Shown: one piece after another, positions 1 through 13,451 of the stretch | How the letters are laid out: every line of letters begins with the position of its first letter | How positions within the stretch are numbered: the stretch's first letter is position 1 | Virus record (IMG/VR): IMGVR_UViG_2565956627_000012 | DNA: 13,451 nucleotides | Reading direction: 5' to 3' (one strand) | Origin: a virus | Taxonomy: Duplodnaviria > Heunggongvirae > Uroviricota > Caudoviricetes | Translations under genes and position numbers: made by a program | Notes under the pieces: generated by a model | What the model saw: the letters and a program-made list of their open reading frames with translations, nothing else | Database searches by the model: none | Told to the model about the DNA's origin: nothing

Positions 1-1239
1 ATGAGCAGGGCAATTCATAGACTTAGCGACACTCTTTTACGAAAATTAAGCGGATCACCAACCACAAAAAGCACCTTTTTTAATGATGGTGGCAATCTTA
101 GCGTAAGGCATTCAATCAATGGCCTGTTAACCTGGTATTTCACTTACAGGGCCGGAACTGGTAGGCAGATATCACCGGAACGTCTGAGGCTGGGCAATTA
201 TCCCGATCTGAGCCTGAAAGCTGCCAGGGAAAAAGCGGCACAGTGTCGCGCCTGGCTGGCTGAGGGGAAAAATCCGCGCTATGAACTTAATCATGCTGTA
301 CAGGACGCGTTAGCCCCCGTGACGGTTAAGGAAGCGCTCACTTACTGGCTTGAATCGTACGCAAAGGAAAAGCGCACTGACTACGAATCACTGAAAAGCC
401 GGATCAATAAACACATAATTAGCCAGATTGGCGCTATGCCACTGGAAAAATGCGAGCTACGCCACTGGCTGGCCTGTTTTGACCAGCTTGCTAAGCGTAA
501 TCCGGTATCAGCCGGATTTTTGCTACAGGTATGCAAACAGGCGCTTAAGTACTGCCGAAAACGACGATACGCAATCAGCAACGTTCTTGATGATATGGTC
601 GTAGGTGATGTGGGGAAAAAAGCAGAAATAAGTGAGCGTGTACTGACAAACAAAGAGCTTGGAGAACTACTCCGCGCACTGGATGAAAAAATCTTCCCGC
701 CGTACTACAGCGCCCTAATTCGCCTCCTGATTGTTTTTGGATGCCGTACCACTGAGCTAAGGCGCTCTGAGGTGCAGGAGTGGGATTTTAAGGAAATGCT
801 CTGGACAGTACCGAAGGAGCACAGCAAAACGAAGGTCGCCATATTCAGACCAATACCGGAAAGCATTCTGCCGTTCGTCACGCAGCTGGTGGAGAAGAAC
901 AGGCACACGGGCTTATTGCTTGGAGAACTGAAAGGGCAATCATCCGTAGCAGAGTACGGAAGAACAGCGCACAGACGAATTAATCAAGCCCCCTGGACGT
1001 TACACGATATCCGGCACACATTTACAACCATGCTGAACGATTTAGGCGTGGATCCGCATATTGTCGAGCAGCTTACAGCCCACCAGATGCCAGGGATGCA
1101 ACGCGTCTATAACCACTCCCGTTATCTTGATGCAAAACGTGATGCTCTTAATCTATGGGTAGACCGTCTCGAGCTTCTCCAGAACAATGATGAAAAAGTC
1201 GTTGTTATGACCCCACGAATTTACACCCAAAATTCTTGA
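1..1239 (+). CDS. int: Tyrosine recombinase / site-specific integrase (P4-type)
   Basis: 412-aa ORF starting with ATG at base 1. The C-terminal catalytic region carries the tyrosine-recombinase signature: conserved Arg in 'GCRTTELRRSE', the HxxR box 'LHDIRHTF', and a candidate nucleophile Tyr in 'RVYNHSRYLD'. The N-terminal arm resembles P4-like integrases. Confidence 0.9.
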   Translation: MSRAIHRLSDTLLRKLSGSPTTKSTFFNDGGNLSVRHSINGLLTWYFTYRAGTGRQISPERLRLGNYPDLSLKAAREKAAQCRAWLAEGKNPRYELNHAVQDALAPVTVKEALTYWLESYAKEKRTDYESLKSRINKHIISQIGAMPLEKCELRHWLACFDQLAKRNPVSAGFLLQVCKQALKYCRKRRYAISNVLDDMVVGDVGKKAEISERVLTNKELGELLRALDEKIFPPYYSALIRLLIVFGCRTTELRRSEVQEWDFKEMLWTVPKEHSKTKVAIFRPIPESILPFVTQLVEKNRHTGLLLGELKGQSSVAEYGRTAHRRINQAPWTLHDIRHTFTTMLNDLGVDPHIVEQLTAHQMPGMQRVYNHSRYLDAKRDALNLWVDRLELLQNNDEKVVVMTPRIYTQNS

Positions 1240-1243
1240 CAAA

Positions 1244-1280
1244 TTACGGCTGTTTTTTCTTTAAGAGATTACAGCCGTGA
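1244..1280. promoter_or_regulatory. Inverted repeat ACGGCTGT-N17-ACAGCCGT immediately after the int stop
   Basis: An 8-bp perfect inverted repeat (1246-1253 and 1271-1278) with a T-rich 17-nt spacer. A TTGACA hexamer overlaps the int stop at 1236-1241. No T-run follows, so it is not a classical intrinsic terminator; it may be a protein-binding site or RNA structure. Confidence 0.25.
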
Positions 1281-1648
1281 ATAAAACGCTAAATATCGGT
1301 CAAGTTCGTTAATTTTTTATTTTTCAACCATCGAAAAAATTGAAATGCACCCTACTAAACCCTTATTAGCTATTTCTTGATTGTTCCAATACCTGATGGT
1401 TTATCTGTTTGTTTTTAATGAGATAATTCAAGCGTAATGCCAAATGACGACATTTTTTGTTGCGTCGCTTAAAAACTCGTGACACGATTTTAAACACTAA
1501 CGAGCTTCTACGAACCTTAGCGAACAAAGCCTTTAGCAAGGTTGTGTTTTTAATTTAAGAGGTGAAAAAGAATCTAAGTAATATCCGATCTCATATATCT
1601 ACAGCTAAGAGAAAAGTTTATATACGTAATTTTTATGTAGGTTTTTGT

Positions 1649-1858
1649 ATGCGTGAAATAAATGAAGATCGCGTAATCCGTGAGGATGAATGTCGTAAGT
1701 TAACTGGAGTGTGTCGCACTACACGCTACGAACTGGAGAAAAAAGGATGCTTTCCGTCACGTCTTAATCTGGGCGGTCGTTCTGTTGGTTGGCTGCTGTC
1801 CGAGGTTATGGAATGGGTTAAAAGCCGGGATCGCATTAATTCAGGTAAGGCAGCGTAA
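1649..1858 (+). CDS. alpA: AlpA-family (prophage CP4-57 regulatory protein-like) helix-turn-helix transcriptional regulator
   Basis: 69 aa counted from the internal ATG at 1649, with AGG 8 nt upstream; the longer ORF begins with GTG at 1562. The motif 'LTGVCRTTRYELEKKGCFPSRLNLGGRSVGWLLSEVMEWV' matches the AlpA/MerR-like HTH pattern (GGR-x-VGW...E...W), as recalled from family knowledge. Confidence 0.8.
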   Translation: MREINEDRVIREDECRKLTGVCRTTRYELEKKGCFPSRLNLGGRSVGWLLSEVMEWVKSRDRINSGKAA

Positions 1859-1878
1859 AGGGGGAGTATATGGCACAT

Positions 1879-1908
1879 AAAACAAAGGCGACCGGGGGCG
1901 GTCGCCAA
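1879..1908 (-). terminator. Rho-independent terminator for the leftward operon
   Basis: Perfect hairpin GGCGACCG-GGGG-CGGTCGCC at 1889-1908. Read on the minus strand it is followed by the T-rich tract TTTGTTTTAT (complement of 1879-1888). It lies about 60 nt downstream of the minus-strand stop at 1971 and stops read-through into alpA. Confidence 0.5.
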
Positions 1909-1970
1909 TGGGAAAACACTAAACATAAGCACGGGGATGATAGCCGCTATCAGGCTGGTGGGCAATGCAA

Positions 1971-2144
1971 TCAGTCTGGTTCAGTTCGTTGCCATACCTG
2001 CAATGAGCGCTTTTCCCTGTACTCTTTAAGGAATTGCTCAAGGGCAAAAGCACATGACGCGAATCTTTCTGATTCATGCTCTATCTTTCTGCGCCGTCTT
2101 TTCCGTGCCGGTGATAATGTTTTGGTCAATTCTTTATCGGTCAT
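1971..2144 (-). CDS. Small arginine-rich basic protein (hypothetical; candidate nucleic-acid-binding peptide)
   Basis: 57 aa from the ATG at 2144 (complement), preceded by AGGA with a 7-nt spacer; an alternative ATG lies at 2159. The protein contains the arginine-rich motif 'SPARKRRRRKIEHESER'. It is the second gene of a two-gene minus-strand operon with a downstream terminator. Confidence 0.4.
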   Translation of the reverse strand: MTDKELTKTLSPARKRRRRKIEHESERFASCAFALEQFLKEYREKRSLQVWQRTEPD

Positions 2145-2201
2145 TGTGTTGTCCTGCATAGCAATGCGCCGTAATACCTTACACCACGGCGCTGGTGATG
2201 G

Positions 2202-2381
2202 TTACTCCTGCTCTTTGGCTTTGCGGCGCTGGCGGCGTTTGATCTCGCCTTTTGCGGCAGTAACTAAAAAACCAGCGGTACTTTCGCCAGGTTCTTTAAG
2301 TTGCTCAATATCATCCATTACTTCATGTGGGATTCTGACAGTTGTCATTTGTGATTTTGCGTTCTTTGCACCAGTTGCCAT
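2202..2381 (-). CDS. Ribbon-helix-helix-like small DNA-binding protein (putative repressor/antitoxin-like)
   Basis: 59 aa from the ATG at 2381 (complement), with AGGAG 8 nt upstream. 'TTVRIPHEVMDDIEQL' fits a beta-strand followed by helix A, and 'GESTAGFLVTAAKGEI' fits the G-x-S/T turn plus helix B of the RHH (Arc/CopG/MetJ) fold. The C-terminus is basic. The longer six-frame ORF (to 2549) lacks an RBS and has an atypical N-terminus. Confidence 0.5.
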   Translation of the reverse strand: MATGAKNAKSQMTTVRIPHEVMDDIEQLKEPGESTAGFLVTAAKGEIKRRQRRKAKEQE

Positions 2382-2411
2382 TTCTGGATCTCCTAAAAAT
2401 TGGTGTATGTC

Positions 2412-2496
2412 AGTATACGCAAAAAAAATGATAAAAAAAGGCTTGAAGTGTATTTCACCAGTGAGTAAATTAAAAAGCAAAGGTGAAATACACCTG
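2412..2496. promoter_or_regulatory. Divergent promoter region with paired 12-bp inverted operator-like sites
   Basis: GTGTATTTCACC (2448-2459) and its reverse complement GGTGAAATACAC (2482-2493) are separated by 22 bp; 13 of 15 positions match when extended. A rightward promoter candidate is TTGAAG (2443-2448), 17 bp, TAAATT (2466-2471). A leftward -10 candidate is TATACT (complement of 2412-2417) upstream of the RHH gene. Confidence 0.35.
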
Positions 2497-2574
2497 AAAG
2501 AGCAACGCCCCGCAGTGCTCGCAACACATGCAGGGCGTCTAACCACCAACGATAGAAAGAGTATCGAGGTAGCT

Positions 2575-2778
2575 ATGAGAAATCATACCACACACCCGCA
2601 AGGGCGGGACTCGCACAACCTGAATAAATATATCTGGCGTTTTATCGCCCTGAGCACGGCACAACCGCGCGTGATTACCATTGAGGCCACCAGCGAACAG
2701 GAAGCACGCCAGCAATCCCCGGCTGGCTGCGTGATGGTATTCGCCGCCCGTATTCGTCAGGGGGTGAGTCATGCATAA
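2575..2778 (+). CDS. Hypothetical small protein (67 aa), first gene of the rightward replication operon
   Basis: ATG at 2575 with GAGG 5 nt upstream. Its stop overlaps the next gene's start (ATGCATAA). This is the 3' in-frame part of the long six-frame ORF 1870-2778, whose upstream portion is Cys/Ser-rich and antisense to RBS-supported genes. Confidence 0.4.
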   Translation: MRNHTTHPQGRDSHNLNKYIWRFIALSTAQPRVITIEATSEQEARQQSPAGCVMVFAARIRQGVSHA

Positions 2779-2998
2779 AATACCCTTTGATGTTCTTGTT
2801 CATTCTGAAAACGCATTAATCCGCGCAAAGGAAATGGACGCATTACTACTTAAGTTAATTGATGTGCCGGAAAGTGGCGATGAATCTGATTCAATGATGT
2901 TTTCTGCCGTGCGTACGCTATTAACGCCTGTTATTAATGAATTAAATACAGTGATGGCAATTCACGAGAATAATAAAGCGCAGCACACCGGAGAATAA
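2771..2998 (+). CDS. Hypothetical acidic small protein (75 aa)
   Basis: Start overlaps the upstream stop, indicating translational coupling. Composition is coding-like. No recognisable motif. Confidence 0.5.
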   Translation: MHKIPFDVLVHSENALIRAKEMDALLLKLIDVPESGDESDSMMFSAVRTLLTPVINELNTVMAIHENNKAQHTGE

Positions 2999-3003
2999 AA
3001 AAC

Positions 3004-3303
3004 ATGAAAAATAAAAATTCTGGCGTTACTGCCAGCGGCCCCGCTCGTCCTGAATTTATGAACGGCGATATTTACCGCGATAAATATGGCGGCATGGTAA
3101 CGATTAAAGGCGTGGCAGAACGGCGCATCACCTACCGCCGTGAAGGCTACGAATATGATTGCGTGATGCCTGTTTATCAGTTTCGGCGTGATTTTTCTCT
3201 GGTACAGGCAGCGCCCCGCAGTAAACCAACCAGCAGGGAGAAAGCACGCGCCAATATTCAGGAAATAAAAAAGATGCTTAACGTATTCAGGGGTAAAAAA
3301 TGA
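3004..3303 (+). CDS. Hypothetical protein (99 aa) immediately upstream of, and coupled to, the primase gene
   Basis: ATG at 3004 follows the upstream stop by 5 nt. Its stop overlaps the primase start (ATGA at 3300). Basic C-terminus. Confidence 0.5.
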   Translation: MKNKNSGVTASGPARPEFMNGDIYRDKYGGMVTIKGVAERRITYRREGYEYDCVMPVYQFRRDFSLVQAAPRSKPTSREKARANIQEIKKMLNVFRGKK

Positions 3304-5048
3304 AACTGGCACCGAACGTAAAAAAACAGCCACGCGGAATAAAACACAAAGACACAGAGGTAATTATTTTCGCGGGTAGTGATGCCTGGTCGCACGCGAA
3401 ACAATGGCAGGAGCAGGATGGCCCCGCATCCGGCGATAATGTGCCGCCTGTGTGGCTTGGGCCAAATCAGCTTGCCGAACTTGATGCGCTGAAAATTGTT
3501 CCGGATGGGAAAAAACGCGTAAGGCTGTACCAGGCCGGAGAACTGGATTTAGTGGAGACCAAAAAGATCGGTCAGAAGCTGGCGGCGGCAGATATTCAGG
3601 ATGCGAATTTTTACCCCGAAGGGGTGCACGGACAGAAATGTGAGAACTGGCGGCGCTATCTGAATGCTGAGCGTGAAAATATTGCCGCAGGGATCACCAT
3701 GCCGGAACAGAAAAAATCACAACTTTCACAGATGGCAGACAGTGAACGGGCACAGCTTCTTGCTTCCCGCTTTGATGGTGTCTGCGTCCATGCAGAAAGT
3801 GAAATCGTTCACGTATGGCGTGACGGGGTATGGTGTCCGGTCAGCACAATGGAACTGAGCCGCGAAATGGTGGCGGTTTATTCAGAACACGGGGCCACGT
3901 TCAGCAAGCGTGCAATTAATAACGCCGTTGAAGCGTTAAAAGTTATTGCTCAGCCAATGGGGGAGCCGTCCGGTGATTTGCTGCCGTTTGCCAATGGTGC
4001 GCTTGACCTGAGAACAGGGGAATTTTCCTCTCACCAGCCGGATAACTGGATCACCACACACAACGGCATTGAGTACACGCCGCCAGTACCAGGTGAGAAT
4101 ATCCGCGACAACGCGCCAAACTTTCATAAATGGCTTGATCACGCTGCCGGAAAAGACCCGGGCAAGATGATGCGCATATGTGCCGCGCTATACATGATTA
4201 TGGCGAACCGGTACGACTGGCAGATGTTTATTGAGGCCACCGGAGACGGCGGGAGCGGCAAGAGCACTTTCACGCACATAGCCAGCCTTCTGGCAGGGAA
4301 ACAGAACACCGTAAGCGCTGAGATGACATCACTCGATGATGCTGGTGGGCGTGCGCAGGTTGTCGGAAGTCGGCTTATTGTCCTGGCAGACCAGCCGAAA
4401 TATACAGGCGAAGGCACGGGCATCAAGAAAATCACGGGCGGCGACCCTGTGGAGATTAACCCGAAATATGAAAAGCGATTCACGACCATAATCAGGGCTG
4501 TGGTACTGGCGACCAACAACAACCCGATGATATTCACGGAACGGGCCGGAGGCGTGTCACGTCGTCGCGTGATTTTCCGTTTCGACAATATCGTCAGTGA
4601 GGCCGAAAAAGACAGAGAACTACCGGAAAAAATCGCGGCTGAAATCCCCGTCATTATCCGCCGCTTGCTGGCGAACTTTGCCAATCCTGAAAAGGCACGG
4701 GCTTTACTGATTGAGCAGCGTGACGGTGATGAAGCACTGGCAATAAAGCAACAGACGGATCCGGTTATTGAATTTTGCCAGTTCCTTAACTTTCTGGAAG
4801 AAGCACGCGGCCTGATGATGGGCGGCGGCGGTGACTCTTCCAGGTACACGACCAGAAACAGCCTTTACCGCGTCTATCTGGCGTTTATGGCGTATGTCGG
4901 CAGGAACAAGCCGCTGAACGTGGCTGAGTTCAGCAAAGCTATGAAGCCAGCGGCGAAAGTTTACGGACATGAATATATAACGCGCAGGATTAAAGGGATT
5001 ACGCAAACCAACGTGACAACAACAGACGACTGCGACGCGTTTTTATAA
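3300..5048 (+). CDS. Replication protein: primase / SF3-type helicase (phage-plasmid primase, P4-family-like C-terminal domain)
   Basis: 582 aa. Walker A P-loop 'GDGGSGKST' lies in the central/C-terminal part, and a Walker B-like 'RLIVLADQ' follows. Size and position (after alpA, before an iteron array) match satellite replication-initiator (Pri-Rep) genes. Confidence 0.85.
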   Translation: MKLAPNVKKQPRGIKHKDTEVIIFAGSDAWSHAKQWQEQDGPASGDNVPPVWLGPNQLAELDALKIVPDGKKRVRLYQAGELDLVETKKIGQKLAAADIQDANFYPEGVHGQKCENWRRYLNAERENIAAGITMPEQKKSQLSQMADSERAQLLASRFDGVCVHAESEIVHVWRDGVWCPVSTMELSREMVAVYSEHGATFSKRAINNAVEALKVIAQPMGEPSGDLLPFANGALDLRTGEFSSHQPDNWITTHNGIEYTPPVPGENIRDNAPNFHKWLDHAAGKDPGKMMRICAALYMIMANRYDWQMFIEATGDGGSGKSTFTHIASLLAGKQNTVSAEMTSLDDAGGRAQVVGSRLIVLADQPKYTGEGTGIKKITGGDPVEINPKYEKRFTTIIRAVVLATNNNPMIFTERAGGVSRRRVIFRFDNIVSEAEKDRELPEKIAAEIPVIIRRLLANFANPEKARALLIEQRDGDEALAIKQQTDPVIEFCQFLNFLEEARGLMMGGGGDSSRYTTRNSLYRVYLAFMAYVGRNKPLNVAEFSKAMKPAAKVYGHEYITRRIKGITQTNVTTTDDCDAFL

Positions 5049-5056
5049 TTTTAGAC

Positions 5057-5289
5057 AAAAGCCCTCTACCTCTTCTACCTTAAGAAAATAATTGCATATA
5101 TTTCATATGGATAGTTTTGGTAGATGGCAGGTAGAAGGCACTTAAAAGCCCTCTACACCCTCTACCATAATTCAGGGCATTTGTGAGGGGGTGGTAGATG
5201 ACAGGTAGAGGGCCAAAAAAGCCCTCTACCCCGCTGGAAACCGCGCCATTACTGACCTGAAAGATGATTAGGTAGAGAGGTAGAGGAGG
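5057..5289. repeat. Iteron array / putative origin of replication
   Basis: About 11 copies of the core CCTCTACC / GGTAGAGG in both orientations. Three copies of AAAAGCCCTCTAC(C/A) start at 5057, 5145 and 5217. Two copies of GGTAGATG(G/A)CAGGTAGA(A/G)GG sit at 5119-5138 and 5193-5212. An AT-rich block lies at 5081-5118. The array is directly downstream of the primase/helicase gene. Confidence 0.6.
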
Positions 5290-5334
5290 TGCACCACAAC
5301 CCAAAACTTTTTAAACACGAGGGTAAAAATAAAA

Positions 5335-5592
5335 ATGCACACTACAGAAAAACTTAACAATCAGAAGAAACCACACTACCGCGCTATTGACCTTACAGAG
5401 CACTGGCTGAGAGTGGCGATAAAAATCATCGACCGCAACACGGGGGAAGGATATGCGAAAGCACATCCTGAACTAATAAGCGCATTCATGACCACAGCGG
5501 CGGCAAACTTTGCCACGCTGACAGAACGGGAGATTGCCGAAGCGGAACAGGTAACAACCATCAACGTTAAAACCGGAGAGGTGGAATCATGA
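5335..5592 (+). CDS. Hypothetical protein (85 aa)
   Basis: ATG at 5335 with GAGGG upstream. Its stop overlaps the SSB-like start (ATGA). No recognisable motif. Confidence 0.5.
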   Translation: MHTTEKLNNQKKPHYRAIDLTEHWLRVAIKIIDRNTGEGYAKAHPELISAFMTTAAANFATLTEREIAEAEQVTTINVKTGEVES

Positions 5593-5999
5593 CAGCACAG
5601 ATAGCCGCTTACGGGCGGCTGGTGGCTGACCCGCAGTTAAAGACCACCAGCAAGGGCACACAAATGGCTATGGCAAGCATGGCGGTCCCCCTGCCGTGCA
5701 ATCAGGCAGATGACGGACAGGCGACGATGTGGTTATCCGTCCTGGCGTTTGGCAGACAGGCCGACGCACTGGCAAAACACCACAAAGGCGAGCTGGTGAG
5801 CGTGGCGGGTAACATGCAGGTAAGCCAGTGGACAGGCCAGAACGGCGAAACGCGGCAGGGCTGGCAGGTTATTGCAGACAGCGTAATCAGTGCCAGAACG
5901 GCGCGACCTGGTGGGAGCCGACGCAAGACCACAGGCACACAGGGTAATCAGCCACCAGCGGGAGGCGATGACCCTTACGGTGATGATATTCCGTTCTGA
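5589..5999 (+). CDS. ssb: Single-stranded DNA-binding protein (short SSB-like, OB-fold with acidic C-terminal tip)
   Basis: 136 aa. The N-terminus 'IAAYGRLVADPQLKTT...MAMASMAV' parallels the SSB OB-fold start. A Gly/Pro-rich linker 'RPGGSRRKTTGTQGNQPPAGG' is followed by the hallmark SSB tail 'DDPYGDDIPF' at the extreme C-terminus. Confidence 0.7.
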   Translation: MTAQIAAYGRLVADPQLKTTSKGTQMAMASMAVPLPCNQADDGQATMWLSVLAFGRQADALAKHHKGELVSVAGNMQVSQWTGQNGETRQGWQVIADSVISARTARPGGSRRKTTGTQGNQPPAGGDDPYGDDIPF

Positions 6000-6009
6000 G
6001 AGGGTGACG

Positions 6010-6267
6010 ATGGTACATGACCGCATAGCGGAAGAACTCGAGGCGAAAGGCTTTTACCGGAGAGCGTCGGCGCGATGGGGTGAAGTCATGCTACTGGTGG
6101 AGACAGACAAGGAACGGGAGCACATCACGATGCGACGGCTGGAATGTTGCAGAAAATCGACAAGGCCAGCACTCGGGCCGGACAATTTCAGCGATATTAA
6201 AAAAGCCGCTGATCGTGTTTATGCTGAAATGGGATTAGATAAATTAAAGGGGGAAACATGCCAGTAA
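6010..6267 (+). CDS. Small regulator-like protein, possibly PerC-family transcriptional activator
   Basis: 85 aa from the ATG at 6010, with GAGAGGG upstream. 'IAEELEAKGFYRRASARWGEVM...DKEREHITMRRLEC' resembles, from memory, the conserved core of PerC/Pch-like prophage regulators. Not verified by search. Confidence 0.4.
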   Translation: MVHDRIAEELEAKGFYRRASARWGEVMLLVETDKEREHITMRRLECCRKSTRPALGPDNFSDIKKAADRVYAEMGLDKLKGETCQ

Positions 6268-6518
6268 CCACAGAGGAAATTAAACGACACCGCGAATTAT
6301 TCGGCCTTGAACATCCGGCCCACACGACAACGGAGCGTTATCGCCAGCACCTGGCGGCGGGGGCGATATTCTGGGTTGATCATCATGGTTTTTTACGCAG
6401 CACGCTTTCCGGTGAAATTCTGGCGGCTGGTCCTGAACAGATTGATGCGCTCATCGCATATCTGGAAAAGGTGAAGCCCCGCACAGTGCAATCAGTACCA
6501 CCGGAAGACGTTAATTAA
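6258..6518 (+). CDS. Hypothetical protein (86 aa)
   Basis: ATG at 6258 preceded by a strong RBS AAGGGGG. It overlaps the upstream stop and is followed by a strong intrinsic terminator. Confidence 0.5.
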   Translation: MPVTTEEIKRHRELFGLEHPAHTTTERYRQHLAAGAIFWVDHHGFLRSTLSGEILAAGPEQIDALIAYLEKVKPRTVQSVPPEDVN

Positions 6519-6521
6519 TGG

Positions 6522-6552
6522 CCCAGCCCTGGTTTAACCAGGGCTTTTTTTG
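6522..6552 (+). terminator. Rho-independent terminator closing the replication/early operon
   Basis: Stem AGCCCTGG (6525-6532), loop TTTAA, stem CCAGGGCT (6538-6545), then a run of T at 6546-6551. Confidence 0.65.
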
Positions 6553-6575
6553 TCAGCTTTTGTAAATTATTTGTG

Positions 6576-6595
6576 CGTGGTTGTTCGTGGTTGTT
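6576..6595. repeat. Tandem direct repeat, 2 x CGTGGTTGTT
   Basis: Two perfect adjacent 10-bp copies in the leader upstream of the capsid gene. Confidence 0.3.
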
Positions 6596-6673
6596 CAGCG
6601 GCATGGCTGGCTTATTTTATCAGGCCCGAACCGTGGTTATTCTCGCCACTGTTGCCAGGACGCTGGGACCATT

Positions 6674-6712
6674 TTCCCGCCTGTTAATCTCATCAGCGTT
6701 AACAGGCGGGAA
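6674..6712. promoter_or_regulatory. 14-bp perfect inverted repeat TTCCCGCCTGTTAA-N11-TTAACAGGCGGGAA in the capsid-operon leader
   Basis: Perfect dyad at 6674-6687 and 6699-6712. No T-run follows on either strand, so a terminator is unlikely. It sits about 90 nt upstream of the capsid ATG and is a candidate operator, activator site or RNA structure. Confidence 0.35.
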
Positions 6713-6801
6713 GCCTGCATCGGTGTGCATTTCTTTTTGTTCTCGTACCGTGAGTCTTGCCGCGTCCTGGTGTTTTCCTCTTTGCATCAGGACTTTTTTT
6801 T

Positions 6802-7974
6802 ATGCCGAGAATTATCGAATTGCGCCAGCAGAAAACCGCCATCAAAAATCAGATGCGCGACATGCTGGAGAACGCGGAAAAAGAAAACCGCAGCCTTAAC
6901 GACGCCGAGGGCGCAAAATTTGACGAATTACGCGCTAAAGCTGAATCCCTCGATAAAGACATTTCCCGCCTTGAAGCCGTTGCCGACGAAGAGCGCAGCA
7001 AGCCAGGTAAAGCCAGCCAGACCACTGACCCCGCAGAACTTCGCAACTACATCGTAACGGGTGACGTTCGCTCATTATCCACCACCACCAACGGCGGCAA
7101 GGACGGTGGTTATACCGTTATCCCTGAGCTTGATCGCGAGGTTATGCGGTTACTGAGTGATGAAAGCGTCATGCGAATGATTGCGACCGTGAAAACGGCG
7201 AAATCAAACGAATATCAGAAACTGGTTTCCACAGGTGGCGCGGCTGTAAATTATGGAACCGAGGGCAGCAAGCGTAACGAAACCAACACCCCGAAAGTTG
7301 AGCGCGTAAGCATCAAACTTAACCCGATCTATGCCTACCCGAAAACCACACAGGAAATTCTGGATTTTTCAGAGGTGGACGTACTGGGCTGGTTATCGTC
7401 TGAAATCGCCGATACGTTCGCCACGACCGAAGAAGATGATTTTGTAAATGGTAATGGTACTGGCAAGCCGAAAGGTTTCCTGAGTTACAACCGAGATCTA
7501 ACCAACGACAAAACCCGCGCCTTTGGCACCATTGAAAAAATGGTAGCAGCAGCCGAAGCCGCCATTACAGCGGACGAACTGATCGACATCCTCTACAAGC
7601 TGAAAGCGAAATACCGTAAGAACGCCGTATGGGTGATGAACTCGAGCACAGCGGCAGCATTGCAGAAGCTGAAAAACCAGATCGGTGATTACGTATGGCG
7701 TGACAGCCTCAAAGAGGGCGCACCTGACACATTGCTGGGCCGTCCTGTTTATTACCTGGAAAGTATGCCGGACATCGGCAAAGGCAAAACGCCGCTGGCT
7801 GTCGGTGACTTTAAGCGCGGTTATTTCATCGTTGACCATGAAACGGGTATTCGTACCCGACCGGACAACATTACAGAGCCGGGTTTCTACAAGGTACACA
7901 CGGACAAATACATCGGCGGCGGGGTTGTTGACTCCCGCGCGATAAAAGTCCTCGAGATGAAAAACGGCGGTTAA
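6802..7974 (+). CDS. Major capsid protein, HK97 family, with N-terminal coiled-coil delta (scaffold-like) domain
   Basis: 390 aa from the ATG at 6802; the six-frame ORF starts at an upstream TTG. The N-terminal roughly 100 aa is charged and helical (delta-domain-like). The remainder has HK97-fold MCP character. No separate scaffold gene is present, consistent with HK97-type assembly. Confidence 0.85.
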   Translation: MPRIIELRQQKTAIKNQMRDMLENAEKENRSLNDAEGAKFDELRAKAESLDKDISRLEAVADEERSKPGKASQTTDPAELRNYIVTGDVRSLSTTTNGGKDGGYTVIPELDREVMRLLSDESVMRMIATVKTAKSNEYQKLVSTGGAAVNYGTEGSKRNETNTPKVERVSIKLNPIYAYPKTTQEILDFSEVDVLGWLSSEIADTFATTEEDDFVNGNGTGKPKGFLSYNRDLTNDKTRAFGTIEKMVAAAEAAITADELIDILYKLKAKYRKNAVWVMNSSTAAALQKLKNQIGDYVWRDSLKEGAPDTLLGRPVYYLESMPDIGKGKTPLAVGDFKRGYFIVDHETGIRTRPDNITEPGFYKVHTDKYIGGGVVDSRAIKVLEMKNGG

Positions 7975-7982
7975 CAGAAAAA

Positions 7983-8009
7983 GGGGCTAAAAAGCCCCTT
8001 TGGTGTTTT
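7983..8009 (+). terminator. Putative intrinsic terminator/attenuator between capsid and protease genes
   Basis: GGGGCT-AAAA-AGCCCC hairpin at 7983-7998 followed by the T-rich TTTGGTGTTTT. The 6-bp stem is short, so termination is probably partial. Confidence 0.45.
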
Positions 8010-8585
8010 ATGGGTGAAAAAAATATGAAAAAGAGCATGGAAATCCGGTCATCAGAAATCACCACCAGCGGAGCCAGTACGCTGACGGGTTACGTTGTTC
8101 GCTGGAATAACCTTTCTGATCTGCTATGGGGTGAGTTTTACGAAAAATTCCAGCGGGGGGCGTTCAGTGAGTGGCTGGCGGCGGGTAATGACGTTCGCGG
8201 CCTGTATGAGCACGACCACAGCATGTTACTGGGGCGTACCCGTTCCGGTACGCTGAAACTGGAAGAGGATGAAACAGGGTTACGCTTTGAACTGACCCCA
8301 CCGGATACCAGTACAGGGCGGGACGTTATCGAACTGGTTAAGCGTGGTGATATCTCGGGGATGAGCTTTGGCTTTCGTTCCCGTAAGGATGTATGGGATA
8401 CCACAACAGATCCATGCGTGCGCACCGTGCTGGTGGCGGAACTGTACGAAATTACCGTTACATCCGTACCGGCTTACCCTGATTCCGGCGTGGATCTGGC
8501 CCGCCGTTCCCTGTATGAGCAGCACCCCGAAAAAATGCCACGCGCGGATAATCGCCGCTGGTGGGCGGATTTAGCGGGGGTGTGA
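8010..8585 (+). CDS. Prohead maturation protease (HK97 family, peptidase S78/U35-like)
   Basis: 191 aa. A candidate catalytic His lies in 'LYEHDHS' and a candidate Ser in 'DISGMSFGF'. An alternative start ATG at 8025 has a better-spaced GGTGA. Its stop is followed 2 nt later by the portal start. Confidence 0.85.
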   Translation: MGEKNMKKSMEIRSSEITTSGASTLTGYVVRWNNLSDLLWGEFYEKFQRGAFSEWLAAGNDVRGLYEHDHSMLLGRTRSGTLKLEEDETGLRFELTPPDTSTGRDVIELVKRGDISGMSFGFRSRKDVWDTTTDPCVRTVLVAELYEITVTSVPAYPDSGVDLARRSLYEQHPEKMPRADNRRWWADLAGV

Positions 8586-8586
8586 T

Positions 8587-9801
8587 ATGTGGCCTTTCAG
8601 ACGAAAACAAGAGCATCGCAGCATGACGCTGGATGAATTTATGGCGCTGGCTGGCACATCGAACACGGGGGCGGGTGAGTACGTATCATCGGGGACAGCG
8701 GAATCACTCCCCGCCGTCATGAACGCCGTCACGGTCATCTCTGAGGCGGTGGCTACTATGCCATGCTACCTGTACCTGGTACGCAATGAGAAGGGGAAGG
8801 AGGCCCGCGAGTGGCTTGATTCTCATCCGGTCGATCATATCCTCAACGAGCGCCCGAACGCGTGGCAGACGCCCTATCAGTTTAAGCGAATGATGGTCCG
8901 CCACTGCCTGTTAAACGGTAATGCTTATGCGGTGATTCAGTGGGGGCGTGATGGTTTTCCGGTGGCTTTGCACCCTTACCCGCCGCAGTCGGTGAATGTT
9001 GAGCAGACAGGGGAACATAACTGGCGTTACCGCATCACTGACGCTTACAGCGGAAACACCCGCAACTATTTACCGTGGGAGGTTCTCCACCTTCGTTACT
9101 CCACGGATGACGGCTTTATGGGGCGCTCACCTGTGACCATCTGCCGCGAATCGCTGGGGCTTGGGCTGGCCCAACAGCGCCACGGCGCGAGCGTGATGCG
9201 TGATGGCATGATGGCAGCAGGGGTTATCACGTCAGGCGAATGGCTGGACGGCGTGAAGGGCAAACAGGCATTAGCCGCACTGGAACGCTACAAAGGAGCC
9301 AGAAACGCCGGAAAAACGCCCATTCTTGAAGGGGGTATGAGCTATCAGCGGCTTGGCATGAGTAACCAGGATGCTGAATGGCTGGCCTCCCGTCGCTTCA
9401 CCATTGAAGACATCGCCCGAATGTTCAACGTCTCGCCGATTTTTCTGCAGGAATACAGCAACAGCACCTACAGCAATTTCAGCGAGGCAAGCCGCGCATT
9501 TCTCACCATGACGATGCGCCCGTGGCTGGCGAACTTTGAGCAGCAGATAAAAAATGCTTTGCTGGTGGCCTCGCCTGTACCTGGTATCCGGTATCAGGTG
9601 GAGTTTGACAGCGCGGACCTGTTACGGGCCACACCTGGCGAACGCTTTGCCACCTATGAACGCGGCATCAAGTCCGGCGTTATGTGCCCGAACGAAGCCC
9701 GCGAACGTGAGGGATTATCGCCGCGTGATGGTGGCGATGAGTTCAGCCAGGCCTGGAAACAGGAGATCGAAGTAAAGGATGATAAAGAGGGCAAATCATG
9801 A
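8587..9801 (+). CDS. Portal protein (HK97-family-like)
   Basis: 404 aa. Size, position and sequence character fit a portal (for example 'FTIEDIARMFNVSPIFLQEYSNSTYSNFSEASRAFLTMTMRPW'). The stop overlaps the next start. Confidence 0.8.
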   Translation: MWPFRRKQEHRSMTLDEFMALAGTSNTGAGEYVSSGTAESLPAVMNAVTVISEAVATMPCYLYLVRNEKGKEAREWLDSHPVDHILNERPNAWQTPYQFKRMMVRHCLLNGNAYAVIQWGRDGFPVALHPYPPQSVNVEQTGEHNWRYRITDAYSGNTRNYLPWEVLHLRYSTDDGFMGRSPVTICRESLGLGLAQQRHGASVMRDGMMAAGVITSGEWLDGVKGKQALAALERYKGARNAGKTPILEGGMSYQRLGMSNQDAEWLASRRFTIEDIARMFNVSPIFLQEYSNSTYSNFSEASRAFLTMTMRPWLANFEQQIKNALLVASPVPGIRYQVEFDSADLLRATPGERFATYERGIKSGVMCPNEAREREGLSPRDGGDEFSQAWKQEIEVKDDKEGKS

Positions 9802-10136
9802 GAGCGGGGAGCATGAGGGATCGCATTGTCATCATGAGCGCGAAACTTTCCCGCCTCCCTTCCGGTGCAATGAAAAGCACATGGGAGGATGTTGCCACCG
9901 TATGGGCGGAGGTGAAAGGGATCAGCGGACGGGAACGCATGACCGCAGGTGCAGAAACGGCACAGGCAACCGTAAGAGTCTGGATCCGTTTTCGTGTGGA
10001 TGTTACGGCATCCAGCCGGATACGGGTACTCACGGGGGCTTATTCCGGCAATGAGCTTGATATTGTTGGCCCCCCCGTTCCCGACGGTAAAAGGACTCGT
10101 CTGGAAATTCTTTGTAAAACAGGTGCGCCACGATGA
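9798..10136 (+). CDS. Head-tail adaptor / head closure protein (Phage_H_T_join-like)
   Basis: 112 aa. Pattern 'DRIVI...W.DVATVWAEVKGISGRE...A....ATVRVWIRFRVDVT...RI......LDIV......G.RTRLEILC' matches the head-tail joining family as recalled. Start is translationally coupled (ATGA overlap). Confidence 0.65.
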   Translation: MRAGSMRDRIVIMSAKLSRLPSGAMKSTWEDVATVWAEVKGISGRERMTAGAETAQATVRVWIRFRVDVTASSRIRVLTGAYSGNELDIVGPPVPDGKRTRLEILCKTGAPR

Positions 10137-10429
10137 CAGCAGAATTAATCACCCTGGAAGAAGTGAAACTCCATTGCCGCATTGATGGCAATGAGGAAGA
10201 CCAGTTAATCAGCGGATACATCGCCGCCGCGCTTGAGGTGTGCCAGAAACACATCGGCAGGCGCTTTGATGACGGGCTGGAGTTCACGCCAGCCATAAAG
10301 ATTGGCTGCATGATGTACGTGTCGCAACTGTACGAATACAGGGCCACGGTCGGGGATGGAGACACAAAAGAAATCCCGCTGGCTGTAGGGATGCTCTGGT
10401 CGGTTTATCGTGATGTGGGGGTGTACTGA
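10133..10429 (+). CDS. gp6-like head-tail connector protein
   Basis: 98 aa. The N-terminal 'ITLEEVKLHCRIDGNEEDQLISGYIAAALEVCQ' matches the gp6-like connector family pattern (L.E.K.H.R.D...ED.LI...I.AA). Overlapping start/stop with both neighbours. Confidence 0.7.
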   Translation: MTAELITLEEVKLHCRIDGNEEDQLISGYIAAALEVCQKHIGRRFDDGLEFTPAIKIGCMMYVSQLYEYRATVGDGDTKEIPLAVGMLWSVYRDVGVY

Positions 10430-10869
10430 TGCCGTGGCAACCATTAAGACGATGCACAGAACCAGGCTGTAACAGGCGCGTTAAATCCGGCAAGTGTGAG
10501 GAGCACAGGCGGGCGGCATGGCGTGCAGAGGATGCCAGACGAGGACACCGCCGCGCGCGTGGGTACTCCAGACAGTGGGACAAATACCGCGCCATGTATC
10601 TGAGTAAAAATCCGTTATGCGTGCGATGCCTTGAGAAGGGGATATATACGCCCGCCGTGGTGGTGGATCACATTATCCCGATTAATGGCGGTGATGATGT
10701 TCTCTTCTGGCCCGAATGGAACCATCAACCATTGTGTCAGGCGTGTCATAACCAGAAAACGAAATGGCTTGATCCGGCAACAAAAAGCAAGCGTGCCGCA
10801 GGTGGATTTCGTGAAGAGGAAGAACGGGCCGCTAACCGCAATAACTGGATGTATGACGCTGATGAATGA
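10429..10869 (+). CDS. HNH endonuclease (terminase-associated, cos-phage type)
   Basis: 146 aa. An N-terminal Cys cluster 'CTEPGCNRRVKSGKCEEH' is followed by the HNH core 'VDHIIPINGGDD...NHQPLCQACHNQKT'. It sits directly upstream of the terminase genes, as in HK97-like cos phages. Confidence 0.85.
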   Translation: MPWQPLRRCTEPGCNRRVKSGKCEEHRRAAWRAEDARRGHRRARGYSRQWDKYRAMYLSKNPLCVRCLEKGIYTPAVVVDHIIPINGGDDVLFWPEWNHQPLCQACHNQKTKWLDPATKSKRAAGGFREEEERAANRNNWMYDADE

Positions 10870-11035
10870 GCGGGAACAAAACCGCCTTATCCGTGGACTT
10901 ATAAGGCAGCGTGACGCATGGAAGACACAGGAAACAGGGCATAAAGATAAAGCGTCAGGACGCGCAGAACGCATCACAGCGAAGCGATTAACCGACCGTG
11001 ACCGCGAGGTTATGGAATGTTTCCGCAATCGCTGA
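10862..11035 (+). CDS. Possible small basic ORF (57 aa) between HNH and terS; uncertain
   Basis: ATG at 10862 overlaps the HNH 3' end. The product is Arg/Lys-rich ('MNEREQNRLIRGLIRQRDAWK...'). No convincing RBS. It is the only candidate filling the 290-bp gap. Confidence 0.25.
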   Translation: MNEREQNRLIRGLIRQRDAWKTQETGHKDKASGRAERITAKRLTDRDREVMECFRNR

Positions 11036-11044
11036 TGAGGCTGT

Positions 11045-11075
11045 ATGACGGGGTGGGGGGGGCGTTTTCAGGACA
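11045..11075. other. Putative cos (cohesive-end) region
   Basis: G-rich block ACGGGGTGGGGGGGGCGTTTTC (11048-11069) in the HNH-terS gap. It resembles lambdoid cosN-proximal sequence (ACGGGGCGGCGACCTCGCGGGTTTTCGC) as recalled. Location is typical for cos in HNH-dependent packaging systems. Confidence 0.3.
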
Positions 11076-11159
11076 AACCCGACCCCGCCGGGCACCGAAC
11101 GCCTCCTCAAATTTTTATGCACGGGAATTTTTTGAAAAATAATCTGACGAAAAATAAGC

Positions 11160-11516
11160 ATGGCAAGACCACCGAAAGCCCCCGCCTACCTGGATGATAT
11201 CGCCGTGAAGCAGTGGCGGGAAAAATCGCGGCAGCTTGCGGAACGGGGAGACCTGACCCCCGCCGACTGGAGCAATCTGGAACTGTATTGCGTCAACTAC
11301 TCCATTTACCGGAAAGCCGTTGCAGACCTTGCGGCGCGCGGGTTCAGCATTGTTAACAGTCAGGGCGGCGAGAGCAGAAACCCCGCATTAAGCGCAAAAT
11401 CCGACGCTGAAAGAGTGATGATAAAAATGGCCTCCTTGCTCGGTTTTGACCCGATAAGCCGCCGTAAAAATCCACCGGAAACAGAAGAAGAGGACGAGCT
11501 TGACCGCCTGGAATAA
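11160..11516 (+). CDS. terS: Terminase small subunit (P27 family-like)
   Basis: 118 aa. The pattern 'W.NLELYCVNYSIYRKAVADLAARGFSI...G..RNPA....SDAERVMIKMASLLGFDPISRRK' matches the P27-family TerS signature as recalled. It lies directly upstream of terL and overlaps it. Confidence 0.8.
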   Translation: MARPPKAPAYLDDIAVKQWREKSRQLAERGDLTPADWSNLELYCVNYSIYRKAVADLAARGFSIVNSQGGESRNPALSAKSDAERVMIKMASLLGFDPISRRKNPPETEEEDELDRLE

Positions 11517-13161
11517 GTACGCAGAAGACGTAAAAACGGGCAAAATTCCGGCCTGTAAACGGTTAAAACAGGCTGTTAAACGGTACTTTTCGGACCTTAA
11601 AAGCCCCCTTTACACGTTCGATCGTGAGGTTGTGGAGCGGTTTATTGCCTTTTCCAGGGTGTGCCCGCACGTAAAAGGACCGATGCGTGGCAGACCCATT
11701 GAGCTGGAGCCGTGGCAGCAGTTCGCCTTTGCGTGCATCCTCGGCTTTAAGGTTAAGGCCACCGGACGGCGCAAATACACGAGCGCCTTTATCGAAGTGC
11801 CGCGCAAAAATGCGAAATCCACGACCGCCGCGATTCTGGCTAACTGGTTTCTGATTATGGAGAACGGTCAGCAGGATATCTACACCGCAGCGGTGAGCCG
11901 TGACCAGGCGCGGATCGTCTTTGATGATGCGCGTCAGATGTGCCTTTTATCCCGACCGTTACGCAGGCGGGTGAATATTCAGGCGCATAAGGTGATACAC
12001 CCGAAAACCAACAGCCTGTTAAAGCCACTGGCAGCAAAAGCGGCAACCATTGAGGGGACAAACCCGAGTCTTGCCATTGTGGATGAATATCACCTGCACC
12101 CAGACAACGGGGTTTATTCCGCACTTGATATGGGGATGGGCGCACGTCCCGAAGGGCTGTTATTTGCCATTACCACATCGGGCAGTAACGTCGTTTCAGC
12201 CTGTAAGCAGCACTATGATTATTGCTGCCAGATCCTGGACGGCGAAGAGGTCAACGATTCAATTTTTGTACTGATTTACGAACTGGACGACGAAAACGAG
12301 GTTGATGATCCGGCGATGTGGATAAAGGCTAACCCTAACATCGATGTTTCCGTCGATCGTGAAAAACTGGCCTCAACCATCCAGAAAGCGCGGGGTATTC
12401 CGTCGCAATGGGTGGAAATGCTCACCAAGCGATTCAATATCTGGTGTCAGGGGGCTACGCCGTGGATGGGTAACGGTGCATGGGCGGAGTGTGCCGGAAC
12501 GTTCGCGGAGGCGGATTTATACGGGCAGGAGTGCTACGCGGGGCTGGACTTATCATCAACCAGCGATATTTCCAGCGTGTGCTATGCCTTCCCGGTCGGT
12601 AAAAAGATTATGCTGGTTTCCCGTCACTATCTGCCGGAATTTCAGCTACAGAATCCCGCCAATAAAAACCGCGCCATCTATCGCCAGTGGGTAAAGGCGG
12701 GCTGGATACGCACAACACCGGGTGACTGCATTGATTATGACCGTATCCGTGATGACATCATGGCGGATGCAGAGAATTTCAATATCAGGCTGGTGGGCTT
12801 CGATACATGGAACGCCACGCACCTGAGGACGCAGTTACAGGGCGCAGGATTTGAGGTGGAGCCGTTCCCGCAAACCTACCTCAGATTCAGTCCGGCGGCG
12901 AAATCGTTCGAAGTTTTTGTTAACCGGAAGGTGATTGTGCATCGTGGTGATCCGGTGCTGGCCTGGTCAATGAGTAATGTTGTGATGCAGAGTGACGCGA
13001 ACGCCAATATCAAGCCGAACAAGAAAAAATCATCCAACAAGATAGACCCGAGCGTTGCGGCGCTGATGGCGTTTGGCACATTCCAGGCAGAGCACGAGGA
13101 CTTTGCATTCGATATGAGCGACAGCCACAAAGAGCGGCTTGCGGCGTTTGATGGGGTATGA
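11500..13161 (+). CDS. terL: Terminase large subunit (Terminase_1-like ATPase plus nuclease)
   Basis: 553 aa. Conserved N-terminal block 'WNKYAEDVKTGKIPACKRLKQAVKRYFSDL...YTFD'. A P-loop-like 'VPRKNAKSTTAA' and Walker B-like 'LAIVDEYHL' are present. The apparent start is TTG at 11500, with GAGGA 5 nt upstream, overlapping the terS 3' end. Confidence 0.9.
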   Translation: MTAWNKYAEDVKTGKIPACKRLKQAVKRYFSDLKSPLYTFDREVVERFIAFSRVCPHVKGPMRGRPIELEPWQQFAFACILGFKVKATGRRKYTSAFIEVPRKNAKSTTAAILANWFLIMENGQQDIYTAAVSRDQARIVFDDARQMCLLSRPLRRRVNIQAHKVIHPKTNSLLKPLAAKAATIEGTNPSLAIVDEYHLHPDNGVYSALDMGMGARPEGLLFAITTSGSNVVSACKQHYDYCCQILDGEEVNDSIFVLIYELDDENEVDDPAMWIKANPNIDVSVDREKLASTIQKARGIPSQWVEMLTKRFNIWCQGATPWMGNGAWAECAGTFAEADLYGQECYAGLDLSSTSDISSVCYAFPVGKKIMLVSRHYLPEFQLQNPANKNRAIYRQWVKAGWIRTTPGDCIDYDRIRDDIMADAENFNIRLVGFDTWNATHLRTQLQGAGFEVEPFPQTYLRFSPAAKSFEVFVNRKVIVHRGDPVLAWSMSNVVMQSDANANIKPNKKKSSNKIDPSVAALMAFGTFQAEHEDFAFDMSDSHKERLAAFDGV

Positions 13162-13451
13162 CGAGAATGAGCGAAACCGAACTACTAAAAATAATCCGCC
13201 GTGTTACCGGAGCCAGCCAGACAGCAGACAAACAGGAGGCCACGCAGCCGGACAGCGTGATAGCCGAAAATTACGCGCGTGTGGTGGCTGAGGTGATGCG
13301 CCGTGACGGTATTGAGCTTAACGGCGTGGATATGCGCAACATACGAACCAGAGTCCTTGAGTTGCTGGCATACCGTCGCCGTTCTCAACAACGGAGGGAG
13401 AGCGCGAAAAATACTTATCAGTGGAAGAAGCCGGAACGGTTGCGGCGGTAA
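13158..13451 (+). CDS. Hypothetical protein (97 aa) translationally coupled to terL
   Basis: ATG at 13158 overlaps the terL stop (ATGA); an alternative ATG lies at 13167. The stop TAA is the last three bases of the window. Basic C-terminus; no recognisable motif. Confidence 0.45.
   Translation: MTRMSETELLKIIRRVTGASQTADKQEATQPDSVIAENYARVVAEVMRRDGIELNGVDMRNIRTRVLELLAYRRRSQQRRESAKNTYQWKKPERLRR

Follow-up and report, generated by a model that had tools for sequence, protein, structure and literature searches.

The window analysed here, a stretch of 13,451 nt, is present at 100% identity over its whole length in two public E. coli contigs, with cspD on its left and clpS-clpA on its right. Its left half carries integration, regulation and replication functions:

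1-1239, plus strand: tyrosine integrase, 412 aa (PF00589 Phage_integrase and PF13356 Arm-DNA-bind_3)
1649-1858, plus strand: AlpA-family regulator/excisionase, 69 aa (PF05930 Phage_AlpA, E 1.2e-15; phrog_2790)
1870-2778, plus strand: 302-aa ORF with an Icd-like C-terminus (NF033153 phage_ICD_like, residues 254-297; phrog_6196, residues 211-301)
2771-2998, plus strand: 75-aa ORF (phrog_2196)
3004-3303, plus strand: DUF4222 protein, 99 aa (PF13973, E 1.7e-24)
3300-5048, plus strand: primase-helicase (pri-rep), 582 aa (D5_N, DUF5906 and Pox_D5; phrog_864 DNA primase, E 3e-163)
5057-5290: replication origin, iterons in both orientations around an AT-rich core (repeat families D1-D3)
5335-5592, plus strand: 85-aa ORF (phrog_1231)
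5589-5999, plus strand: single-stranded DNA-binding protein, SSB (PF00436; TIGR00621 above cut-off)
6010-6267, plus strand: PerC-family transcriptional activator, 85 aa (PF06069, E 7e-36)
6258-6518, plus strand: 86-aa ORF (phrog_1957)

We compared these genes with those of EcCIEDL933, the prototype capsid-forming PICI (cf-PICI) from E. coli O157:H7 EDL933 (Alqurainy et al., bioRxiv 10.1101/2022.09.08.507074; structure, 10.1101/2025.02.11.637232; PDB 9gyi). The integrase is 77% identical to its EcCIEDL933 counterpart and AlpA is 66% identical; published experiments show that alpA is needed for EcCIEDL933 induction and transfer. The AlpA start used here, 1649, is the one called in RefSeq relatives, and a start at the GTG at 1562 would lengthen the protein to 98 aa; phrog_2790 carries the label excisionase and transcriptional regulator. 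Gene content downstream of alpA differs between the two elements, and the published paper describes the gene at this position as variable among islands. Here the position is taken by the 302-aa ORF, a stretch that other gene callers split on identical DNA. Over residues 16-144 this ORF shares 74% identity with a hypothetical protein of EcCIEDL933, and its C-terminus, which NCBIfam names a host cell division inhibitor Icd-like domain, matches a PHROG labelled 'transcriptional repressor'. The 75-aa ORF has no match in Pfam, NCBIfam or PADLOC, and the DUF4222 protein and the 85-aa ORF at 5335-5592 are 84% and 78% identical, respectively, to their EcCIEDL933 homologues. The EcCIEDL933 replicase carries DUF927 and pri-rep resembles it over the first 160 aa only, indicating that the replicase module has been swapped. 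Directly 3' of the primase gene, the motif GGTAGARG occurs seven times, all within 5063-5286, against an expectation of 0.31, a count reached in 0 of 200 shuffles. Inspection of the sequence places iterons on both sides of the AT-rich stretch.

The right half of the window is a head and packaging module:

6525-6801, plus strand: packaging-operon leader, hairpins and repeats (z = -4.3)
6802-7974, plus strand: HK97-fold major capsid protein, 390 aa, with an N-terminal delta (scaffolding) domain (PF05065, E 3e-70; TIGR01554)
8010-8585, plus strand: prohead serine protease, S78 (PF04586 Peptidase_S78, E 1e-47; TIGR01543 proheadase_HK97)
8587-9801, plus strand: portal protein (PF04860 Phage_portal, E 3e-91; TIGR01537 portal_HK97)
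9798-10136, plus strand: head-closure protein, Hc1 (PF05521 Phage_HCP, E 1.5e-23; TIGR01563 gp16_SPP1)
10133-10429, plus strand: gp6-like head-tail connector, Ad1 (PF05135 Phage_connect_1, E 1.7e-10; TIGR01560)
10429-10869, plus strand: HNH endonuclease, the terminase's packaging accessory (PF01844)
10853-11035, plus strand: 60-aa ORF between HNH and TerS (phrog_3173)
11036-11159: HNH-terS intergenic region, probable cos site
11160-11516, plus strand: small terminase, TerS, P27 family (PF05119 Terminase_4; TIGR01558 sm_term_P27)
11500-13161, plus strand: large terminase, TerL, TTG start (PF03354 TerL_ATPase and PF20441 TerL_nuclease)
13158-13451, plus strand: 97-aa ORF, the last gene (phrog_1561)

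The initial annotation had named an integrase, AlpA, a primase-helicase with iterons and an HK97-type head and packaging set, and Pfam and NCBIfam place all of these genes where it had stated; its capsid start at TTG 6757 must be moved, since the gene begins at 6802. It had also raised the possibility that the head genes might fail HK97-family models. The HK97-type equivalogs all clear the curated NCBIfam cut-offs, the capsid doing so with 338.8 bits against a cut-off of 27.5 for major_cap_HK97. The capsid matches PDB 9gyi, the solved EcCIEDL933 capsid (E 5e-173), which the EcCIEDL933 protein matches along all 385 of its residues (E 7e-257), and the two capsids are 69.5% identical by tblastn. 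EcCIEDL933 and HK97 are reported to have the maturation motif SxGxxAD, which reads STTTNGGKD in the island capsid, so identical capsid processing is not guaranteed. Its matches of at least 59% identity in the phage database are vB_KppS-Ant (16.5 kb), Pmp8 (15.3 kb), a 3.8-kb fragment and a 106-kb Klebsiella record; other phage capsids among the matches listed are at most 38% identical, with full-size phages at ~34-38%. The leader has, at 6525-6552, a hairpin with a T-run that resembles an intrinsic terminator; at 6570-6597, three TTGTTCG-like repeats spaced by 10 bp; at 6674-6712, an inverted repeat of 14 bp without mismatches; and at 6764-6801, a 10-bp hairpin and then U8, adjoining the capsid ATG. 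The same elements lie 5' of the EcCIEDL933 capsid gene, and the conserved hairpin before the capsid start is a minor observation in its own right.

Identity to EcCIEDL933 is 95.3% for the protease and 96.5% for the portal, which also matches the PDB portal proteins 9lbn and 8cez. It is 99.3% for HNH, 100% for the 60-aa ORF, 100% for TerS and 94.9% for TerL. Given that the EcCIEDL933 capsid is gene 1786 and given the gene order, the 60-aa ORF is probably the 'hypothetical gene 1792' of that island. Mutation of any EcCIEDL933 packaging gene abolishes transfer, the published HNH mutant included, except for gene 1792, whose loss severely reduces it. The HNH-terS intergenic region is nearly identical to that of EcCIEDL933, from which by eye it differs by a 2-nt G-run, one substitution and one A indel; a position-by-position comparison counts 77 of 145 positions as identical, a low figure because one indel shifts the alignment. 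We take the cos site to lie in this region, as in HK97-type HNH/terminase phages.

A classical, non-capsid-forming PICI or a P4-like satellite would remodel helper capsids and encode none of its own. The left half has features in common with such elements, as an int-alpA-pri module is common to classical E. coli PICIs and the C-terminal P4-family primase domain of pri-rep (TIGR01613) scores 104.7 bits, slightly below the cut-off of 108.7. The right half makes this reading scarcely credible: the classical PICI model forbids portal, adaptor and connector, and the island has all three as well as its own capsid, protease and TerL. The scanned ORFs have no Sid-, Psu- or Delta-type match in Pfam or PHROGs.

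Both att sites fall outside the window, which is bounded by genes. The att repeat is 17 bp long, has the core ATGATAGTTAT[T/C]TATCA, and lies 184 nt to the left of the window (attL, 184-168 nt upstream) and 825 nt to the right, where attR follows an 824-nt non-coding right arm after the last gene. On the identical contigs the cores are 14,459 bp apart, which is the length of the element. Extension of the flanks, as the initial annotation had proposed, thus yields both the repeats and an insertion target between cspD and clpS. Beyond position 13451, where that annotation had considered that tail, lysis and CI/Cro genes might continue, the identical contigs have the att repeat and then clpS-clpA. 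When the flanks are rejoined, the resulting empty site aligns to E. coli genomes over 1,098 nt with identities reaching 100%; of 5,426 complete E. coli genomes, 5,057 carry it essentially without interruption.

The absence of tail, baseplate, lysis and phage repressor genes, also claimed from the outset, holds in Pfam, NCBIfam and PHROGs, with the repressor-labelled match of the 302-aa ORF as the sole caveat. The Pfam scan covered the 20 plus-strand ORFs, the nine longest minus-strand ORFs and one overlapping plus-strand ORF, and in none of them did it return a family of tail, baseplate, holin, endolysin or CI/Cro proteins. The plus-strand ORFs were additionally scanned with NCBIfam, and those of unclear function with PHROGs. 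The HK97-like lambdoid siphophages Evi and phi467 have HK97-type capsid, protease, portal, Ad1 and Hc1 as in the island, but phages of this type are ~40 kb long. In Evi, neck, tail-completion, major-tail and tape-measure genes come directly after the adaptors, and in HK97-like siphophages lysis genes also follow them, unlike in the island. The siphophage order is terS-terL-portal-protease-capsid, whereas the island runs capsid-protease-portal and, further on, hnh-terS-terL.

These phage comparisons bear on whether the locus is a decayed prophage whose tail, lysis and immunity regions were deleted, rather than a satellite. The head and packaging genes do derive from phage, and the adaptor shares 63-64% identity with Hc1 of Evi and of phi467, both true siphophages. 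Nevertheless, we regard a prophage remnant as very improbable. The clean att repeats and the precise empty site argue against it, as do the low identity of the capsid to full-size phages among the matches listed and the left half, which is a PICI int-alpA-pri module and not a CI/Cro-O/P module. All genes are intact and full length relative to the functional prototype EcCIEDL933. Furthermore, the same colinear module is found in 80 loci examined from Enterobacterales, Pasteurellaceae and Orbaceae, with an int-to-TerL span of mostly 12.5-15.9 kb, and independent deletions would not yield a compact architecture kept across these loci.

We are therefore confident that the window is the gene-carrying portion of a 14,459-bp cf-PICI at E. 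coli cspD-clpS, a mosaic close relative of EcCIEDL933. The published cfPICI model has 11 core components and forbids tail and holin; the island has 11 of the 11 and neither of the two forbidden components. Its order of capsid, protease, portal and connectors, and hnh-terS-terL is the published Proteobacterial cf-PICI order. Gene order is identical to that of EcCIEDL933 from int through the last small ORF, with protein-by-protein identities of 51-100%; the prototype measures 15.4 kb against 14.5 kb and occupies roxA/phoQ instead of cspD/clpS. The att-bounded unit, the model fit and this colinearity support the head-only, capsid-forming reading first proposed for the window. What was observed directly is which genes are present, their order and their intactness, the lack of tail and lysis genes, the iterons, the att sites with exact boundaries and the EcCIEDL933 homology, and nothing in the sequence contradicts the assignment. 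The island is an ordinary Escherichia coli member of a family already described, which according to the literature occurs in ~13% of Enterobacteriaceae genomes. A claim of novelty is not supported, as the family has been known since 2022-23 and the particle structure and 'tail piracy' mechanism since 2025.

Near-identical islands occupy other sites, namely uvrB/bioD in ZH063 and roxA/phoQ in IAI39 and EDL933, with core genes and no tail genes at their flanks. The ZH063 cf-PICI is 95% identical in nucleotide sequence over 100% of the window and that of IAI39 is 93% identical over 87%; both have the island's gene set at different integration sites, and the PerC annotation recurs in ZH063, IAI39 and EDL933. 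IAI39 carries an EDL933-type integrase, ~80% identical at the DNA level. The right arm of ZH063 is 99.9% identical, and past alpA the sequence of this island is fragmented into Icd-like pseudogenes. Many assemblies have the same integrase protein at cspD/clpS, ZH063 has it at uvrB/bioD, and this second attB for one integrase, in near-identical islands, implies recent movement.

Such movement speaks to whether the island is an immobile relic, with incompatible mosaic parts or a lost helper, that persists only in the chromosome. In favor of a relic, the island's capsid (69.5%) and adaptor (51%) seem to have been recombined from another lineage among neighbours at 95-100%, and its maturation motif departs from SxGxxAD. 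Besides the second attB, however, there are no frameshifts or truncations relative to EcCIEDL933, and 199 indexed blocks of the public assembly collection contain exactly this capsid protein, which lies at cspD/clpS in the six places read. Mosaic adaptor and connector alleles are also functional and the usual route to new tail specificity (10.1101/2025.02.11.637232). We consequently think a relic improbable, and favor a mobile cf-PICI.

By homology to EcCIEDL933 and related cf-PICIs, whose published experiments also guide our expectations of capsid size and cos position, such a cf-PICI would depend on a helper, build small capsids and need a tail donor. The tyrosine integrase would hold the island at attB through the att core until a helper phage turns on alpA, whereupon AlpA would drive excision and island gene expression. 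The primase-helicase would fire the iteron origin directly 3' of its own gene, aided by the island SSB. The HK97-fold capsid with its own delta domain, the S78 protease and the portal would assemble small (T=4) heads, with room only for an island-sized genome of ~14.5 kb; TerS, TerL and HNH would cut island concatemers at the hnh-terS cos site and fill these heads. The connector (Ad1) and the head-closure protein/adaptor (Hc1) would then finish the DNA-filled head without a tail. The EcCIEDL933 capsid is T=4, 47.5 nm, and tail-less capsids are released (10.1101/2025.02.11.637232). The head would become infectious only after docking a free siphophage tail, supplied by a helper resident in the same host or picked up, once the cell has lysed, from the lysate of another phage ('tail piracy'). 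In published experiments, helper tail mutants abolish EcCIEDL933 transfer.

Adaptor and connector determine the tail compatibility of cf-PICIs (10.1101/2025.02.11.637232). We infer that Hc1 equates to the 'head-tail adaptor' of the cf-PICI papers and is the tail-facing component, and Ad1 is taken as the portal-facing one. Prediction of the helper from adaptor similarity was set aside, having failed calibration on the EcCIEDL933 adaptor, for which the best phage matches are Klebsiella prophages at 54% and the known helper HK106 is absent among the 25 records listed. Hc1, a divergent allele, is merely 51% identical to the EcCIEDL933 adaptor, and Ad1 is 74.5% identical to the connector. The Ad1 matches of at least 69.7% are vB_KppS-Ant (16.5 kb), a 1.6-kb fragment from an EDL933 host and the 106-kb Klebsiella record, the remaining matches being at most 38%. 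EcCIGN02175 and KpCIDSM30104, the cf-PICIs used to demonstrate 'tail piracy', belong to the same family and share its mosaic pattern; their packaging modules differ little outside the tail-specifying adaptor and connector genes, which are 40% and 61% (EcCIGN02175) and 35% and 63% (KpCIDSM30104) identical to those of EcCIEDL933 (10.1101/2025.02.11.637232). By these published identities, the island's adaptor and connector are probably an allele pair distinct from both. The divergence of capsid, connector and adaptor from EcCIEDL933 makes it likely that this island is compatible with other tails than the prototype and so has another range of helpers.

Twenty genes were identified in the window with Pfam, PHROGs and NCBIfam, all of them on the plus strand and with hardly any gaps between them. 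They are set out here together with their protein identities to EcCIEDL933, the prototype capsid-forming phage-inducible chromosomal island (cf-PICI) from E. coli O157:H7 EDL933. EcCIEDL933 is a 15.4-kb element (10.1101/2022.09.08.507074), which we found at positions 20329-34760 of the EDL933 chromosome record (L093) and compared with the window protein by protein.

Genes of the window, with identity to EcCIEDL933 in brackets
1-1239, plus strand: tyrosine integrase with arm-binding domain (77%)
1649-1858, plus strand: AlpA, other possible GTG start at 1562 (66%)
1870-2778, plus strand: 302-aa ORF with Icd-like C-terminus
2771-2998, plus strand: 75-aa ORF
3004-3303, plus strand: DUF4222 protein (84%)
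3300-5048, plus strand: primase-helicase, D5_N/DUF5906
5335-5592, plus strand: 85-aa ORF
5589-5999, plus strand: SSB (82%)
6010-6267, plus strand: PerC (74%)
6258-6518, plus strand: 86-aa ORF
6802-7974, plus strand: major capsid protein, HK97-type, PF05065, TIGR01554 (69.5%)
8010-8585, plus strand: S78 prohead protease, PF04586, TIGR01543 (95.3%)
8587-9801, plus strand: portal, PF04860, TIGR01537 (96.5%)
9798-10136, plus strand: adaptor or head-closure protein (Hc1), PF05521/TIGR01563 (51%)
10133-10429, plus strand: gp6-like connector (Ad1), PF05135/TIGR01560 (74.5%)
10429-10869, plus strand: HNH protein, PF01844 (99.3%)
10853-11035, plus strand: 60-aa ORF (100%)
11160-11516, plus strand: TerS, P27-family, PF05119/TIGR01558 (100%)
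11500-13161, plus strand: TerL, PF03354 and PF20441 (94.9%)
13158-13451, plus strand: 97-aa ORF

The initial annotation had made its reading of the window depend on the head genes matching HK97-family models, and they do match: curated NCBIfam cut-offs were exceeded for the HK97-type capsid, protease and portal equivalogs, the SPP1 gp16-type head-closure protein, the connector and the P27 TerS. It had also stated that tail, baseplate, lysis and phage repressor genes are absent. In agreement with this, tail, baseplate, holin, endolysin and CI/Cro families were matched by none of the ORFs scanned, which were the 20 plus-strand genes, one overlapping ORF on the same strand and the nine longest ORFs of the minus strand. 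The minus-strand ORFs, which reach 236 aa, were treated as spurious since they match no family, and PADLOC found no defence genes among the accessory ORFs. The iterons proposed to accompany the primase/helicase gene are clear from their numbers, with seven copies of GGTAGARG against 0.31 expected, all of them at 5063-5286 directly 3' of that gene; the copies lie in both orientations and surround an AT-rich core, and form an iteron origin. The 302-aa ORF looks like an EcCIEDL933-type hypothetical protein fused to an Icd-like domain, and its N-terminal part is kept in EcCIEDL933 at the protein level. On identical DNA, other gene callers split it into a 67-aa Icd-like ORF and a reverse 59-aa ORF (minus strand 2202-2381, named YlcI/YnfO in strain ZH063); the region is annotated in ZH063 as pseudogene fragments.

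Contigs that carry the window's DNA were found through exact-protein look-ups, and two of them, L097 (GCA_012770715.1) and L095, are 100% identical to the window over its full 13,451 nt, which run from the integrase ATG to the stop codon of the last ORF. A 17-bp direct repeat, ATGATAGTTAT[T/C]TATCA, lies 184 nt 5' of the integrase ATG and again 825 nt 3' of the window end (L097 3016-3032 and 17475-17491), so the element measures 14,459 bp. These repeats are the att sites that the initial annotation had suggested should be sought, and the insertion target is the cspD-clpS intergenic region. The left flank carries macA, macB and cspD, and the right flank carries clpS, clpA, a tRNA match and infA, where the names macA, macB and infA are based on Pfam families and E. 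coli gene order. A tRNA was considered as the target and rejected, since the window has none and the closest tRNA match lies past clpA and is unrelated. When the flanks were joined at the repeat, the resulting 1,098-nt empty site was found at 100% and unbroken in many E. coli chromosomes, and it is at least 80% covered by one match in 5,057 of the 5,426 complete E. coli genomes. These matches to E. coli chromosomes fix the island boundaries and identify the host as E. coli. As for the possibility that tail, lysis or CI/Cro genes continue just past position 13451, the element ends at the att repeats, and in three contigs identical to the window (L007, L009 and L097) the 10-kb flanks on both sides of the island contain no called phage gene. 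Related contigs (L003, L004 and L006) carry other mobile DNA past clpA. Rfam models gave no match inside the island when the window and its right flank were scanned; downstream of clpA there is a lone CRISPR-DR4 repeat (L007 14061-14088), with cas1 there in one strain (L099 20857-21173). This is the position of the known type I-F CRISPR locus of E. coli, which lies between clpA and infA and is unrelated to the island.

With the element delimited, its content can be compared with the definitions of the known satellite families. The SatelliteFinder cfPICI model comprises 11 core components and forbids tail and holin profiles, and it separates cfPICIs from PICIs by portal, adaptor, connector and TerL. 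The window contains all 11 core components and neither forbidden one, no tail or holin match having been found by Pfam, PHROGs or NCBIfam in any ORF scanned. It corresponds to the 'Type A' cfPICI, which has been reported in Proteobacteria only. The left-end integrase, AlpA-type regulator and primase-replicase module, detected with Pfam, PHROG and NCBIfam, is common to classical PICIs. The island adds its own capsid protein, prohead protease and portal, a head-closure protein (PF05521/TIGR01563), a connector (PF05135/TIGR01560), and HNH, TerS and TerL packaging genes that are 95-100% identical to those of EcCIEDL933. The gene order of proteobacterial cf-PICIs, capsid-protease-portal-connectors followed by hnh-terS-terL (10.1101/2022.09.08.507074), is present at 6802-13161. 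The 14,459 bp between att cores, with the empty site found, agree with an integrated, att-bounded element of about 10-15 kb. Packaging-module proteins of cf-PICIs are 50-90% or more similar to those of EcCIEDL933, and here they are 51-100% identical.

The same evidence decides against four other kinds of element. A classical PICI uses helper capsid proteins, and its model forbids portal, head-tail adaptor and connector, all of which are present here. An HK97-like temperate prophage would share the head genes, but neither the element nor the 10 kb to its left and right has tail, lysis or CI/Cro modules. A P4-like satellite would combine a P4 alpha primase with Sid, Psu and Delta genes for capsid size and transactivation, and would have no capsid genes; here a P4-family primase domain scores just below threshold in NCBIfam, the island has its own full head module, and Sid, Psu and Delta have no match in Pfam or PHROGs. 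A prophage remnant was considered and rejected, since the element has att sites and a matching empty site and its compact architecture is conserved. Thus, by every criterion that can be tested on sequence, the element is a cf-PICI, and the identity as a capsid-forming PICI that had been proposed is supported by gene content, gene order, att bounds and homology to EcCIEDL933. The description as a candidate satellite was correct as to identity, but the family is already published and common, and this island is of a known kind. The family was defined in 2022-23, work from 2025 added the structure of the particle and its transfer by tail piracy, and SatelliteFinder already lists hundreds of members, which occur in about 13% of Enterobacteriaceae genomes.

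How this island would work can be proposed from experiments on its relatives. In characterised cf-PICIs, alpA and a helper have been shown experimentally to be needed for induction, every packaging gene is required for transfer while helper head genes are dispensable, and helper tail mutants abolish transfer, as does EcCIEDL933 gene mutation in the HNH/TerS/TerL set. Their capsids have T=4 geometry and a diameter of 47.5 nm; the heads are released filled with DNA but without a tail and bind free tails later, with the fit to the tail set by adaptor and connector (10.1101/2025.02.11.637232). The experiments on helper/alpA induction, small own capsids, island-only packaging and the need for tails concern EcCIEDL933, EcCIGN02175 and KpCIDSM30104 only. 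By analogy with these three islands, induction, capsid size and tail dependence would be the same here, and a 14.5-kb genome would be of the size expected for a T=4, 47.5-nm head. The HNH/TerS/TerL set surrounds a conserved intergenic region, and the packaging genes form a transcription unit of their own, preceded by a terminator-like hairpin (6525-6552).

The island also has many relatives. A search with one genome per species gave 162 capsid relatives; among the best 80 of the 162, the module is colinear across Enterobacterales, Pasteurellaceae and Orbaceae in nearly all loci, and the span from int to TerL is mostly 12.5-15.9 kb. Several Pasteurellaceae loci have a span of about 8-9 kb and an integrase match of just 22-25%. 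Some window DNA is shared by 1,942 of the 5,426 complete E. coli genomes (about a third), with 28 sharing at least 80%, and a public assembly collection has 199 blocks in which this exact capsid protein is indexed. In the phage database, capsid matches of at least 59% comprise two records of 15-16.5 kb, a Klebsiella record of 106 kb and a fragment of 3.8 kb, the others listed being at most 38%. We read the small records as probable cf-PICIs deposited as phages. Those deposited as phages include LR881103.1 (vB_KppS-Ant, 16.5 kb) and OR544139.1 (Pasteurella phage Pmp8, 15.3 kb), whose size and whose similarity in capsid and connector suggest cf-PICIs that had been obtained from lysates after induction.

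Close relatives occupy other chromosomal sites than cspD/clpS. The ZH063 island, at 95% identity to the window, lies at uvrB/bioD with core genes on both sides, and the IAI39 island, at 93% identity, lies like the EDL933 island at roxA/phoQ, again flanked by core genes. An identical integrase protein is found at two attB sites, cspD/clpS in most assemblies and uvrB/bioD in ZH063, and the two junctions have just about 9 bp in common, ATGA[C/T]AGTT (ZH063 contig L001, about 7815-7835 and 22745-22760). The integrase may have a relaxed core requirement, or one of the two may be a secondary site; six attB sites were published in the founding cf-PICI paper (10.1101/2022.09.08.507074). The right arm, the 824 nt from the window end to attR (L007 10295-11118), holds short ORFs alone (32-73 aa), none of them gene-called in the contigs read, and gave no Rfam match. 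It is 100% identical between islands whose capsid-portal regions are about 76% identical, as would be expected if right arm, attP and int move as one module in the circular form. The right arm is probably part of an int-attP integration module that is swapped as a unit.

Within the packaging module, the divergence from EcCIEDL933 is uneven, with capsid, adaptor and connector far more diverged than the flanking genes. The replicase matches that of EcCIEDL933 over the first 160 residues only, the window protein being of D5_N/DUF5906 type and the EDL933 protein of DUF927 type. By eye, the hnh-terS intergenic DNA is near-identical in the two islands, which probably share their cos site; its predicted position, by analogy with HK97-type HNH/terminase phages, is between 11036 and 11159. 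The window capsid matches PDB 9gyi with an E-value of 5e-173. We took 9gyi to be the EcCIEDL933 capsid because the EcCIEDL933 protein matches its 385-residue chain end to end (E 7e-257). The N-terminal delta domain is almost identical in the two capsids, whereas the reported maturation-site motif SxGxxAD (STGVPAD in EcCIEDL933) reads STTTNGGKD in the window capsid, with a two-residue insertion. This change falls around capsid residues 92-105, in an island whose protease shares 95% identity with the EcCIEDL933 enzyme.

Adaptor and connector are reported to vary between packaging modules that are alike in other respects (10.1101/2025.02.11.637232), and here their affinities part. Among the matches listed for the gp6-like connector, taken to face the portal, those of at least 69.7% are cf-PICI-type records and an EDL933-host fragment, the others being at most 38%. 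The Hc1 protein, taken to face the tail, is 63-64% identical to the Hc1 proteins of the 38-41-kb lambdoid siphophages Evi and phi467, versus 51% to that of EcCIEDL933. By the look of these affinities, 9798-10429 resembles a modular swap of the tail-docking face. In phage Evi, neck, tail-completion, major-tail and tape-measure genes directly follow Hc1, which is exactly the arrangement that the initial annotation had expected of a prophage, whereas in the window the HNH/terminase region follows the two head adaptors. Evi- and phi467-like phages would be a lead for the tail donor, though one that we do not trust. Prediction of the donor from adaptor similarity was dropped after a search with the EcCIEDL933 adaptor returned Klebsiella prophages at 54% and failed to return its helper, HK106, among the best 25 records. 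The island may carry a distinct tail-docking allele and hence have a tail-specificity class of its own.

Repeat arrays and a hairpin lie ahead of the capsid gene. Both att arms contain arm-type repeats, namely GGTGTAGTTAAT twice and TTGTTCG arrays. In all there are three TTGTTCG-like arrays, one in each arm and one at 6570-6597 upstream of the capsid operon, each with three or four repeats at 10-bp phasing (L009 9836-9950; L007 10985-11045; in EDL933, L093 27870-27900, 20255-20310 and 35470-35530). All three are kept in EcCIEDL933 despite identities of 77% for Int and 66% for AlpA, and the pre-capsid array is also kept in a third island type. The 8-mer GTTGTTCG is not enriched over the whole window (11 matches versus 13.3 expected at one mismatch), and its phased clustering alone stands out. 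The arrays may constitute a shared binding array, perhaps for AlpA or Int, that couples excision to head-gene expression.

A 10-bp hairpin followed by U8 adjoins the capsid ATG (6764-6801), with z-scores of -3.8 (last 55 nt) and -4.3 (entire leader); an inverted repeat also lies in the leader, at 6673-6713. The purine-rich 3' arm of the hairpin at the ATG is at the position expected of a ribosome-binding site. At this position, related islands of other genera carry hairpins whose stems are unrelated (GGTTTC/GAAACC and CTGCATG/CATGCAG), and z is below -2 in 30 of 73 distinct upstream sequences. The element may be an RNA hairpin or a DNA palindrome; stem variation, which by eye is slight within each hairpin type, does not separate the two. 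It could control capsid production at the level of translation or of termination. An attractive but weak reading makes AlpA a Q-like antiterminator acting through the hairpin-plus-U8. The AlpA of P. aeruginosa is such an antiterminator, with DNA contacts at positions 128-142 and an N-terminal segment that enters the RNA exit channel (PMC7969949, PMC9371919). The reading is weak because the island AlpA has only 69-98 aa and the hairpin lacks a U-run in most other genera. In a more speculative reading, the phased TTGTTCG array and the hairpin together might gate the capsid operon in Enterobacterales cf-PICIs. This leader element is not mentioned in the available text of the founding (10.1101/2022.09.08.507074) and 2025 (10.1101/2025.02.11.637232) cf-PICI papers. 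That both proposals hold jointly, a distinct tail-docking allele or tail-specificity class and a capsid-operon gate of array and hairpin, we consider doubtful.

The satellite proved recognisable from raw sequence alone, and it now has exact boundaries, with attL and attR enclosing 14,459 bp at the cspD/clpS attB. If the proposed gate is real, a coupling of excision to head production could follow. The island is a natural mosaic in which capsid and adaptor have been exchanged while portal, protease and terminase are about 95-100% identical to those of the prototype, which makes it a convenient natural variant for testing the residues that set capsid size and tail compatibility.

Follow-up and report, generated by a model that had tools for sequence, protein, structure and literature searches.

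Gram-negative PICIs were described in their founding paper as "transcribed unidirectionally and rightward"; the same paper states that a global repressor in these islands "is unclear" and reports, from reporter work, that AlpA is required and sufficient for the induction of EcCICFT073 (PMC6092414). What, then, keeps such an island silent? The question is raised by a leftward unit at positions 1879-2574 of the DNA analysed here (the window, 13,451 nucleotides). Its genes identify the window as a capsid-forming PICI satellite of E. coli: int, alpA, primase, capsid, protease, portal, HNH, TerS and TerL are present (Pfam matches), matching the gene set described for EcCIEDL933 (10.1101/2022.09.08.507074), and no tail or lysis genes were found up to position 13451, where the window ends inside the element. 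The region is matched in 1767 of 5426 complete E. coli genomes (about one third), and the module is likewise present in the prototype PICI, EcCICFT073, and in satellites of further genera, among them Yersinia, Pectobacterium, Xenorhabdus and Enterobacter. Searches of 50,697 phage records returned no match to the RHH protein encoded by the unit (tblastn) or to its control region (blastn). For comparison we used 48 loci from many Enterobacterales, up to 8 kb each, with 47 distinct intergenic sequences among them. Literature searches for YlcI/YnfO, DUF3950 or RHH together with PICI, EcCIEDL933 or repressor, in a coverage that left most subscription journals outside, retrieved no functional description.

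The leftward unit contains the following features:

2394 to 2390, minus strand: Shine-Dalgarno sequence (SD) AGGAG of the RHH gene, 8 nt upstream of the ATG
2202-2381, minus strand: RHH gene, 59 aa, YlcI/YnfO family, candidate satellite repressor
2166-2192, minus strand: intergenic hairpin GCGCCGT...ACGGCGC, after the RHH gene and before ORF2 (alignment and centroid fold)
1971-2144, minus strand: ORF2, 57 aa, basic and helical, RKRRRRK followed by the core ERFA(P/S)CAFALEQFLKEY, Escherichia-restricted
1877-1906, minus strand: intrinsic terminator of the leftward operon (stem-loop 1887-1906, T-tract 1877-1886)

Both reading frames, the ribosome-binding site of the first and a terminator belonging to the unit had been proposed in the first-pass annotation, and all were recovered here. 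The terminator stem has 8 bp, 7 of them GC. TTTGTTTTAT comes after it only on the minus strand, and since the plus strand has no T-run beyond the hairpin, the terminator is one-directional. It is kept in related loci, including one (L045) in which the stem sequence differs and the hairpin and T-tract are retained. The hairpin at 2166-2192 is also conserved, its variants being G-U wobbles that pair only in minus-strand RNA. The RHH gene is under purifying selection in its own frame (pN/pS 0.40) and its product matches the YlcI/YnfO family (NCBIfam NF041551) over residues 9-50 with an E value of 9e-18 and 64 bits against a cut-off of 30, the name that PGAP gives to the 59-aa gene in RefSeq genomes; Pfam DUF3950 gave no match at E <= 1. 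The RHH-like fold suggested earlier was examined by structure prediction. An AlphaFold2 (AF2) monomer model (pLDDT 87.5) has an extended segment at residues 11-18 and helices at 19-28 and 35-58, the beta-alpha-alpha order (N-terminal strand and two helices in about 45-50 residues) of the fold. DSSP assigns no strand in the monomer, the dimeric beta-ribbon lying outside a monomer model, and Foldseek and PDB sequence searches with the protein were weak or empty. The family match and the model support a ribbon-helix-helix (RHH; Arc/MetJ/CopG superfamily) fold for the first leftward protein. Dimers of this superfamily insert a two-stranded antiparallel sheet into the major groove, and the window protein would be expected to do likewise.

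ORF2 is read here from its inner start. The longest frame has 62 aa (1971-2159), and only the inner ATG at 2144, with CAGGA 7 nt upstream, is conserved. No toxin, Pfam, NCBIfam or PADLOC family matched ORF2, PADLOC likewise returned no defence system for the RHH protein or Icd, and a fold search with ORF2 returned nothing more specific than coiled coils and long helices of a generic kind, bZIPs included, which is uninformative. The family is confined to Escherichia and Shigella (29 clusters; 9 matches among 1.84 billion representatives). At no locus outside E. coli does it lie beside the RHH gene, and this holds even for E. ruysiae, whose RHH protein is 100% identical to that of the window. 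ORF2 is also shuffled independently of the RHH/operator class, and the view of the two genes as a conserved module must be given up. The arginine patch had been read as a possible RNA-binding, antiterminator-like motif, a role for which we found no support. The patch is lost in one locus (L042) and lies at the other end of the protein in another (P0153).

The locus also holds a second, overlapping frame:

1870-2778, plus strand: 302-codon stop-free frame with SD GGGGGAG and ATG, 11 nt past the alpA stop

Read in the icd phase, this frame crosses ORF2, the RHH gene and the entire control region in antisense. Across loci, such a plus-strand frame has 200-540 codons; its SD and ATG are coupled to the stop codon of the gene upstream, and it ends in or just before icd. 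In the RHH gene, NNT codons before His, Gln or Tyr codons number 0 of 143 (36.5 expected), a codon pattern indicating that selection keeps the 1870-2778 frame free of stops. Its amino-acid sequence, by contrast, is not conserved (pN/pS about 0.8-1.1 where no minus-strand gene overlaps), and we therefore disfavour the long ORF as a functional N-terminal domain of Icd. In near-identical genomes, PGAP omits ORF2 and calls an "Icd-like pseudogene" on the plus strand over it. Such calls (Icd-like, BRO-N or ash) arise because the plus frame is open; they are a by-product and mark no real pseudogene. The converse, that ORF2 is no gene and only the mirror image of the plus-strand frame, is improbable. 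It would agree with a plus frame that is open over ORF2 in 15 of 15 loci, with the omission of ORF2 by PGAP in several genomes and with a C-terminus that tolerates frameshifts (P0129, P0136 and P0138). Against it, none of 15 E. coli loci (71-100% nucleotide identity) has a broken ORF2 frame, all indels being multiples of 3, the ATG and upstream CAGG(A) are kept in all 15, pN/pS is lowest among the six frames (0.50), and the core ERFAPCAF-LE-FLKEY with its invariant Cys persists down to 64% identity; the near-neutral pN/pS of the plus frame off the minus-strand genes argues the same way. Thus, ORF2 is probably a real gene, an accessory and dispensable passenger.

Between the RHH gene and the rightward operon lie two divergent promoters and three copies of an operator motif, GTG-N5-CAC, of 11-13 bp:

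2402-2413, plus strand: O1, GGTGTATGTCAG, abutting and overlapping the leftward -10 and the predicted P_L start
2417 to 2412, minus strand: -10 of P_L, TATACT, with O1 on it
2443-2471, plus strand: P_R, with -35 TTGAAG (2443-2448), 17-nt spacer and -10 TAAATT (2466-2471)
2447-2459, plus strand: O2, AGTGTATTTCACC, in the P_R spacer against the -35
2482-2494, minus strand: O3, GGTGTATTTCACC on this strand, at about +5 to +17 of P_R
2505-2569, plus strand: 5' leader of the rightward operon, conserved in structure
2575-2778, plus strand: icd-like gene (NCBIfam NF033153), first of the rightward replication/packaging operon

A generic promoter scan missed P_R because only 8 of 12 consensus positions match. 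Its layout (-35 TTGAnn, 17-18 nt, TAnnnT) is nevertheless present in all 47 distinct intergenic sequences, the operators hold fixed positions relative to the P_R -35 in 47/47 loci, and, on the O1 side, a CAGTATAC-like element is found in 45 of the 47. One class (L034, L038 and L047) has no O1 on P_L. The two 12-bp inverted sites noted at first over the rightward promoter do lie there, within inverted repeat arms at 2443-2459 and 2482-2498; their number and symmetry needed revision, for the copies are three and O3, inverted in the window, is direct in other specificity classes. At up to one mismatch, the class-specific 11-mer is almost confined to this intergenic region across the 48 loci (up to 8 kb each), and no copies of the motif were found near the primase gene or elsewhere in their flanks. 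A fourth operator-like site upstream of alpA (1340-1351) has two mismatches and no counterpart elsewhere, and we attribute it to chance.

The leader consists of a two-part hairpin (2505-2538), single-stranded UCUAACCAC, a small hairpin (2550-2566) and the SD GAGG (2566-2569). Compensatory changes affect 10 of its 14 pairs, 92% of cells are paired (29-42% in slid controls) and the z-score of the fold is -3.65. No Rfam family matched at the gathering score in the window or at E <= 5 in 1500-3100; weak matches to ToxI, R1162-antisense and IMES-1 (E 1.3-3.3) were taken as chance. With no model match and unconserved loops, a C4/CI-like antisense RNA reading of the leader was rejected. The stop of the icd-like gene overlaps the ATG of the next gene.

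Operator placement also bears on whether the RHH protein might bind these sites without being a maintenance repressor, acting instead as an activator of P_L or P_R, as an accessory factor in excision or replication, or as an omega/ParG-like centromere binder. RHH proteins include all such jobs (TraY, ParG/omega, NikR), and the centre of O2 lies about 48 bp upstream of the predicted start of P_L, which has no recognisable -35, an arrangement compatible with activation of P_L. We consider these roles unlikely, given that O2 in the P_R spacer and O3 after the start are found in all classes, a placement that normally blocks RNA polymerase, that the window has no partition ATPase gene and that the motif is absent from the primase region and the flanks.

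A type II toxin-antitoxin pair, with an RHH antitoxin autoregulating its operon and ORF2 as a small toxin, had been offered as an alternative and is very unlikely. Its gene order is right (RHH gene first, small protein second) and one operator does sit on the operon's own promoter. Yet the two genes fail as a conserved pair in the co-occurrence test, all RHH loci outside E. coli lacking ORF2; the ORF2 family has only the 9 matches noted above and matches no toxin family; and two of the three operators are on the divergent replication promoter. Nor are the genes translationally coupled, because a 57-nt spacer with a hairpin separates them.

That the RHH protein reads the operators is supported by their covariation. 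Across the 48 loci, 12 variants of the operator core pair one-to-one with 12 variants of the beta-strand of the RHH protein, and the hypervariable residues 11-17, which sit on the predicted strand, track the core. These residues are QMTTVRI in the window (operator GTGTATTTCAC) and QALKARV in the EcCICFT073 class (GTGGGCCACAC); EcCICFT073 itself, fetched after the table was made, fits the pairing, with SQALKARVP and GTGGGCCACAC. Icd, AlpA, primase and ORF2 do not track the operator class. L039, for example, has an Icd N-terminus identical to that of the window and a different operator class; L034, L036 and L037 have one AlpA in common and three operator classes; and L037 and L040 carry the same ORF2 and unlike operators. 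Conversely, L002 has in common with the window only a 343-bp cassette (2203-2545 in the window, 98.8% identity), its Int, AlpA, Icd, DUF4222 and primase being only 25-75% identical. Since no more than about 110 bp separates the operators from the beta-strand codons, linkage alone would give some association, and our argument leans on the concerted change at three sites and on recombination breakpoints inside the gene (L037 versus L045). For three sites to change together, their reader must be linked and variable, and the variable part of the sole linked gene is the predicted DNA-contacting strand. We see hardly any likelihood that another factor (AlpA, the Icd-like protein, primase or a host protein) reads the repeats and that the RHH match reflects linkage only: operators adjoining the RHH N-terminal codons would indeed co-segregate with them, but each of the proteins AlpA, Icd, primase, Int, DUF4222 and ORF2 disagrees with the operator class for one or more pairs of loci, a host factor cannot account for 12 specificities in one species, and the concerted change is fitted by the RHH strand.

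The computed features (genes, fold, conserved geometry of promoters and operators, protein-operator covariation) favour, with a probability of roughly 0.7, the reading of 1879-2574 as an immunity-like switch for the maintenance of a capsid-forming PICI satellite, with an RHH repressor; that the protein binds this DNA, that it represses and that it is tied to AlpA-dependent induction we infer. The layout is that of a PICI master repressor, the RHH gene being divergent from the replication operon and the candidate sites lying on that operon's promoter, and the repressor thought to be "missing" from Gram-negative satellites is very probably the product of this gene. P_L would drive the RHH gene, the hairpin and ORF2 as far as the one-way terminator at 1877-1906, and the divergent P_R would drive the structured leader, the icd-like gene and, further on, the genes for primase, capsid and terminase. 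RHH dimers would occupy the three GTG-N5-CAC copies through the N-terminal beta-ribbon (residues about 10-18). At O2 and O3 they would jointly shut off the replication/packaging operon, and at O1, on the P_L -10/+1, they would limit the repressor's own synthesis. We propose that the RHH protein represses island genes until a helper phage relieves the repression. We know of no helper-phage antirepressor for it. The master-repressor reading, which the first-pass annotation had put forward and the comparative evidence favours, departs from the published AlpA-only model (PMC6092414); and as AlpA suffices for EcCICFT073 induction, any repressor must be overridden by AlpA. How this could happen we suggest only tentatively: an overlooked heteroimmune RHH repressor may silence Gram-negative PICIs and cf-PICIs, with AlpA-driven antisense read-through of the cassette as the inducing step. 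Such read-through would collide with and antisense-silence the repressor gene, and the plus frame would be kept open only for ribosomes that escort RNA polymerase and prevent Rho termination.

Several known systems share parts of this arrangement. In P22 immI, the RHH repressors Mnt and Arc act at the divergent promoters P_mnt and P_ant. Like the window, immI has a small RHH repressor, divergent promoters and an operator over the promoter of the opposing operon; sequence relationship is undetectable, and the window differs in having three spaced single-dimer sites in place of one tetramer operator, in controlling a satellite replication/packaging operon rather than an antirepressor gene, and in its hypervariable specificity. 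Omega of pSM19035 and CopG-type proteins likewise read one short asymmetric repeat per dimer, and their repeats function in direct or inverted orientation, as O3 varies here; Omega, however, uses 7-10 contiguous heptads and the window three 11-13 bp sites 23-45 bp apart. In lambdoid immunity (cI/cro, OR/OL), too, a single cassette of reading head plus operators is swapped (in L002, over 343 bp) and many specificities coexist within one species; in contrast, the window protein is RHH and not HTH and has no SOS-cleavable domain, and a Cro counterpart was not found. The rightward operon, opening with a structured RNA and then an icd-like gene, recalls the P1 immI operon c4-icd-ant, in which translation of icd is reportedly needed for transcription to extend as far as ant (Citron & Schuster 1992; Heinrich et al. 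1994, both cited in PMC8546580), a logic resembling the role proposed for the open plus frame. Unlike P1 immI, the window has an RHH control protein; the Rfam C4 model is unmatched and antisense target boxes were not found in it. SaPI Stl and the Gram-positive PICI repressor Rpr occupy the equivalent place, divergent from the replication operon, with a job like the one proposed here, that of silencing the island as long as no helper phage intervenes (PMC6092414). They differ in fold, not being RHH, in the co-transcription of int, which is not co-transcribed with the window RHH gene, and in that Gram-negative islands are induced through AlpA (PMC6092414). Finally, YlcI (DLP12) and YnfO (Qin) of E. 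coli K-12 (DUF3950) have the NCBIfam family name, the size class and the position of a leftward small gene beside a rightward phage operon in common with the window gene; YlcI is, however, only about 20% identical over 25 residues, and ylcI faces cos/nohD, not an icd-primase operon.

With a concrete candidate and exact operator coordinates, the open question of the Gram-negative PICI repressor becomes testable, and the 12-class table of beta-strand against operator core amounts to a specificity code. The open antisense frame explains the recurrent mis-annotation of plus-strand "pseudogenes" and may represent one of the few frames in which selection acts on translatability rather than on the protein made. 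Because the DNA-reading strand varies in step with all three operator cores, co-resident satellites would not cross-repress, and the specificity classes, at least 12, would amount to heteroimmunity between satellites. One Pectobacterium genome holds two operator classes (L007 and L027). Heteroimmunity, if true, would explain how several satellites can reside in one cell.

This window is a phage satellite of the capsid-forming PICI type, and its Pfam matches include an integrase, AlpA and a D5_N primase as well as SSB, an HK97-type capsid, an S78 protease, a portal, an HNH endonuclease, TerS and TerL, a gene set that agrees with the published description of EcCIEDL933 (10.1101/2022.09.08.507074). 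DNA 98% identical to window 1500-3000 adjoins cspD in E. coli ST131-type chromosomes, and up to 6 copies of the region are present per E. coli genome. We compared 48 loci (32 from one genome per species, 15 from E. coli across the identity range, and EcCICFT073) and identified a recurring order of int, alpA, (cargo), a leftward RHH gene and a rightward operon running from an icd-like gene to DUF4222 and the primase. The four features that the first-pass annotation had described at this position (a leftward 59-aa ORF with a ribosome-binding site, an arginine-rich ORF, a hairpin terminator and paired inverted sites) were all found in the sequence. They are listed here with the neighboring features:

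1-1239, integrase (Pfam)
1650-1858, AlpA (Pfam)
1887-1906, hairpin of the leftward terminator, with a TTTGTTTTAT tail on the minus strand alone
1971-2144, minus strand, arginine-rich 57-aa gene (ORF2)
2202-2381, minus strand, 59-aa RHH gene, with AGGAG 8 nt 5' of the ATG
2505-2538, plus strand, two-part hairpin of the leader
2550-2566, small leader hairpin, beside or around the SD
2575-2778, plus strand, icd-like gene
3300-5048, D5_N primase (Pfam)

NCBIfam assigns the 59-aa protein to YlcI/YnfO, with a score of 64 bits (cut-off, 30); PHROGs places it in the unknown function category, and Pfam DUF3950 does not match it. Homologues with 55-100% identity occur across Enterobacterales, and pN/pS is 0.40 in the gene's own frame, 0.52 in the mirror frame and 1.06-1.48 in the four other frames. 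An RHH fold is predicted, as initially proposed, on the basis of a comparison list headed by the Rv0298 antitoxin (5.9), CopA_SO (5.8), AmrZ (5.2), ORF56 (5.1), HicB (4.9), omega (4.7) and Arc (4.6), with TacA, TraM, ParD, PutA, TraY, NikR, PcfF and ArtA in lower places. Sequence searches of the PDB and Foldseek were uninformative for this protein. K-12 YlcI, from which the family takes its name, is a distant relative with only ~20% identity over the first 25 residues, and its leftward gene (16252-16446 of the K-12 locus, L049) lies beside a lambda-like cos and nohD, a setting unlike that of the satellite gene. Some E. coli satellites (L035, L036, L037, L040, L041 and L045) carry 101-aa variants with a C-terminal extension of ~42 residues (...GEIARRQAEGSGEN...).

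The divergent region upstream of the RHH gene (~190 bp) has a skeleton that is fixed across loci. The rightward promoter, P_R, has a -35 TTGA(C/A/G)(G/A), 17-18 nt and then a -10 TAnnnT in 47/47 distinct sequences, and the distance between this -35 and the RHH ATG is constant; the leftward promoter, P_L, reads CAGTATAC (TATACT on the minus strand) in 45 of the 47. An 11-bp motif, GTG-N5-CAC, recurs on this skeleton. The repeat arms of the two inverted sites described initially are present at 2443-2459 and 2482-2498, yet a third copy at 2402-2413 brings the number of operator-like sites to three:

O1, abuts the leftward -10 and covers the leftward start
O2, begins at the last base of the P_R -35 and fills the spacer
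O3, ~5-17 nt past the predicted P_R start

The five central bases of the motif vary between loci and are identical at all sites within a locus. The orientation of O3, inverted or direct, depends on the class, and the O2-O3 spacing ranges from 23 to 36 bp. With at most 1 mismatch allowed, the class-specific core is almost confined to the divergent region (5 stray matches in ~300 kb of flanks, approximately the chance expectation). The GTGTTTAACAC class (L034, L038 and L047) lacks the P_L copy and carries an extra one directly upstream of the P_R -35. A fourth operator-like site in the int-alpA spacer (1340-1351, minus strand, GGTGCATTTCAA, 2 mismatches) probably arose by chance, because it is without counterpart in other loci.

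Twelve operator cores match, one-to-one, twelve versions of residues 10-18 of the RHH protein, which form its predicted DNA-contacting strand:

Residues 10-18 of the RHH protein and operator core, by class
SQMTTVRIP, GTGTATTTCAC
SQS(V/I/L)T(A/V)R.., GTGTAAGACAC
SQQLNARFP, GTGCGATTCAC
SQQIVSRVP, GTGGCATTCAC
SQKMSARVP, GTGGGTGCCAG
SQKLQARAP, GTGGAGTCCAC
SKKLEARVP, GTGGCTGACAC
SQALKARVP, GTGGGCCACAC
SLQVSVRLP, GTGGTGTTCAC
SQLTTVRVP, GTGTGTTTCAT
SQTVAARVP, GTGTTTAACAC
SKRIDARVP, GTGTCCGACAC

S10, R16 and the flanking GTG/CAC are invariant across classes. EcCICFT073, retrieved after the class table was made, pairs SQALKARVP with GTGGGCCACAC, as the table predicts. Some association is expected from linkage alone, because the operators lie within ~110 bp of the codons for residues 10-18. 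Counting beyond linkage are the concerted variation of three separate operator sites, the 101-aa variants of L037 and L045, which have the C-terminal part in common and differ in both strand and operators, and the discordance of every other candidate reader with the operator class somewhere. The only stretch that an E. ruysiae locus (L002) shares with the window is a 343-bp cassette (window 2203-2545, 98.8%), which extends from the RHH gene across the promoters and operators to the first leader hairpin; for the Int, AlpA, Icd, DUF4222 and primase of L002, identity to the window's proteins is 25-75%. The N-terminus of Icd in L039 is the same as the window's but the operator class is different, one AlpA protein accompanies three operator classes in L034, L036 and L037, and L037 and L040 have ORF2 in common but not the operators. 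Different operator classes also co-occur in a single Pectobacterium brasiliense genome, in its satellites L007 and L027. That the "reading head" and its operators are exchanged together as a cassette, and that one species has many classes, points to possible heteroimmunity between co-resident satellites.

The conserved operator geometry and the protein-operator covariation make the master-repressor switch suggested by the first-pass annotation the best supported of the interpretations, with a probability of about 0.7. RHH dimers at O2 and O3 would block P_R and so silence the icd-primase-capsid-terminase operon, and occupancy of O1 would lead to negative autoregulation. We infer binding and repression from the gene, its predicted fold, the promoter/operator geometry and the covariation; systems in which an RHH repressor has its operators at divergent promoters are already known. 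More speculatively, O2 occupancy might also stimulate P_L, because this promoter is without a recognizable -35 and O2 is centered ~48 bp upstream of its predicted start. The arrangement would resemble the stimulation of PRM by lambda CI.

Between O3 and the icd ATG, the operon carries a conserved structured leader (2505-2569, plus strand), in which the two hairpins accompany an invariant single-stranded stretch, UCUAACCAC. Compensatory changes affect 10 of the 14 pairs (43 distinct sequences), 92% of the cells are paired versus 29-42% with the partners slid, and the covariation was matched by 0 of 500 shuffles (fold z-score, -3.65). No Rfam family, C4 included, matches the leader.

ORF2 is probably a real gene, judging from an alignment of 15 E. 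coli loci (71-100% nucleotide identity). Its inner ATG (2144), the start of the 57-aa version, is conserved with CAGG(A) ~7 nt upstream, but the outer ATG of a 62-aa listing (1971-2159) is not. The frame is intact in 15/15 loci, every indel is a multiple of three, and pN/pS (0.50) is the lowest among the six frames. A core of E-R-F-A-P-C-A-F-x-L-E-x-F-L-K-E-Y with an invariant Cys is kept down to 64% identity, and frameshifts are tolerated at the C-terminus. Codon 30 in the window (2055-2057), within the conserved FAPCAF core, encodes Ser, and Pro is present in at least 90% of the aligned homologues. The arginine patch is mostly retained, but it is lost in L042 and sits at the C-terminus in the homologue P0153; an RNA-binding role for the peptide is not supported. 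Nor is the pairing of both genes in a two-gene module, given that the 29 clusters of the ORF2 family are exclusively from Escherichia or Shigella (9 profile matches among 1.84 billion representatives). A toxin-antitoxin reading of the leftward pair found no support. A conserved 7-bp GC-rich hairpin (2166-2192, minus strand) separates the RHH gene from ORF2, has variants that are G-U wobbles fitting minus-strand RNA only, and could be a processing or attenuation site. In L013 (Raoultella) and L027 (Pectobacterium), unrelated ORFs of 87 and 78 aa begin at the RHH stop codon, which suggests that the RHH gene is followed by a cargo slot.

On the opposite strand, the reading frame that icd uses stays open through 302 codons (1870-2778), starting with GGGGGAG-N3-ATG 11 nt past the alpA stop and running antisense to ORF2 and the RHH gene as well as through both spacers and the entire promoter/operator/leader region. 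This frame contains 0 stops versus 14 and 18 in the other two plus-strand frames, and shuffling the three stretches that lack minus-strand coding gave stop-free sequences in 19 of 20,000 cases. Across the intergenic region, 35 of 44 distinct loci have no stop in the icd frame, and the other frames carry 4.6 and 5.3 stops on average. Three further loci have a stop-free frame that crosses the region out of phase with icd, and in another five (L021, L035/36/45, L042/44) the frame stops 15-26 nt short of the icd ATG. The open stretch spans 200-540 codons and in most loci opens with an ATG, equipped with a good SD, that overlaps or adjoins the stop codon of the plus-strand gene before it (alpA, BRO-N, antA or another). 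For a plus-strand stop to arise inside the RHH gene, a His, Gln or Tyr codon must follow one whose last base is T (for Tyr, T or C); T occupies 0 of the 143 positions able to carry it, where the same codon families in the rest of the gene predict 36.5. Pro18 is encoded by CCA, CCC or CCG and never CCT, Arg50 by CGA, CGC or CGG and never CGT, and GGG, rare elsewhere, precedes CAN in 12/12 cases. ORF2 follows the same pattern (forbidden codons at 0 of 54 positions), and selection against stops in the frame is seen in 48 loci. With a pN/pS of 0.77-1.08 in close pairs where no minus-strand gene overlaps, the substitution patterns indicate that selection acts on the openness of the frame, not on its protein sequence. 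PGAP annotates plus-strand 'pseudogenes' over the leftward genes (Icd-like, BRO-N, hypothetical and ash; L001 3422-3701, L034 1294-1549, L044 1039-1486 and L047 1571-2089) and Icd-like proteins with an N-terminal extension (L043 and L046) because of this open frame.

One tentative explanation, to which we give somewhat less than even odds, is that AlpA-driven rightward transcripts pass the one-way terminator and must remain translated to escape Rho. These transcripts would cross the cassette antisense, interfering with P_L and the repressor mRNA, and the same read-through would feed the replication operon. The proposal resembles P1 immI, where transcription reaches ant only with icd translation. 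A weak terminator-like hairpin (1984-2008, plus strand), followed by GCTTTTCCCT, lies within the ORF2-antisense stretch; if real, AlpA-driven transcripts would have to read through it.

Transcription of Gram-negative PICIs has been described as one-way and rightward, with AlpA as an activator that the helper induces; induction requires AlpA, and its over-expression suffices (Fillol-Salom et al., 2018, PMC6092414). The same paper calls a global repressor in these islands 'unclear'. The module is also present in EcCICFT073, the prototypical Gram-negative PICI, whose current RefSeq record places C_RS30120 (YlcI/YnfO) and C_RS30800 (hypothetical, 57 aa), the two leftward genes, between alpA and the icd-like gene. 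The locus (L048 243-1053; E. coli CFT073 chromosome 1380242-1381052) contains the ORF2 homologue, the RHH gene, three GTGGGCCACAC-class operators and icd-like. The two locus tags were added late. A 2026 survey lists "YlcI/YnfO" solely as an accessory gene of cf-PICIs (PMC13612085), and the literature searched, in which subscription journals are thinly covered and an earlier description is possible, holds no functional assignment for the family. What is new is a candidate RHH regulator overlooked until now in Gram-negative PICIs and cf-PICIs, its 12-class specificity code and an antisense frame under selection to stay free of stops.

Follow-up and report, generated by a model that had tools for sequence, protein, structure and literature searches.

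A compact iteron array directly 3′ of rep as the probable replication origin of an apparent enterobacterial capsid-forming PICI

The window, by which we mean the whole 13,451-bp stretch of DNA that was analyzed, is a one-directional island with all of its large ORFs on the plus strand. Genes encoding an integrase, AlpA, and a DUF4222 protein precede rep (Table 1), and a gap of 286 bp (5049–5334) separates rep from a second gene block that encodes, in order, an 85-aa protein, SSB, PerC, an HK97-type capsid protein, an S78 protease, portal, head completion protein, connector, HNH, TerS, and TerL. By its gene set, the window, which ends at position 13451, appears to be an enterobacterial capsid-forming PICI (cf-PICI), a class of element that adds genes for its own capsid, protease, portal, head-tail connector, and terminase to a PICI backbone and has no tail genes; a closely related island in strain CE10 ends after terL and one small ORF. 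The 1-kb segment spanning the gap has relatives in 1578 of the 5426 complete E. coli genomes (∼29%; best identity, 93.5%), and E. coli genomes contain up to six places that match the rep/array module. PGAP annotated an equivalent of the 85-aa ORF in the relatives examined; the annotated start lies ∼60 nt further downstream in some of them (L004, L005), where the gap is up to 350 bp long. Elsewhere in the window, a 302-aa ORF (1870–2778) possesses a C-terminal Icd-like cell-division-inhibitor domain (NF033153, aa 254–297), and the corresponding region of relatives is annotated as two to three separate small Icd-like genes. The PerC ORF (5890–6267, GTG start) overlaps ssb (5589–5999) by 110 nt, but perC of the relatives starts just after ssb, and the true start is therefore probably near 6010.

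Table 1. Positions of the genes and noncoding features considered in this study. Positions refer to the window unless another record is named.
Feature	Position	Strand	Basis or remark
Integrase (int)	1–1239	+	
AlpA (alpA)	1562–1858	+	
DUF4222	3004–3303	+	
rep ("pri-rep"), D5_N/DUF5906/Pox_D5 protein	3300–5048	+	Pfam
Minus-strand iterons (start positions)	5063, 5072, 5150, 5159, 5223	−	GGTAGAGG scan, ≤1 mismatch
Plus-strand iterons (start positions)	5119, 5130, 5193, 5204, 5271, 5279	+	GGTAGAGG scan, ≤1 mismatch
Iteron pair 1: CCTCTACC, CTTCTACC; 9-bp spacing; left of A+T-rich block	5063–5079	−	Repeat scans
A+T-rich spacer, between iteron pairs 1 and 2	5081–5117		37 bp, 81% A+T
Iteron pair 2: GGTAGATG, GGTAGAAG; 11-bp spacing; right of A+T-rich block	5119–5137	+	Repeat scans
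Iteron pair 3: CCTCTACA (imperfect), CCTCTACC; 9-bp spacing; opens unit B	5150–5166	−	Repeat scans
Iteron pair 4: GGTAGATG, GGTAGAGG; 11-bp spacing; closes unit B	5193–5211	+	Repeat scans
Single iteron CCTCTACC; opens unit C	5223–5230	−	GGTAGAGG scan
Conserved noniteron block, TGGAAACCGCGCCATTACTG then AC; inside unit C	5235–5254		Conservation in relatives
Iteron pair 5: GGTAGAGA, GGTAGAGG; 8-bp spacing; closes unit C	5271–5286	+	Repeat scans
A4CT5 tract AAAACTTTTT, 15 nt past the last iteron pair	5302–5311		Invariant in 66 relatives
RBS GAGGG and start codon of the 85-aa ORF (5335–5592); right limit of the noncoding region	5320–5337	+	
A/T tract, L091	6555–6564		
A/T tract, L009	∼3508–3516		
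A/T tract, L010	∼3093–3102		
A/T tracts, P4 (L092)	∼4297–4310; ∼4479–4493		

The gap contains a dense array of short repeats that begins 15 nt past the stop codon of rep. When the window was scanned with GGTAGAGG, allowing up to one mismatch, we obtained 19 matches compared to 5.6 ± 2.2 in dinucleotide shuffles, a count that was reached in none of 200 shuffles, and 11 of the 19 matches fall in 5063–5286. Of 11 exact copies of the hexamer GGTAGA/TCTACC in the window, 10 lie inside the 233-bp array and only one in the other 13.2 kb; given the background rate of the shuffles, 10 or more copies within 233 bp have a Poisson probability of ∼6 × 10⁻²⁰. The iteron cluster is far beyond chance. A second cluster was not found elsewhere in the 13.4-kb window, and the far right end of the island lies outside this window. 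An earlier sequence-only reading of this DNA had described about 11 core copies in both orientations, their organization into larger repeats, and an accompanying AT-rich block, and each of these features was recovered: 11 octamers (≤1 mismatch) or 10 exact hexamers at 5063–5286, three copies of AAAAGCCCTCTAC at 5057, 5144, and 5217 (family D2), two copies of TGGTAGATGRCAGGTAGARGGC at 5118 and 5192 (family D1), and a block with 81% A+T compared to 49% for the whole window.

The iterons (consensus YCNTCTACC, 8–9 bp) follow the orientation pattern << >> << >> < >>, and the spacing between direct neighbors (9, 11, 9, 11, and 8 bp) approximates one helical turn. Repeat families D1, D2, D4, and D5 divide the array into three higher-order units, A (5057–5139), B (5144–5213), and C (5217–5289), each beginning with AAAAGCCCTCTAC and ending in a direct GGTAGA pair. 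The A+T-rich block is off-center, with two iterons to its left and nine to its right. Pair 4 and the single iteron of unit C form a perfect 10-bp head-to-head palindrome with a 7-nt gap. The ssDNA folding z-score of the array, −5.6, follows trivially from the presence of inverted iterons and offers no basis for choosing between models. No DnaA box was detected within one mismatch, the best match having two mismatches and not being conserved, and searches for the IHF consensus and GATC revealed no convincing site. At the rep stop codon, which it overlaps, a perfect TATAAT hexamer (5044–5049) does not vary among relatives. It has no usable −35 element at 17 ± 1 bp, and since the coding sequence (...DAFL*) accounts for its conservation, a promoter function is improbable.

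The product of rep combines a Toprim-like N-terminal region (aa 1–∼130), a D5_N domain (aa 151–281), an SF3 helicase P-loop domain (DUF5906, aa 314–415; Pfam Pox_D5 was also matched), and a C-terminal origin-binding domain (aa 486–577, nt 4755–5030). Residues 139–577 align with residues 324–762 of P4 α (40% identity over 440 aa, E = 9 × 10⁻¹¹²), the C-terminal domain matches the P4 α origin-binding domain (PDB 1KA8, E = 1.7 × 10⁻⁷), and residues 224–430 match the helicase of SaPI5 PriRep5 (PDB 7OLA, E = 2.7 × 10⁻¹³); the TIGR01613 score of 104.7 bits is just under the cut-off of 108.7. A P4-type primase domain was not found in Rep, in which the N-terminal 138 aa exhibit a Toprim-like fold only, with no conserved DxD. 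The label "primase/helicase" given to this protein in the sequence-only reading thus holds for the helicase, with origin-binding homology in addition, but not for the primase.

The closest tested counterpart of this region is that of EcCICFT073 (NC_004431 1377749–1389210, E. coli CFT073; L091), whose Pri-Rep is 87% identical to the Rep described here. The two gaps, 286 bp in the window and 288 bp in EcCICFT073, are 64.6% identical and share iteron number, order, orientation, and positions: both possess 11 TCTACC-core iterons, an A+T-rich spacer of similar length after the first pair, a conserved CCGCGCCATTACTG block, and a AAAACTTTTTAAAC tract. They differ in the iteron flank (CC-N-TCTACC here versus CT-R-TCTACC there), in a Rep signature (AEFS versus NDFG), and in the second iteron "pair," which is a true direct pair here and a single iteron plus a T-run in EcCICFT073. 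The islands also differ in their morphogenesis genes, with HK97-type capsid, protease, portal, and terminase in the window and another set in EcCICFT073. A thermosensitive plasmid that carries the pri-ori segment of EcCICFT073 is maintained when the temperature is restrictive, whereas the Δpri and Δori versions are not (Fillol-Salom et al. 2018, PMC6092414); colony formation by the published Δori construct was reduced rather than abolished (PMC6092414). We located the tested segment by mapping the published primers of PMC6092414 on the EcCICFT073 sequence. The Δori construct reaches as far as the stop codon of rep (L091 6300) and the ori primer is placed ∼24 nt inside the following ORF (∼L091 6608), so the tested EcCICFT073 "ori" corresponds to approximately 5052–5358 of the window. 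The array is thus both the positional and the sequence homologue of the EcCICFT073 ori. This origin type has already been described and tested in EcCICFT073, and in that sense the present finding is correct but ordinary. A literature search with the iteron strings returned nothing relevant; the published iteron sequences are given in a figure.

We investigated the conservation of the gap by using a viral-contig scan, which yielded 80 further loci with Rep proteins 86–98% identical; the conservation and coding tests were carried out on 66 distinct intergenic sequences of close relatives. Within 5057–5289, the mean column entropy was 0.25 bits for the iteron cores and 0.72 bits for the other columns (Mann–Whitney p = 9 × 10⁻¹⁰, n = 66). 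The core columns of iteron pair 1 are nearly invariant and pair 2 is the most variable pair. Within the E. coli-type family, the block at 5235–5254 and the tract at 5302–5311 are as conserved as the iterons, and the sequence 5302–5334 is invariant up to the RBS of the next ORF. These two conserved noniteron blocks are not accounted for by Rep binding. The array itself spans 5057–5289 as originally proposed, whereas the conserved functional region probably reaches further, to the A4CT5 tract at ∼5311. A second copy of CGCGCCATT, a partial repeat of the block at 5235–5254 (CGCGCTATT), lies at 5380–5388 inside the downstream ORF; only 19 of the 76 distinct relatives carry it, in step with the allele of that ORF, and it is thus probably coincidental rather than a partner site. 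In one relative (L025) the rep stop codon is lost, with reading into the origin, and in another (L007) IS1 is inserted in rep.

The same alignments bear on a minus-strand ORF (5080–5304) of 74 aa with a TTG start, which the sequence-only reading had dismissed as an artefact of the repeats. This ORF is intact in the same frame in 2 of the 66 distinct relatives. The remainder mostly exhibit frameshifting length changes or early stops, with the stop codon missing in five and located four codons early in two. No CDS is annotated by PGAP within the gap in nine related E. coli loci examined, and conservation follows the iteron cores rather than codons. The coding hypothesis for this ORF is refuted by these comparative data, consistent with the noncoding status that had been assigned to the array; a conserved protein-coding region, named in that reading as an observation that would count against an origin, was looked for in the 66 relatives and was not seen.

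A scan of genome contigs with Rep alone returned only three loci, two of which were the informative distant relatives. The Rep relatives from Serratia aquatilis and Morganella morganii (52% identity) are followed directly past the stop codon by the same layout, i.e., an iteron pair, an A+T-rich spacer of ∼36–38 bp, iterons of alternating orientation, and a terminal direct pair. The repeats comprise nine copies of TGTTCAC in the Serratia array and 11 copies of TGTTCAT in the Morganella array (12 in the locus), counts that were reached in none of 200 shuffles in either case. Rep is the only conserved neighbor at these loci; the upstream DUF4222 gene, the downstream ORF, and ssb are not conserved. 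The block at 5235–5254, which is kept across the E. coli-type family, is not found in Serratia or Morganella. The constraint on the iterons, their noncoding status, and the conservation of Rep alone as a neighbor form the pattern expected of an initiator-binding array.

The iteron sequence varies with the initiator, being TCTACC in two subtypes for the E. coli types, TGTTCAC for Serratia, TGTTCAT for Morganella, and TGTTCACC for P4. In 67 of 68 distinct combinations within the close family, Rep proteins with the C-terminal signature A[E/D]FS accompany YC-N-TCTACC iterons and those with NDFG accompany CT-R-TCTACC iterons, an association that represents essentially two linked haplotype clades rather than independent events and is thus only suggestive. 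The exception (L050), a natural hybrid, pairs the AEFS signature with iterons of the CT-R type, as if recombination had taken place within the origin-binding domain. Single-sequence AlphaFold modeling of the Rep C-terminal domain gave a pLDDT of 43, and we therefore make no claim that the AEFS/NDFG residues lie in the recognition helix. Two loci from one IMG genome (2703718778) belong to different subtypes, AEFS/CC-type (L020) and NDFG/CT-type (L084); this single, anecdotal case of co-residence hints at specificity classes that permit islands to share a cell.

We conclude, with a probability of roughly 0.9, that the gap at 5049–5334 functions as the vegetative replication origin of this apparent cf-PICI, a PICI origin of the Gram-negative EcCICFT073 type and, in mechanism, of the P4 α/SaPI Rep kind. 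Several points weigh against this conclusion: the incomplete loss of colony formation by the EcCICFT073 Δori construct, the linkage behind the Rep signature–iteron association together with its exception L050, the off-center A+T-rich block, the two conserved noniteron blocks, the lack of a recognizable active primase domain in Rep, and the fact that the P4 array in this position (crr) is not where initiation occurs. In the mechanism that we propose, Rep would bind, after induction, the 11 iterons through its C-terminal P4 α-type origin-binding domain, the individual contacts being predicted from homology. Direct iteron pairs with members 8–11 bp apart lie on the same face of the helix and make up the three inverted-pair units A, B, and C. 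Unit A brackets the 37-bp A+T-rich block, which we presume to be the DNA unwinding element and site of melting. The SF3 helicase of Rep would then load itself at this block without DnaA, DnaB, or DnaC, in a geometry that we infer. Units B and C together with the A4CT5 tract, which resemble P4 crr in position and layout, probably provide extra Rep-loading or enhancer sites. A bend, a helicase-loading site, or an unwinding site at the A4CT5 tract are guesses, and the source of primers is an inferred part of the origin model.

The most serious competing explanation is that the array serves as a cis-acting replication enhancer like P4 crr, bound by Rep, while initiation takes place at another site of the island that acts as ori, as in P4. 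According to the P4 record, the element directly 3′ of the α gene is crr, which consists of two 120-bp repeats with five type-1 iterons each in mixed orientation and is not itself the initiation site in P4; the ori is located ∼4.5 kb away. Units B and C, along with the terminal arrangement of an iteron pair followed by an A/T tract, do resemble the crr repeats, each of which ends in a direct iteron pair with an A8(C)T6 tract 8–10 nt further on. More generally, an A4–8(N)T4–6 tract is found 8–17 nt past the terminal pair in the window, EcCICFT073, Serratia, Morganella, and both P4 crr repeats. Against this explanation, unit A shares the structure of P4 ori, in which a 35-bp A+T-rich spacer separates one iteron from a pair of iterons, and the window contains a single iteron cluster, with the far right end of the island lying beyond it. 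In addition, rep and this segment by themselves sufficed for replication in EcCICFT073 (PMC6092414). The lack of a second cluster in the window and the EcCICFT073 plasmid result argue against a purely crr-like role, which we consider very unlikely. An 8-mer of the conserved block at 5235–5254, CATTACTG, is also located beside a type-1 iteron in P4 ori (L092 9341–9348), which could be chance.

Still less probable is a function mainly in transcriptional control, with the iterons acting as operators for Rep autoregulation or the gap as a promoter or attenuator for the orf85-ssb-perC-morphogenesis genes. Initiators often double as repressors, the array is situated between two co-directional gene blocks, and the invariant sequence 5302–5334 abuts the RBS of the next ORF. 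Nevertheless, a promoter/terminator scan of the gap yielded nothing above shuffle expectation and no terminator; one 9/12 promoter-like site (5142–5171) is not conserved in EcCICFT073. An Rfam scan of 4900–5500 gave no family at threshold, and its sole match (Termite-leu, 17.8 versus 51 bits) is attributed to chance. Furthermore, Serratia and Morganella keep the array and Rep but not the downstream genes. A role in transcriptional control is compatible with origin function and does not exclude it. Finally, that the repeats lie inside a real small gene is hardly credible: the 74-aa ORF is present in the window, but its rarity among the relatives, the absence of a PGAP CDS, and the concentration of constraint on the iteron cores all speak against it.

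Returning to the origin, the PICI array would appear to bring together, within a single compact stretch, a unit resembling ori and units resembling crr. A more elaborate version of this idea combines several elements: fusion of the two P4 cis elements in the single 290-bp array, with unit A standing for ori, and units B and C and the A/T tract standing for crr; a Rep in which a small, modular Toprim-like domain lacking conserved catalytic acids has replaced the P4 primase; priming by DnaG or other means; and a switch between specificity classes. We regard this combination as a speculative proposal that is rather unlikely to hold in full. If it were true, priming would depend on host DnaG or an undescribed mechanism, and a switch of two to three residues in the origin-binding domain (AE-S versus ND-G) together with flank position −2 of the iteron (C versus T) could define Rep/ori specificity classes, which would let several islands share one cell. 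On a practical level, the results confirm that a satellite origin can be recognized by a reader from raw sequence, and the precise anatomy of this allele is useful for annotating many E. coli and Shigella cf-PICIs.

Comparison with known replicons places this origin apart from those of iteron plasmids. The iterons of pSC101, F, R6K, RK2, and P1 are 17–22 bp long, tandem, co-oriented, and read by winged-helix RepA-family proteins, and these plasmid origins work with DnaA boxes and host DnaB/DnaC. The array described here similarly places initiator-binding repeats beside an A+T-rich region and the initiator gene, but its iterons are 8–9 bp long and occur in both orientations, an SF3 helicase serves as its initiator, and a DnaA box within one mismatch is absent. 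The original description of a classic iteron-type origin recognized by the adjacent initiator is therefore upheld with regard to the origin, on the strength of EcCICFT073 orthology and conservation, whereas the layout is that of PICIs and P4 rather than the classic plasmid arrangement.

A closer likeness is found in the SaPI origins (SaPIbov1, SaPI1, and SaPI5), which are located immediately 3′ of rep and are served by an SF3-type helicase with a C-terminal DNA-binding domain. In the available part of the published description, SaPI Reps are self-loading helicases that use a winged-helix C-terminus to read iterons just 3′ of rep, and the ori contains 6–12 short iterons, with at least two on either side of an A+T-rich region and the two sides oppositely directed (PMC9371898 and its references 28 and 29). 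That region is described as "approximately central," in contrast to the off-center block of the window, and neither a three-unit organization nor an A/T tract figures in this available description (PMC9371898). The SaPIs also belong to a Gram-positive lineage and exhibit no DNA similarity to the island, and the C-terminal domain of the Rep described here is specifically P4 α-like (1KA8).

With P4, the island shares 8-bp iterons in both orientations, direct pairs 9–10 bp apart, and an array of ∼300 bp directly 3′ of the initiator gene (crr in P4), and the TGTTCAC iteron of the Serratia relative is close to TGTTCACC of P4. The two systems differ in iteron sequence, which is TCTACC here and TGTTCACC in P4, in the terminator that lies between α and crr in P4 and is not seen here, and in the 323-aa primase part of P4 α, which the Rep of the island does not possess. 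The island has one compact array, whereas P4 distributes its elements over two distant loci, ori and crr.

Follow-up and report, generated by a model that had tools for sequence, protein, structure and literature searches.

The window analysed here (the whole stretch of 13,451 nucleotides) begins with an integrase gene (1–1239), an AlpA-type regulator, Icd-like remnants, a DUF4222 gene and a primase-helicase of the D5_N/P4 type. These are followed by an iteron origin, a small gene encoding 85 amino acids (orf85), ssb, perC, orf86 and a terminator, behind which the head genes are located in the order HK97-type capsid, protease, portal, head closure protein, connector, HNH, TerS and TerL. Such a set of int, AlpA, primase-replicase and head/packaging genes without tail or lysis genes, at a size of ~14–15 kb, corresponds to the definition of the capsid-forming PICIs (PMC10085698; 10.1101/2022.09.08.507074), and judged by its gene content the window is a cf-PICI, i.e. 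a phage satellite of Escherichia coli. This assignment is based on Pfam for integrase and primase of the window, on the RefSeq annotation of a 95%-identical island found between uvrB and bioD in E. coli ZH063 (L001), and on the Pfam lists of ten islands that encode an identical SSB. RefSeq annotates the ZH063 island alike and names its ssb product “single-stranded DNA-binding protein”.

The island replicase (3300–5048, + strand) is a D5_N/DUF5906/Pox_D5 primase-helicase of the P4-alpha type. In the gap of 286 nt between its gene and orf85 an iteron cluster is found (5062–5287), which can be considered as putative replication origin and consists of nine copies of CCCTCTACC in both orientations with at most one mismatch. 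All nine matches of the window at this threshold fall within the cluster, while chance would give 1.7 over its full length, and nine were not reached in any of 200 shuffles. The iterons are adjoined by AT-rich DNA with 35–38% G+C at about 5000–5150. The gene map and the iteron count thus agree with the first-pass annotation of this DNA, which had placed the SSB in the replication module of a satellite just after the origin. Ten nucleotides past the ssb stop codon starts perC (6010–6267, + strand), the gene of a PerC-family regulator, and its end is overlapped by orf86 (6258–6518, + strand; PHROG 1957), the last gene ahead of a strong hairpin resembling an intrinsic terminator (6525–6545, + strand; a 9-bp stem with six GC pairs, then seven T). 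This hairpin is likely the end of the transcription unit that holds ssb; a search for a strong terminator between the primase gene and position 6525 gave none.

The ssb gene itself, as read from the sequence, occupies positions 5589–5999 on the + strand, starts with ATG and encodes 136 amino acids followed by a stop codon, the C-terminal end of the product reading ...GGDDPYGDDIPF. Three parts can be distinguished, namely an OB domain (residues 1–103; 5589–5897) with all modelled strands within residues 2–101, a disordered basic linker rich in Gly, Pro and Thr (residues ~104–126; 5898–5966) and the acidic tip DDPYGDDIPF (residues 127–136; 5967–5996). Upstream, the gene is closely joined to orf85. 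A Shine-Dalgarno-like GGAGAGG (5575–5581, + strand) lies within the 3′ end of orf85, 7 nt before the ssb ATG, and the TGA of orf85 (5590–5592) overlaps this ATG (5589–5591) by four nucleotides, giving ATGA. The ZH063 island has the identical junction, agaggtggaatcATGACA. Translational coupling of ssb to the 85-aa ORF had been proposed. The four-nucleotide overlap stands, but coupling to orf85 is specific for the E. coli lineage and not a general property of the family. Since ATG-ACN (Met-Thr) opens ssb in every family member, the ATGA overlap is also partly intrinsic and weakened as evidence.

Predicted fold and conserved residues of the island SSB

Family profiles and predicted structure agree in identifying the 136-aa ORF as a genuine bacterial-type single-stranded DNA-binding protein and not a chance reading frame, in line with its first description as a short SSB. 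Pfam SSB (PF00436) matches residues 5–99 with E=1.3e-16 (61 bits vs a cutoff of 26), NCBIfam TIGR00621 is passed with 60.1 bits vs a cutoff of 53.95, and PHROG 44 (“single strand DNA binding protein”) is matched at 6.7e-41. In a sequence search of the PDB 29 of the 30 matches are SSBs, the remaining one being a marginal catalase (E=0.0047). The best of these matches is Thermus SSB 2FXQ (E=5e-13), where the aligned region includes the tail as far as its final ...PF.

From 29 family sequences AlphaFold2 predicts strands at residues 2–11, 16–19, 25–35 and 45–54, a helix at 55–62 and two further strands at 69–82 and 88–101, with pLDDT of 72–91. The model shows the topology of an OB fold, in which the helix is inserted between strands 3 and 4 of a five-stranded barrel. 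The tail (residues 104–136) has pLDDT <50 and is predicted to be disordered. When the model was compared with the PDB by Foldseek, the top 50 matches were all SSBs (E ~2e-9, target TM ~0.8), including SsbA/SsbB of Staphylococcus aureus, SsbA of Bacillus subtilis and E. coli SSB (EcSSB). The first-pass annotation had spoken of an OB-fold-like N-terminal half, and had made its reading depend on an OB fold in structure prediction; this fold is present in the model, but its extent has to be corrected, as the domain comprises three quarters of the protein.

Comparison with EcSSB (reference sequence verified as identical to 1EQQ) shows which parts of the binding site are retained. Three of the EcSSB residues that stack on ssDNA, W54, F60 and W88, correspond in the alignment to W48, F54 and W81, which are invariant in 29 family members, whereas the position of W40 has no aromatic counterpart, meaning that three of four stacking residues are kept. 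At the position of H55, which is located at the tetramer interface of EcSSB, the island protein has Leu49. The OB domain can be expected to bind ssDNA. The linker (residues 102–126 with 6 Gly, 3 Pro, 4 Thr and 5 Arg/Lys) had been described as Gly/Pro-rich and disordered, and both its composition and the low pLDDT agree with this; it is in addition rich in Thr and basic. Being short and basic it may alter cooperativity if compared to EcSSB. At least three alternative versions of the linker occur in the family, while OB domain and tip are conserved.

The canonical acidic tip DDPYGDDIPF is likewise present, and E. coli SSB ends in the same five residues, DDIPF. Across the full-length alignment A3 D127, D128, P129, I134 and F136 are invariant, F136 also in alignment A1, and D132 and P135 are conserved to at least 90%, as is I134 once the distant member from locus L003 is included. 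In EcSSB the terminal Pro-Phe together with acidic residues binds the chi subunit, PriA, RecQ, ExoI and other proteins. Recruitment of host partners by the island tip would follow from this knowledge of EcSSB by analogy. The tips of more distant family members drift (DDETPF, DDDF, NDEPEF), and therefore what is conserved in the family may be a function other than the binding of host SSB partners.

A short SSB clade and its genomic neighbours

Proteins identical to the island SSB are encoded on 577 contigs in NCBI, where they are already named SSB. In all ten places that were examined the gene belongs to a cf-PICI, with the D5_N primase and orf85 immediately ahead of it. The ten islands are integrated at no fewer than two attachment sites (roxA/phoQ and cspD/clpS), and one genome harbours two islands with identical SSB. 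Of 5426 complete E. coli genomes, 1831 (about a third) contain a blastn match to the orf85–ssb pair, and in 1391 of the 1831 at least 80% of the pair is covered. A single genome can have as many as six such places; almost all are chromosomal, and all are annotated as SSB.

The gene order replicase – ori – small ORF – ssb – perC recurs with different replicases. An island of O157:H7 (L002), in which phage genes are limited to capsid, decoration and TerS, has a version with a RepA helicase, and locus L003 a version with a P4-family primase. In a scan with one genome per species, neighbours being mapped by ORF and blastp, 48 loci from about 25 genera of the Enterobacterales were found. At ~40 of the 48, in int-alpA islands, the SSB gene comes immediately 3′ of a replicase gene (P4-type primase, D5 primase or RepA helicase); three unrelated replicase types thus adjoin this SSB family. 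Only some of the ~40 replicase-linked loci have cf-PICI head genes, and a minority of loci (L025, L033, L034, L044, L051) have SSB without an adjacent replicase. Less similar members, with 45–50% identity, are found in the same kind of element, arranged as AlpA – Toprim primase – DUF927/DUF3631 – SSB. Examples are an Aquisalimonas element with int-AlpA-Toprim-DUF927-ProQ-SSB and an element of a metagenomic genome with AlpA-Toprim-DUF3631-SSB; a third distant element is a repeat unit of ~9.6 kb with integrase, AAA_25 helicase and Dam. When 1.84 billion representative proteins were searched with a profile, the outcome was 28 clusters at E<=1e-30 and 490 at E<=1e-10, mostly of 125–160 aa and many with FDDxIPF-like tips.

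On sequence comparison the satellite proteins form a separate clade of short SSBs, set apart from the SSBs of hosts, plasmids and known phages, with a signature of its own (an N-terminal MTAQIAAYGRL, PLPC, and a C-terminal DDPYGDxIPF). The subfamily models of the enterobacterial chromosomal SSB (NCBIfam NF006533/PRK09010; 24.5 bits vs a cutoff of 260) and of the conjugative-plasmid SSB (NF010292/PRK13732; 20.3 bits vs 265) both fail. Together with only 25% identity to EcSSB this led us to reject an origin of ssb from host or plasmid. Plasmid matches by tblastn were few and scattered. A tblastn search of 50,697 phage genomes for a close relative gave none above 32% identity, the best matches coming from Gram-positive or gut phages, among them SSBs of streptococcal and staphylococcal siphophages, and an origin from a phage of Enterobacteria is therefore unsupported.

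How the gene moves can be followed by comparing the window with the ZH063 island. Both are 100% identical over 1–2600 and 6001–13451, in contrast with 62–98% identity in between (2600–6000), where the origin is lowest with 62–67%. This means that the block from orf75 to ssb was exchanged as a unit. Its right edge is the ssb stop codon, and perC is the first gene outside. The orf85–ssb pair of ZH063 is closer to the pair of the RepA-type island L002 than to that of the window, thus orf85–ssb can also move independently of the replicase. Purifying selection is seen in all three genes analyzed, with dN/dS of 0.06–0.21 for ssb, 0.20–0.47 for orf85 and about 0.1 for the primase.

The dN/dS of orf85 (5335–5592, + strand; 85 aa) indicates that it is a real gene. 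It belongs to PHROG 1231 with unassigned function, has no Pfam, NCBIfam or PADLOC match, and is modelled by AlphaFold2 as a helical hairpin of low confidence (pLDDT 61, pTM 0.31). We considered orf85 as a conserved partner of the SSB and rejected this. Homologues of orf85 occur in E. coli, Shigella and Citrobacter only. Just 13 of 40 loci have an upstream reading frame of 40 aa or more whose stop codon falls at the ATGA, and these ORFs are mutually unrelated (hhalign of the orf85 profile against the upstream ORF of L003: probability 0.3%). The slot 5′ of ssb is elsewhere occupied by ProQ/FinO (L041, E=4.5e-18; L063), by PerC or by the primase itself.

Proposed role of the island SSB

The identification of ssb as such is ordinary and adds nothing new, since exactly this protein is already named SSB in the public RefSeq/NCBI annotation, and SSBs on mobile elements are a well-known kind of protein. 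In the searchable literature, including the three defining papers and the preprint on cf-PICI mobilization, no mention of ssb in PICI or cf-PICI biology was found. Its recurrence in replication modules of enterobacterial PICIs, cf-PICIs and P4-like elements is therefore absent from the searchable satellite literature, and the same is true for the separate clade with its partner-binding tip identical to that of the host.

We regard it as probable that the gene encodes a functional bacterial-type SSB that ends the cf-PICI replication module and acts as an accessory replication protein at the island fork. After activation of the island by a helper phage, the rightward operon (alpA ... primase-helicase – ori – orf85 – ssb – perC – orf86) would be transcribed up to the hairpin at 6525–6545. 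The D5/P4-type primase-helicase would open the iteron origin at 5062–5287, and the OB domain of the island SSB would coat the exposed single strands, with W48, F54 and W81 stacking on them. The tip with its DDIPF end could then dock host SSB-binding proteins, above all the chi subunit of Pol III and besides it PriA and repair nucleases. In this way the island helicase-primase, which would replace DnaB and DnaG, could be coupled to the host polymerase. The island SSB would also top up the SSB pool during joint replication of helper and satellite. Partner binding, co-transcription with the replicase, the oligomeric state and the need for the protein in island replication are presumed here. A precedent is known from RK2/RP4, where a small ssb that complements ssb-1 is located in the operon of the replication initiator trfA (PMC7314908; PMC7690428). 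The SSBs encoded in plasmid leading regions are a further precedent (PMC7314908; PMC7690428). More generally, SSB is encoded by half of the dsDNA viruses and is, with helicase and primase, among the replication proteins that these viruses encode most often (PMC4889955). If ssb affects satellite replication or helper interference it would join int, alpA and pri-rep as core satellite function, and would offer a simple handle on the connection of satellites to the host replisome.

This reading can be widened to the whole clade. The short SSBs with the pattern MTAQIAAYGRL ... FDDxIPF could represent a satellite-restricted hallmark SSB across Gammaproteobacteria, lacking in sequenced phages but kept next to three or more unrelated replicase types in small integrative elements of the AlpA type, with a host-mimicking tip that links the P4/D5-type helicase-primase to host Pol III and other partners. 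Satellite replication would thereby become independent of the host SSB pool and possibly compete with the helper. In this breadth the proposal is doubtful; if true, ssb would be an unrecognised core gene of replication and interference in Gram-negative PICIs and cf-PICIs.

The first-pass annotation had offered two functions, namely support of island replication and competition with host SSB for its partners. The genomic context favours the former, since ssb is the last gene of the replication block that was exchanged as a unit and stands beside three replicase types, yet the two functions are not separated by it. As a competitor the protein would divert host SSB partners (by its DDIPF tip) or ssDNA from the helper or the host chromosome; replication of the helper, or SOS and recombination, would be damped to the benefit of the satellite, and its own fork would not be served. 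The identity of the last five residues with those of the host SSB fits such a role, as does the confinement of the clade to satellite-like elements when the best of 50,697 phage genomes is only 32% identical. Interference functions are moreover common just downstream of the satellite ori (PMC6092414). In contrast, ssb recombines with the replicase/ori block and not with the downstream genes for packaging and interference, and it stays beside three unrelated replicase types. The intact OB domain, the invariant stacking residues and purifying selection also point to real ssDNA binding rather than to a decoy that needs the tip only, and PADLOC has no match for the SSB. On balance we hold interference as the main function to be improbable.

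A different objection is that the protein, even if functional, merely duplicates what the cell already provides. Host SSB is abundant, and neither lambda-type helpers nor satellite P4 are known to use their own SSB in replication. Plasmid SSBs can substitute for host SSB, but no specific function of their own has been demonstrated and even their role in conjugation is still unclear (PMC7690428). For these reasons the island ssb could be redundant, a passenger without measurable advantage under most conditions that is kept since it is small and linked to the replication block. Truncated or disrupted copies in the family (L042, L044, L045, L048, L049, L050) are consistent with this. Nevertheless, purifying selection on ssb is strong (dN/dS 0.06–0.21) and the tip is conserved, and the gene has been retained across ~25 genera beside different replicases as well as in roughly one in three complete E. 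coli genomes, which makes redundancy an unlikely explanation for its presence.

A role in establishment, recombination or anti-defence, in which the SSB protects or processes satellite DNA after injection, at cohesive ends, during circularisation or integration, or serves as a decoy or shield where ssDNA or phage SSBs are sensed or attacked by host systems, is suggested by analogy with the leading-region plasmid SSBs induced upon entry to a new cell (PMC7314908; PMC7690428) and by the nucleic-acid-binding ProQ/FinO protein sometimes found 5′ of ssb (L041 and L063), but it is very improbable, as the island is without a recombinase (SSAP) partner, ssb is located in the induction-phase operon behind the replicase and away from cos or the entry-proximal end, and PADLOC models for defence and anti-defence match neither the SSB nor orf85, PerC or orf86.

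Comparison with known SSB systems

The protein can be set beside the SSBs of hosts and other elements. With E. coli SSB (1EQQ/1EYG; PRK09010) it shares the architecture of a single OB domain, a disordered linker and an acidic tip with identical DDIPF. The OB domains are only 25% identical, however, and the island SSB is shorter (136 aa vs 178 aa of EcSSB). The linker of EcSSB has ~56 aa and is uncharged, whereas that of the island protein has ~25 aa and is basic. In addition Leu replaces H55, an equivalent of W40 is absent and the L23 loop is three residues shorter.

The short SSBs of Gram-positive bacteria and their phages (S. aureus, B. subtilis SsbA/SsbB; PHROG 44) include the best structural matches (TM ~0.8, 27–29% identity), and the best sequence match, 2FXQ, is to Thermus/Deinococcus SSB, namely to its C-terminal OB domain and the tail with ...DLPF. 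Identity to all of these is at most 32%, though; they derive from unrelated hosts and elements, and the satellite clade has its own signature. Bacteriophage T7 gp2.5 is another SSB encoded by an element, and its acidic C-terminus, which ends in Phe, couples it to the helicase-primase and polymerase of the phage itself. It is dimeric, belongs to a different OB family and binds phage instead of host proteins. Homology with the island SSB was not detected, and the likeness is one of functional analogy.

Among SSBs of mobile elements, RK2/RP4 Ssb is similar in being small and in sharing an operon with a replication initiator; it has a presumed role in vegetative replication and complements E. coli ssb-1 when derepressed (PMC7314908; PMC7690428). 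A close sequence relationship is not detectable, no IncP plasmid being found among the tblastn matches. The gene order also differs, as ssb of RK2 precedes the initiator whereas ssb of the island follows replicase and ori, and RK2 is a conjugative plasmid while the island is a phage satellite. The leading-region SSBs of F, ColIb-P9 and other plasmids (PRK13732) are mobile-element SSBs of Enterobacteria as well and able to replace the host SSB (PMC7690428). Their N-terminal domain, however, is a close homologue of that of EcSSB and they are expressed on entry, whereas the island SSB is part of a replication module.

Exchange of the replication block

The window and the 95%-identical island between uvrB and bioD in Escherichia coli ZH063 (L001) show 100% identity over positions 1-2600 and 6001-13451, whereas over 2600-6000 their identity falls to 62-98% with the origin as the most diverged part. 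This swapped stretch covers orf75, the DUF4222 gene, the primase gene (3300-5048), the putative iteron origin (5062-5287), the 85-aa open reading frame orf85 (5335-5592) and ssb (5589-5999). Between the two islands the entire replication block from orf75 to ssb is exchanged through recombination.

The slot between origin and ssb is occupied by orf85 in E. coli and by unrelated small open reading frames, PerC or the primase itself (L015) in other lineages. In elements of Lelliottia (L041, 9507-10004; E=4.5e-18) and Aquisalimonas (L063, 7582-8004) it is an open reading frame of the ProQ/FinO family that overlaps the start of ssb. With such differing occupants this slot has to be regarded as variable.

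Other elements carrying the ssb cassette

The island between roxA and phoQ of E. coli O157:H7 strain 7636 (L002) has the same left half as the window (int-alpA-DUF4222-replicase-orf-ssb-perC) but its replicase is a RepA helicase. Its morphogenesis genes encode only a capsid protein, a head decoration protein and TerS, and portal and TerL are absent from the gene content of this island. It is a different satellite type that has the ssb cassette in common with the window. The SSB identical to that of the window is found in two cf-PICIs of a single genome, one of them (L053) interrupted between the protease and portal genes by an IS21-family element with transposase and IstB (12662-14631), the other (L054) intact.

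Enterobacter-like primase–SSB islands are also present on contigs labelled Chryseobacterium sp., Candidatus Paceibacterota (MAG) and Sphingomonadales (MAG) (L023, L036 and L043), with protein identities of up to 92% to genes of the P4-family primase locus L003. These labels probably reflect contamination or misbinning rather than true host range. In a metagenome contig of 23 kb (L062), whose SSB belongs to the same clade as that of the window, the gene order (integrase, small open reading frame, SSB, AAA_25 helicase, Dam and others) recurs at intervals of about 9.6 kb, a repetition that points to a small circular element or to an assembled concatemer.

Two further reading frames of the window

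The low-complexity reading frame of 302 aa on the + strand (1870-2778) is probably not a gene. The counterpart of 1870-2780 (both strands) in the near-identical island L001 carries annotations of Icd-like pseudogene fragments and a small antisense gene of the YlcI/YnfO family, and the region looks like an accessory region in decay. A 97-aa reading frame (13158-13451) lacks a stop codon up to the final nucleotide of the window and so may be cut there; its sole match, a marginal one to PADLOC BrxA (E=0.0096), is most likely due to chance.

PerC and its neighbourhood

The region 3' of ssb (6010-6545) comprises a PerC-family regulator (6010-6267; E=2.5e-36), an overlapping 86-aa open reading frame (6258-6518; PHROG 1957) and a strong terminator (6525-6545) directly before the capsid operon. 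This PerC may control packaging genes or host virulence genes. Among PICI-encoded PerC homologues some are reported to activate the LEE island and one to repress it, and with others LEE1 promoter fusions were reportedly unaffected (PMC6092414, PMC11773190).

What the first reader, a model, noticed from the sequence alone, without database searches (positions are those of the whole stretch)
6010..6518. Two small coupled ORFs after the SSB gene, one PerC-like: candidate late-gene activator
The ORF at 6010-6267 has a PerC/Pch-like core (EELEAKGFYRRASARWGEVM), a family of small prophage-borne activators. It sits just before the terminator that separates the early/replication region from the long capsid leader. 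This is where a regulator of the morphogenesis operon, or a factor interfering with the helper phage, would be expected. The assignment is from recollection only.
Basis: inference. Interest (0 to 1): 0.4.

Follow-up and report, generated by a model that had tools for sequence, protein, structure and literature searches.

The report
PerC-family gene pair in capsid-forming satellite
The first of the two small genes is a true PerC-family regulator of a kind already known and annotated in E. coli phage satellites, but comparison with about 100 related elements argues against it being the dedicated switch for the capsid genes.

Summary
ORF1 (6010-6267, 85 aa) and ORF2 (6258-6518, 86 aa) follow the SSB gene. 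They overlap by 10 nt and end 6 nt before a strong intrinsic terminator. ORF1 hits Pfam PerC (PF06069) at E=2.5e-36 over its full length. The identical protein is already annotated in RefSeq as a PerC family transcriptional regulator.

The window is a capsid-forming PICI (cf-PICI). PerC alleles in E. coli PICIs are already described in the literature, including PchE.

The late-gene-activator reading is not supported by comparison. Among 80 related cf-PICI loci, only 7 carry PerC. Their capsid leaders share a conserved DNA box, a promoter-like site and a covarying RNA structure. PerC homologs also occur in PICIs without capsid genes, on plasmids, and in lambdoid phages that use Q as late regulator. 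Characterised homologs act on host genes such as LEE, curli and flagella.

ORF2 (PHROG 1957, no Pfam, no fold match) tracks the capsid module much better, at 66 of 80 loci, but it too is dispensable.

Most likely PerC is an accessory, host-directed regulator. ORF2's function is unknown. Interest is low to moderate.

The parts
5589..5999 (+). SSB gene, immediately upstream and same transcription unit (context)
   Evidence: Pfam SSB PF00436 E=1.3e-16 and TIGR00621. Its stop lies 10 nt before the ORF1 ATG.
6010..6267 (+). ORF1: PerC-family small regulator, 85 aa (WP_021546407.1 in RefSeq)
   Evidence: PF06069 E=2.5e-36, 124 bits, residues 1-81 of 90 model positions. phrog_994 E=3.9e-37. 100% identical protein annotated 'PerC family transcriptional regulator' in E. 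coli SB0258h1 and ZH063. 62-81% identical to the 90-aa PerC of other E. coli cf-PICIs; its C-terminal tail differs.
6258..6518 (+). ORF2: 86-aa protein of an uncharacterised cf-PICI-associated family (PHROG 1957). Overlaps ORF1 by 10 nt.
   Evidence: phrog_1957 E=1e-24; no Pfam, NCBIfam or PADLOC hit. 39 family representatives. The 74-aa gene of the O55:H7 / EDL933-type island belongs to the family (hhalign probability 99.8%, E=3.4e-30). Found upstream of the capsid gene in 66 of 80 IMG/VR loci. AF2 model pLDDT 88, topology H-H-b-b-b-H. No fold match.
6525..6552 (+). Intrinsic terminator T1 ending the replication/accessory operon
   Evidence: 10-bp perfect stem AGCCCTGGTT/AACCAGGGCT followed by T7. 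Other E. coli islands have a hairpin plus T-run here with a different stem, GCCGGA/TCCGGC.
6559..6574 (+). Conserved box TTTGTAAATTATTTGT at the 5' edge of the packaging module
   Evidence: One copy per locus in 77 fetched cf-PICI loci, 205-232 nt upstream of the capsid ATG. Absent from the fetched non-capsid PICIs. Unique in the window.
6576..6596 (+). Two tandem copies of CGTGGTTGTTC, with a third degenerate copy at 6632-6642
   Evidence: 3 matches against 0.32 expected; 0 of 200 shuffles reach 3.
6616..6643 (+). Putative weak sigma-70 promoter of the capsid operon (TTTATC, 16-nt spacer, TATTCT). Inferred, not shown.
   Evidence: The same position relative to hairpin 1 holds TTTACC-16-TATTCT in other E. 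coli islands and TTTACA-16-TATGTT or TTTACT-16-TATCTT in other lineages (reading). It falls below the threshold of the scan.
6655..6666 (+). Leader hairpin 1 (CCAG-GACG-CTGG). It can also pair with 6762-6770.
   Evidence: Compensatory changes across lineages: CTCA/TGAG, CTCC/GGAG, CCAG/CTGG. The alternative long-range pairing is 93% paired, with 17 double-change cells against 3.9 in shuffles.
6674..6712 (+). Central leader hairpin (14-bp perfect stem)
   Evidence: repeat I2. A long hairpin of quite different sequence occupies this place in every lineage.
6764..6801 (+). Hairpin that sequesters the capsid Shine-Dalgarno (AGGA 6789-6792), followed by T8 and then the ATG: terminator-like
   Evidence: Sequence reading, MFE and centroid fold (z=-4.8). 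The equivalent SD-sequestering hairpin in other lineages lacks the T-run.
6802..7974 (+). Major capsid protein gene, first gene of the packaging operon (context)
   Evidence: 95% identical to the annotated 'phage major capsid protein' in L001.

Best explanation
The window is a capsid-forming phage-inducible chromosomal island (cf-PICI). ORF1 and ORF2 are the last two genes of its rightward replication/accessory operon (DUF4222, primase, phrog_1231, SSB, ORF1, ORF2). Terminator T1 closes that operon.

ORF1 is a bona fide PerC/Pch-family protein of the clade that includes the PerC of EcCIEDL933-type islands (PchE). It most likely acts in trans on host chromosomal promoters, as an accessory regulator carried by the satellite. 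The likely mechanism follows what is shown for Pch and the related ANR proteins: changing H-NS-type nucleoprotein complexes or the activity of other regulators. It is probably not the dedicated activator of the capsid operon.

ORF2 belongs to an uncharacterised small-protein family. This family is the commonest, though not obligatory, occupant of the slot just upstream of the capsid-operon leader.

The capsid operon appears to have its own control region: a conserved box, a weak promoter and a structured leader with alternative pairings. This region is conserved whether or not PerC or ORF2 is present.

Shown here: family membership, gene order, coupling, terminator, distribution, and covariation in the leader. 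Inferred: the operon structure, the host-directed role of this PerC allele, and the promoter.
For: Element type. The window encodes integrase, AlpA-like protein, DUF4222, D5-type primase, SSB, HK97-type capsid, protease, portal, head closure protein, connector, HNH, TerS and TerL, with no tail or lysis genes. This matches the published cf-PICI description (10.1101/2022.09.08.507074).

PerC membership. PF06069 E=2.5e-36. RefSeq annotation agrees.

Distribution.
- PerC is present in 7 of 80 IMG/VR cf-PICI loci, ORF2 in 66 of 80, and neither in 14 of 80.
- In E. coli, islands exist with PerC only (IAI39 and others), with ORF2 only (L017), or with both.
- The leader box is present once per locus in 77 loci, whatever lies upstream.
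- PerC-like DNA occurs in 1089 of 5426 complete E. coli genomes, against 443 for the leader.
- PerC homologs follow primase or SSB in islands without capsid genes in E. albertii, E. ruysiae, Kluyvera, Shimwellia, Enterobacter and Citrobacter, and in E. coli L104.
- They also occur on 233 plasmids and in 53 phage records. In SfII the PerC-domain gene lies between O and dam, while Q is the late regulator.

Literature.
- PICI PerC alleles are already noted (PMC6092414).
- PchE barely affects ler, but represses csgD/curli and raises flhDC (PMC5931665, PMC6265319, PMC7369912).
- EcCIMP1_025 represses LEE1 (PMC11773190).
- Pch relieves H-NS silencing (PMC4764244).
Against: No experiment has tested any PICI PerC on a capsid-leader reporter, so a role in cis cannot be excluded.

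In E. coli specifically, most cf-PICIs with this leader type do carry PerC right before it. A lineage-specific role is therefore possible.

The putative capsid promoter is weak (3 of 6 and 4 of 6 hexamer matches), with repeats upstream of its -35 hexamer. This suggests that some activator is needed, and its identity is unknown.

PerC lies in the operon expected to be induced by the helper phage through AlpA. That timing suits a life-cycle function better than a lysogenic-conversion function, although pchE is reported to be expressed at a low steady level and to fall on SOS induction (PMC7369912).

The phenotypes of homologs come mostly from over-expression.

The equation of the EcCIEDL933 PerC with PchE (ECs1588, Sp7/OI-51) is pieced together from papers and from a database name on a partial protein (P0033). 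It was not checked by direct sequence comparison.
Confidence: 0.55

Rival explanations
1. PerC is the island's late-gene activator. After helper-triggered, AlpA-dependent expression, it turns on the weak promoter in the capsid leader. It could do so by binding the box or repeats, or by relieving H-NS silencing there.
For: PerC is the last or next-to-last gene before the leader in the E. coli cf-PICIs examined. The putative promoter is weak and has upstream repeats. Pch proteins can activate promoters by anti-silencing (PMC4764244).
Against: 73 of 80 related cf-PICI loci lack PerC but keep the box, promoter position and leader structure. L017 in E. coli has the E. coli-type leader without PerC. 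PerC homologs are common in PICIs, plasmids and phages that have no such operon. The leader is not markedly AT-rich, at 44-54% GC, so it is not an obvious H-NS target.
Confidence: 0.15
2. ORF2, not PerC, is the trans-acting partner of the capsid control region. It would be a small nucleic-acid-binding protein that acts on the conserved box (DNA) or on leader hairpin 1 (RNA). This would favour the open, anti-sequestering fold and so switch on capsid synthesis.
For: The ORF2 family lies upstream of the capsid gene in 66 of 80 IMG/VR loci. In 36 of these its stop codon is only 213-276 nt from the capsid ATG, so it abuts the leader. It is also present in Xenorhabdus cf-PICIs, and in Klebsiella satellites that have an unrelated protease-capsid fusion gene. 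The leader has two conserved, mutually exclusive pairings that would need a trigger.
Confidence: 0.15
3. Both ORFs are cargo of the variable region between the replication and packaging modules. Others expect this region to hold immunity or helper-interaction genes. On this reading ORF2, perhaps together with PerC, acts on the helper phage, a competing phage or a host defence, and not on the island's own genes.
For: The 2025 cf-PICI study describes the regions before and after the packaging operon as variable and expected to encode immune systems (10.1101/2025.02.11.637232). The slot holds alternative small genes (60-aa and 111-aa ORFs) and reverse-strand cargo in other loci.
Against: Neither ORF gave a PADLOC hit. 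EcCIEDL933, inferred from the O55:H7 island L010 to carry homologs of both, does not reduce helper phage titres. ORF2 is far more conserved in position than typical cargo.
Confidence: 0.15

Closest known systems
PchE (ECs1588, group 3 perC homolog of E. coli O157:H7, carried on Sp7/OI-51, the EcCIEDL933 cf-PICI) and the 90-aa PerC proteins of other E. coli cf-PICIs
   Same: Same Pfam family and same place in the island, after SSB and before the capsid leader. Identity is 62-81%, and the first 60 or so residues are almost the same (MVHDRIAEELEAKGFYRRA.ARWGEVM.LVETDKER...).
   Different: The window's protein is 85 aa, not 90. Its C-terminal tail differs (...GLDKLKGETCQ instead of ...GIDG.G..IWRNY...), and its last codons overlap ORF2. 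This allele plus window-type ORF2 was found in only 2 of 5426 complete E. coli genomes. Whether it shares the PchE phenotypes (curli down, flagella up) is untested.
PerC of EPEC (pEAF) and PchA/B/C of EHEC: activators of the LEE1 (ler) promoter that relieve H-NS silencing
   Same: Same Pfam family PF06069. All are small proteins carried on mobile elements (PMC4764244).
   Different: Identity to plasmid and phage PerC homologs is only about 30-45%. The PICI-borne group 2 and 3 homologs had little or no effect on ler (PMC5931665; Porter 2005 as cited in PMC11773190).
EcCIMP1_025, the PerC-family gene of the classical PICI EcCIMP1
   Same: A PerC-family gene carried by an E. coli PICI and treated there as an accessory gene (PMC11773190).
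   Different: It is reported to be about 40% identical to the EcCIEDL933 PerC and to repress LEE1. EcCIMP1 has no capsid module.
ANR (AraC negative regulator) family, e.g. Aar
   Same: Small helical regulators that act through protein-protein contacts with AraC-type activators and H-NS. There is a weak sequence resemblance: NF033650 E=0.0032 over residues 7-49.
   Different: The score of 17.3 bits is below the curated cutoff of 32, so the protein is not a member.
Dedicated late-gene regulators of phages and satellites (lambda Q, P2 Ogr / P4 Delta)
   Same: A similar position in the genome, at the end of the early region and before the morphogenesis genes.
   Different: Neither ORF shows any sequence relationship to these families. 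In phage SfII a PerC-domain gene and Q coexist, with Q next to the late genes.

Membership tests
PerC / Pch family (Pfam PF06069) | Profile-HMM score above the curated gathering threshold over most of the domain | tested here: met
   124.3 bits against a cutoff of 22.6, E=2.5e-36, residues 1-81 on model positions 1-81 of 90.
PerC / Pch family (Pfam PF06069) | Conserved N-terminal core (E-x-K-G-x-Y-R-R-A-x-x-R-W) in a protein of roughly 80-110 aa | tested here: met
   Nearly invariant columns K13 G14 Y16 R17 R18 A19 A21 R22 W23 in alignment A1. The protein is 85 aa.
PerC / Pch family (Pfam PF06069) | Activates the LEE1/ler promoter (the founding function) | not testable with these tools
   Needs a reporter assay. 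The nearest tested relatives, PchD and PchE, have minimal effect (PMC5931665).
ANR family (NCBIfam NF033650) | Score above the curated cutoff | tested here: not met
   17.3 bits against a cutoff of 32, E=0.0032.
Capsid-forming PICI (cf-PICI), the element carrying the two ORFs | int, alpA and primase/rep genes, plus its own capsid, protease, portal, connectors, HNH, TerS and TerL; no tail or lysis genes; size 10-15 kb | tested here: met
   The 98%-identical island in E. coli SB0258h1 lies between gcd and hpt and spans about 14.6 kb. The definition is from 10.1101/2022.09.08.507074.
Capsid-forming PICI (cf-PICI), the element carrying the two ORFs | Induced and mobilised by a helper phage, using only its tails | not testable with these tools
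   Needs induction and transfer experiments.
PHROG 1957 (ORF2) | Profile match over the full length | tested here: met
   E=1e-24, residues 1-77 on profile positions 1-77 of 82. The family has no known function.
Phage or satellite late-gene activators (Q, Ogr/Delta) | Sequence membership in one of these families | tested here: not met
   Neither ORF hits any such family in Pfam, PHROGs or NCBIfam. The ORF2 model has no significant fold match.
Known anti-phage defence proteins (PADLOC) | Match to a defence-system model | tested here: not met
   No hit for ORF1 or ORF2 at E<=1.

The most novel reading that the evidence does not exclude
The capsid operon of HK97-type cf-PICIs may be governed by a control module that has not been described. 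It would comprise an invariant DNA box, a weak promoter, and a leader RNA that toggles between an SD-sequestering or terminator fold and an open fold. The small genes parked just upstream (the ORF2 family, and in Escherichia the PerC-ORF2 pair) would be its trans-acting switch. That would make them a new kind of satellite late-gene regulator.
Probability: 0.12. Interest if true: 0.65.

Novelty: already known. Interest (0 to 1): 0.3.

Why it matters
How cf-PICIs time the expression of their own capsid and packaging genes relative to the helper phage's tail production is not described in the papers I could read. If PerC or ORF2 controlled it, that would identify the switch of a widespread gene-transfer vehicle.

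The comparison instead indicates that the PerC gene is one more allele of a known, mobile, host-directed regulator family. Its relevance is to virulence, adhesion and motility regulation in E. coli.

The open question shifts to two things: the conserved leader, and the uncharacterised ORF2 family that travels with capsid modules.

Tried and rejected
- **Single-sequence AF2 of ORF2.** It gave a poor model (pLDDT 51) and was replaced by an alignment-based model (pLDDT 88).
- **Sequence search of the PDB.** The PerC profile found nothing. The ORF2 profile gave only a weak match to N.BspD6I residues 86-121 (E=0.004), which I do not treat as evidence.
- **Long proteins with several ORF2-like stretches.** P0055 is an amidase with GW repeats that shares only the short motif FWIDVHGL, and P0070 is a low-complexity repeat protein matching no Pfam family above its cutoff. 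I rejected these matches as uninformative.
- **hhalign of ORF2 family against PerC family.** No relation (probability 0.4%). The 77-aa Xenorhabdus ORF upstream of ORF2 is not related to ORF2 and has no Pfam hit.
- **Rfam on the window.** No family found.
- **tblastn of ORF2 against 50,697 phage records.** No match.
- **H-NS silencing of the leader.** I considered it because the box resembles AT-rich H-NS sites. The leader is 44-54% GC, so I did not pursue it.
- **A second copy of the box near the early (AlpA) region.** None was found.
- **Porter et al. 2005 (PMC543544).** It could not be read, so its results are cited only as reported by other papers.

Full report
**What is there.** The window is a capsid-forming phage-inducible chromosomal island (cf-PICI). 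It encodes the following genes:
- a tyrosine integrase (1-1239) and a small AlpA-like gene (about 1655-1858);
- a DUF4222 protein (3004-3303) and a D5-type primase (3300-5048);
- a small phrog_1231 ORF (5335-5592) and an SSB (5589-5999);
- the two ORFs of the finding;
- an HK97-type packaging module: capsid 6802-7974, protease, portal, head-closure protein, connector, HNH, TerS and TerL.

It has no tail or lysis genes. A 98% identical island lies between gcd and hpt in E. coli SB0258h1. This layout matches the published description of cf-PICIs, whose prototype is EcCIEDL933 (bioRxiv 10.1101/2022.09.08.507074).

ORF1 (6010-6267, 85 aa) starts 10 nt after the SSB stop, behind a GAGG Shine-Dalgarno. 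ORF2 (6258-6518, 86 aa) starts inside the end of ORF1, with the overlap ATGCCAGTAA, behind a G-rich Shine-Dalgarno. Six nucleotides after the ORF2 stop lies a 10-bp perfect hairpin followed by seven T (6525-6552). In other E. coli islands the stem sequence differs, but a hairpin plus T-run is kept at this place.

**ORF1 is a PerC-family protein.**
- It matches Pfam PerC (PF06069) at E=2.5e-36 and 124 bits against a cutoff of 22.6, over residues 1-81 of a 90-position model.
- The NCBIfam ANR model gives only 17.3 bits against a cutoff of 32.
- PGAP already names the identical protein (WP_021546407.1) 'PerC family transcriptional regulator'.
- Its nearest relatives, at 62-81% identity and all from E. 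coli, are the 90-aa PerC proteins that occupy the same position in other cf-PICIs.
- One partial member of this clade carries the database name PchE (P0033).
- From the literature, pchE is ECs1588 in Sp7/OI-51 (PMC1890555). OI-51 is a 15-kb island of the PICI type (PMC6092414). EcCIEDL933 is stated to encode a PerC-like gene tested by Porter et al. 2005 (PMC11773190). The link between the EcCIEDL933 PerC and PchE is therefore my inference, not a direct sequence check.
- The window's allele differs from the 90-aa proteins in its C-terminal tail, where ORF2 overlaps it.

**ORF2 is a real gene of unknown function.**
- It matches phrog_1957 at E=1e-24. It has no Pfam, NCBIfam or PADLOC hit.
- An exhaustive HMMER search found 39 cluster representatives at E<=1e-3, mostly stand-alone proteins of 75-100 aa. 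The named ones come from Xenorhabdus, Klebsiella, Pluralibacter and Pseudomonas.
- The 74-aa gene that follows PerC in the O55:H7 (EDL933-type) and JNE132847 islands belongs to this family (hhalign probability 99.8%, E=3.4e-30).
- An alignment-based AlphaFold model is confident (pLDDT 88), with the order helix, helix, three short strands, long helix.

**Distribution is the main evidence on function.** I fetched 80 related loci from IMG/VR through the capsid protein (70-83% identity). I then scanned the 3.5 kb upstream of each capsid gene with HMMs of the two families.

| Feature upstream of the capsid gene | Loci (of 80) |
|---|---|
| PerC present (always in the order SSB, PerC, ORF2) | 7 |
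| ORF2 family present | 66 |
| Neither present | 14 |

- In 36 of the 66 ORF2-bearing loci, the ORF2 stop is 213-276 nt from the capsid ATG. In the other 30, a further 0.5-1.7 kb of sequence lies between ORF2 and the leader.
- The 14 loci with neither gene have other small ORFs (60 aa or 111 aa) and reverse-strand cargo in the slot.
- In E. coli, all combinations exist: PerC only (IAI39, UCPROB-002, EC100, MS20645), ORF2 only (L017), or both.
- ORF2 homologs also precede the capsid gene in Xenorhabdus cf-PICIs. They precede an unrelated ClpP-protease/capsid fusion gene in Klebsiella satellites.
- Conversely, PerC homologs follow the primase or SSB in islands without any capsid gene, in E. albertii, E. 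ruysiae, Kluyvera, Shimwellia, Enterobacter and Citrobacter and in E. coli (ProQ, PerC, DUF1441).
- PerC homologs also occur on 233 plasmids and in 53 phage records. In phage SfII the PerC-domain gene lies between O and dam, several genes upstream of Q.
- Among 5426 complete E. coli genomes, PerC-like DNA is found in 1089, the capsid leader in 443, and the window's own type of ORF2 in only 2.

**The capsid control region does not depend on PerC.** Downstream of T1 the leader contains five elements:
1. A box, TTTGTAAATTATTTGT (6559-6574). It is present exactly once per locus, 205-232 nt before the capsid ATG, in 77 fetched cf-PICI loci. It is absent from the non-capsid PICIs.
2. Tandem CGTGGTTGTTC repeats (6576-6596).
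3. A weak promoter-like site, TTTATC-16-TATTCT (6616-6643). Stronger versions lie at the same place in other lineages. This is my reading, and it is an inference.
4. Hairpin 1 (6655-6666) and a long central hairpin (6674-6712).
5. A hairpin (6764-6793) that buries the capsid Shine-Dalgarno. In the E. coli lineage it is followed by T8 and then the ATG.

On a 37-sequence alignment, hairpin 1 plus the SD hairpin are 90.5% paired, with 32 double-change cells against 5.2 in shuffles. An alternative pairing of hairpin 1 (6655-6663) with the 5' arm of the SD hairpin (6762-6770) is 93% paired, with 17 against 3.9. Both far exceed the slid controls. Rfam has no matching family. These elements occur in loci with PerC, with ORF2, with both or with neither. 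Whatever acts on them is therefore unlikely to be PerC, and cannot be ORF2 alone.

**What relatives are known to do.**
- Pch proteins activate LEE1 by relieving H-NS/StpA/Hha/YdgT silencing (PMC4764244).
- The PICI-borne relatives behave differently. PchD and PchE have minimal effect on ler (PMC5931665).
- Over-expressed PchE represses csgD and curli and raises flhDC. Its native expression is low and falls on SOS induction (PMC6265319, PMC7369912).
- EcCIMP1_025 represses LEE1, and its authors suggest ANR-like action (PMC11773190).
- Fillol-Salom et al. list PerC alleles among PICI accessory/virulence genes (PMC6092414).
- EcCIEDL933 does not block its helper phages. I infer from the O55:H7 island L010 that it carries homologs of both ORFs.
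- The cf-PICI papers I could read do not discuss PerC, ORF2 or the regulation of the packaging operon. One of them calls the regions flanking the packaging operon variable and expects them to hold immune systems.

**Verdict.** The family assignment is right, but it is already in the databases and the literature. The late-activator idea is a reasonable guess from position, yet the comparative data speak against it.

I consider it most likely (about 0.55) that ORF1 is an accessory regulator aimed at host genes. ORF2 is then a member of an uncharacterised family that accompanies capsid modules.

The minority possibilities are a lineage-specific role of PerC at the leader (about 0.15), ORF2 as the leader's trans-acting factor (about 0.15), and cargo acting on phages or defences (about 0.15). 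All of these can be tested with a leader reporter and two deletions.

The structured, covarying capsid leader and the box are the most interesting things seen. They lie outside the coordinates of this finding.

Noticed in passing
window 6559-6801: The capsid-operon leader carries an invariant box (TTTGTAAATTATTTGT), tandem CGTGGTTGTTC repeats, a weak promoter-like site and three hairpins. It also has a conserved alternative pairing (6655-6663 with 6762-6770) that would free the Shine-Dalgarno or prevent the terminator-like hairpin before the ATG. Covariation supports both folds across 37 sequences. There is no Rfam match.
   Followed up: partly
window 5057-5290: Iteron-like repeats (GGTAGAGGGC and AAAAGCCCTCTAC, in both orientations) lie in the 286-nt gap between the primase gene and the phrog_1231 ORF. 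This is probably the island's replication origin.
   Followed up: no
L018-L020 7001-9495 (Klebsiella pneumoniae): A different satellite type: DUF927 primase, ORF2-family gene, a 64-aa ORF, then a 638-aa ClpP-protease / Mu gpT-like capsid fusion. The same small gene thus precedes an unrelated capsid module.
   Followed up: no
L023-L102, region between ORF2 and the capsid leader: In 30 of 66 loci, 0.5-1.7 kb of sequence lies between ORF2 and the leader. In the loci without ORF2, the slot holds alternative 60-aa or 111-aa ORFs plus reverse-strand cargo genes. This looks like a cargo hotspot, consistent with the 'variable region before the packaging operon' of the 2025 cf-PICI study.
   Followed up: partly
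P0065; window 5335-5592 and 6258-6518: One database protein is a chimera. Its N-terminal half resembles the window's phrog_1231 ORF and its C-terminal half is ORF2 family. This suggests recombination between these two small genes in some islands.
   Followed up: no
window 13158-13451; L004 8588-8773, L006 8417-8602, L007 13113-13298: The last ORF of the window (ending ...YQWKKPERLRR) has relatives ending ...YQWKKPAPR in PICIs that lack capsid genes. It gives only a weak PADLOC BrxA hit (E=0.0096).
   Followed up: no
L105 3210-3695 (Shigella phage SfII): In a lambdoid phage the PerC-domain protein (161 aa) sits directly after the O replication gene, with no P-like gene annotated between them. 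PerC-family genes therefore follow replication genes in both phages and satellites.
   Followed up: no

Follow-up and report, generated by a model that had tools for sequence, protein, structure and literature searches.

The stretch between the replication/PerC gene block and the capsid gene of the island analysed here (positions 6553–6801 of the window, i.e., the whole 13,451-nt stretch of viral DNA under study) is best read, at a probability of roughly 60%, as the late promoter of the capsid and packaging genes followed by a folded 5' leader RNA that would switch between two folds. The region had originally been singled out for a perfect inverted repeat (the dyad) and a tandem direct repeat, and the dyad had been proposed as the site at which capsid production is switched on. 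That proposal stands in so far as the region emerges as the control region of the capsid/packaging operon; the dyad as its operator is not supported.

The window is a capsid-forming PICI (cf-PICI) of the EcCIEDL933/Sakai Sp7 type. cf-PICIs make their own capsids and take only the tails from helper phages. In EcCIEDL933, overexpression of alpA by itself leads to capsid production; thus, control appears to be internal to the island, with a helper-phage factor not strictly needed. The island genes are arranged in the order int, AlpA, primase, SSB, PerC and capsid–protease–portal–HNH–TerS–TerL (Table 1). Among them, an Icd-like region is also seen. The capsid gene, with its ATG at 6802, heads the packaging operon and is followed by an HK97-type protease and portal, head-completion genes, HNH, TerS and TerL. 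This layout is the same as that of the prototype cf-PICI EcCIEDL933 (= CP-933C, Sakai Sp7, O-island 51), while an island of E. coli ZH063, located between uvrB and bioD, is identical to parts of the window and mosaic in other parts. The strong terminator predicted upstream of the leader is present, and a terminator-like hairpin is also found 3' of the capsid gene (7980–8001).

Table 1. Features of the island and of the capsid leader in window coordinates.
Feature	Position	Strand	Remarks
Tyrosine integrase	1–1239		
AlpA-family helix-turn-helix protein	inside 1562–1858		small Pfam Phage_AlpA
DUF4222 protein	3004–3303		family of regulator RgdR
D5/P4-alpha-type primase	3300–5048		
SSB	5589–5999		
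PerC/Pch-family regulator (PchE homologue)	6010–6267	+	Pfam PerC, E = 7e-36
86-aa protein (phrog_1957)	6258–6518	+	immediately upstream of leader region
Intrinsic terminator closing the upstream replication/PerC gene block	6525–6552	+	9-bp G+C-rich stem 6525–6545, then T-run
Four-unit TTGT array in helical phase	6558–6596	+	probable activator-binding or upstream promoter element
Candidate sigma-70 late promoter	−35 TTTATC 6616–6621; −10 TATTCT 6638–6643	+	16-nt spacer
P1 hairpin CCAG-GACG-CUGG	6655–6666	+	100% identical between lineages
CCAGGACGC	6655–6663	+	P1 5' segment, also 5' partner of the predicted anti-P3 helix
P2, 14-bp dyad with 11-nt loop	6674–6712	+	central stable hairpin of predicted leader RNA
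Small hairpin UGCAU-CGGU-GUGCA, then U-rich stretch	6716–6741	+	
GCGUCCUGG	6762–6770	+	3' partner of the predicted alternative helix; overlaps P3 5' arm
P3 terminator-like hairpin with U8	6764–6801	+	GUCCUGGUG/CAUCAGGAC (6764–6772/6785–6793), U8 6794–6801
Major capsid protein gene (HK97 fold family)	6802–7974	+	Pfam Phage_capsid, E = 2.5e-70; RefSeq annotation in ZH063

Other E. coli genomes become homologous at about position 6547, right after the terminator, and remain so into the capsid gene, which marks the leader as a module travelling with the capsid operon. The full-length leader is found in 354 of 5426 complete E. coli genomes at ~74% identity, all of the EDL933/Sp7 type, and a further E. 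coli group has only the first 50 nt of the leader in common. Window-type and Sp7-type leaders, the latter with a few single-nucleotide variants, are here termed class 1. Most relatives of the capsid gene, both in other Enterobacterales genera and in other E. coli islands, carry a sister version of the leader (class 2), which was present in all 80 best IMG/VR matches. Scans of IMG/VR and metagenomes by leader patterns for further class-1 diversity returned the two known lineages and single-nucleotide variants only, and a 14-mer scan for class-1 leaders yielded mostly chance matches.

When the two class-1 lineages are compared, identity is 91–100% in the proposed helices and in the segments of the alternative pairing, except for the 3' arm of P3 (78%, 7/9), and 58–67%, with indels, in the loops and linkers. 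There is almost no covariation within class 1, because only two lineages exist. The open reading frames across the leader (6573–6899, 6581–7057 and, on the minus strand, 6620–6787) are absent from the homologous Sakai Sp7 leader, which agrees with the first two having been called spurious; a leader peptide was rejected for the same reason.

The leader module opens with an array of four units with TTGT cores at 6560, 6571, 6581 and 6591. Units 1–2 correspond to TTTTGTAAATTATTTGT, and units 3–4 are the tandem direct repeat recognised originally, two copies of CGTGGTTGTTC at 6576–6586 and 6586–6596. A third copy of CGTGGTTGTTC, with a 10/11 match, lies at 6632–6642; it was discarded as a third repeat, since the repeat is not conserved there and what stays conserved is the −10-like TATTCTCGCC. 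The array is 90% identical between the two class-1 lineages and constitutes a module common to E. coli islands with otherwise different leaders. Its first half, TTTTGTAAAT(T)ATTTGT, recurs 5' of capsid genes across Enterobacterales. For comparison, 32 class-2 and 2 class-1 upstream regions were aligned, anchored on the first P1 base; in 32 diverged leaders from many genera, TTTTGTAAAT(T)ATTTGT is found together with two lineage-specific 10–11-bp repeats ~90 nt before P1. Units 3–4 differ by lineage, reading CGTGGTTGTTC in E. coli, CATGTTTACC in Rosenbergiella, CATGATTAC in Serratia and TTC(C)TACTCC in Leclercia. No similar copy of the array occurs elsewhere in the window, the int–alpA region included, and AlpA was rejected as the array binder on this basis. 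By its sequence features, the array would be an activator docking site, likely for an island-encoded activator, and the tandem repeat is a better candidate for an activator site than the dyad.

The candidate sigma-70 promoter that follows has a weak consensus match (7/12) and was not called by the promoter/terminator scan; its transcription start is predicted at ~6649–6651. In all leader classes, the pattern (G/T)TTT(A/T)C-N16-TAT(T/C)(C/T)T is present at a fixed distance, with P1 starting ~7 nt after the −10. Such a weak −35/−10 match would fit an activator-dependent promoter. In E. coli 042 (L084), the operon needs a promoter of its own, because a convergent gene separates the upstream block from the leader module.

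The 14-bp perfect inverted repeat consists of the arms TTCCCGCCTGTTAA (6674–6687) and TTAACAGGCGGGAA (6699–6712), which are complementary at 14/14 positions and 11 nt apart. Among the short-loop inverted repeats of the 13.4-kb window it is the longest, and its length was reached in 0/100 first-order Markov randomisations, the maximum being 12 bp, obtained once. As the original prediction had said, the dyad lacks a T-run; its conservation in related islands, suggested there as a check, was found for both the dyad and the repeats. The conserved 10-bp half-sites TTCCCGCCTG and CAGGCGGGAA are separated by 19 nt in the window, by 26 nt in the EDL933/Sp7 lineage and by 30 nt in one variant of that lineage which is 4 nt longer again. 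A dimeric double-stranded DNA-binding protein is not expected to tolerate such variable spacing, whereas a hairpin would; hence, the dyad is most likely the hairpin P2 of a folded mRNA leader. In Sp7, the basal 10 bp are kept and the apical stem is re-registered (TAATG/CATTA after a mismatch), with a loop of 14 nt, or 18 nt in one variant. A common Sp7-type variant carries a C to T change in the 5' arm that gives a G-U pair in RNA, and in the single-nucleotide variants L272, L445, L277 and L265 some P2 or P3 pairs are broken. The dyad lies 31–69 nt 3' of the conserved −10-like block (6638–6643) and ~25–60 nt downstream of the predicted transcription start, and its motif has no second occurrence elsewhere in the island. 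Wobble counts (12 G-U vs. 14 A-C) are uninformative about the strand of folding.

P2 is flanked by two further elements. On its 5' side, the window P1 has a degenerate outer stem, while that of Sp7 reads GUGGU-G-CCAG-GACG-CUGG-G-GCCAC. On its 3' side, next to the ATG, is a hairpin flanked by a T-run that the original prediction had overlooked (P3 with its eight T). The P3 stem comprises 9–10 bp; its loop of 10–12 nt is long for an intrinsic terminator, and the hairpin was not called by the terminator scan. Its 3' arm holds the leader's only Shine-Dalgarno-like sequence, AGGA at 6789–6792, 9 nt before the AUG. Sp7 retains the stem and the U-tract but has diverged in the loop, and in variant L231 a CC to UU change in P3 restores a pair. 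Regarding the small hairpin between P2 and P3, its Sp7 counterpart is formed around a conserved AUCGGUG in a different register and without the U-run.

The segment CCAGGACGC is complementary at 9/9 positions to GCGUCCUGG, a pairing that is mutually exclusive with P3; GCGUCCUGG contains CGUC, which is complementary to the GACG loop of P1. Both segments are invariant in the two lineages, with a linker of 67% identity and indels between them, and invariance of this kind neither supports nor refutes the alternative pairing. The minimum-free-energy fold predicted for the window leader includes the alternative helix. Folding is much better than that of shuffled sequences, with z-scores of −3.95 (284 nt) and −4.49 (168 nt) for the window leader and of −3.88 for that of Sp7. 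In constrained folding, the terminator and anti-terminator folds of the window are near-isoenergetic (−59.3 and −60.2 kcal/mol), and those of Sp7 reach −66.9 and −58.0 kcal/mol, i.e., the terminator is favoured by ~9 kcal/mol. These modelled energies suggest that the prototype would default to OFF, with the window copy balanced between the two folds.

Covariation is available from the class-2 leaders. Their P1, GUGGC-A-CUCA-GACG-UGAG-CC-GCCAC, is nearly invariant from Proteus to E. coli; directly 3' of it lies P2, a G+C-rich hairpin of variable sequence, followed by a C/U-rich linker and by P3 (UGGUUUC...GGAAACCA), which covers the Shine-Dalgarno region and has no U-tract. Among 32 diverged sequences, P1 pairing reaches 100%, three of its pairs covary, and P2 shows both-side, compensatory changes at 8/8 basal pairs. 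The paired fraction and the covariation score were equalled by no shuffle, and shifted registers gave 34–52% pairing. A further complementarity exists between AGACGUGA, made up of the P1 loop and 3' arm, and UCACGUCU of P3 (96.9% of cells paired), with one compensatory change from U-A to G-C in four sequences of the Serratia and Leclercia types, in which the P1 stem changes too.

The two classes are alike in their upstream promoter architecture and in the succession of a P1 with a GACG loop, an immediate G+C-rich P2 and a P3 occluding the Shine-Dalgarno sequence; in both, the GACG loop faces CGUC at P3. The P1 elements of the two classes are homologous; between the Sp7 and the class-2 P1, the outer stem (GUGG/CCAC) and the GACG loop are the same and the inner stem covaries. 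The classes differ in the P3 sequence, in the U-tract, which only class 1 possesses, and in the alternative pairing, which uses the 3' arm of P1 in class 2 but the 5' arm in class 1. A covariance model (R1) built from the class-2 alignment (A6) did not match the window or the class-1 leader in a search with default filters. With filters off, it aligned class-2 P1 and P2 onto class-1 P1 and the dyad but left the P3 part unaligned; the scores were 23.4 bits (Sp7) and a weak 7.9 bits (window). The classes appear to share a 5' domain joined to different 3' expression platforms, as is known from riboswitch-like regulators. On inspection only, Xenorhabdus and Photorhabdus carry a third, unrelated leader with a three-segment complementarity around a central hairpin.

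From the observed sequence elements, their conservation, the calculated fold energies and the class-2 covariation, we infer a transcription start, termination at P3, a switch between folds and a trigger for it, as follows. An activator docked on the TTGT array would serve the weak sigma-70 promoter, and transcription from ~6650 would produce P1, P2 and P3 in order. In the OFF fold (P1, P2 and P3 formed), transcription would stop at the U-tract, and any read-through mRNA would be poorly translated with its Shine-Dalgarno sequence buried. In the ON fold, CCAGGACGC would pair with GCGUCCUGG, nucleation probably taking place between the GACG loop and CGUC; this would block P3, let the polymerase proceed and leave the ribosome-binding site accessible. 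The role of the dyad would be that of a rigid hairpin, tolerant of sequence change, by which the two distant pairing partners are brought together, and maybe also that of a protein-binding platform.

A more far-reaching reading, which we put forward tentatively as possible rather than probable, regards P1–P2 as the sensing domain of a so far undescribed family of cis-regulatory RNAs in capsid-forming satellites across Enterobacterales. This domain would be coupled to a terminator platform in class 1 or to a Shine-Dalgarno-hiding platform in class 2 and be flipped by a specific factor, with phrog_1957 as the candidate. If so, capsid production would be licensed after transcription has started, and only once the island is induced.

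Among the alternatives, the most serious, albeit an unlikely one, is a unit similar to lambda PR'-tR'. Here, a constitutive promoter would give a ~150-nt leader RNA ending at P3 with U8, a Q-like island factor, loaded at the promoter or the repeat array, would render RNA polymerase resistant to terminators, and the alternative pairing would be incidental; the short RNA might, in addition, act as a small regulatory RNA like StxS. The succession of promoter, short leader and terminator directly before late genes speaks for it, as do the terminator-like hairpin after the capsid gene and the terminator fold that is energetically favoured in Sp7. Precedents are known in the Q proteins, in the antiterminator AlpA of P. 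aeruginosa and in StxS, an RNA transcribed from PR'. However, no Q-like Pfam match was obtained among the ORFs scanned, and P1/P3-region complementarity is kept in both classes. Moreover, class-2 leaders keep P1, P2 and a Shine-Dalgarno-occluding P3 without the U-tract, and thus the shared function looks like control of ribosome access or RNA folding rather than termination as such. The Pseudomonas analogy was itself rejected, as the island AlpA (small Pfam Phage_AlpA) is a different protein, unrelated to the antiterminator of the same name.

It is distinctly unlikely that the hairpins are stability or processing elements only, protecting from RNase E or serving as an RNase III site, with no switch involved. 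Phage late mRNAs often carry 5' stability or processing stem-loops, P1 coincides with the predicted 5' end and the stability of P2 is high; yet, this would leave unexplained the U8-flanked P3 over the Shine-Dalgarno sequence, the P1/P3-region complementarity conserved in both classes and the near-invariance of P1 from Proteus to E. coli, and a 14-bp stem is short for RNase III.

The original idea of the dyad as a double-stranded DNA operator, at which a dimeric regulator (Ogr/Delta-like, AlpA, PerC or a helper-phage protein) would activate capsid transcription, is very improbable. The palindrome is perfect, both lineages keep its outer 10-bp half-sites, and the island encodes several small regulators. 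These points are outweighed by the varying half-site spacing, by the location of the dyad downstream of the conserved −10 block, which is likewise at odds with an Ogr/Delta-like site, and by the class-2 equivalent, which varies in sequence with its pairing kept; in addition, the TGT-N12-ACA spacing is unmatched and the motif does not recur in the island.

Finally, a hairpin acting at the DNA level, as a single-strand initiation site for the island primase or as a packaging or cruciform signal, is compatible with the wobble statistics and with the primase and SSB encoded by the island, but is hardly credible for a dyad that travels with the capsid gene rather than the replication module and is placed between a promoter-like block and a start codon, with cos expected near HNH/terS and the origin after the primase, as deduced from HK97 and PICI organisation.

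Under the preferred reading of an activated promoter with a fold-switching leader, trans-acting factors would be sought among the island's own proteins. PerC is present in 4/4 E. coli islands compared in full (the window, L082, L083 and L084); in the Shigella locus L015, only 27 residues of it survive in degraded form, and the loci from other genera lack it; the CGTGGTTGTTC-type repeat has the same E. coli/Shigella distribution. This co-occurrence makes the PerC/PchE homologue a candidate activator of the E. coli-type repeat array. The phrog_1957 protein is conserved across genera, and its gene lies no more than 3 kb 5' of the capsid gene in 21 of the 29 loci whose leader is of the GACG type vs. 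4 of 51 others, an association that is confounded by phylogeny; its predicted fold gave no match among solved structures. As a lead only, it is a candidate trans-acting partner of the promoter or the leader. For RgdR (DUF4222) and PchE, the only known role is cross-activation of the LEE1 virulence promoter. The present data suggest that the native targets of PchE (PerC family) and RgdR may be found here.

The significance of these findings lies in a testable control region for the cf-PICI packaging operon, with a conserved promoter architecture containing lineage-specific helical-phase repeats and a folded leader present in ~350 complete E. coli genomes (O157:H7 Sakai and EDL933 among them), as well as in a sister version in many other Enterobacterales. 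If the switch is real, it would represent a new RNA motif and provide a handle on satellite particle production.

Regarding known RNA elements, a search of the window against Rfam 15 gave, near the leader, only a sub-threshold sroD-like match, located on the upstream terminator (25 bits, cut-off 50), and five related loci, including one Sp7-type class-1 and two class-2 leaders, gave no match. The cf-PICI literature searched does not discuss a promoter, terminator, leader or switch-on of the packaging operon, and Sp7 is not mentioned in the EcOnc supplementary tables. The EHEC small RNA Esr41 was dismissed as a candidate, as it maps to O-island 43/48 and not to this island.

In comparison with known systems, the late promoters of P2/P4 that respond to Ogr/Delta are likewise satellite late promoters with a TGT...ACA dyad. 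They differ, however, in that TGT-N12-ACA is located near −55, while the window dyad reads TGT-N17-ACA and lies 3' of the −10 with variable arm spacing; furthermore, no Ogr/Delta zinc-finger was detected by Pfam among the main ORFs between int and the capsid gene. HK022 put RNA is a cis-acting antiterminator RNA of an HK97-related phage. It resembles the window leader in its two stem-loops directly after a promoter, its HK97-type context and its terminators downstream.

The closest known kinds are the terminator/anti-terminator attenuators and the lambdoid PR'-tR' late unit. The lambdoid PR'-qut-tR' units (6S RNA, StxS) likewise place a promoter, a short structured leader and a terminator before late structural genes, and, as with Q or P. 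aeruginosa AlpA, the regulator would be made earlier in the same element; in contrast, the terminator U-tract is missing from the sister (class-2) leaders of the island, and the island AlpA belongs to another protein family. Attenuators and riboswitch platforms (trp, pyr, bgl, T-box) also have a hairpin with a U-tract just before the first gene, an upstream segment that pairs with the 5' arm of the hairpin and a ribosome-binding site inside the hairpin. From the attenuators, the window leader differs in having no conserved leader peptide and in that its two folds are predicted ones; with riboswitch-type platforms, it has in common a conserved 5' domain combined with alternative 3' platforms.

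Judged from its sequence, the island is a recombinant mosaic. Compared with the related island of E. coli ZH063 (L001), the window is identical over approximately positions 1-2580 and 5921-7160, the latter segment including the capsid leader, while the remainder shows divergence or indels, for example in the primase region and at scattered sites in the packaging genes. In terms of amino acid identity, the capsid protein of the window is nearer to the capsids encoded behind class-2 leaders (~82%), the commoner sister type found in other Enterobacterales genera and other E. coli islands, than to its Sp7-type counterpart (69%, a value obtained with the Shigella locus L015). The Symbiopectobacterium locus L051 contains, at its positions 2153-2313, a stand-alone and almost perfect copy (GTGGCACTCAGACGTGA...) of the P1 sequence of class 2, P1 being the hairpin at the predicted 5' end of the leader. 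The capsid gene ~700-850 nt downstream has a leader of a different type; the P1 copy may be a leftover of leader exchange.

Several further features of the window are compiled below.

Features of the window outside the capsid leader
Feature	Position	Size	Description
ORF	1870-2778	302 aa	C-terminal part Icd-like (host cell-division inhibitor)
RgdR homologue	3004-3303		DUF4222
Non-coding gap	5049-5334	286 nt	directly after the primase gene
Inverted repeat	5204-5213/5221-5230	10 bp	inside the non-coding gap
PchE homologue	6010-6267		PerC family
Hairpin	7980-8001	9 bp	G+C-rich, AAAGGGGCT-AAAA-AGCCCCTTT, between the capsid and protease genes

The first 200 residues of the Icd-like ORF are without a Pfam match. 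In ZH063, the annotation of the region corresponding to the whole ORF consists of a number of Icd-like fragments and pseudogenes. The only role described so far for RgdR and PchE is cross-activation of the EHEC virulence promoter LEE1, with no native target reported for either within the satellite. The gap following the primase gene may be the replication origin of the island; among the short-loop inverted repeats of the window, the one inside this gap ranks second in length. The hairpin at the capsid-protease junction has T-rich flanks on both strands and could act as a partial terminator setting the capsid:protease ratio.

In Xenorhabdus (L054, L066, L073, L080) and Photorhabdus (L077), a third leader type is located ~200 nt upstream of the capsid ATG. 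Close to its 5' end it carries ACATGTAGG, complementary to CCTACATG, which overlaps a hairpin (CCTGCATG...CATGCAGAGG) covering the Shine-Dalgarno sequence; a central G+C-rich hairpin (GCGGTAGT...ACTACCGC) lies between the complementary segments. In comparison with the leaders possessing P1 with its GACG loop, this third type is devoid of that hairpin but shares the same logic.

Follow-up and report, generated by a model that had tools for sequence, protein, structure and literature searches.

The window, that is the whole stretch of 13,451 bp analysed here, is one island, bounded by the start codon of an integrase gene and the stop codon of the final gene. Genes for integrase, AlpA, a D5-type primase, SSB and a PerC-like protein are followed by a head-packaging block (Table 1). 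The sequence is 100% identical with positions 3200-16650 of an Escherichia coli contig (L257), where the island is inserted between cspD and clpS. A candidate att core, ATGATAGTTAT(T/C)TATCA, is found on this contig at 3017-3034 and 17476-17493, and arm-like repeats are present at both ends. The distance between the putative cores is ~14.5 kb. [quoted passage not shown]

Pfam searches located the integrase, the alpA regulation module and the replication module in the window. Eight head-packaging genes scored above Pfam cut-offs, and Hc1 and Ad1 were named by PHROGs. All cf-PICI core components (11/11) are present, an arrangement designated 'Type A'. No matches to tail, lysis or defence families were detected in the window by Pfam or PHROGs; among the scanned plus-strand ORFs none matched tail or holin families, and there is no complete tail module. 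The mechanically delimited alpA ORF begins with GTG at 1562, upstream of the called start.

Table 1. Features of the island (positions in the window)
Feature	Position	Strand	Evidence and remarks
Tyrosine integrase with arm-binding domain	1-1239	+	Pfam Phage_integrase, Arm-DNA-bind_3; left end of island
AlpA-family regulator	1649-1858	+	Pfam Phage_AlpA E=1e-15; gene call of L257, 69 aa
D5-type primase/helicase, replication module	3300-5048	+	Pfam D5_N, DUF5906, Pox_D5
SSB	5589-5999	+	Pfam SSB; 82% identity to EcCIEDL933 SSB
PerC-like regulator, directly 5' of module	6010-6267	+	PF06069 on gene called in L257
Terminator-like hairpin with T-run, closes upstream gene block	6525-6545	+	sequence
Head-operon upstream control region	6558-6642	+	conserved sequence, repeats
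MCP, HK97 fold, N-terminal delta domain	6802-7974	+	Pfam Phage_capsid PF05065 E=3e-70
GC-rich hairpin directly 3' of MCP stop	7980-8001	+	candidate attenuator or RNA-stabilising element
Prohead serine protease (S78)	8010-8585	+	Pfam Peptidase_S78 1e-47; 95% identity to EcCIEDL933
Portal protein	8587-9801	+	Pfam Phage_portal 3e-91; 96.5% identity to EcCIEDL933
Head closure Hc1 ('adaptor' in cf-PICI papers)	9798-10136	+	Pfam Phage_HCP 1.5e-23; phrog_25
gp6-like head-tail adaptor Ad1 ('connector' in cf-PICI papers)	10133-10429	+	Pfam Phage_connect_1 1.7e-10; phrog_40
HNH endonuclease, terminase packaging cofactor	10429-10869	+	Pfam HNH 1.8e-8
60-aa ORF, ninth module gene	10853-11035	+	phrog_3173; 100% identity to EcCIEDL933 small ORF
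cos-like non-coding region	11036-11159	+	conservation among relatives, HK97-like layout
terS, P27/Terminase_4 family	11160-11516	+	Pfam Terminase_4 1.3e-23; 100% identity to EcCIEDL933 TerS
terL, TTG start, 17-nt overlap with terS	11500-13161	+	Pfam TerL_ATPase, TerL_nuclease; 95% identity to EcCIEDL933
97-aa ORF, last island gene, coupled to terL stop	13158-13451	+	phrog_1561, function unknown

All genes of the packaging module are located on the plus strand, and every assignment passes Pfam curated cut-offs and PHROGs. The gene identities and coordinates proposed in the initial annotation are correct, from the ATG at 6802 to the stop at 13161, with Pfam domains for all. This includes the MCP, on which that reading hinged: apart from its Phage_capsid domain, the protein matches PDB 9gyi, the solved EcCIEDL933 capsid, with E=4e-173. 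The residues that were altered by mutation in the EcCIEDL933 MCP study (D257, K290, D295, E319, R345) are all present in the 9gyi chain. The MCP ATG is in frame with a longer, TTG-initiated ORF starting at 6757.

The module order is MCP, protease, portal, Hc1, Ad1, HNH, 60-aa ORF, terS and terL. Spacers of 35, 1 and 124 nt separate MCP from protease, protease from portal and the 60-aa ORF from terS, respectively. The other junctions are overlaps, of 4 nt (portal/Hc1, Hc1/Ad1, terL/next ORF), 1 nt (Ad1/HNH) or 17 nt (HNH/60-aa ORF, terS/terL). Most genes (6/9 junctions) thus do overlap start to stop, as had been pointed out, but this feature is not distinctive, being equally common in HK97.

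The closest characterised element is EcCIEDL933 of E. coli O157:H7 EDL933, the prototype cf-PICI (Alqurainy et al. 2022/2023; 10.1101/2022.09.08.507074), whose gene content and order are the same along the entire island, int through last ORF. Each of the 20 window ORFs has a homologue in EcCIEDL933 (L006 6330-20761), in the same order and with 41-100% identity by blastp. HNH (99.3%), TerS and the small ORF are 99-100% identical, and TerL, protease and portal 95-96.5%. Further values are 77% for the integrase, 74% for the PerC-like protein (PHROG transcriptional activator families), 73% for the last ORF, 74% for Ad1, 69.5% for MCP and 51% for Hc1. Hc1 is 56% identical to HK97 gp7 and at most 64% identical to its counterparts in E. 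coli phages phi467 and Evi. EcCIEDL933 likewise contains a cos-like gap, a hairpin after the MCP gene and TTGTTC repeats 5' of it. The two islands differ in the primase (D5_N/DUF5906, 582 aa here; DUF927, 710 aa in EcCIEDL933), in the region downstream of alpA, in the integration site (roxA/phoQ in EcCIEDL933) and in the int-alpA spacer, where EcCIEDL933 has an inverted repeat element and the window has none.

Experiments on EcCIEDL933 established that each of the nine module genes is needed for transfer and that only tails are required from the helper, helper capsid mutants leaving island transfer unaffected. Induction by a helper through alpA, small capsids of island origin and the dependence on tails alone have been shown for EcCIEDL933 and a few other islands. 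The EcCIEDL933 capsid has T=4 symmetry and is 47.5 nm across. Judging from gene numbering, the ninth gene (10853-11035), overlooked in the initial annotation, probably corresponds to 'hypothetical gene 1792' of EcCIEDL933; transfer of a 1792 mutant is severely impaired. This ORF was detected in 74 of the 160 relatives. With a probability of about 95%, the segment 6802-13161 represents a packaging module of nine genes that belongs to a cf-PICI of the proteobacterial EcCIEDL933 family.

The same gene order was found in 160 out of 160 related loci from Enterobacterales, Pasteurellaceae and Orbaceae wherever the contig was long enough; since it recurs without exception, it is not a chance arrangement. 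Related viral contigs are mostly 14-18 kb long. Two relatives with this module order, Escherichia phage vB_KppS-Ant (LR881103, 16.5 kb) and Pasteurella phage Pmp8 (OR544139, 15.3 kb), whose MCPs are 71% and 59.5% identical to that of the window, differ in accessory genes and hosts and are filed as phages, not satellites. All six true phages with related MCPs (HK97, SfIV, YeP3, ST101-KPC2phi6.3, vB_CB2a and Javan499) display the order terS-terL-portal-protease-MCP. The synteny comparison thus confirms that the island matches EcCIEDL933 and departs from HK97-like phages.

The head-first, phage-reversed order followed by HNH-cos-terS-terL is a conserved signature of the proteobacterial cf-PICI lineage. 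Its reading as a signature of satellites stands with regard to the 160 relatives, but it is lineage-specific: Firmicutes cf-PICIs have portal-protease-capsid-first or HNH-terS-terL-first orders (10.1101/2022.09.08.507074), and in an EDL933 lambdoid prophage the MCP gene also precedes the portal gene. The order capsid-protease-portal-head connectors followed by hnh-terS-terL was described as the conserved organisation of proteobacterial cf-PICIs by Alqurainy et al. 2022 (10.1101/2022.09.08.507074), and the finding is therefore already known. The unusual gene order is real, but it is a published hallmark.

HK97-like temperate phages (Hendrixvirinae), which use HNH-dependent cos packaging, share with the island the families of MCP, protease, portal, Ad1, Hc1, HNH and TerL, as well as the post-MCP hairpin and start/stop overlaps. 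Identities are low, 26% for portal and 27% for TerL, and the MCP was undetected by blastp at E<=1e-3; HNH is 39% identical to HK97 gp74. The HK97 order is terS-terL-portal-protease-MCP-Ad1-Hc1-tail, whereas in the island the head genes lie ahead of HNH and the order within each sub-block is inverted (MCP-protease-portal; Hc1-Ad1). The swap of the adaptor pair had previously been missed.

In the non-coding gap between HNH and terS there is a G-run, CGGGGTGGGGGGGG (11049-11062), followed by two conserved blocks (11101-11125, 11127-11142). Across 126 distinct relatives these elements, within 11049-11142, show 90-99% conservation, which exceeds that of the coding DNA on either side. At the HK97 cos junction a G-run is followed by 42 nt to the genome end and 49 nt to terS, and the gap has a matching layout, with a G-run and A/T-rich sequence. 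By this analogy, we infer that cos cleavage would take place within 11036-11159. The internal position of the cos-like region had been explained as a consequence of the permuted order. The conserved stretch is there, but HK97 has exactly the same HNH-cos-terS adjacency (at the genome ends in the virion, internal in the prophage), so it is retained from phages and not due to permutation. The ends of the vB_KppS-Ant record fall in the gap, but joining them drops ~70 bp of the conserved stretch, and they are therefore untrustworthy.

The families of the head and packaging proteins are of HK97 type, Hc1 being 56% identical to HK97 gp7, and related records are deposited as 'phages'. The locus might accordingly be regarded as a decayed HK97-like prophage, a non-functional remnant rearranged by deletions after loss of tail, lysis and immunity genes. 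Such modules of HK97-like phages are indeed absent from the island, which spans ~14.5 kb as compared to 39.7 kb in HK97. Yet every ORF is intact and tightly packed, MCP identity to true phages is below 43%, and the left half is of int-alpA-primase PICI type, not a lambdoid immunity/replication region. Random decay would not leave 160 loci from three bacterial orders with matching gene content, gene order and size, and the prototype is functional. A prophage remnant is thus very improbable.

Still less probable is a domesticated GTA-like head module that packages random host DNA for the benefit of the cell, although the capsid protein of Rhodobacter capsulatus GTA is the second-best solved-structure match of the MCP (E=5e-51) and the window lacks tail genes. 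RcGTA, no more than a distant relative, retains the order found in phages. GTAs are defined by a fixed locus and by absence of integrase, replication functions and packaging site; the island carries an integrase, a regulator and a primase of its own as well as a conserved cos-like site. Flanks are chromosomal in three settings, uvrB/bioD (ZH063, L001), roxA/phoQ (EDL933, L006) and cspD/clpS (L257), and since the sites differ between strains, the element is mobile. It is no more plausible that the island is a classical PICI or P4-like satellite that remodels helper capsids, with its head genes serving in accessory or interference roles. Classical Gram-negative PICIs (EcCICFT073 type) do share int, alpA, a primase-type replication module and a PerC-like gene, including the int-alpA-primase left half of E. 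coli PICIs, and their induction by helper phage is AlpA-dependent, as for EcCIEDL933. However, they lack portal, adaptor, connector and terL genes and rely on the capsids and terminase of the helper. The portal, Hc1, Ad1 and TerL encoded by the island are 'forbidden' in the SatelliteFinder PICI model, to which the island does not conform, and represent the defining extras of cf-PICIs. The indifference of prototype transfer to helper capsid mutations also argues against this explanation.

As for expression of the cf-PICI module, its upstream region comprises a conserved TTTTGTAAATTATTTGT (6558-6575), a tandem GTGGTTGTTC x2 (6577-6596) and a one-mismatch copy (6633-6642). Phased 10-bp repeats of TTGTTC type are common to this region and both island ends, and in EcCIEDL933 such an element occurs in inverted orientation in the autoregulated alpA promoter region. 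These repeats are a candidate AlpA site. The post-MCP hairpin was found in 93% of 108 distinct relatives, its stem being kept and its loop variable; a putative terminator is annotated at the equivalent place in HK97. Tentatively, AlpA, which is related to Vis/Xis excisionases, might bind the repeats and direct both excision at the att sites and switch-on of the head-packaging operon, while MCP-first order and hairpin might step expression down. Expression would then fall from MCP, present in hundreds of copies in each particle, to the low-copy portal and terminase, which would give concrete form to the earlier guess of a distinct regulatory logic. Published data on regulation concern only the need of alpA for EcCIEDL933 induction and transfer; no description of a dual role in excision and head-operon control was found in the accessible literature.

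The life cycle of the island can be envisaged as follows. A helper phage would turn on island alpA, as was shown for the prototype, and the integrase and D5-type primase would accomplish excision and replication. With the head operon transcribed from the region 5' of 6802, MCP, S78 protease and portal would assemble into small procapsids. HNH, TerS and TerL, probably joined by the 60-aa protein, would recognise and cut the island's own cos in 11036-11159, leading to packaging of unit-length DNA of ~14.5 kb. Finally, Hc1 and Ad1 would close the head and form a docking surface for helper-made tails. Published cf-PICI experiments show that the fit of a tail depends on the adaptor and connector genes, and the divergence of Hc1 and Ad1 in this island implies a tail preference that may be unlike that of the prototype. 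Given the marked difference in MCP (70% identity) and Hc1 (51%), both the size of the capsid and the tail preference are extrapolations from EcCIEDL933.

Modest new material comprises the conserved blocks of the cos-like region, the hairpin that follows the MCP gene and the repeats common to att sites and head-operon upstream region. These elements are testable targets for the packaging cut site and for capsid-operon switch-on, both left open in the literature examined. The gene-order signature offers an inexpensive, reliable way to recognise the proteobacterial cf-PICI lineage, and correct recognition of the block prevents its mislabelling as a defective prophage or, as in several database records, a phage. 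cf-PICIs are widespread satellites, reported from ~13% of Enterobacteriaceae genomes; with their tail-less capsids, which can accept tails of different phages, they move DNA between strains and even species.

ORF listing and domain scans bear out every gene that the initial annotation had assigned to the head and packaging module at 6802-13161. Only a 60-aa ORF had escaped its inventory of the module. A longer TTG-initiated ORF shares the frame of the MCP start codon (ATG at 6802), which is real according to the ORF listing. Judging by consecutive numbering from gene 1786 (MCP), the 60-aa ORF is probably the counterpart of "hypothetical gene 1792" of EcCIEDL933, the prototype capsid-forming satellite (cf-PICI) of E. 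coli O157:H7 EDL933, and a mutant in gene 1792 is severely impaired in transfer. Overlaps are present at six of nine module junctions (-1 to -17 nt) and one further junction is a 1-nt spacer; start-to-stop coupling as such did not hold up as a distinctive trait. There are only two real gaps, of 35 nt 3' of the MCP gene and of 124 nt 5' of terS.

Features of the module and of related loci (window coordinates unless a locus is named; L257, native contig of the window; L001, E. coli ZH063 locus; L006, EcCIEDL933 locus)
Feature	Coordinates	Strand	Evidence or remark
MCP	6802-7974	+	Phage_capsid, E=3e-70
S78 prohead protease	8010-8585	+	domain scan
Portal	8587-9801	+	domain scan
Head-closure protein (PHROGs name Hc1)	9798-10136	+	Phage_HCP
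gp6-like connector (PHROGs name Ad1)	10133-10429	+	domain scan
HNH	10429-10869	+	domain scan
60-aa ORF	10853-11035	+	phrog_3173; overlaps HNH 3' end
cos-like block CGGGGTGGGGGGGG	11049-11062	+	90-99% conserved
cos-like block GCCTCCTCAAATTTTTATGCACGGG	11101-11125	+	90-99% conserved
cos-like block ATTTTTTGAAAAATAA	11127-11142	+	90-99% conserved
TerS	11160-11516	+	Terminase_4
TerL	11500-13161	+	ATPase and nuclease domains
Phased TTGTTC-type repeats, L257	3110-3176; 17347-17403		
Phased TTGTTC-type repeats, L001	3911-3984; 18611-18685		
Phased TTGTTC-type repeats, L006	7623-7651; 13884-13910; ~21470-21520		

We wondered how this order compares with that of phages and of other satellites. A scan with the SfIV MCP hit a single phage in 80 near-identical copies, which were counted as a single data point; it was replaced by six annotated phages from different hosts. 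In HK97 the order is HNH, cos, terS-terL-portal-protease-MCP-Ad1-Hc1, followed by tail genes, and terS-terL-portal-protease-MCP is likewise found in all five other phages of the comparison, whose MCPs are related and whose hosts are Shigella, Yersinia, Klebsiella, Burkholderia and Streptococcus. The order in the window is thus confirmed as different from that of these phages. It had gone unnoticed that the adaptor pair is also swapped relative to HK97. Relatives were then collected from genomes of Enterobacterales, Pasteurellaceae and Orbaceae (80 loci) and from IMG/VR (80 contigs, most of them 14-18 kb). Every fetched locus long enough to judge carries MCP-protease-portal-(Hc1)-Ad1-HNH-(small ORF)-terS-terL, and no alternative arrangement was found among them. 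When IMG/VR was scanned with the MCP alignment, only close satellite-sized relatives came up, distant phages being absent. In the phage collection, just four records encode an MCP of >59% identity, all ordinary phages lying <43%; two of the four, vB_KppS-Ant (16.5 kb) and Pasteurella phage Pmp8 (15.3 kb), are satellite-sized and share the module order.

The proposal that this order is a diagnostic signature stands for the whole arrangement, shared by every relative that could be judged, and only within one lineage. An EDL933 lambdoid prophage (L003 24210-32566) is organized as HNH-terS-terL-MCP-portal-connector-closure, a 646-aa gene annotated as MCP preceding portal; MCP-before-portal alone is therefore not satellite-specific. 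Since cf-PICIs of Firmicutes moreover have other gene orders (10.1101/2022.09.08.507074), the signature has to be regarded as lineage-specific. The gene-order finding is a correct rediscovery of what was already known, since the same paper describes this order as conserved in proteobacterial cf-PICIs. Some phage entries in the databases are cf-PICIs or contain one. Both vB_KppS-Ant (LR881103.1) and Pmp8 (OR544139.1) are filed as phages and have the satellite order without a convincing tail module. "Klebsiella phage P12620-1" (106 kb) carries a cf-PICI-like MCP-protease-portal block at its end (PQ569648.1 93271-106503), possibly through chimeric assembly.

Outside the module, the window has genes for an arm-binding-domain tyrosine integrase, AlpA, DUF4222, a D5-type primase/helicase, SSB and a PerC-like protein. 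Among the window ORFs scanned (Pfam, PHROGs, PADLOC), tail, lysis and defence families gave no match; PADLOC detected zero defence genes in the unassigned ORFs, and a search of the window against Rfam matched no known RNA family. By all operational criteria of a 2025 preprint (10.1101/2025.02.11.637232) the window qualifies as a cf-PICI. The cfPICI model of SatelliteFinder comprises 11 core components; any element bearing a tail or holin gene is excluded. The window is found at 100% identity in L257 3200-16650 (NCBI assembly GCA_012770715.1), between cspD and clpS and with chromosomal genes only on both sides. Candidate att core ATGATAGTTAT(T/C)TATCA occurs at L257 3017-3034 and 17476-17493, which would give an island of ~14.5 kb. 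The E. coli ZH063 chromosome carries a 95% identical island across the full window length between uvrB and bioD.

Two regions of the island deserve separate mention. The 302-aa ORF downstream of alpA (1870-2778) matches PHROG "transcriptional repressor" families with its C-terminal 90 residues; its N-terminal part resembles a hypothetical EcCIEDL933 protein of 247 aa, and part of the ORF an Icd-like protein. In ZH063 and several near-identical islands (L255, L256, L258, L260) this stretch is either split or a pseudogene, and the ORF sits in a region reported as variable (10.1101/2025.02.11.637232). Beyond the right end of the window, ~825 bp without called gene (L257 16651-17475) extend from the last gene to the putative attR core. 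They contain several hairpin-forming CCTCAATTTGAGGAGG-type repeats, also present in the equivalent EcCIEDL933 region; Rfam found nothing in this segment.

EcCIEDL933 itself was located at NZ_CP008957.1 1680329-1694760 (L006 6330-20761), between roxA and phoQ, and has homologues in the same order for 20/20 window ORFs. Experiments with EcCIEDL933 have shown that every module gene is needed for transfer, which proceeds without the capsid and terminase genes of the helper (10.1101/2022.09.08.507074); tails are all that the helper must supply, and alpA is essential. The window MCP matches PDB 9gyi with E=4e-173. The chain of this entry carries D257, K290, D295, E319 and R345. These are precisely the positions that were mutated in work on the capsid of EcCIEDL933, and the entry is therefore identified as the EcCIEDL933 capsid.

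Identity to the prototype is uneven along the island. In the left half it amounts to 77% for int, 82% for SSB and 74% for the PerC-like protein. In the module it is 95% for protease, 96.5% for portal, 99.3% for HNH, 100% for the small ORF, 100% for TerS and 95% for TerL, and the last ORF has 73%. In contrast to their 95-100% identical neighbours, MCP (69.5%), Hc1 (51%) and Ad1 (74%) are far more divergent. Hc1 resembles phage proteins (phi467 and Evi-type E. coli phages, 64%; HK97 gp7, 56%) more than its EcCIEDL933 counterpart; a search for a close phage relative of Ad1 found none. Adaptor and connector genes, corresponding to Hc1 and Ad1, set tail specificity (10.1101/2025.02.11.637232), and the divergence of both fits the published view that they are exchanged to match different tails. 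Tails of EcCIEDL933 are supplied by helper HK106, and the sequences suggest that the tail donor of the window island would be a different one.

Between the small ORF and terS, a gap of 124 nt (11036-11159) contains blocks that are 90-99% conserved among 126 distinct relatives, more than the flanking coding DNA. Layout of the HK97 cos is alike: a G-run is followed by 42 nt to the genome end and by another 49 nt, A/T-rich, up to the ATG of terS, the span from G-run to terS being 91 nt in HK97 versus 98 nt in the window. By this analogy, the cos cut is predicted near 11095-11115. Ends of the vB_KppS-Ant record, which map to about window 11075, were considered as physical cos ends and rejected as unreliable, since joining them drops ~70 bp where conservation within the gap is highest. 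None of the papers that could be searched maps a cf-PICI cos site. The idea that cos became internal through the permutation was not borne out: HK97 has the same HNH, cos, terS adjacency, which is inherited from phages. In HK97-type phages, too, the late transcript crosses cos.

Further, we examined possible regulatory elements, which are no more than leads to the distinct regulatory logic that had been suggested. Sigma-70 and terminator scans returned sites no more numerous than in shuffled sequence, and upstream of the MCP gene the sigma-70 scan found no promoter above threshold. Directly 3' of the MCP stop codon is a GC-rich hairpin, AAAGGGGCT-loop-AGCCCCTTT (7980-8001); of 108 distinct relatives, 93% have a hairpin here, the stem being kept and the loop variable; a putative terminator is annotated at the equivalent place in HK97. 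Together with the MCP-first order, the hairpin could grade expression between capsid protein and low-copy components.

Genes upstream of the head operon are closed by a terminator-like hairpin (6525-6545). Next come a conserved block, TTTTGTAAATTATTTGT, and a tandem pair of GTGGTTGTTC units (6577-6596), with a one-mismatch copy of GTGGTTGTTC at 6633-6642. The phased 10-bp TTGTTC-type repeat also occurs beside both island ends in ZH063, EcCIEDL933 and L257, adjoining tandem GGTGTAGTTAAT x2. The int-alpA spacer of EcCIEDL933 contains a nearly identical inverted copy, whereas that of the window is without phased repeat. Across 146 distinct relatives, 32 of the 73 plus-strand phased TTGTTC hits fall in the last 250 nt upstream of the MCP gene, and the others mostly lie near island ends. 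Across relatives, a generalised phased-6-mer test gives 34% against 5-14% in controls; exact recurrences at island ends are few, and support for a repeat beyond the window's own subfamily is weak. As AlpA activates its own promoter, triggers excision and replication, and is related to the P4 excisionase Vis, it is a plausible putative binder of these repeats. The repeats are candidates for a shared binding site of AlpA or a recombination directionality factor, and their presence in both att regions and upstream of the head operon is a modest, testable lead: if either protein binds them, excision would be linked with activation of the head operon.

Follow-up and report, generated by a model that had tools for sequence, protein, structure and literature searches.

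A conserved G-rich block upstream of the predicted cos cleavage site of an Escherichia coli capsid-forming PICI

We identified a G-rich block (the G-block) in the 124-nt gap (11036-11159) between the stop codon of a 57-aa ORF (ending at 11035) and the terS ATG at 11160 in the window, the whole 13,451-nt stretch of DNA analysed here (IMG/VR record IMGVR_UViG_2565956627_000012). Our main reading, to which we assign a probability of about 0.7, is that the gap serves as cos for a capsid-forming PICI (cf-PICI) and falls in the HNH-dependent HK97/SfV class with a 3′ overhang, and that the G-block is an upstream subsite that is not cut. In relatives, cos is located in the HNH-terS gap, and cutting leaves the ends separated by a gap of 10 nt.

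The cf-PICIs are widespread satellites. They produce capsids of their own, in which no DNA but theirs is packaged, and borrowed tails allow them to move between species. We found no published map of a cf-PICI cos in the literature searched; the cut is placed here to within 1-2 nt. The ~95-nt module consisting of the G-block, a spacer, a C-rich 10-mer and a TerS site may represent the minimal packaging signal for experiments and for engineering of cf-PICI-based DNA delivery. It also provides a sequence signature for recognising cf-PICIs and for spotting packaging-dead copies.

Gene content of the island

Genes for integration, replication, capsid formation and packaging were identified across the window using Pfam, supplemented by PHROG for two genes near the gap:

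1-1239: tyrosine integrase (int)
1562-1858: AlpA
3300-5048: D5-like primase
5589-5999: SSB
6757-7974: HK97-fold capsid
8010-8585: S78 protease
8587-9801: portal
9798-10136: head completion
10133-10429: connector
10429-10869, + strand: HNH endonuclease, the packaging accessory nuclease (Pfam HNH PF01844, E 1.8e-8; PHROG 144 HNH, E 8e-45)
10862-11035, + strand: 57-aa ORF located between HNH and cos (PHROG 3173, a family of unknown function, E 6e-37)
11160-11516, + strand: terS, P27/Terminase_4 small terminase (Pfam PF05119, E 1.3e-23)
11500-13161, + strand: terL, large terminase of the HK97 gp2 type (Pfam TerL_ATPase PF03354 and TerL_nuclease PF20441)

No tail or lysis genes were identified among the Pfam-assigned genes of the window. 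This gene order without tail genes is the cf-PICI layout, and EcCIEDL933-type cf-PICIs have the same layout as the window (bioRxiv 10.1101/2022.09.08.507074). By gene content, the element is an E. coli cf-PICI. It combines an integrase, alpA, a replication module and the genes from capsid to TerL, and agrees with the ~10-18 kb of such islands; the window stops inside the island, and the right border lies outside the sequence examined. The HNH-terS region was found in 534 of 5426 complete E. coli genomes, and every copy is chromosomal.

By BLASTP, the HNH protein is related to HK97 gp74 (E 2e-19) and to SfV orf53 (E 6e-17), and TerL to HK97 gp2 (27% identity, E 4e-48). TerS is ~36% identical to those of SfV, SfI and ST64B, with no detectable similarity to HK97 gp1 (E 2.4). 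The 57-aa ORF has no Pfam match, and its RefSeq relatives are labelled hypothetical protein. Small hypothetical ORFs also occupy the position between HNH and cos in Psymv2 (orf23) and AbIPP1, unrelated phages with this type of cos. A small ORF at this position may be a packaging accessory.

Predicted location of the cos cut

The metagenomic contig IMGVR_UViG_3300022664_000095 (15,518 nt) is a complete cf-PICI that runs from cos to cos, with TerS at nt 61, int in the middle and HNH at the end. It starts with CTCAAATTTTTACGC (CTCAAATTTTTACGCACGG) and ends with ...CAAGGCAC (...GGCAC), and integrated relatives (95-97% identity) read ...GGCAC CACCCGCCCC CTCAAATTT... The contig lacks exactly the 10 nt (CACCCGCCCC) present in these relatives and begins exactly at the equivalent of window position 11106. 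The 10-nt gap is read as a 3′ overhang because an end-repaired 3′ overhang leaves such a signature, as in SfI, for which run-off sequencing gave the same kind of 10-nt gap, TGCCCGCCCC (PMC3636060). The form found in relatives is thus linear, unit-length DNA with a ~10-nt 3′ overhang, the polarity of which is deduced from the gap.

Another linear assembly is vB_KppS-Ant (LR881103), a raw contig assembled with SPAdes after Nextera XT sequencing of particle DNA, which was obtained by induction of Klebsiella pneumoniae DSM 30104 (PMC8006926). Its order is permuted relative to the prophage. The contig ends with ...GGGGTGGGGGAGGTTTTCAGGAC, 12 nt 3′ of the G-block, and starts with ACGAAAAGG..., 22 nt 5′ of terS; the DSM 30104 chromosome has 69 additional nt between these ends, including the 10-mer. 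Terminal loss of this kind would be expected from tagmentation of a linear molecule. He et al. report that the cf-PICI KpCIDSM30104 has cohesive cos ends, and we take it to be the same element, given the shared strain designation.

Contig L425, which comes from E. coli and is of the same type as the window, ends with ...GCCGGGCACC, the equivalent of 11096. This is 1 nt off the predicted nick and suggests that the nick could lie 1 nt further right than predicted. Among the IMG/VR and metagenome matches, most loci are provirus calls or arbitrary chunks (L377 and L404 stop at chunk borders rather than at contig ends), which left three informative true contig ends (L436/L563, L425 and L305). The L305 end, 4 nt past the G-block pattern, looks like unrelated G-rich context.

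Based on three independent lines (vB_KppS-Ant, contig 3300022664_000095 and L425), we place cleavage downstream of the G-block. In both linear assemblies the G-block is whole on one end, together with 12 and 34 more nt. A preliminary description had reported a G-rich 22-mer in the HNH-terS gap, and this sequence (ACGGGGTGGGGGGGGCGTTTTC, 11048-11069, + strand) is present as described. It had also raised the possibility of an own cos of the island beside its own HNH, TerS and TerL, with which the ends of two related cf-PICI linear assemblies in the gap agree. Its suggestion that the G-rich sequence is the cos stands in part: the block is a conserved part of the cos region, but the ends of relatives lie 33 nt downstream, so it is not the cleavage site. 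That possession of an own cos would account for the selective packaging of island DNA is in line with the cf-PICI literature (bioRxiv 10.1101/2022.09.08.507074).

The cos region of the window is predicted to contain the following elements (bits per position are from the 34-locus alignment described below):

11050-11062, + strand: G-block GGGGTGGGGGGGG, proposed upstream cos subsite, with the conserved core GGTGGGGG at 11052-11059
11065-11077, + strand: TTTTCAGGACAAA, semi-conserved segment 3′ of the G-block (mean 1.13 bits)
11078-11092, + strand: 15-nt spacer, variable in sequence and constant in length (0.48 bits, indel-free)
11096-11105, + strand: predicted cosN with the 10-nt 3′ overhang CGAACGCCTC, from alignment with the termini of relatives
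11106-11124, + strand: CTCAAATTTTTATGCACGG, the most conserved block, first bases of the predicted left genome end (1.5-1.7 bits)
11120-11134, + strand: CACGGGAATTTTTTG, putative TerS binding site (+15 to +29), by analogy with HK97

The window 10-mer aligns with CACCCGCCCC (from which it differs at 4 positions), with the SfI gap TGCCCGCCCC and with the sequences at the right-hand termini of the HK97 and D3 records. Transferred from the relatives by this alignment, the bottom-strand nick is predicted at 11095/11096 and the top-strand nick at 11105/11106, with an uncertainty of ~1-2 nt. The left end of the island would then read CTCAAATTTTT from 11106. The nearer predicted nick is 33 nt downstream of the G-block, which would fall wholly on the right (last-packaged) end. 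HK97 TerS binds CTAACCCGATTTTTT at +15 to +29, where a G/C triplet precedes a T-tract (PMC11331095). Such a triplet and T-tract also occur at the same offset in the window, and by this analogy 11120-11134 is the putative TerS site.

Conservation and spacing of the G-block

The G-block is the most G-dense 13-mer of the window (12 of 13) and contains its only run of eight G. However, judged within the window alone, the motif is statistically unremarkable: GGGGTGGGGG with at most one mismatch is expected 0.99 times per window and has at least one match in 123 of 200 shuffles. What raises the G-block above chance is its conservation across divergent loci.

We aligned 34 gaps from Enterobacterales, Aeromonas, Orbaceae and Pasteurellaceae (four orders), the TerS proteins of which are 64-84% identical to that of the window. 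The core GGTGGGGG is nearly invariant in these loci (1.8 bits per position). Values are 0.21 bits per position in the 12 nt that precede the G-block, 0.48 in the 15-nt spacer 3′ of it and 1.5-1.7 in the cleavage/TerS core, where the T-tract and GAAAATA near the putative TerS site are almost invariant. Within the segment at 11065-11077, GAC-AAA is kept in Enterobacterales, and TCAAA is found in other lineages and in HK97, D3 and SfV.

Spacing is also conserved. The 34-locus alignment is essentially free of indels from the G-block to the downstream core. Among 128 distinct sequences that hold the downstream core motif, 125 have a run of at least four G, and in 124 of these 125 the run ends 44-52 nt upstream of CAAATTTTT. 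The three sequences that have no G-run look like unrelated chance matches.

The length of the G-run varies among close relatives. The run at 11055-11062 (after GGGGT) has 8 G in the window and is the longest of its sequence type; relatives of the same type have 5 (2 loci), 6 (43 loci) or 7 G (4 loci), and the region is 2-3 nt shorter in the closest complete E. coli genomes. These differences reflect either homopolymer slippage or a sequencing artefact. With 5-8 G among near-identical islands, the element appears to tolerate shifts of 1-3 nt at one edge.

The 3′ part of the G-block (11058-11066, GGGGGCGTT) is complementary at 8 of 9 positions to the predicted cut site (11098-11106, AACGCCTCC), and the joined ends of SfV contain an equivalent pair (GGGGCGGG/CCCGCCCC). 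This dyad of G-run and C-run, ~31 nt apart, recurs across systems. Covariation between the G-block and cosN could not be shown.

Comparison with known cos systems

The predicted cos lies between the HNH gene and terS-terL, and its C-rich cosN of 9-10 nt is followed by an A/T-rich stretch that can be aligned with the known ends of SfV, HK97 and D3. HNH and TerL are homologous to gp74 and gp2. TerS is not of the gp1 family but of the Terminase_4/P27 family, as in SfV, which places the window's cos in the SfV/P27 subgroup of the HK97-type class. In the window, GGGGTGGGGGGGG is 33 nt upstream of the predicted overhang CGAACGCCTC, which is followed by CTCAAATTTTTATGCACGGGAATTTTTTG. The counterparts of the 22-mer are the G-runs 5′ of the 3′-overhang cos sites of D3, HK97 and SfV, and its similarity to those of D3 and HK97 is above chance.

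HK97 and HK022 have the same order (HNH, cos, terS, terL) as the window, and the cos layout of HK022 is that of HK97. In HK97, whose HNH and TerL are homologous to those of the island, the G-run GGGCAGGGGGGGGG is 32 nt upstream of the C-rich terminal 10-mer CGCCGCCAAA, which is followed by GTTTGAATTT (GTTTGAATTTAACGCTAACCCGATTTTTTT). Its similarity to the window 22-mer is reached by 16 of 2000 shuffles, and ACGC occurs at +12 to +15, the same offset as in the window. HK97 is a phage, whereas the cos of the window belongs to a satellite, and the TerS proteins have no detectable sequence similarity. The overhang and TerS-site sequences of HK97 are also unlike those of the island, and packaging by the island and by an HK97-type helper would therefore stay separate.

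SfI, SfV and ST64B encode TerS proteins of the same P27/Terminase_4 family (~36% identical), and the HNH of SfV is homologous to that of the island. In SfV and ST64B, the G-block GGGGAGGGGCGGG is 31 nt upstream of the overhang TGCCCGCCCC, followed by ATCGTTTTTTT. The overhang of these phages is identical at 8 of 10 positions to the Klebsiella-type cf-PICI 10-mer, with a T-run next to it, and the window 10-mer CGAACGCCTC is more diverged from it. The downstream, putative TerS region of SfV and ST64B (ATACCCGCGAAAAATGAAATTTAA) differs from that of the window. Unlike the island, SfI, SfV and ST64B are full phages with tails and lysis genes.

In D3, GGGGTGGGGCGGG agrees with the G-block of the window at 12 of 13 positions (reached by 2 of 2000 shuffles). 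The C-rich right end ...CGCGCCCCCA, which is followed by GGTCTTTTT, lies 30-31 nt downstream of this G-run. D3 has an HNH gene upstream and terS downstream of cos, as in the window, but the host and the downstream sequence differ. The D3 overhang is 9 nt long. In Clostridium phage PhiS63, GGTGGGG is 32 nt upstream of the overhang CGCAGTGTCTA, which is repeated at both ends of the record, and the HNH-terS gaps of Psymv2 and AbIPP1 have a similar layout. Streptococcus phage Sfi21 (15-nt 3′ overhang) has a C-run upstream and no G-run; thus, the element is not universal.

The lambda cos has three parts: cosQ on the last-packaged end (for termination), the nicking site cosN and the downstream TerS-binding region cosB (PMC6739421). 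The position of cosQ is that held by the G-block in the window. Lambda otherwise differs from the island, with a 12-nt 5′ overhang, no HNH and terminases of the gpNu1/gpA families; Pfam assigns the island proteins to Terminase_4, TerL_ATPase/TerL_nuclease and HNH. Other phage satellites, such as EcCICFT073 with Rpp, the cos SaPIs and P4, also carry cos for packaging. These use a helper-like cosN or redirect the TerS of the helper, whereas cf-PICIs have their own TerS, TerL and HNH and a cos of their own specificity.

Possible functions of the G-block

Under our main reading, the island TerS (P27 family) would bind the T-rich site upstream of terS (~11120-11140), and TerL and HNH would nick twice, 10 nt apart, in the C-rich 10-mer CGAACGCCTC (11096-11105). 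The product would be unit-length island DNA with 10-nt 3′ cohesive ends. In HK97, cleavage of cos requires HNH together with TerL and TerS (PMC9410871). The G-block (11050-11062) would remain uncut, as a third, upstream subsite on the last-packaged end, separated from the nearer nick by a constant 33 nt, or about three helical turns. It may be read by the cleavage machinery, HNH and/or TerL, possibly also by the portal during termination, and this would help to place or license the cut once the motor reaches the next cos. The conservation and position of the G-block lead us to infer a function as a recognition subsite upstream of the cut, placed as cosQ is in lambda. The HNH and TerL of the island are homologous to those of HK97 and the TerS is not, so that the shared G-run tracks HNH/TerL rather than the TerS family. 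HNH and/or TerL are therefore the favoured readers.

A broader proposal is more tentative, and we consider it somewhat less likely to be right than wrong. The G-run (core GGTGGGG) may be an undescribed third subsite that HNH-dependent cos systems have in common, at a set distance of 30-33 bp 5′ of the 3′ overhang, in a range extending from Clostridium phages through HK97, D3 and SfV to the cf-PICIs. HNH or HNH-TerL would read it in order to position the second nick or to license cleavage at termination. If so, it would be the long-missing cosQ equivalent of the HK97 model system, for which we found no published mapping of an upstream element in the literature searched. The G-block provides a cheaply testable candidate for an upstream cos element in that system.

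Conservation of the G-block could instead reflect a role after cleavage, for example to retain or place the end packaged last within the portal/neck channel or to prime the ejection of DNA via foreign tails. The right end, from which the block is 33-46 bp away, remains in the virion, and with ~25 bp of DNA inside the TerL ring (PMC10359639) the block would be at the portal when cos is cut; moreover, cf-PICI capsids have to dock to heterologous tails. We nevertheless consider this role unlikely, as the element also occurs in ordinary phages with different portals and necks (HK97, D3, SfV and PhiS63) and reading of DNA sequence is known for no portal. Action at the level of RNA or transcription, as a pause site, attenuator or translational element for terS-terL in the late operon, is highly improbable. 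The gap is intercistronic in a co-directional operon, the G-block is ~100 nt upstream of terS, and one Xenorhabdus variant with five GGGGTA repeats could form a G-quadruplex. However, two G-tracts are insufficient for an intramolecular quadruplex, and constant spacing to the cut site would be left unexplained. Searches of the gap gave no terminator-like sites and no Rfam matches; folding z-scores were 0.22 and 0.80, and the only sigma-70-like match is on the minus strand, with none on the + strand. A hairpin or terminator formed by the inverted repeat CGGGGTGGGG/CCCGACCCCG was rejected, as the second arm (11078-11087) is not conserved in relatives and folding is no better than in shuffles.

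Common ancestry of all cf-PICI loci might account for a functionless G-block conserved by descent alone, and a Chi-like signal could shield the end from RecBCD. The sequence GGTGG is part of E. coli Chi (GCTGGTGG) and is also found in the G-block. We regard both ideas as scarcely plausible. Adjacent non-coding positions are near random (0.2-0.5 bits, compared with 1.8 bits in the core), and the element recurs in phages with unrelated TerS and in a Clostridium phage. A Chi-like site was rejected because the G-block mismatches Chi at 2 of 8 positions and Chi does not need fixed spacing. It is barely credible that the G-block is itself cosN, with a cohesive end within GGGGTGGGGGGGG as in lambda: it is G/C-rich, like many cohesive ends, and superficially matches lambda ACGGGGCGG...TTTTC, but the linear assemblies of both relatives keep the whole block on one end. 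The likeness to lambdoid cosN-flanking sequence noted in the preliminary description is at chance level (the best local score against lambda cosN, GGGCGGCGACCT, is 7, matched by 481 of 2000 shuffles), and TerS and TerL are not of the lambda families.

Variant and atypical loci

In Xenorhabdus hominickii, the G-block upstream of terS consists of five tandem GGGGTA units (GGGGTAGGGGTAGGGGTAGGGGTAGGGGTA), and the remaining cos module is intact. The genome of Pasteurellaceae bacterium Macca has at least eight loci with related terS genes; in most of these, the sequence upstream is of another kind and contains neither the G-block nor the conserved core.

The source paper for LR881103 describes a filamentous ssDNA phage, and the GenBank name is Escherichia phage. 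The record encodes capsid, portal, protease, HNH, TerS, TerL, integrase and primase, and an ORF 3′ of terL is annotated as tape measure protein. This element is apparently the cf-PICI carried by K. pneumoniae DSM 30104. An unannotated stretch of Klebsiella phage P12620-1 (PQ569648; 106.5 kb), at ~nt 90645-91143, is ~80-88% identical to cf-PICI terS and may be an assembly chimera or captured satellite DNA.

The island of Shigella flexneri SFBU1023 (CP182556, ~nt 2469-2540) keeps the G-block and has lost ~95 nt, with ...GACCCCGCC joined directly to TACCTGGATGAT (~terS codon 10). The deletion is apparently bounded by short CCCCGCC direct repeats. As the predicted cut site, TerS site and terS start are deleted, this island is probably packaging-dead.
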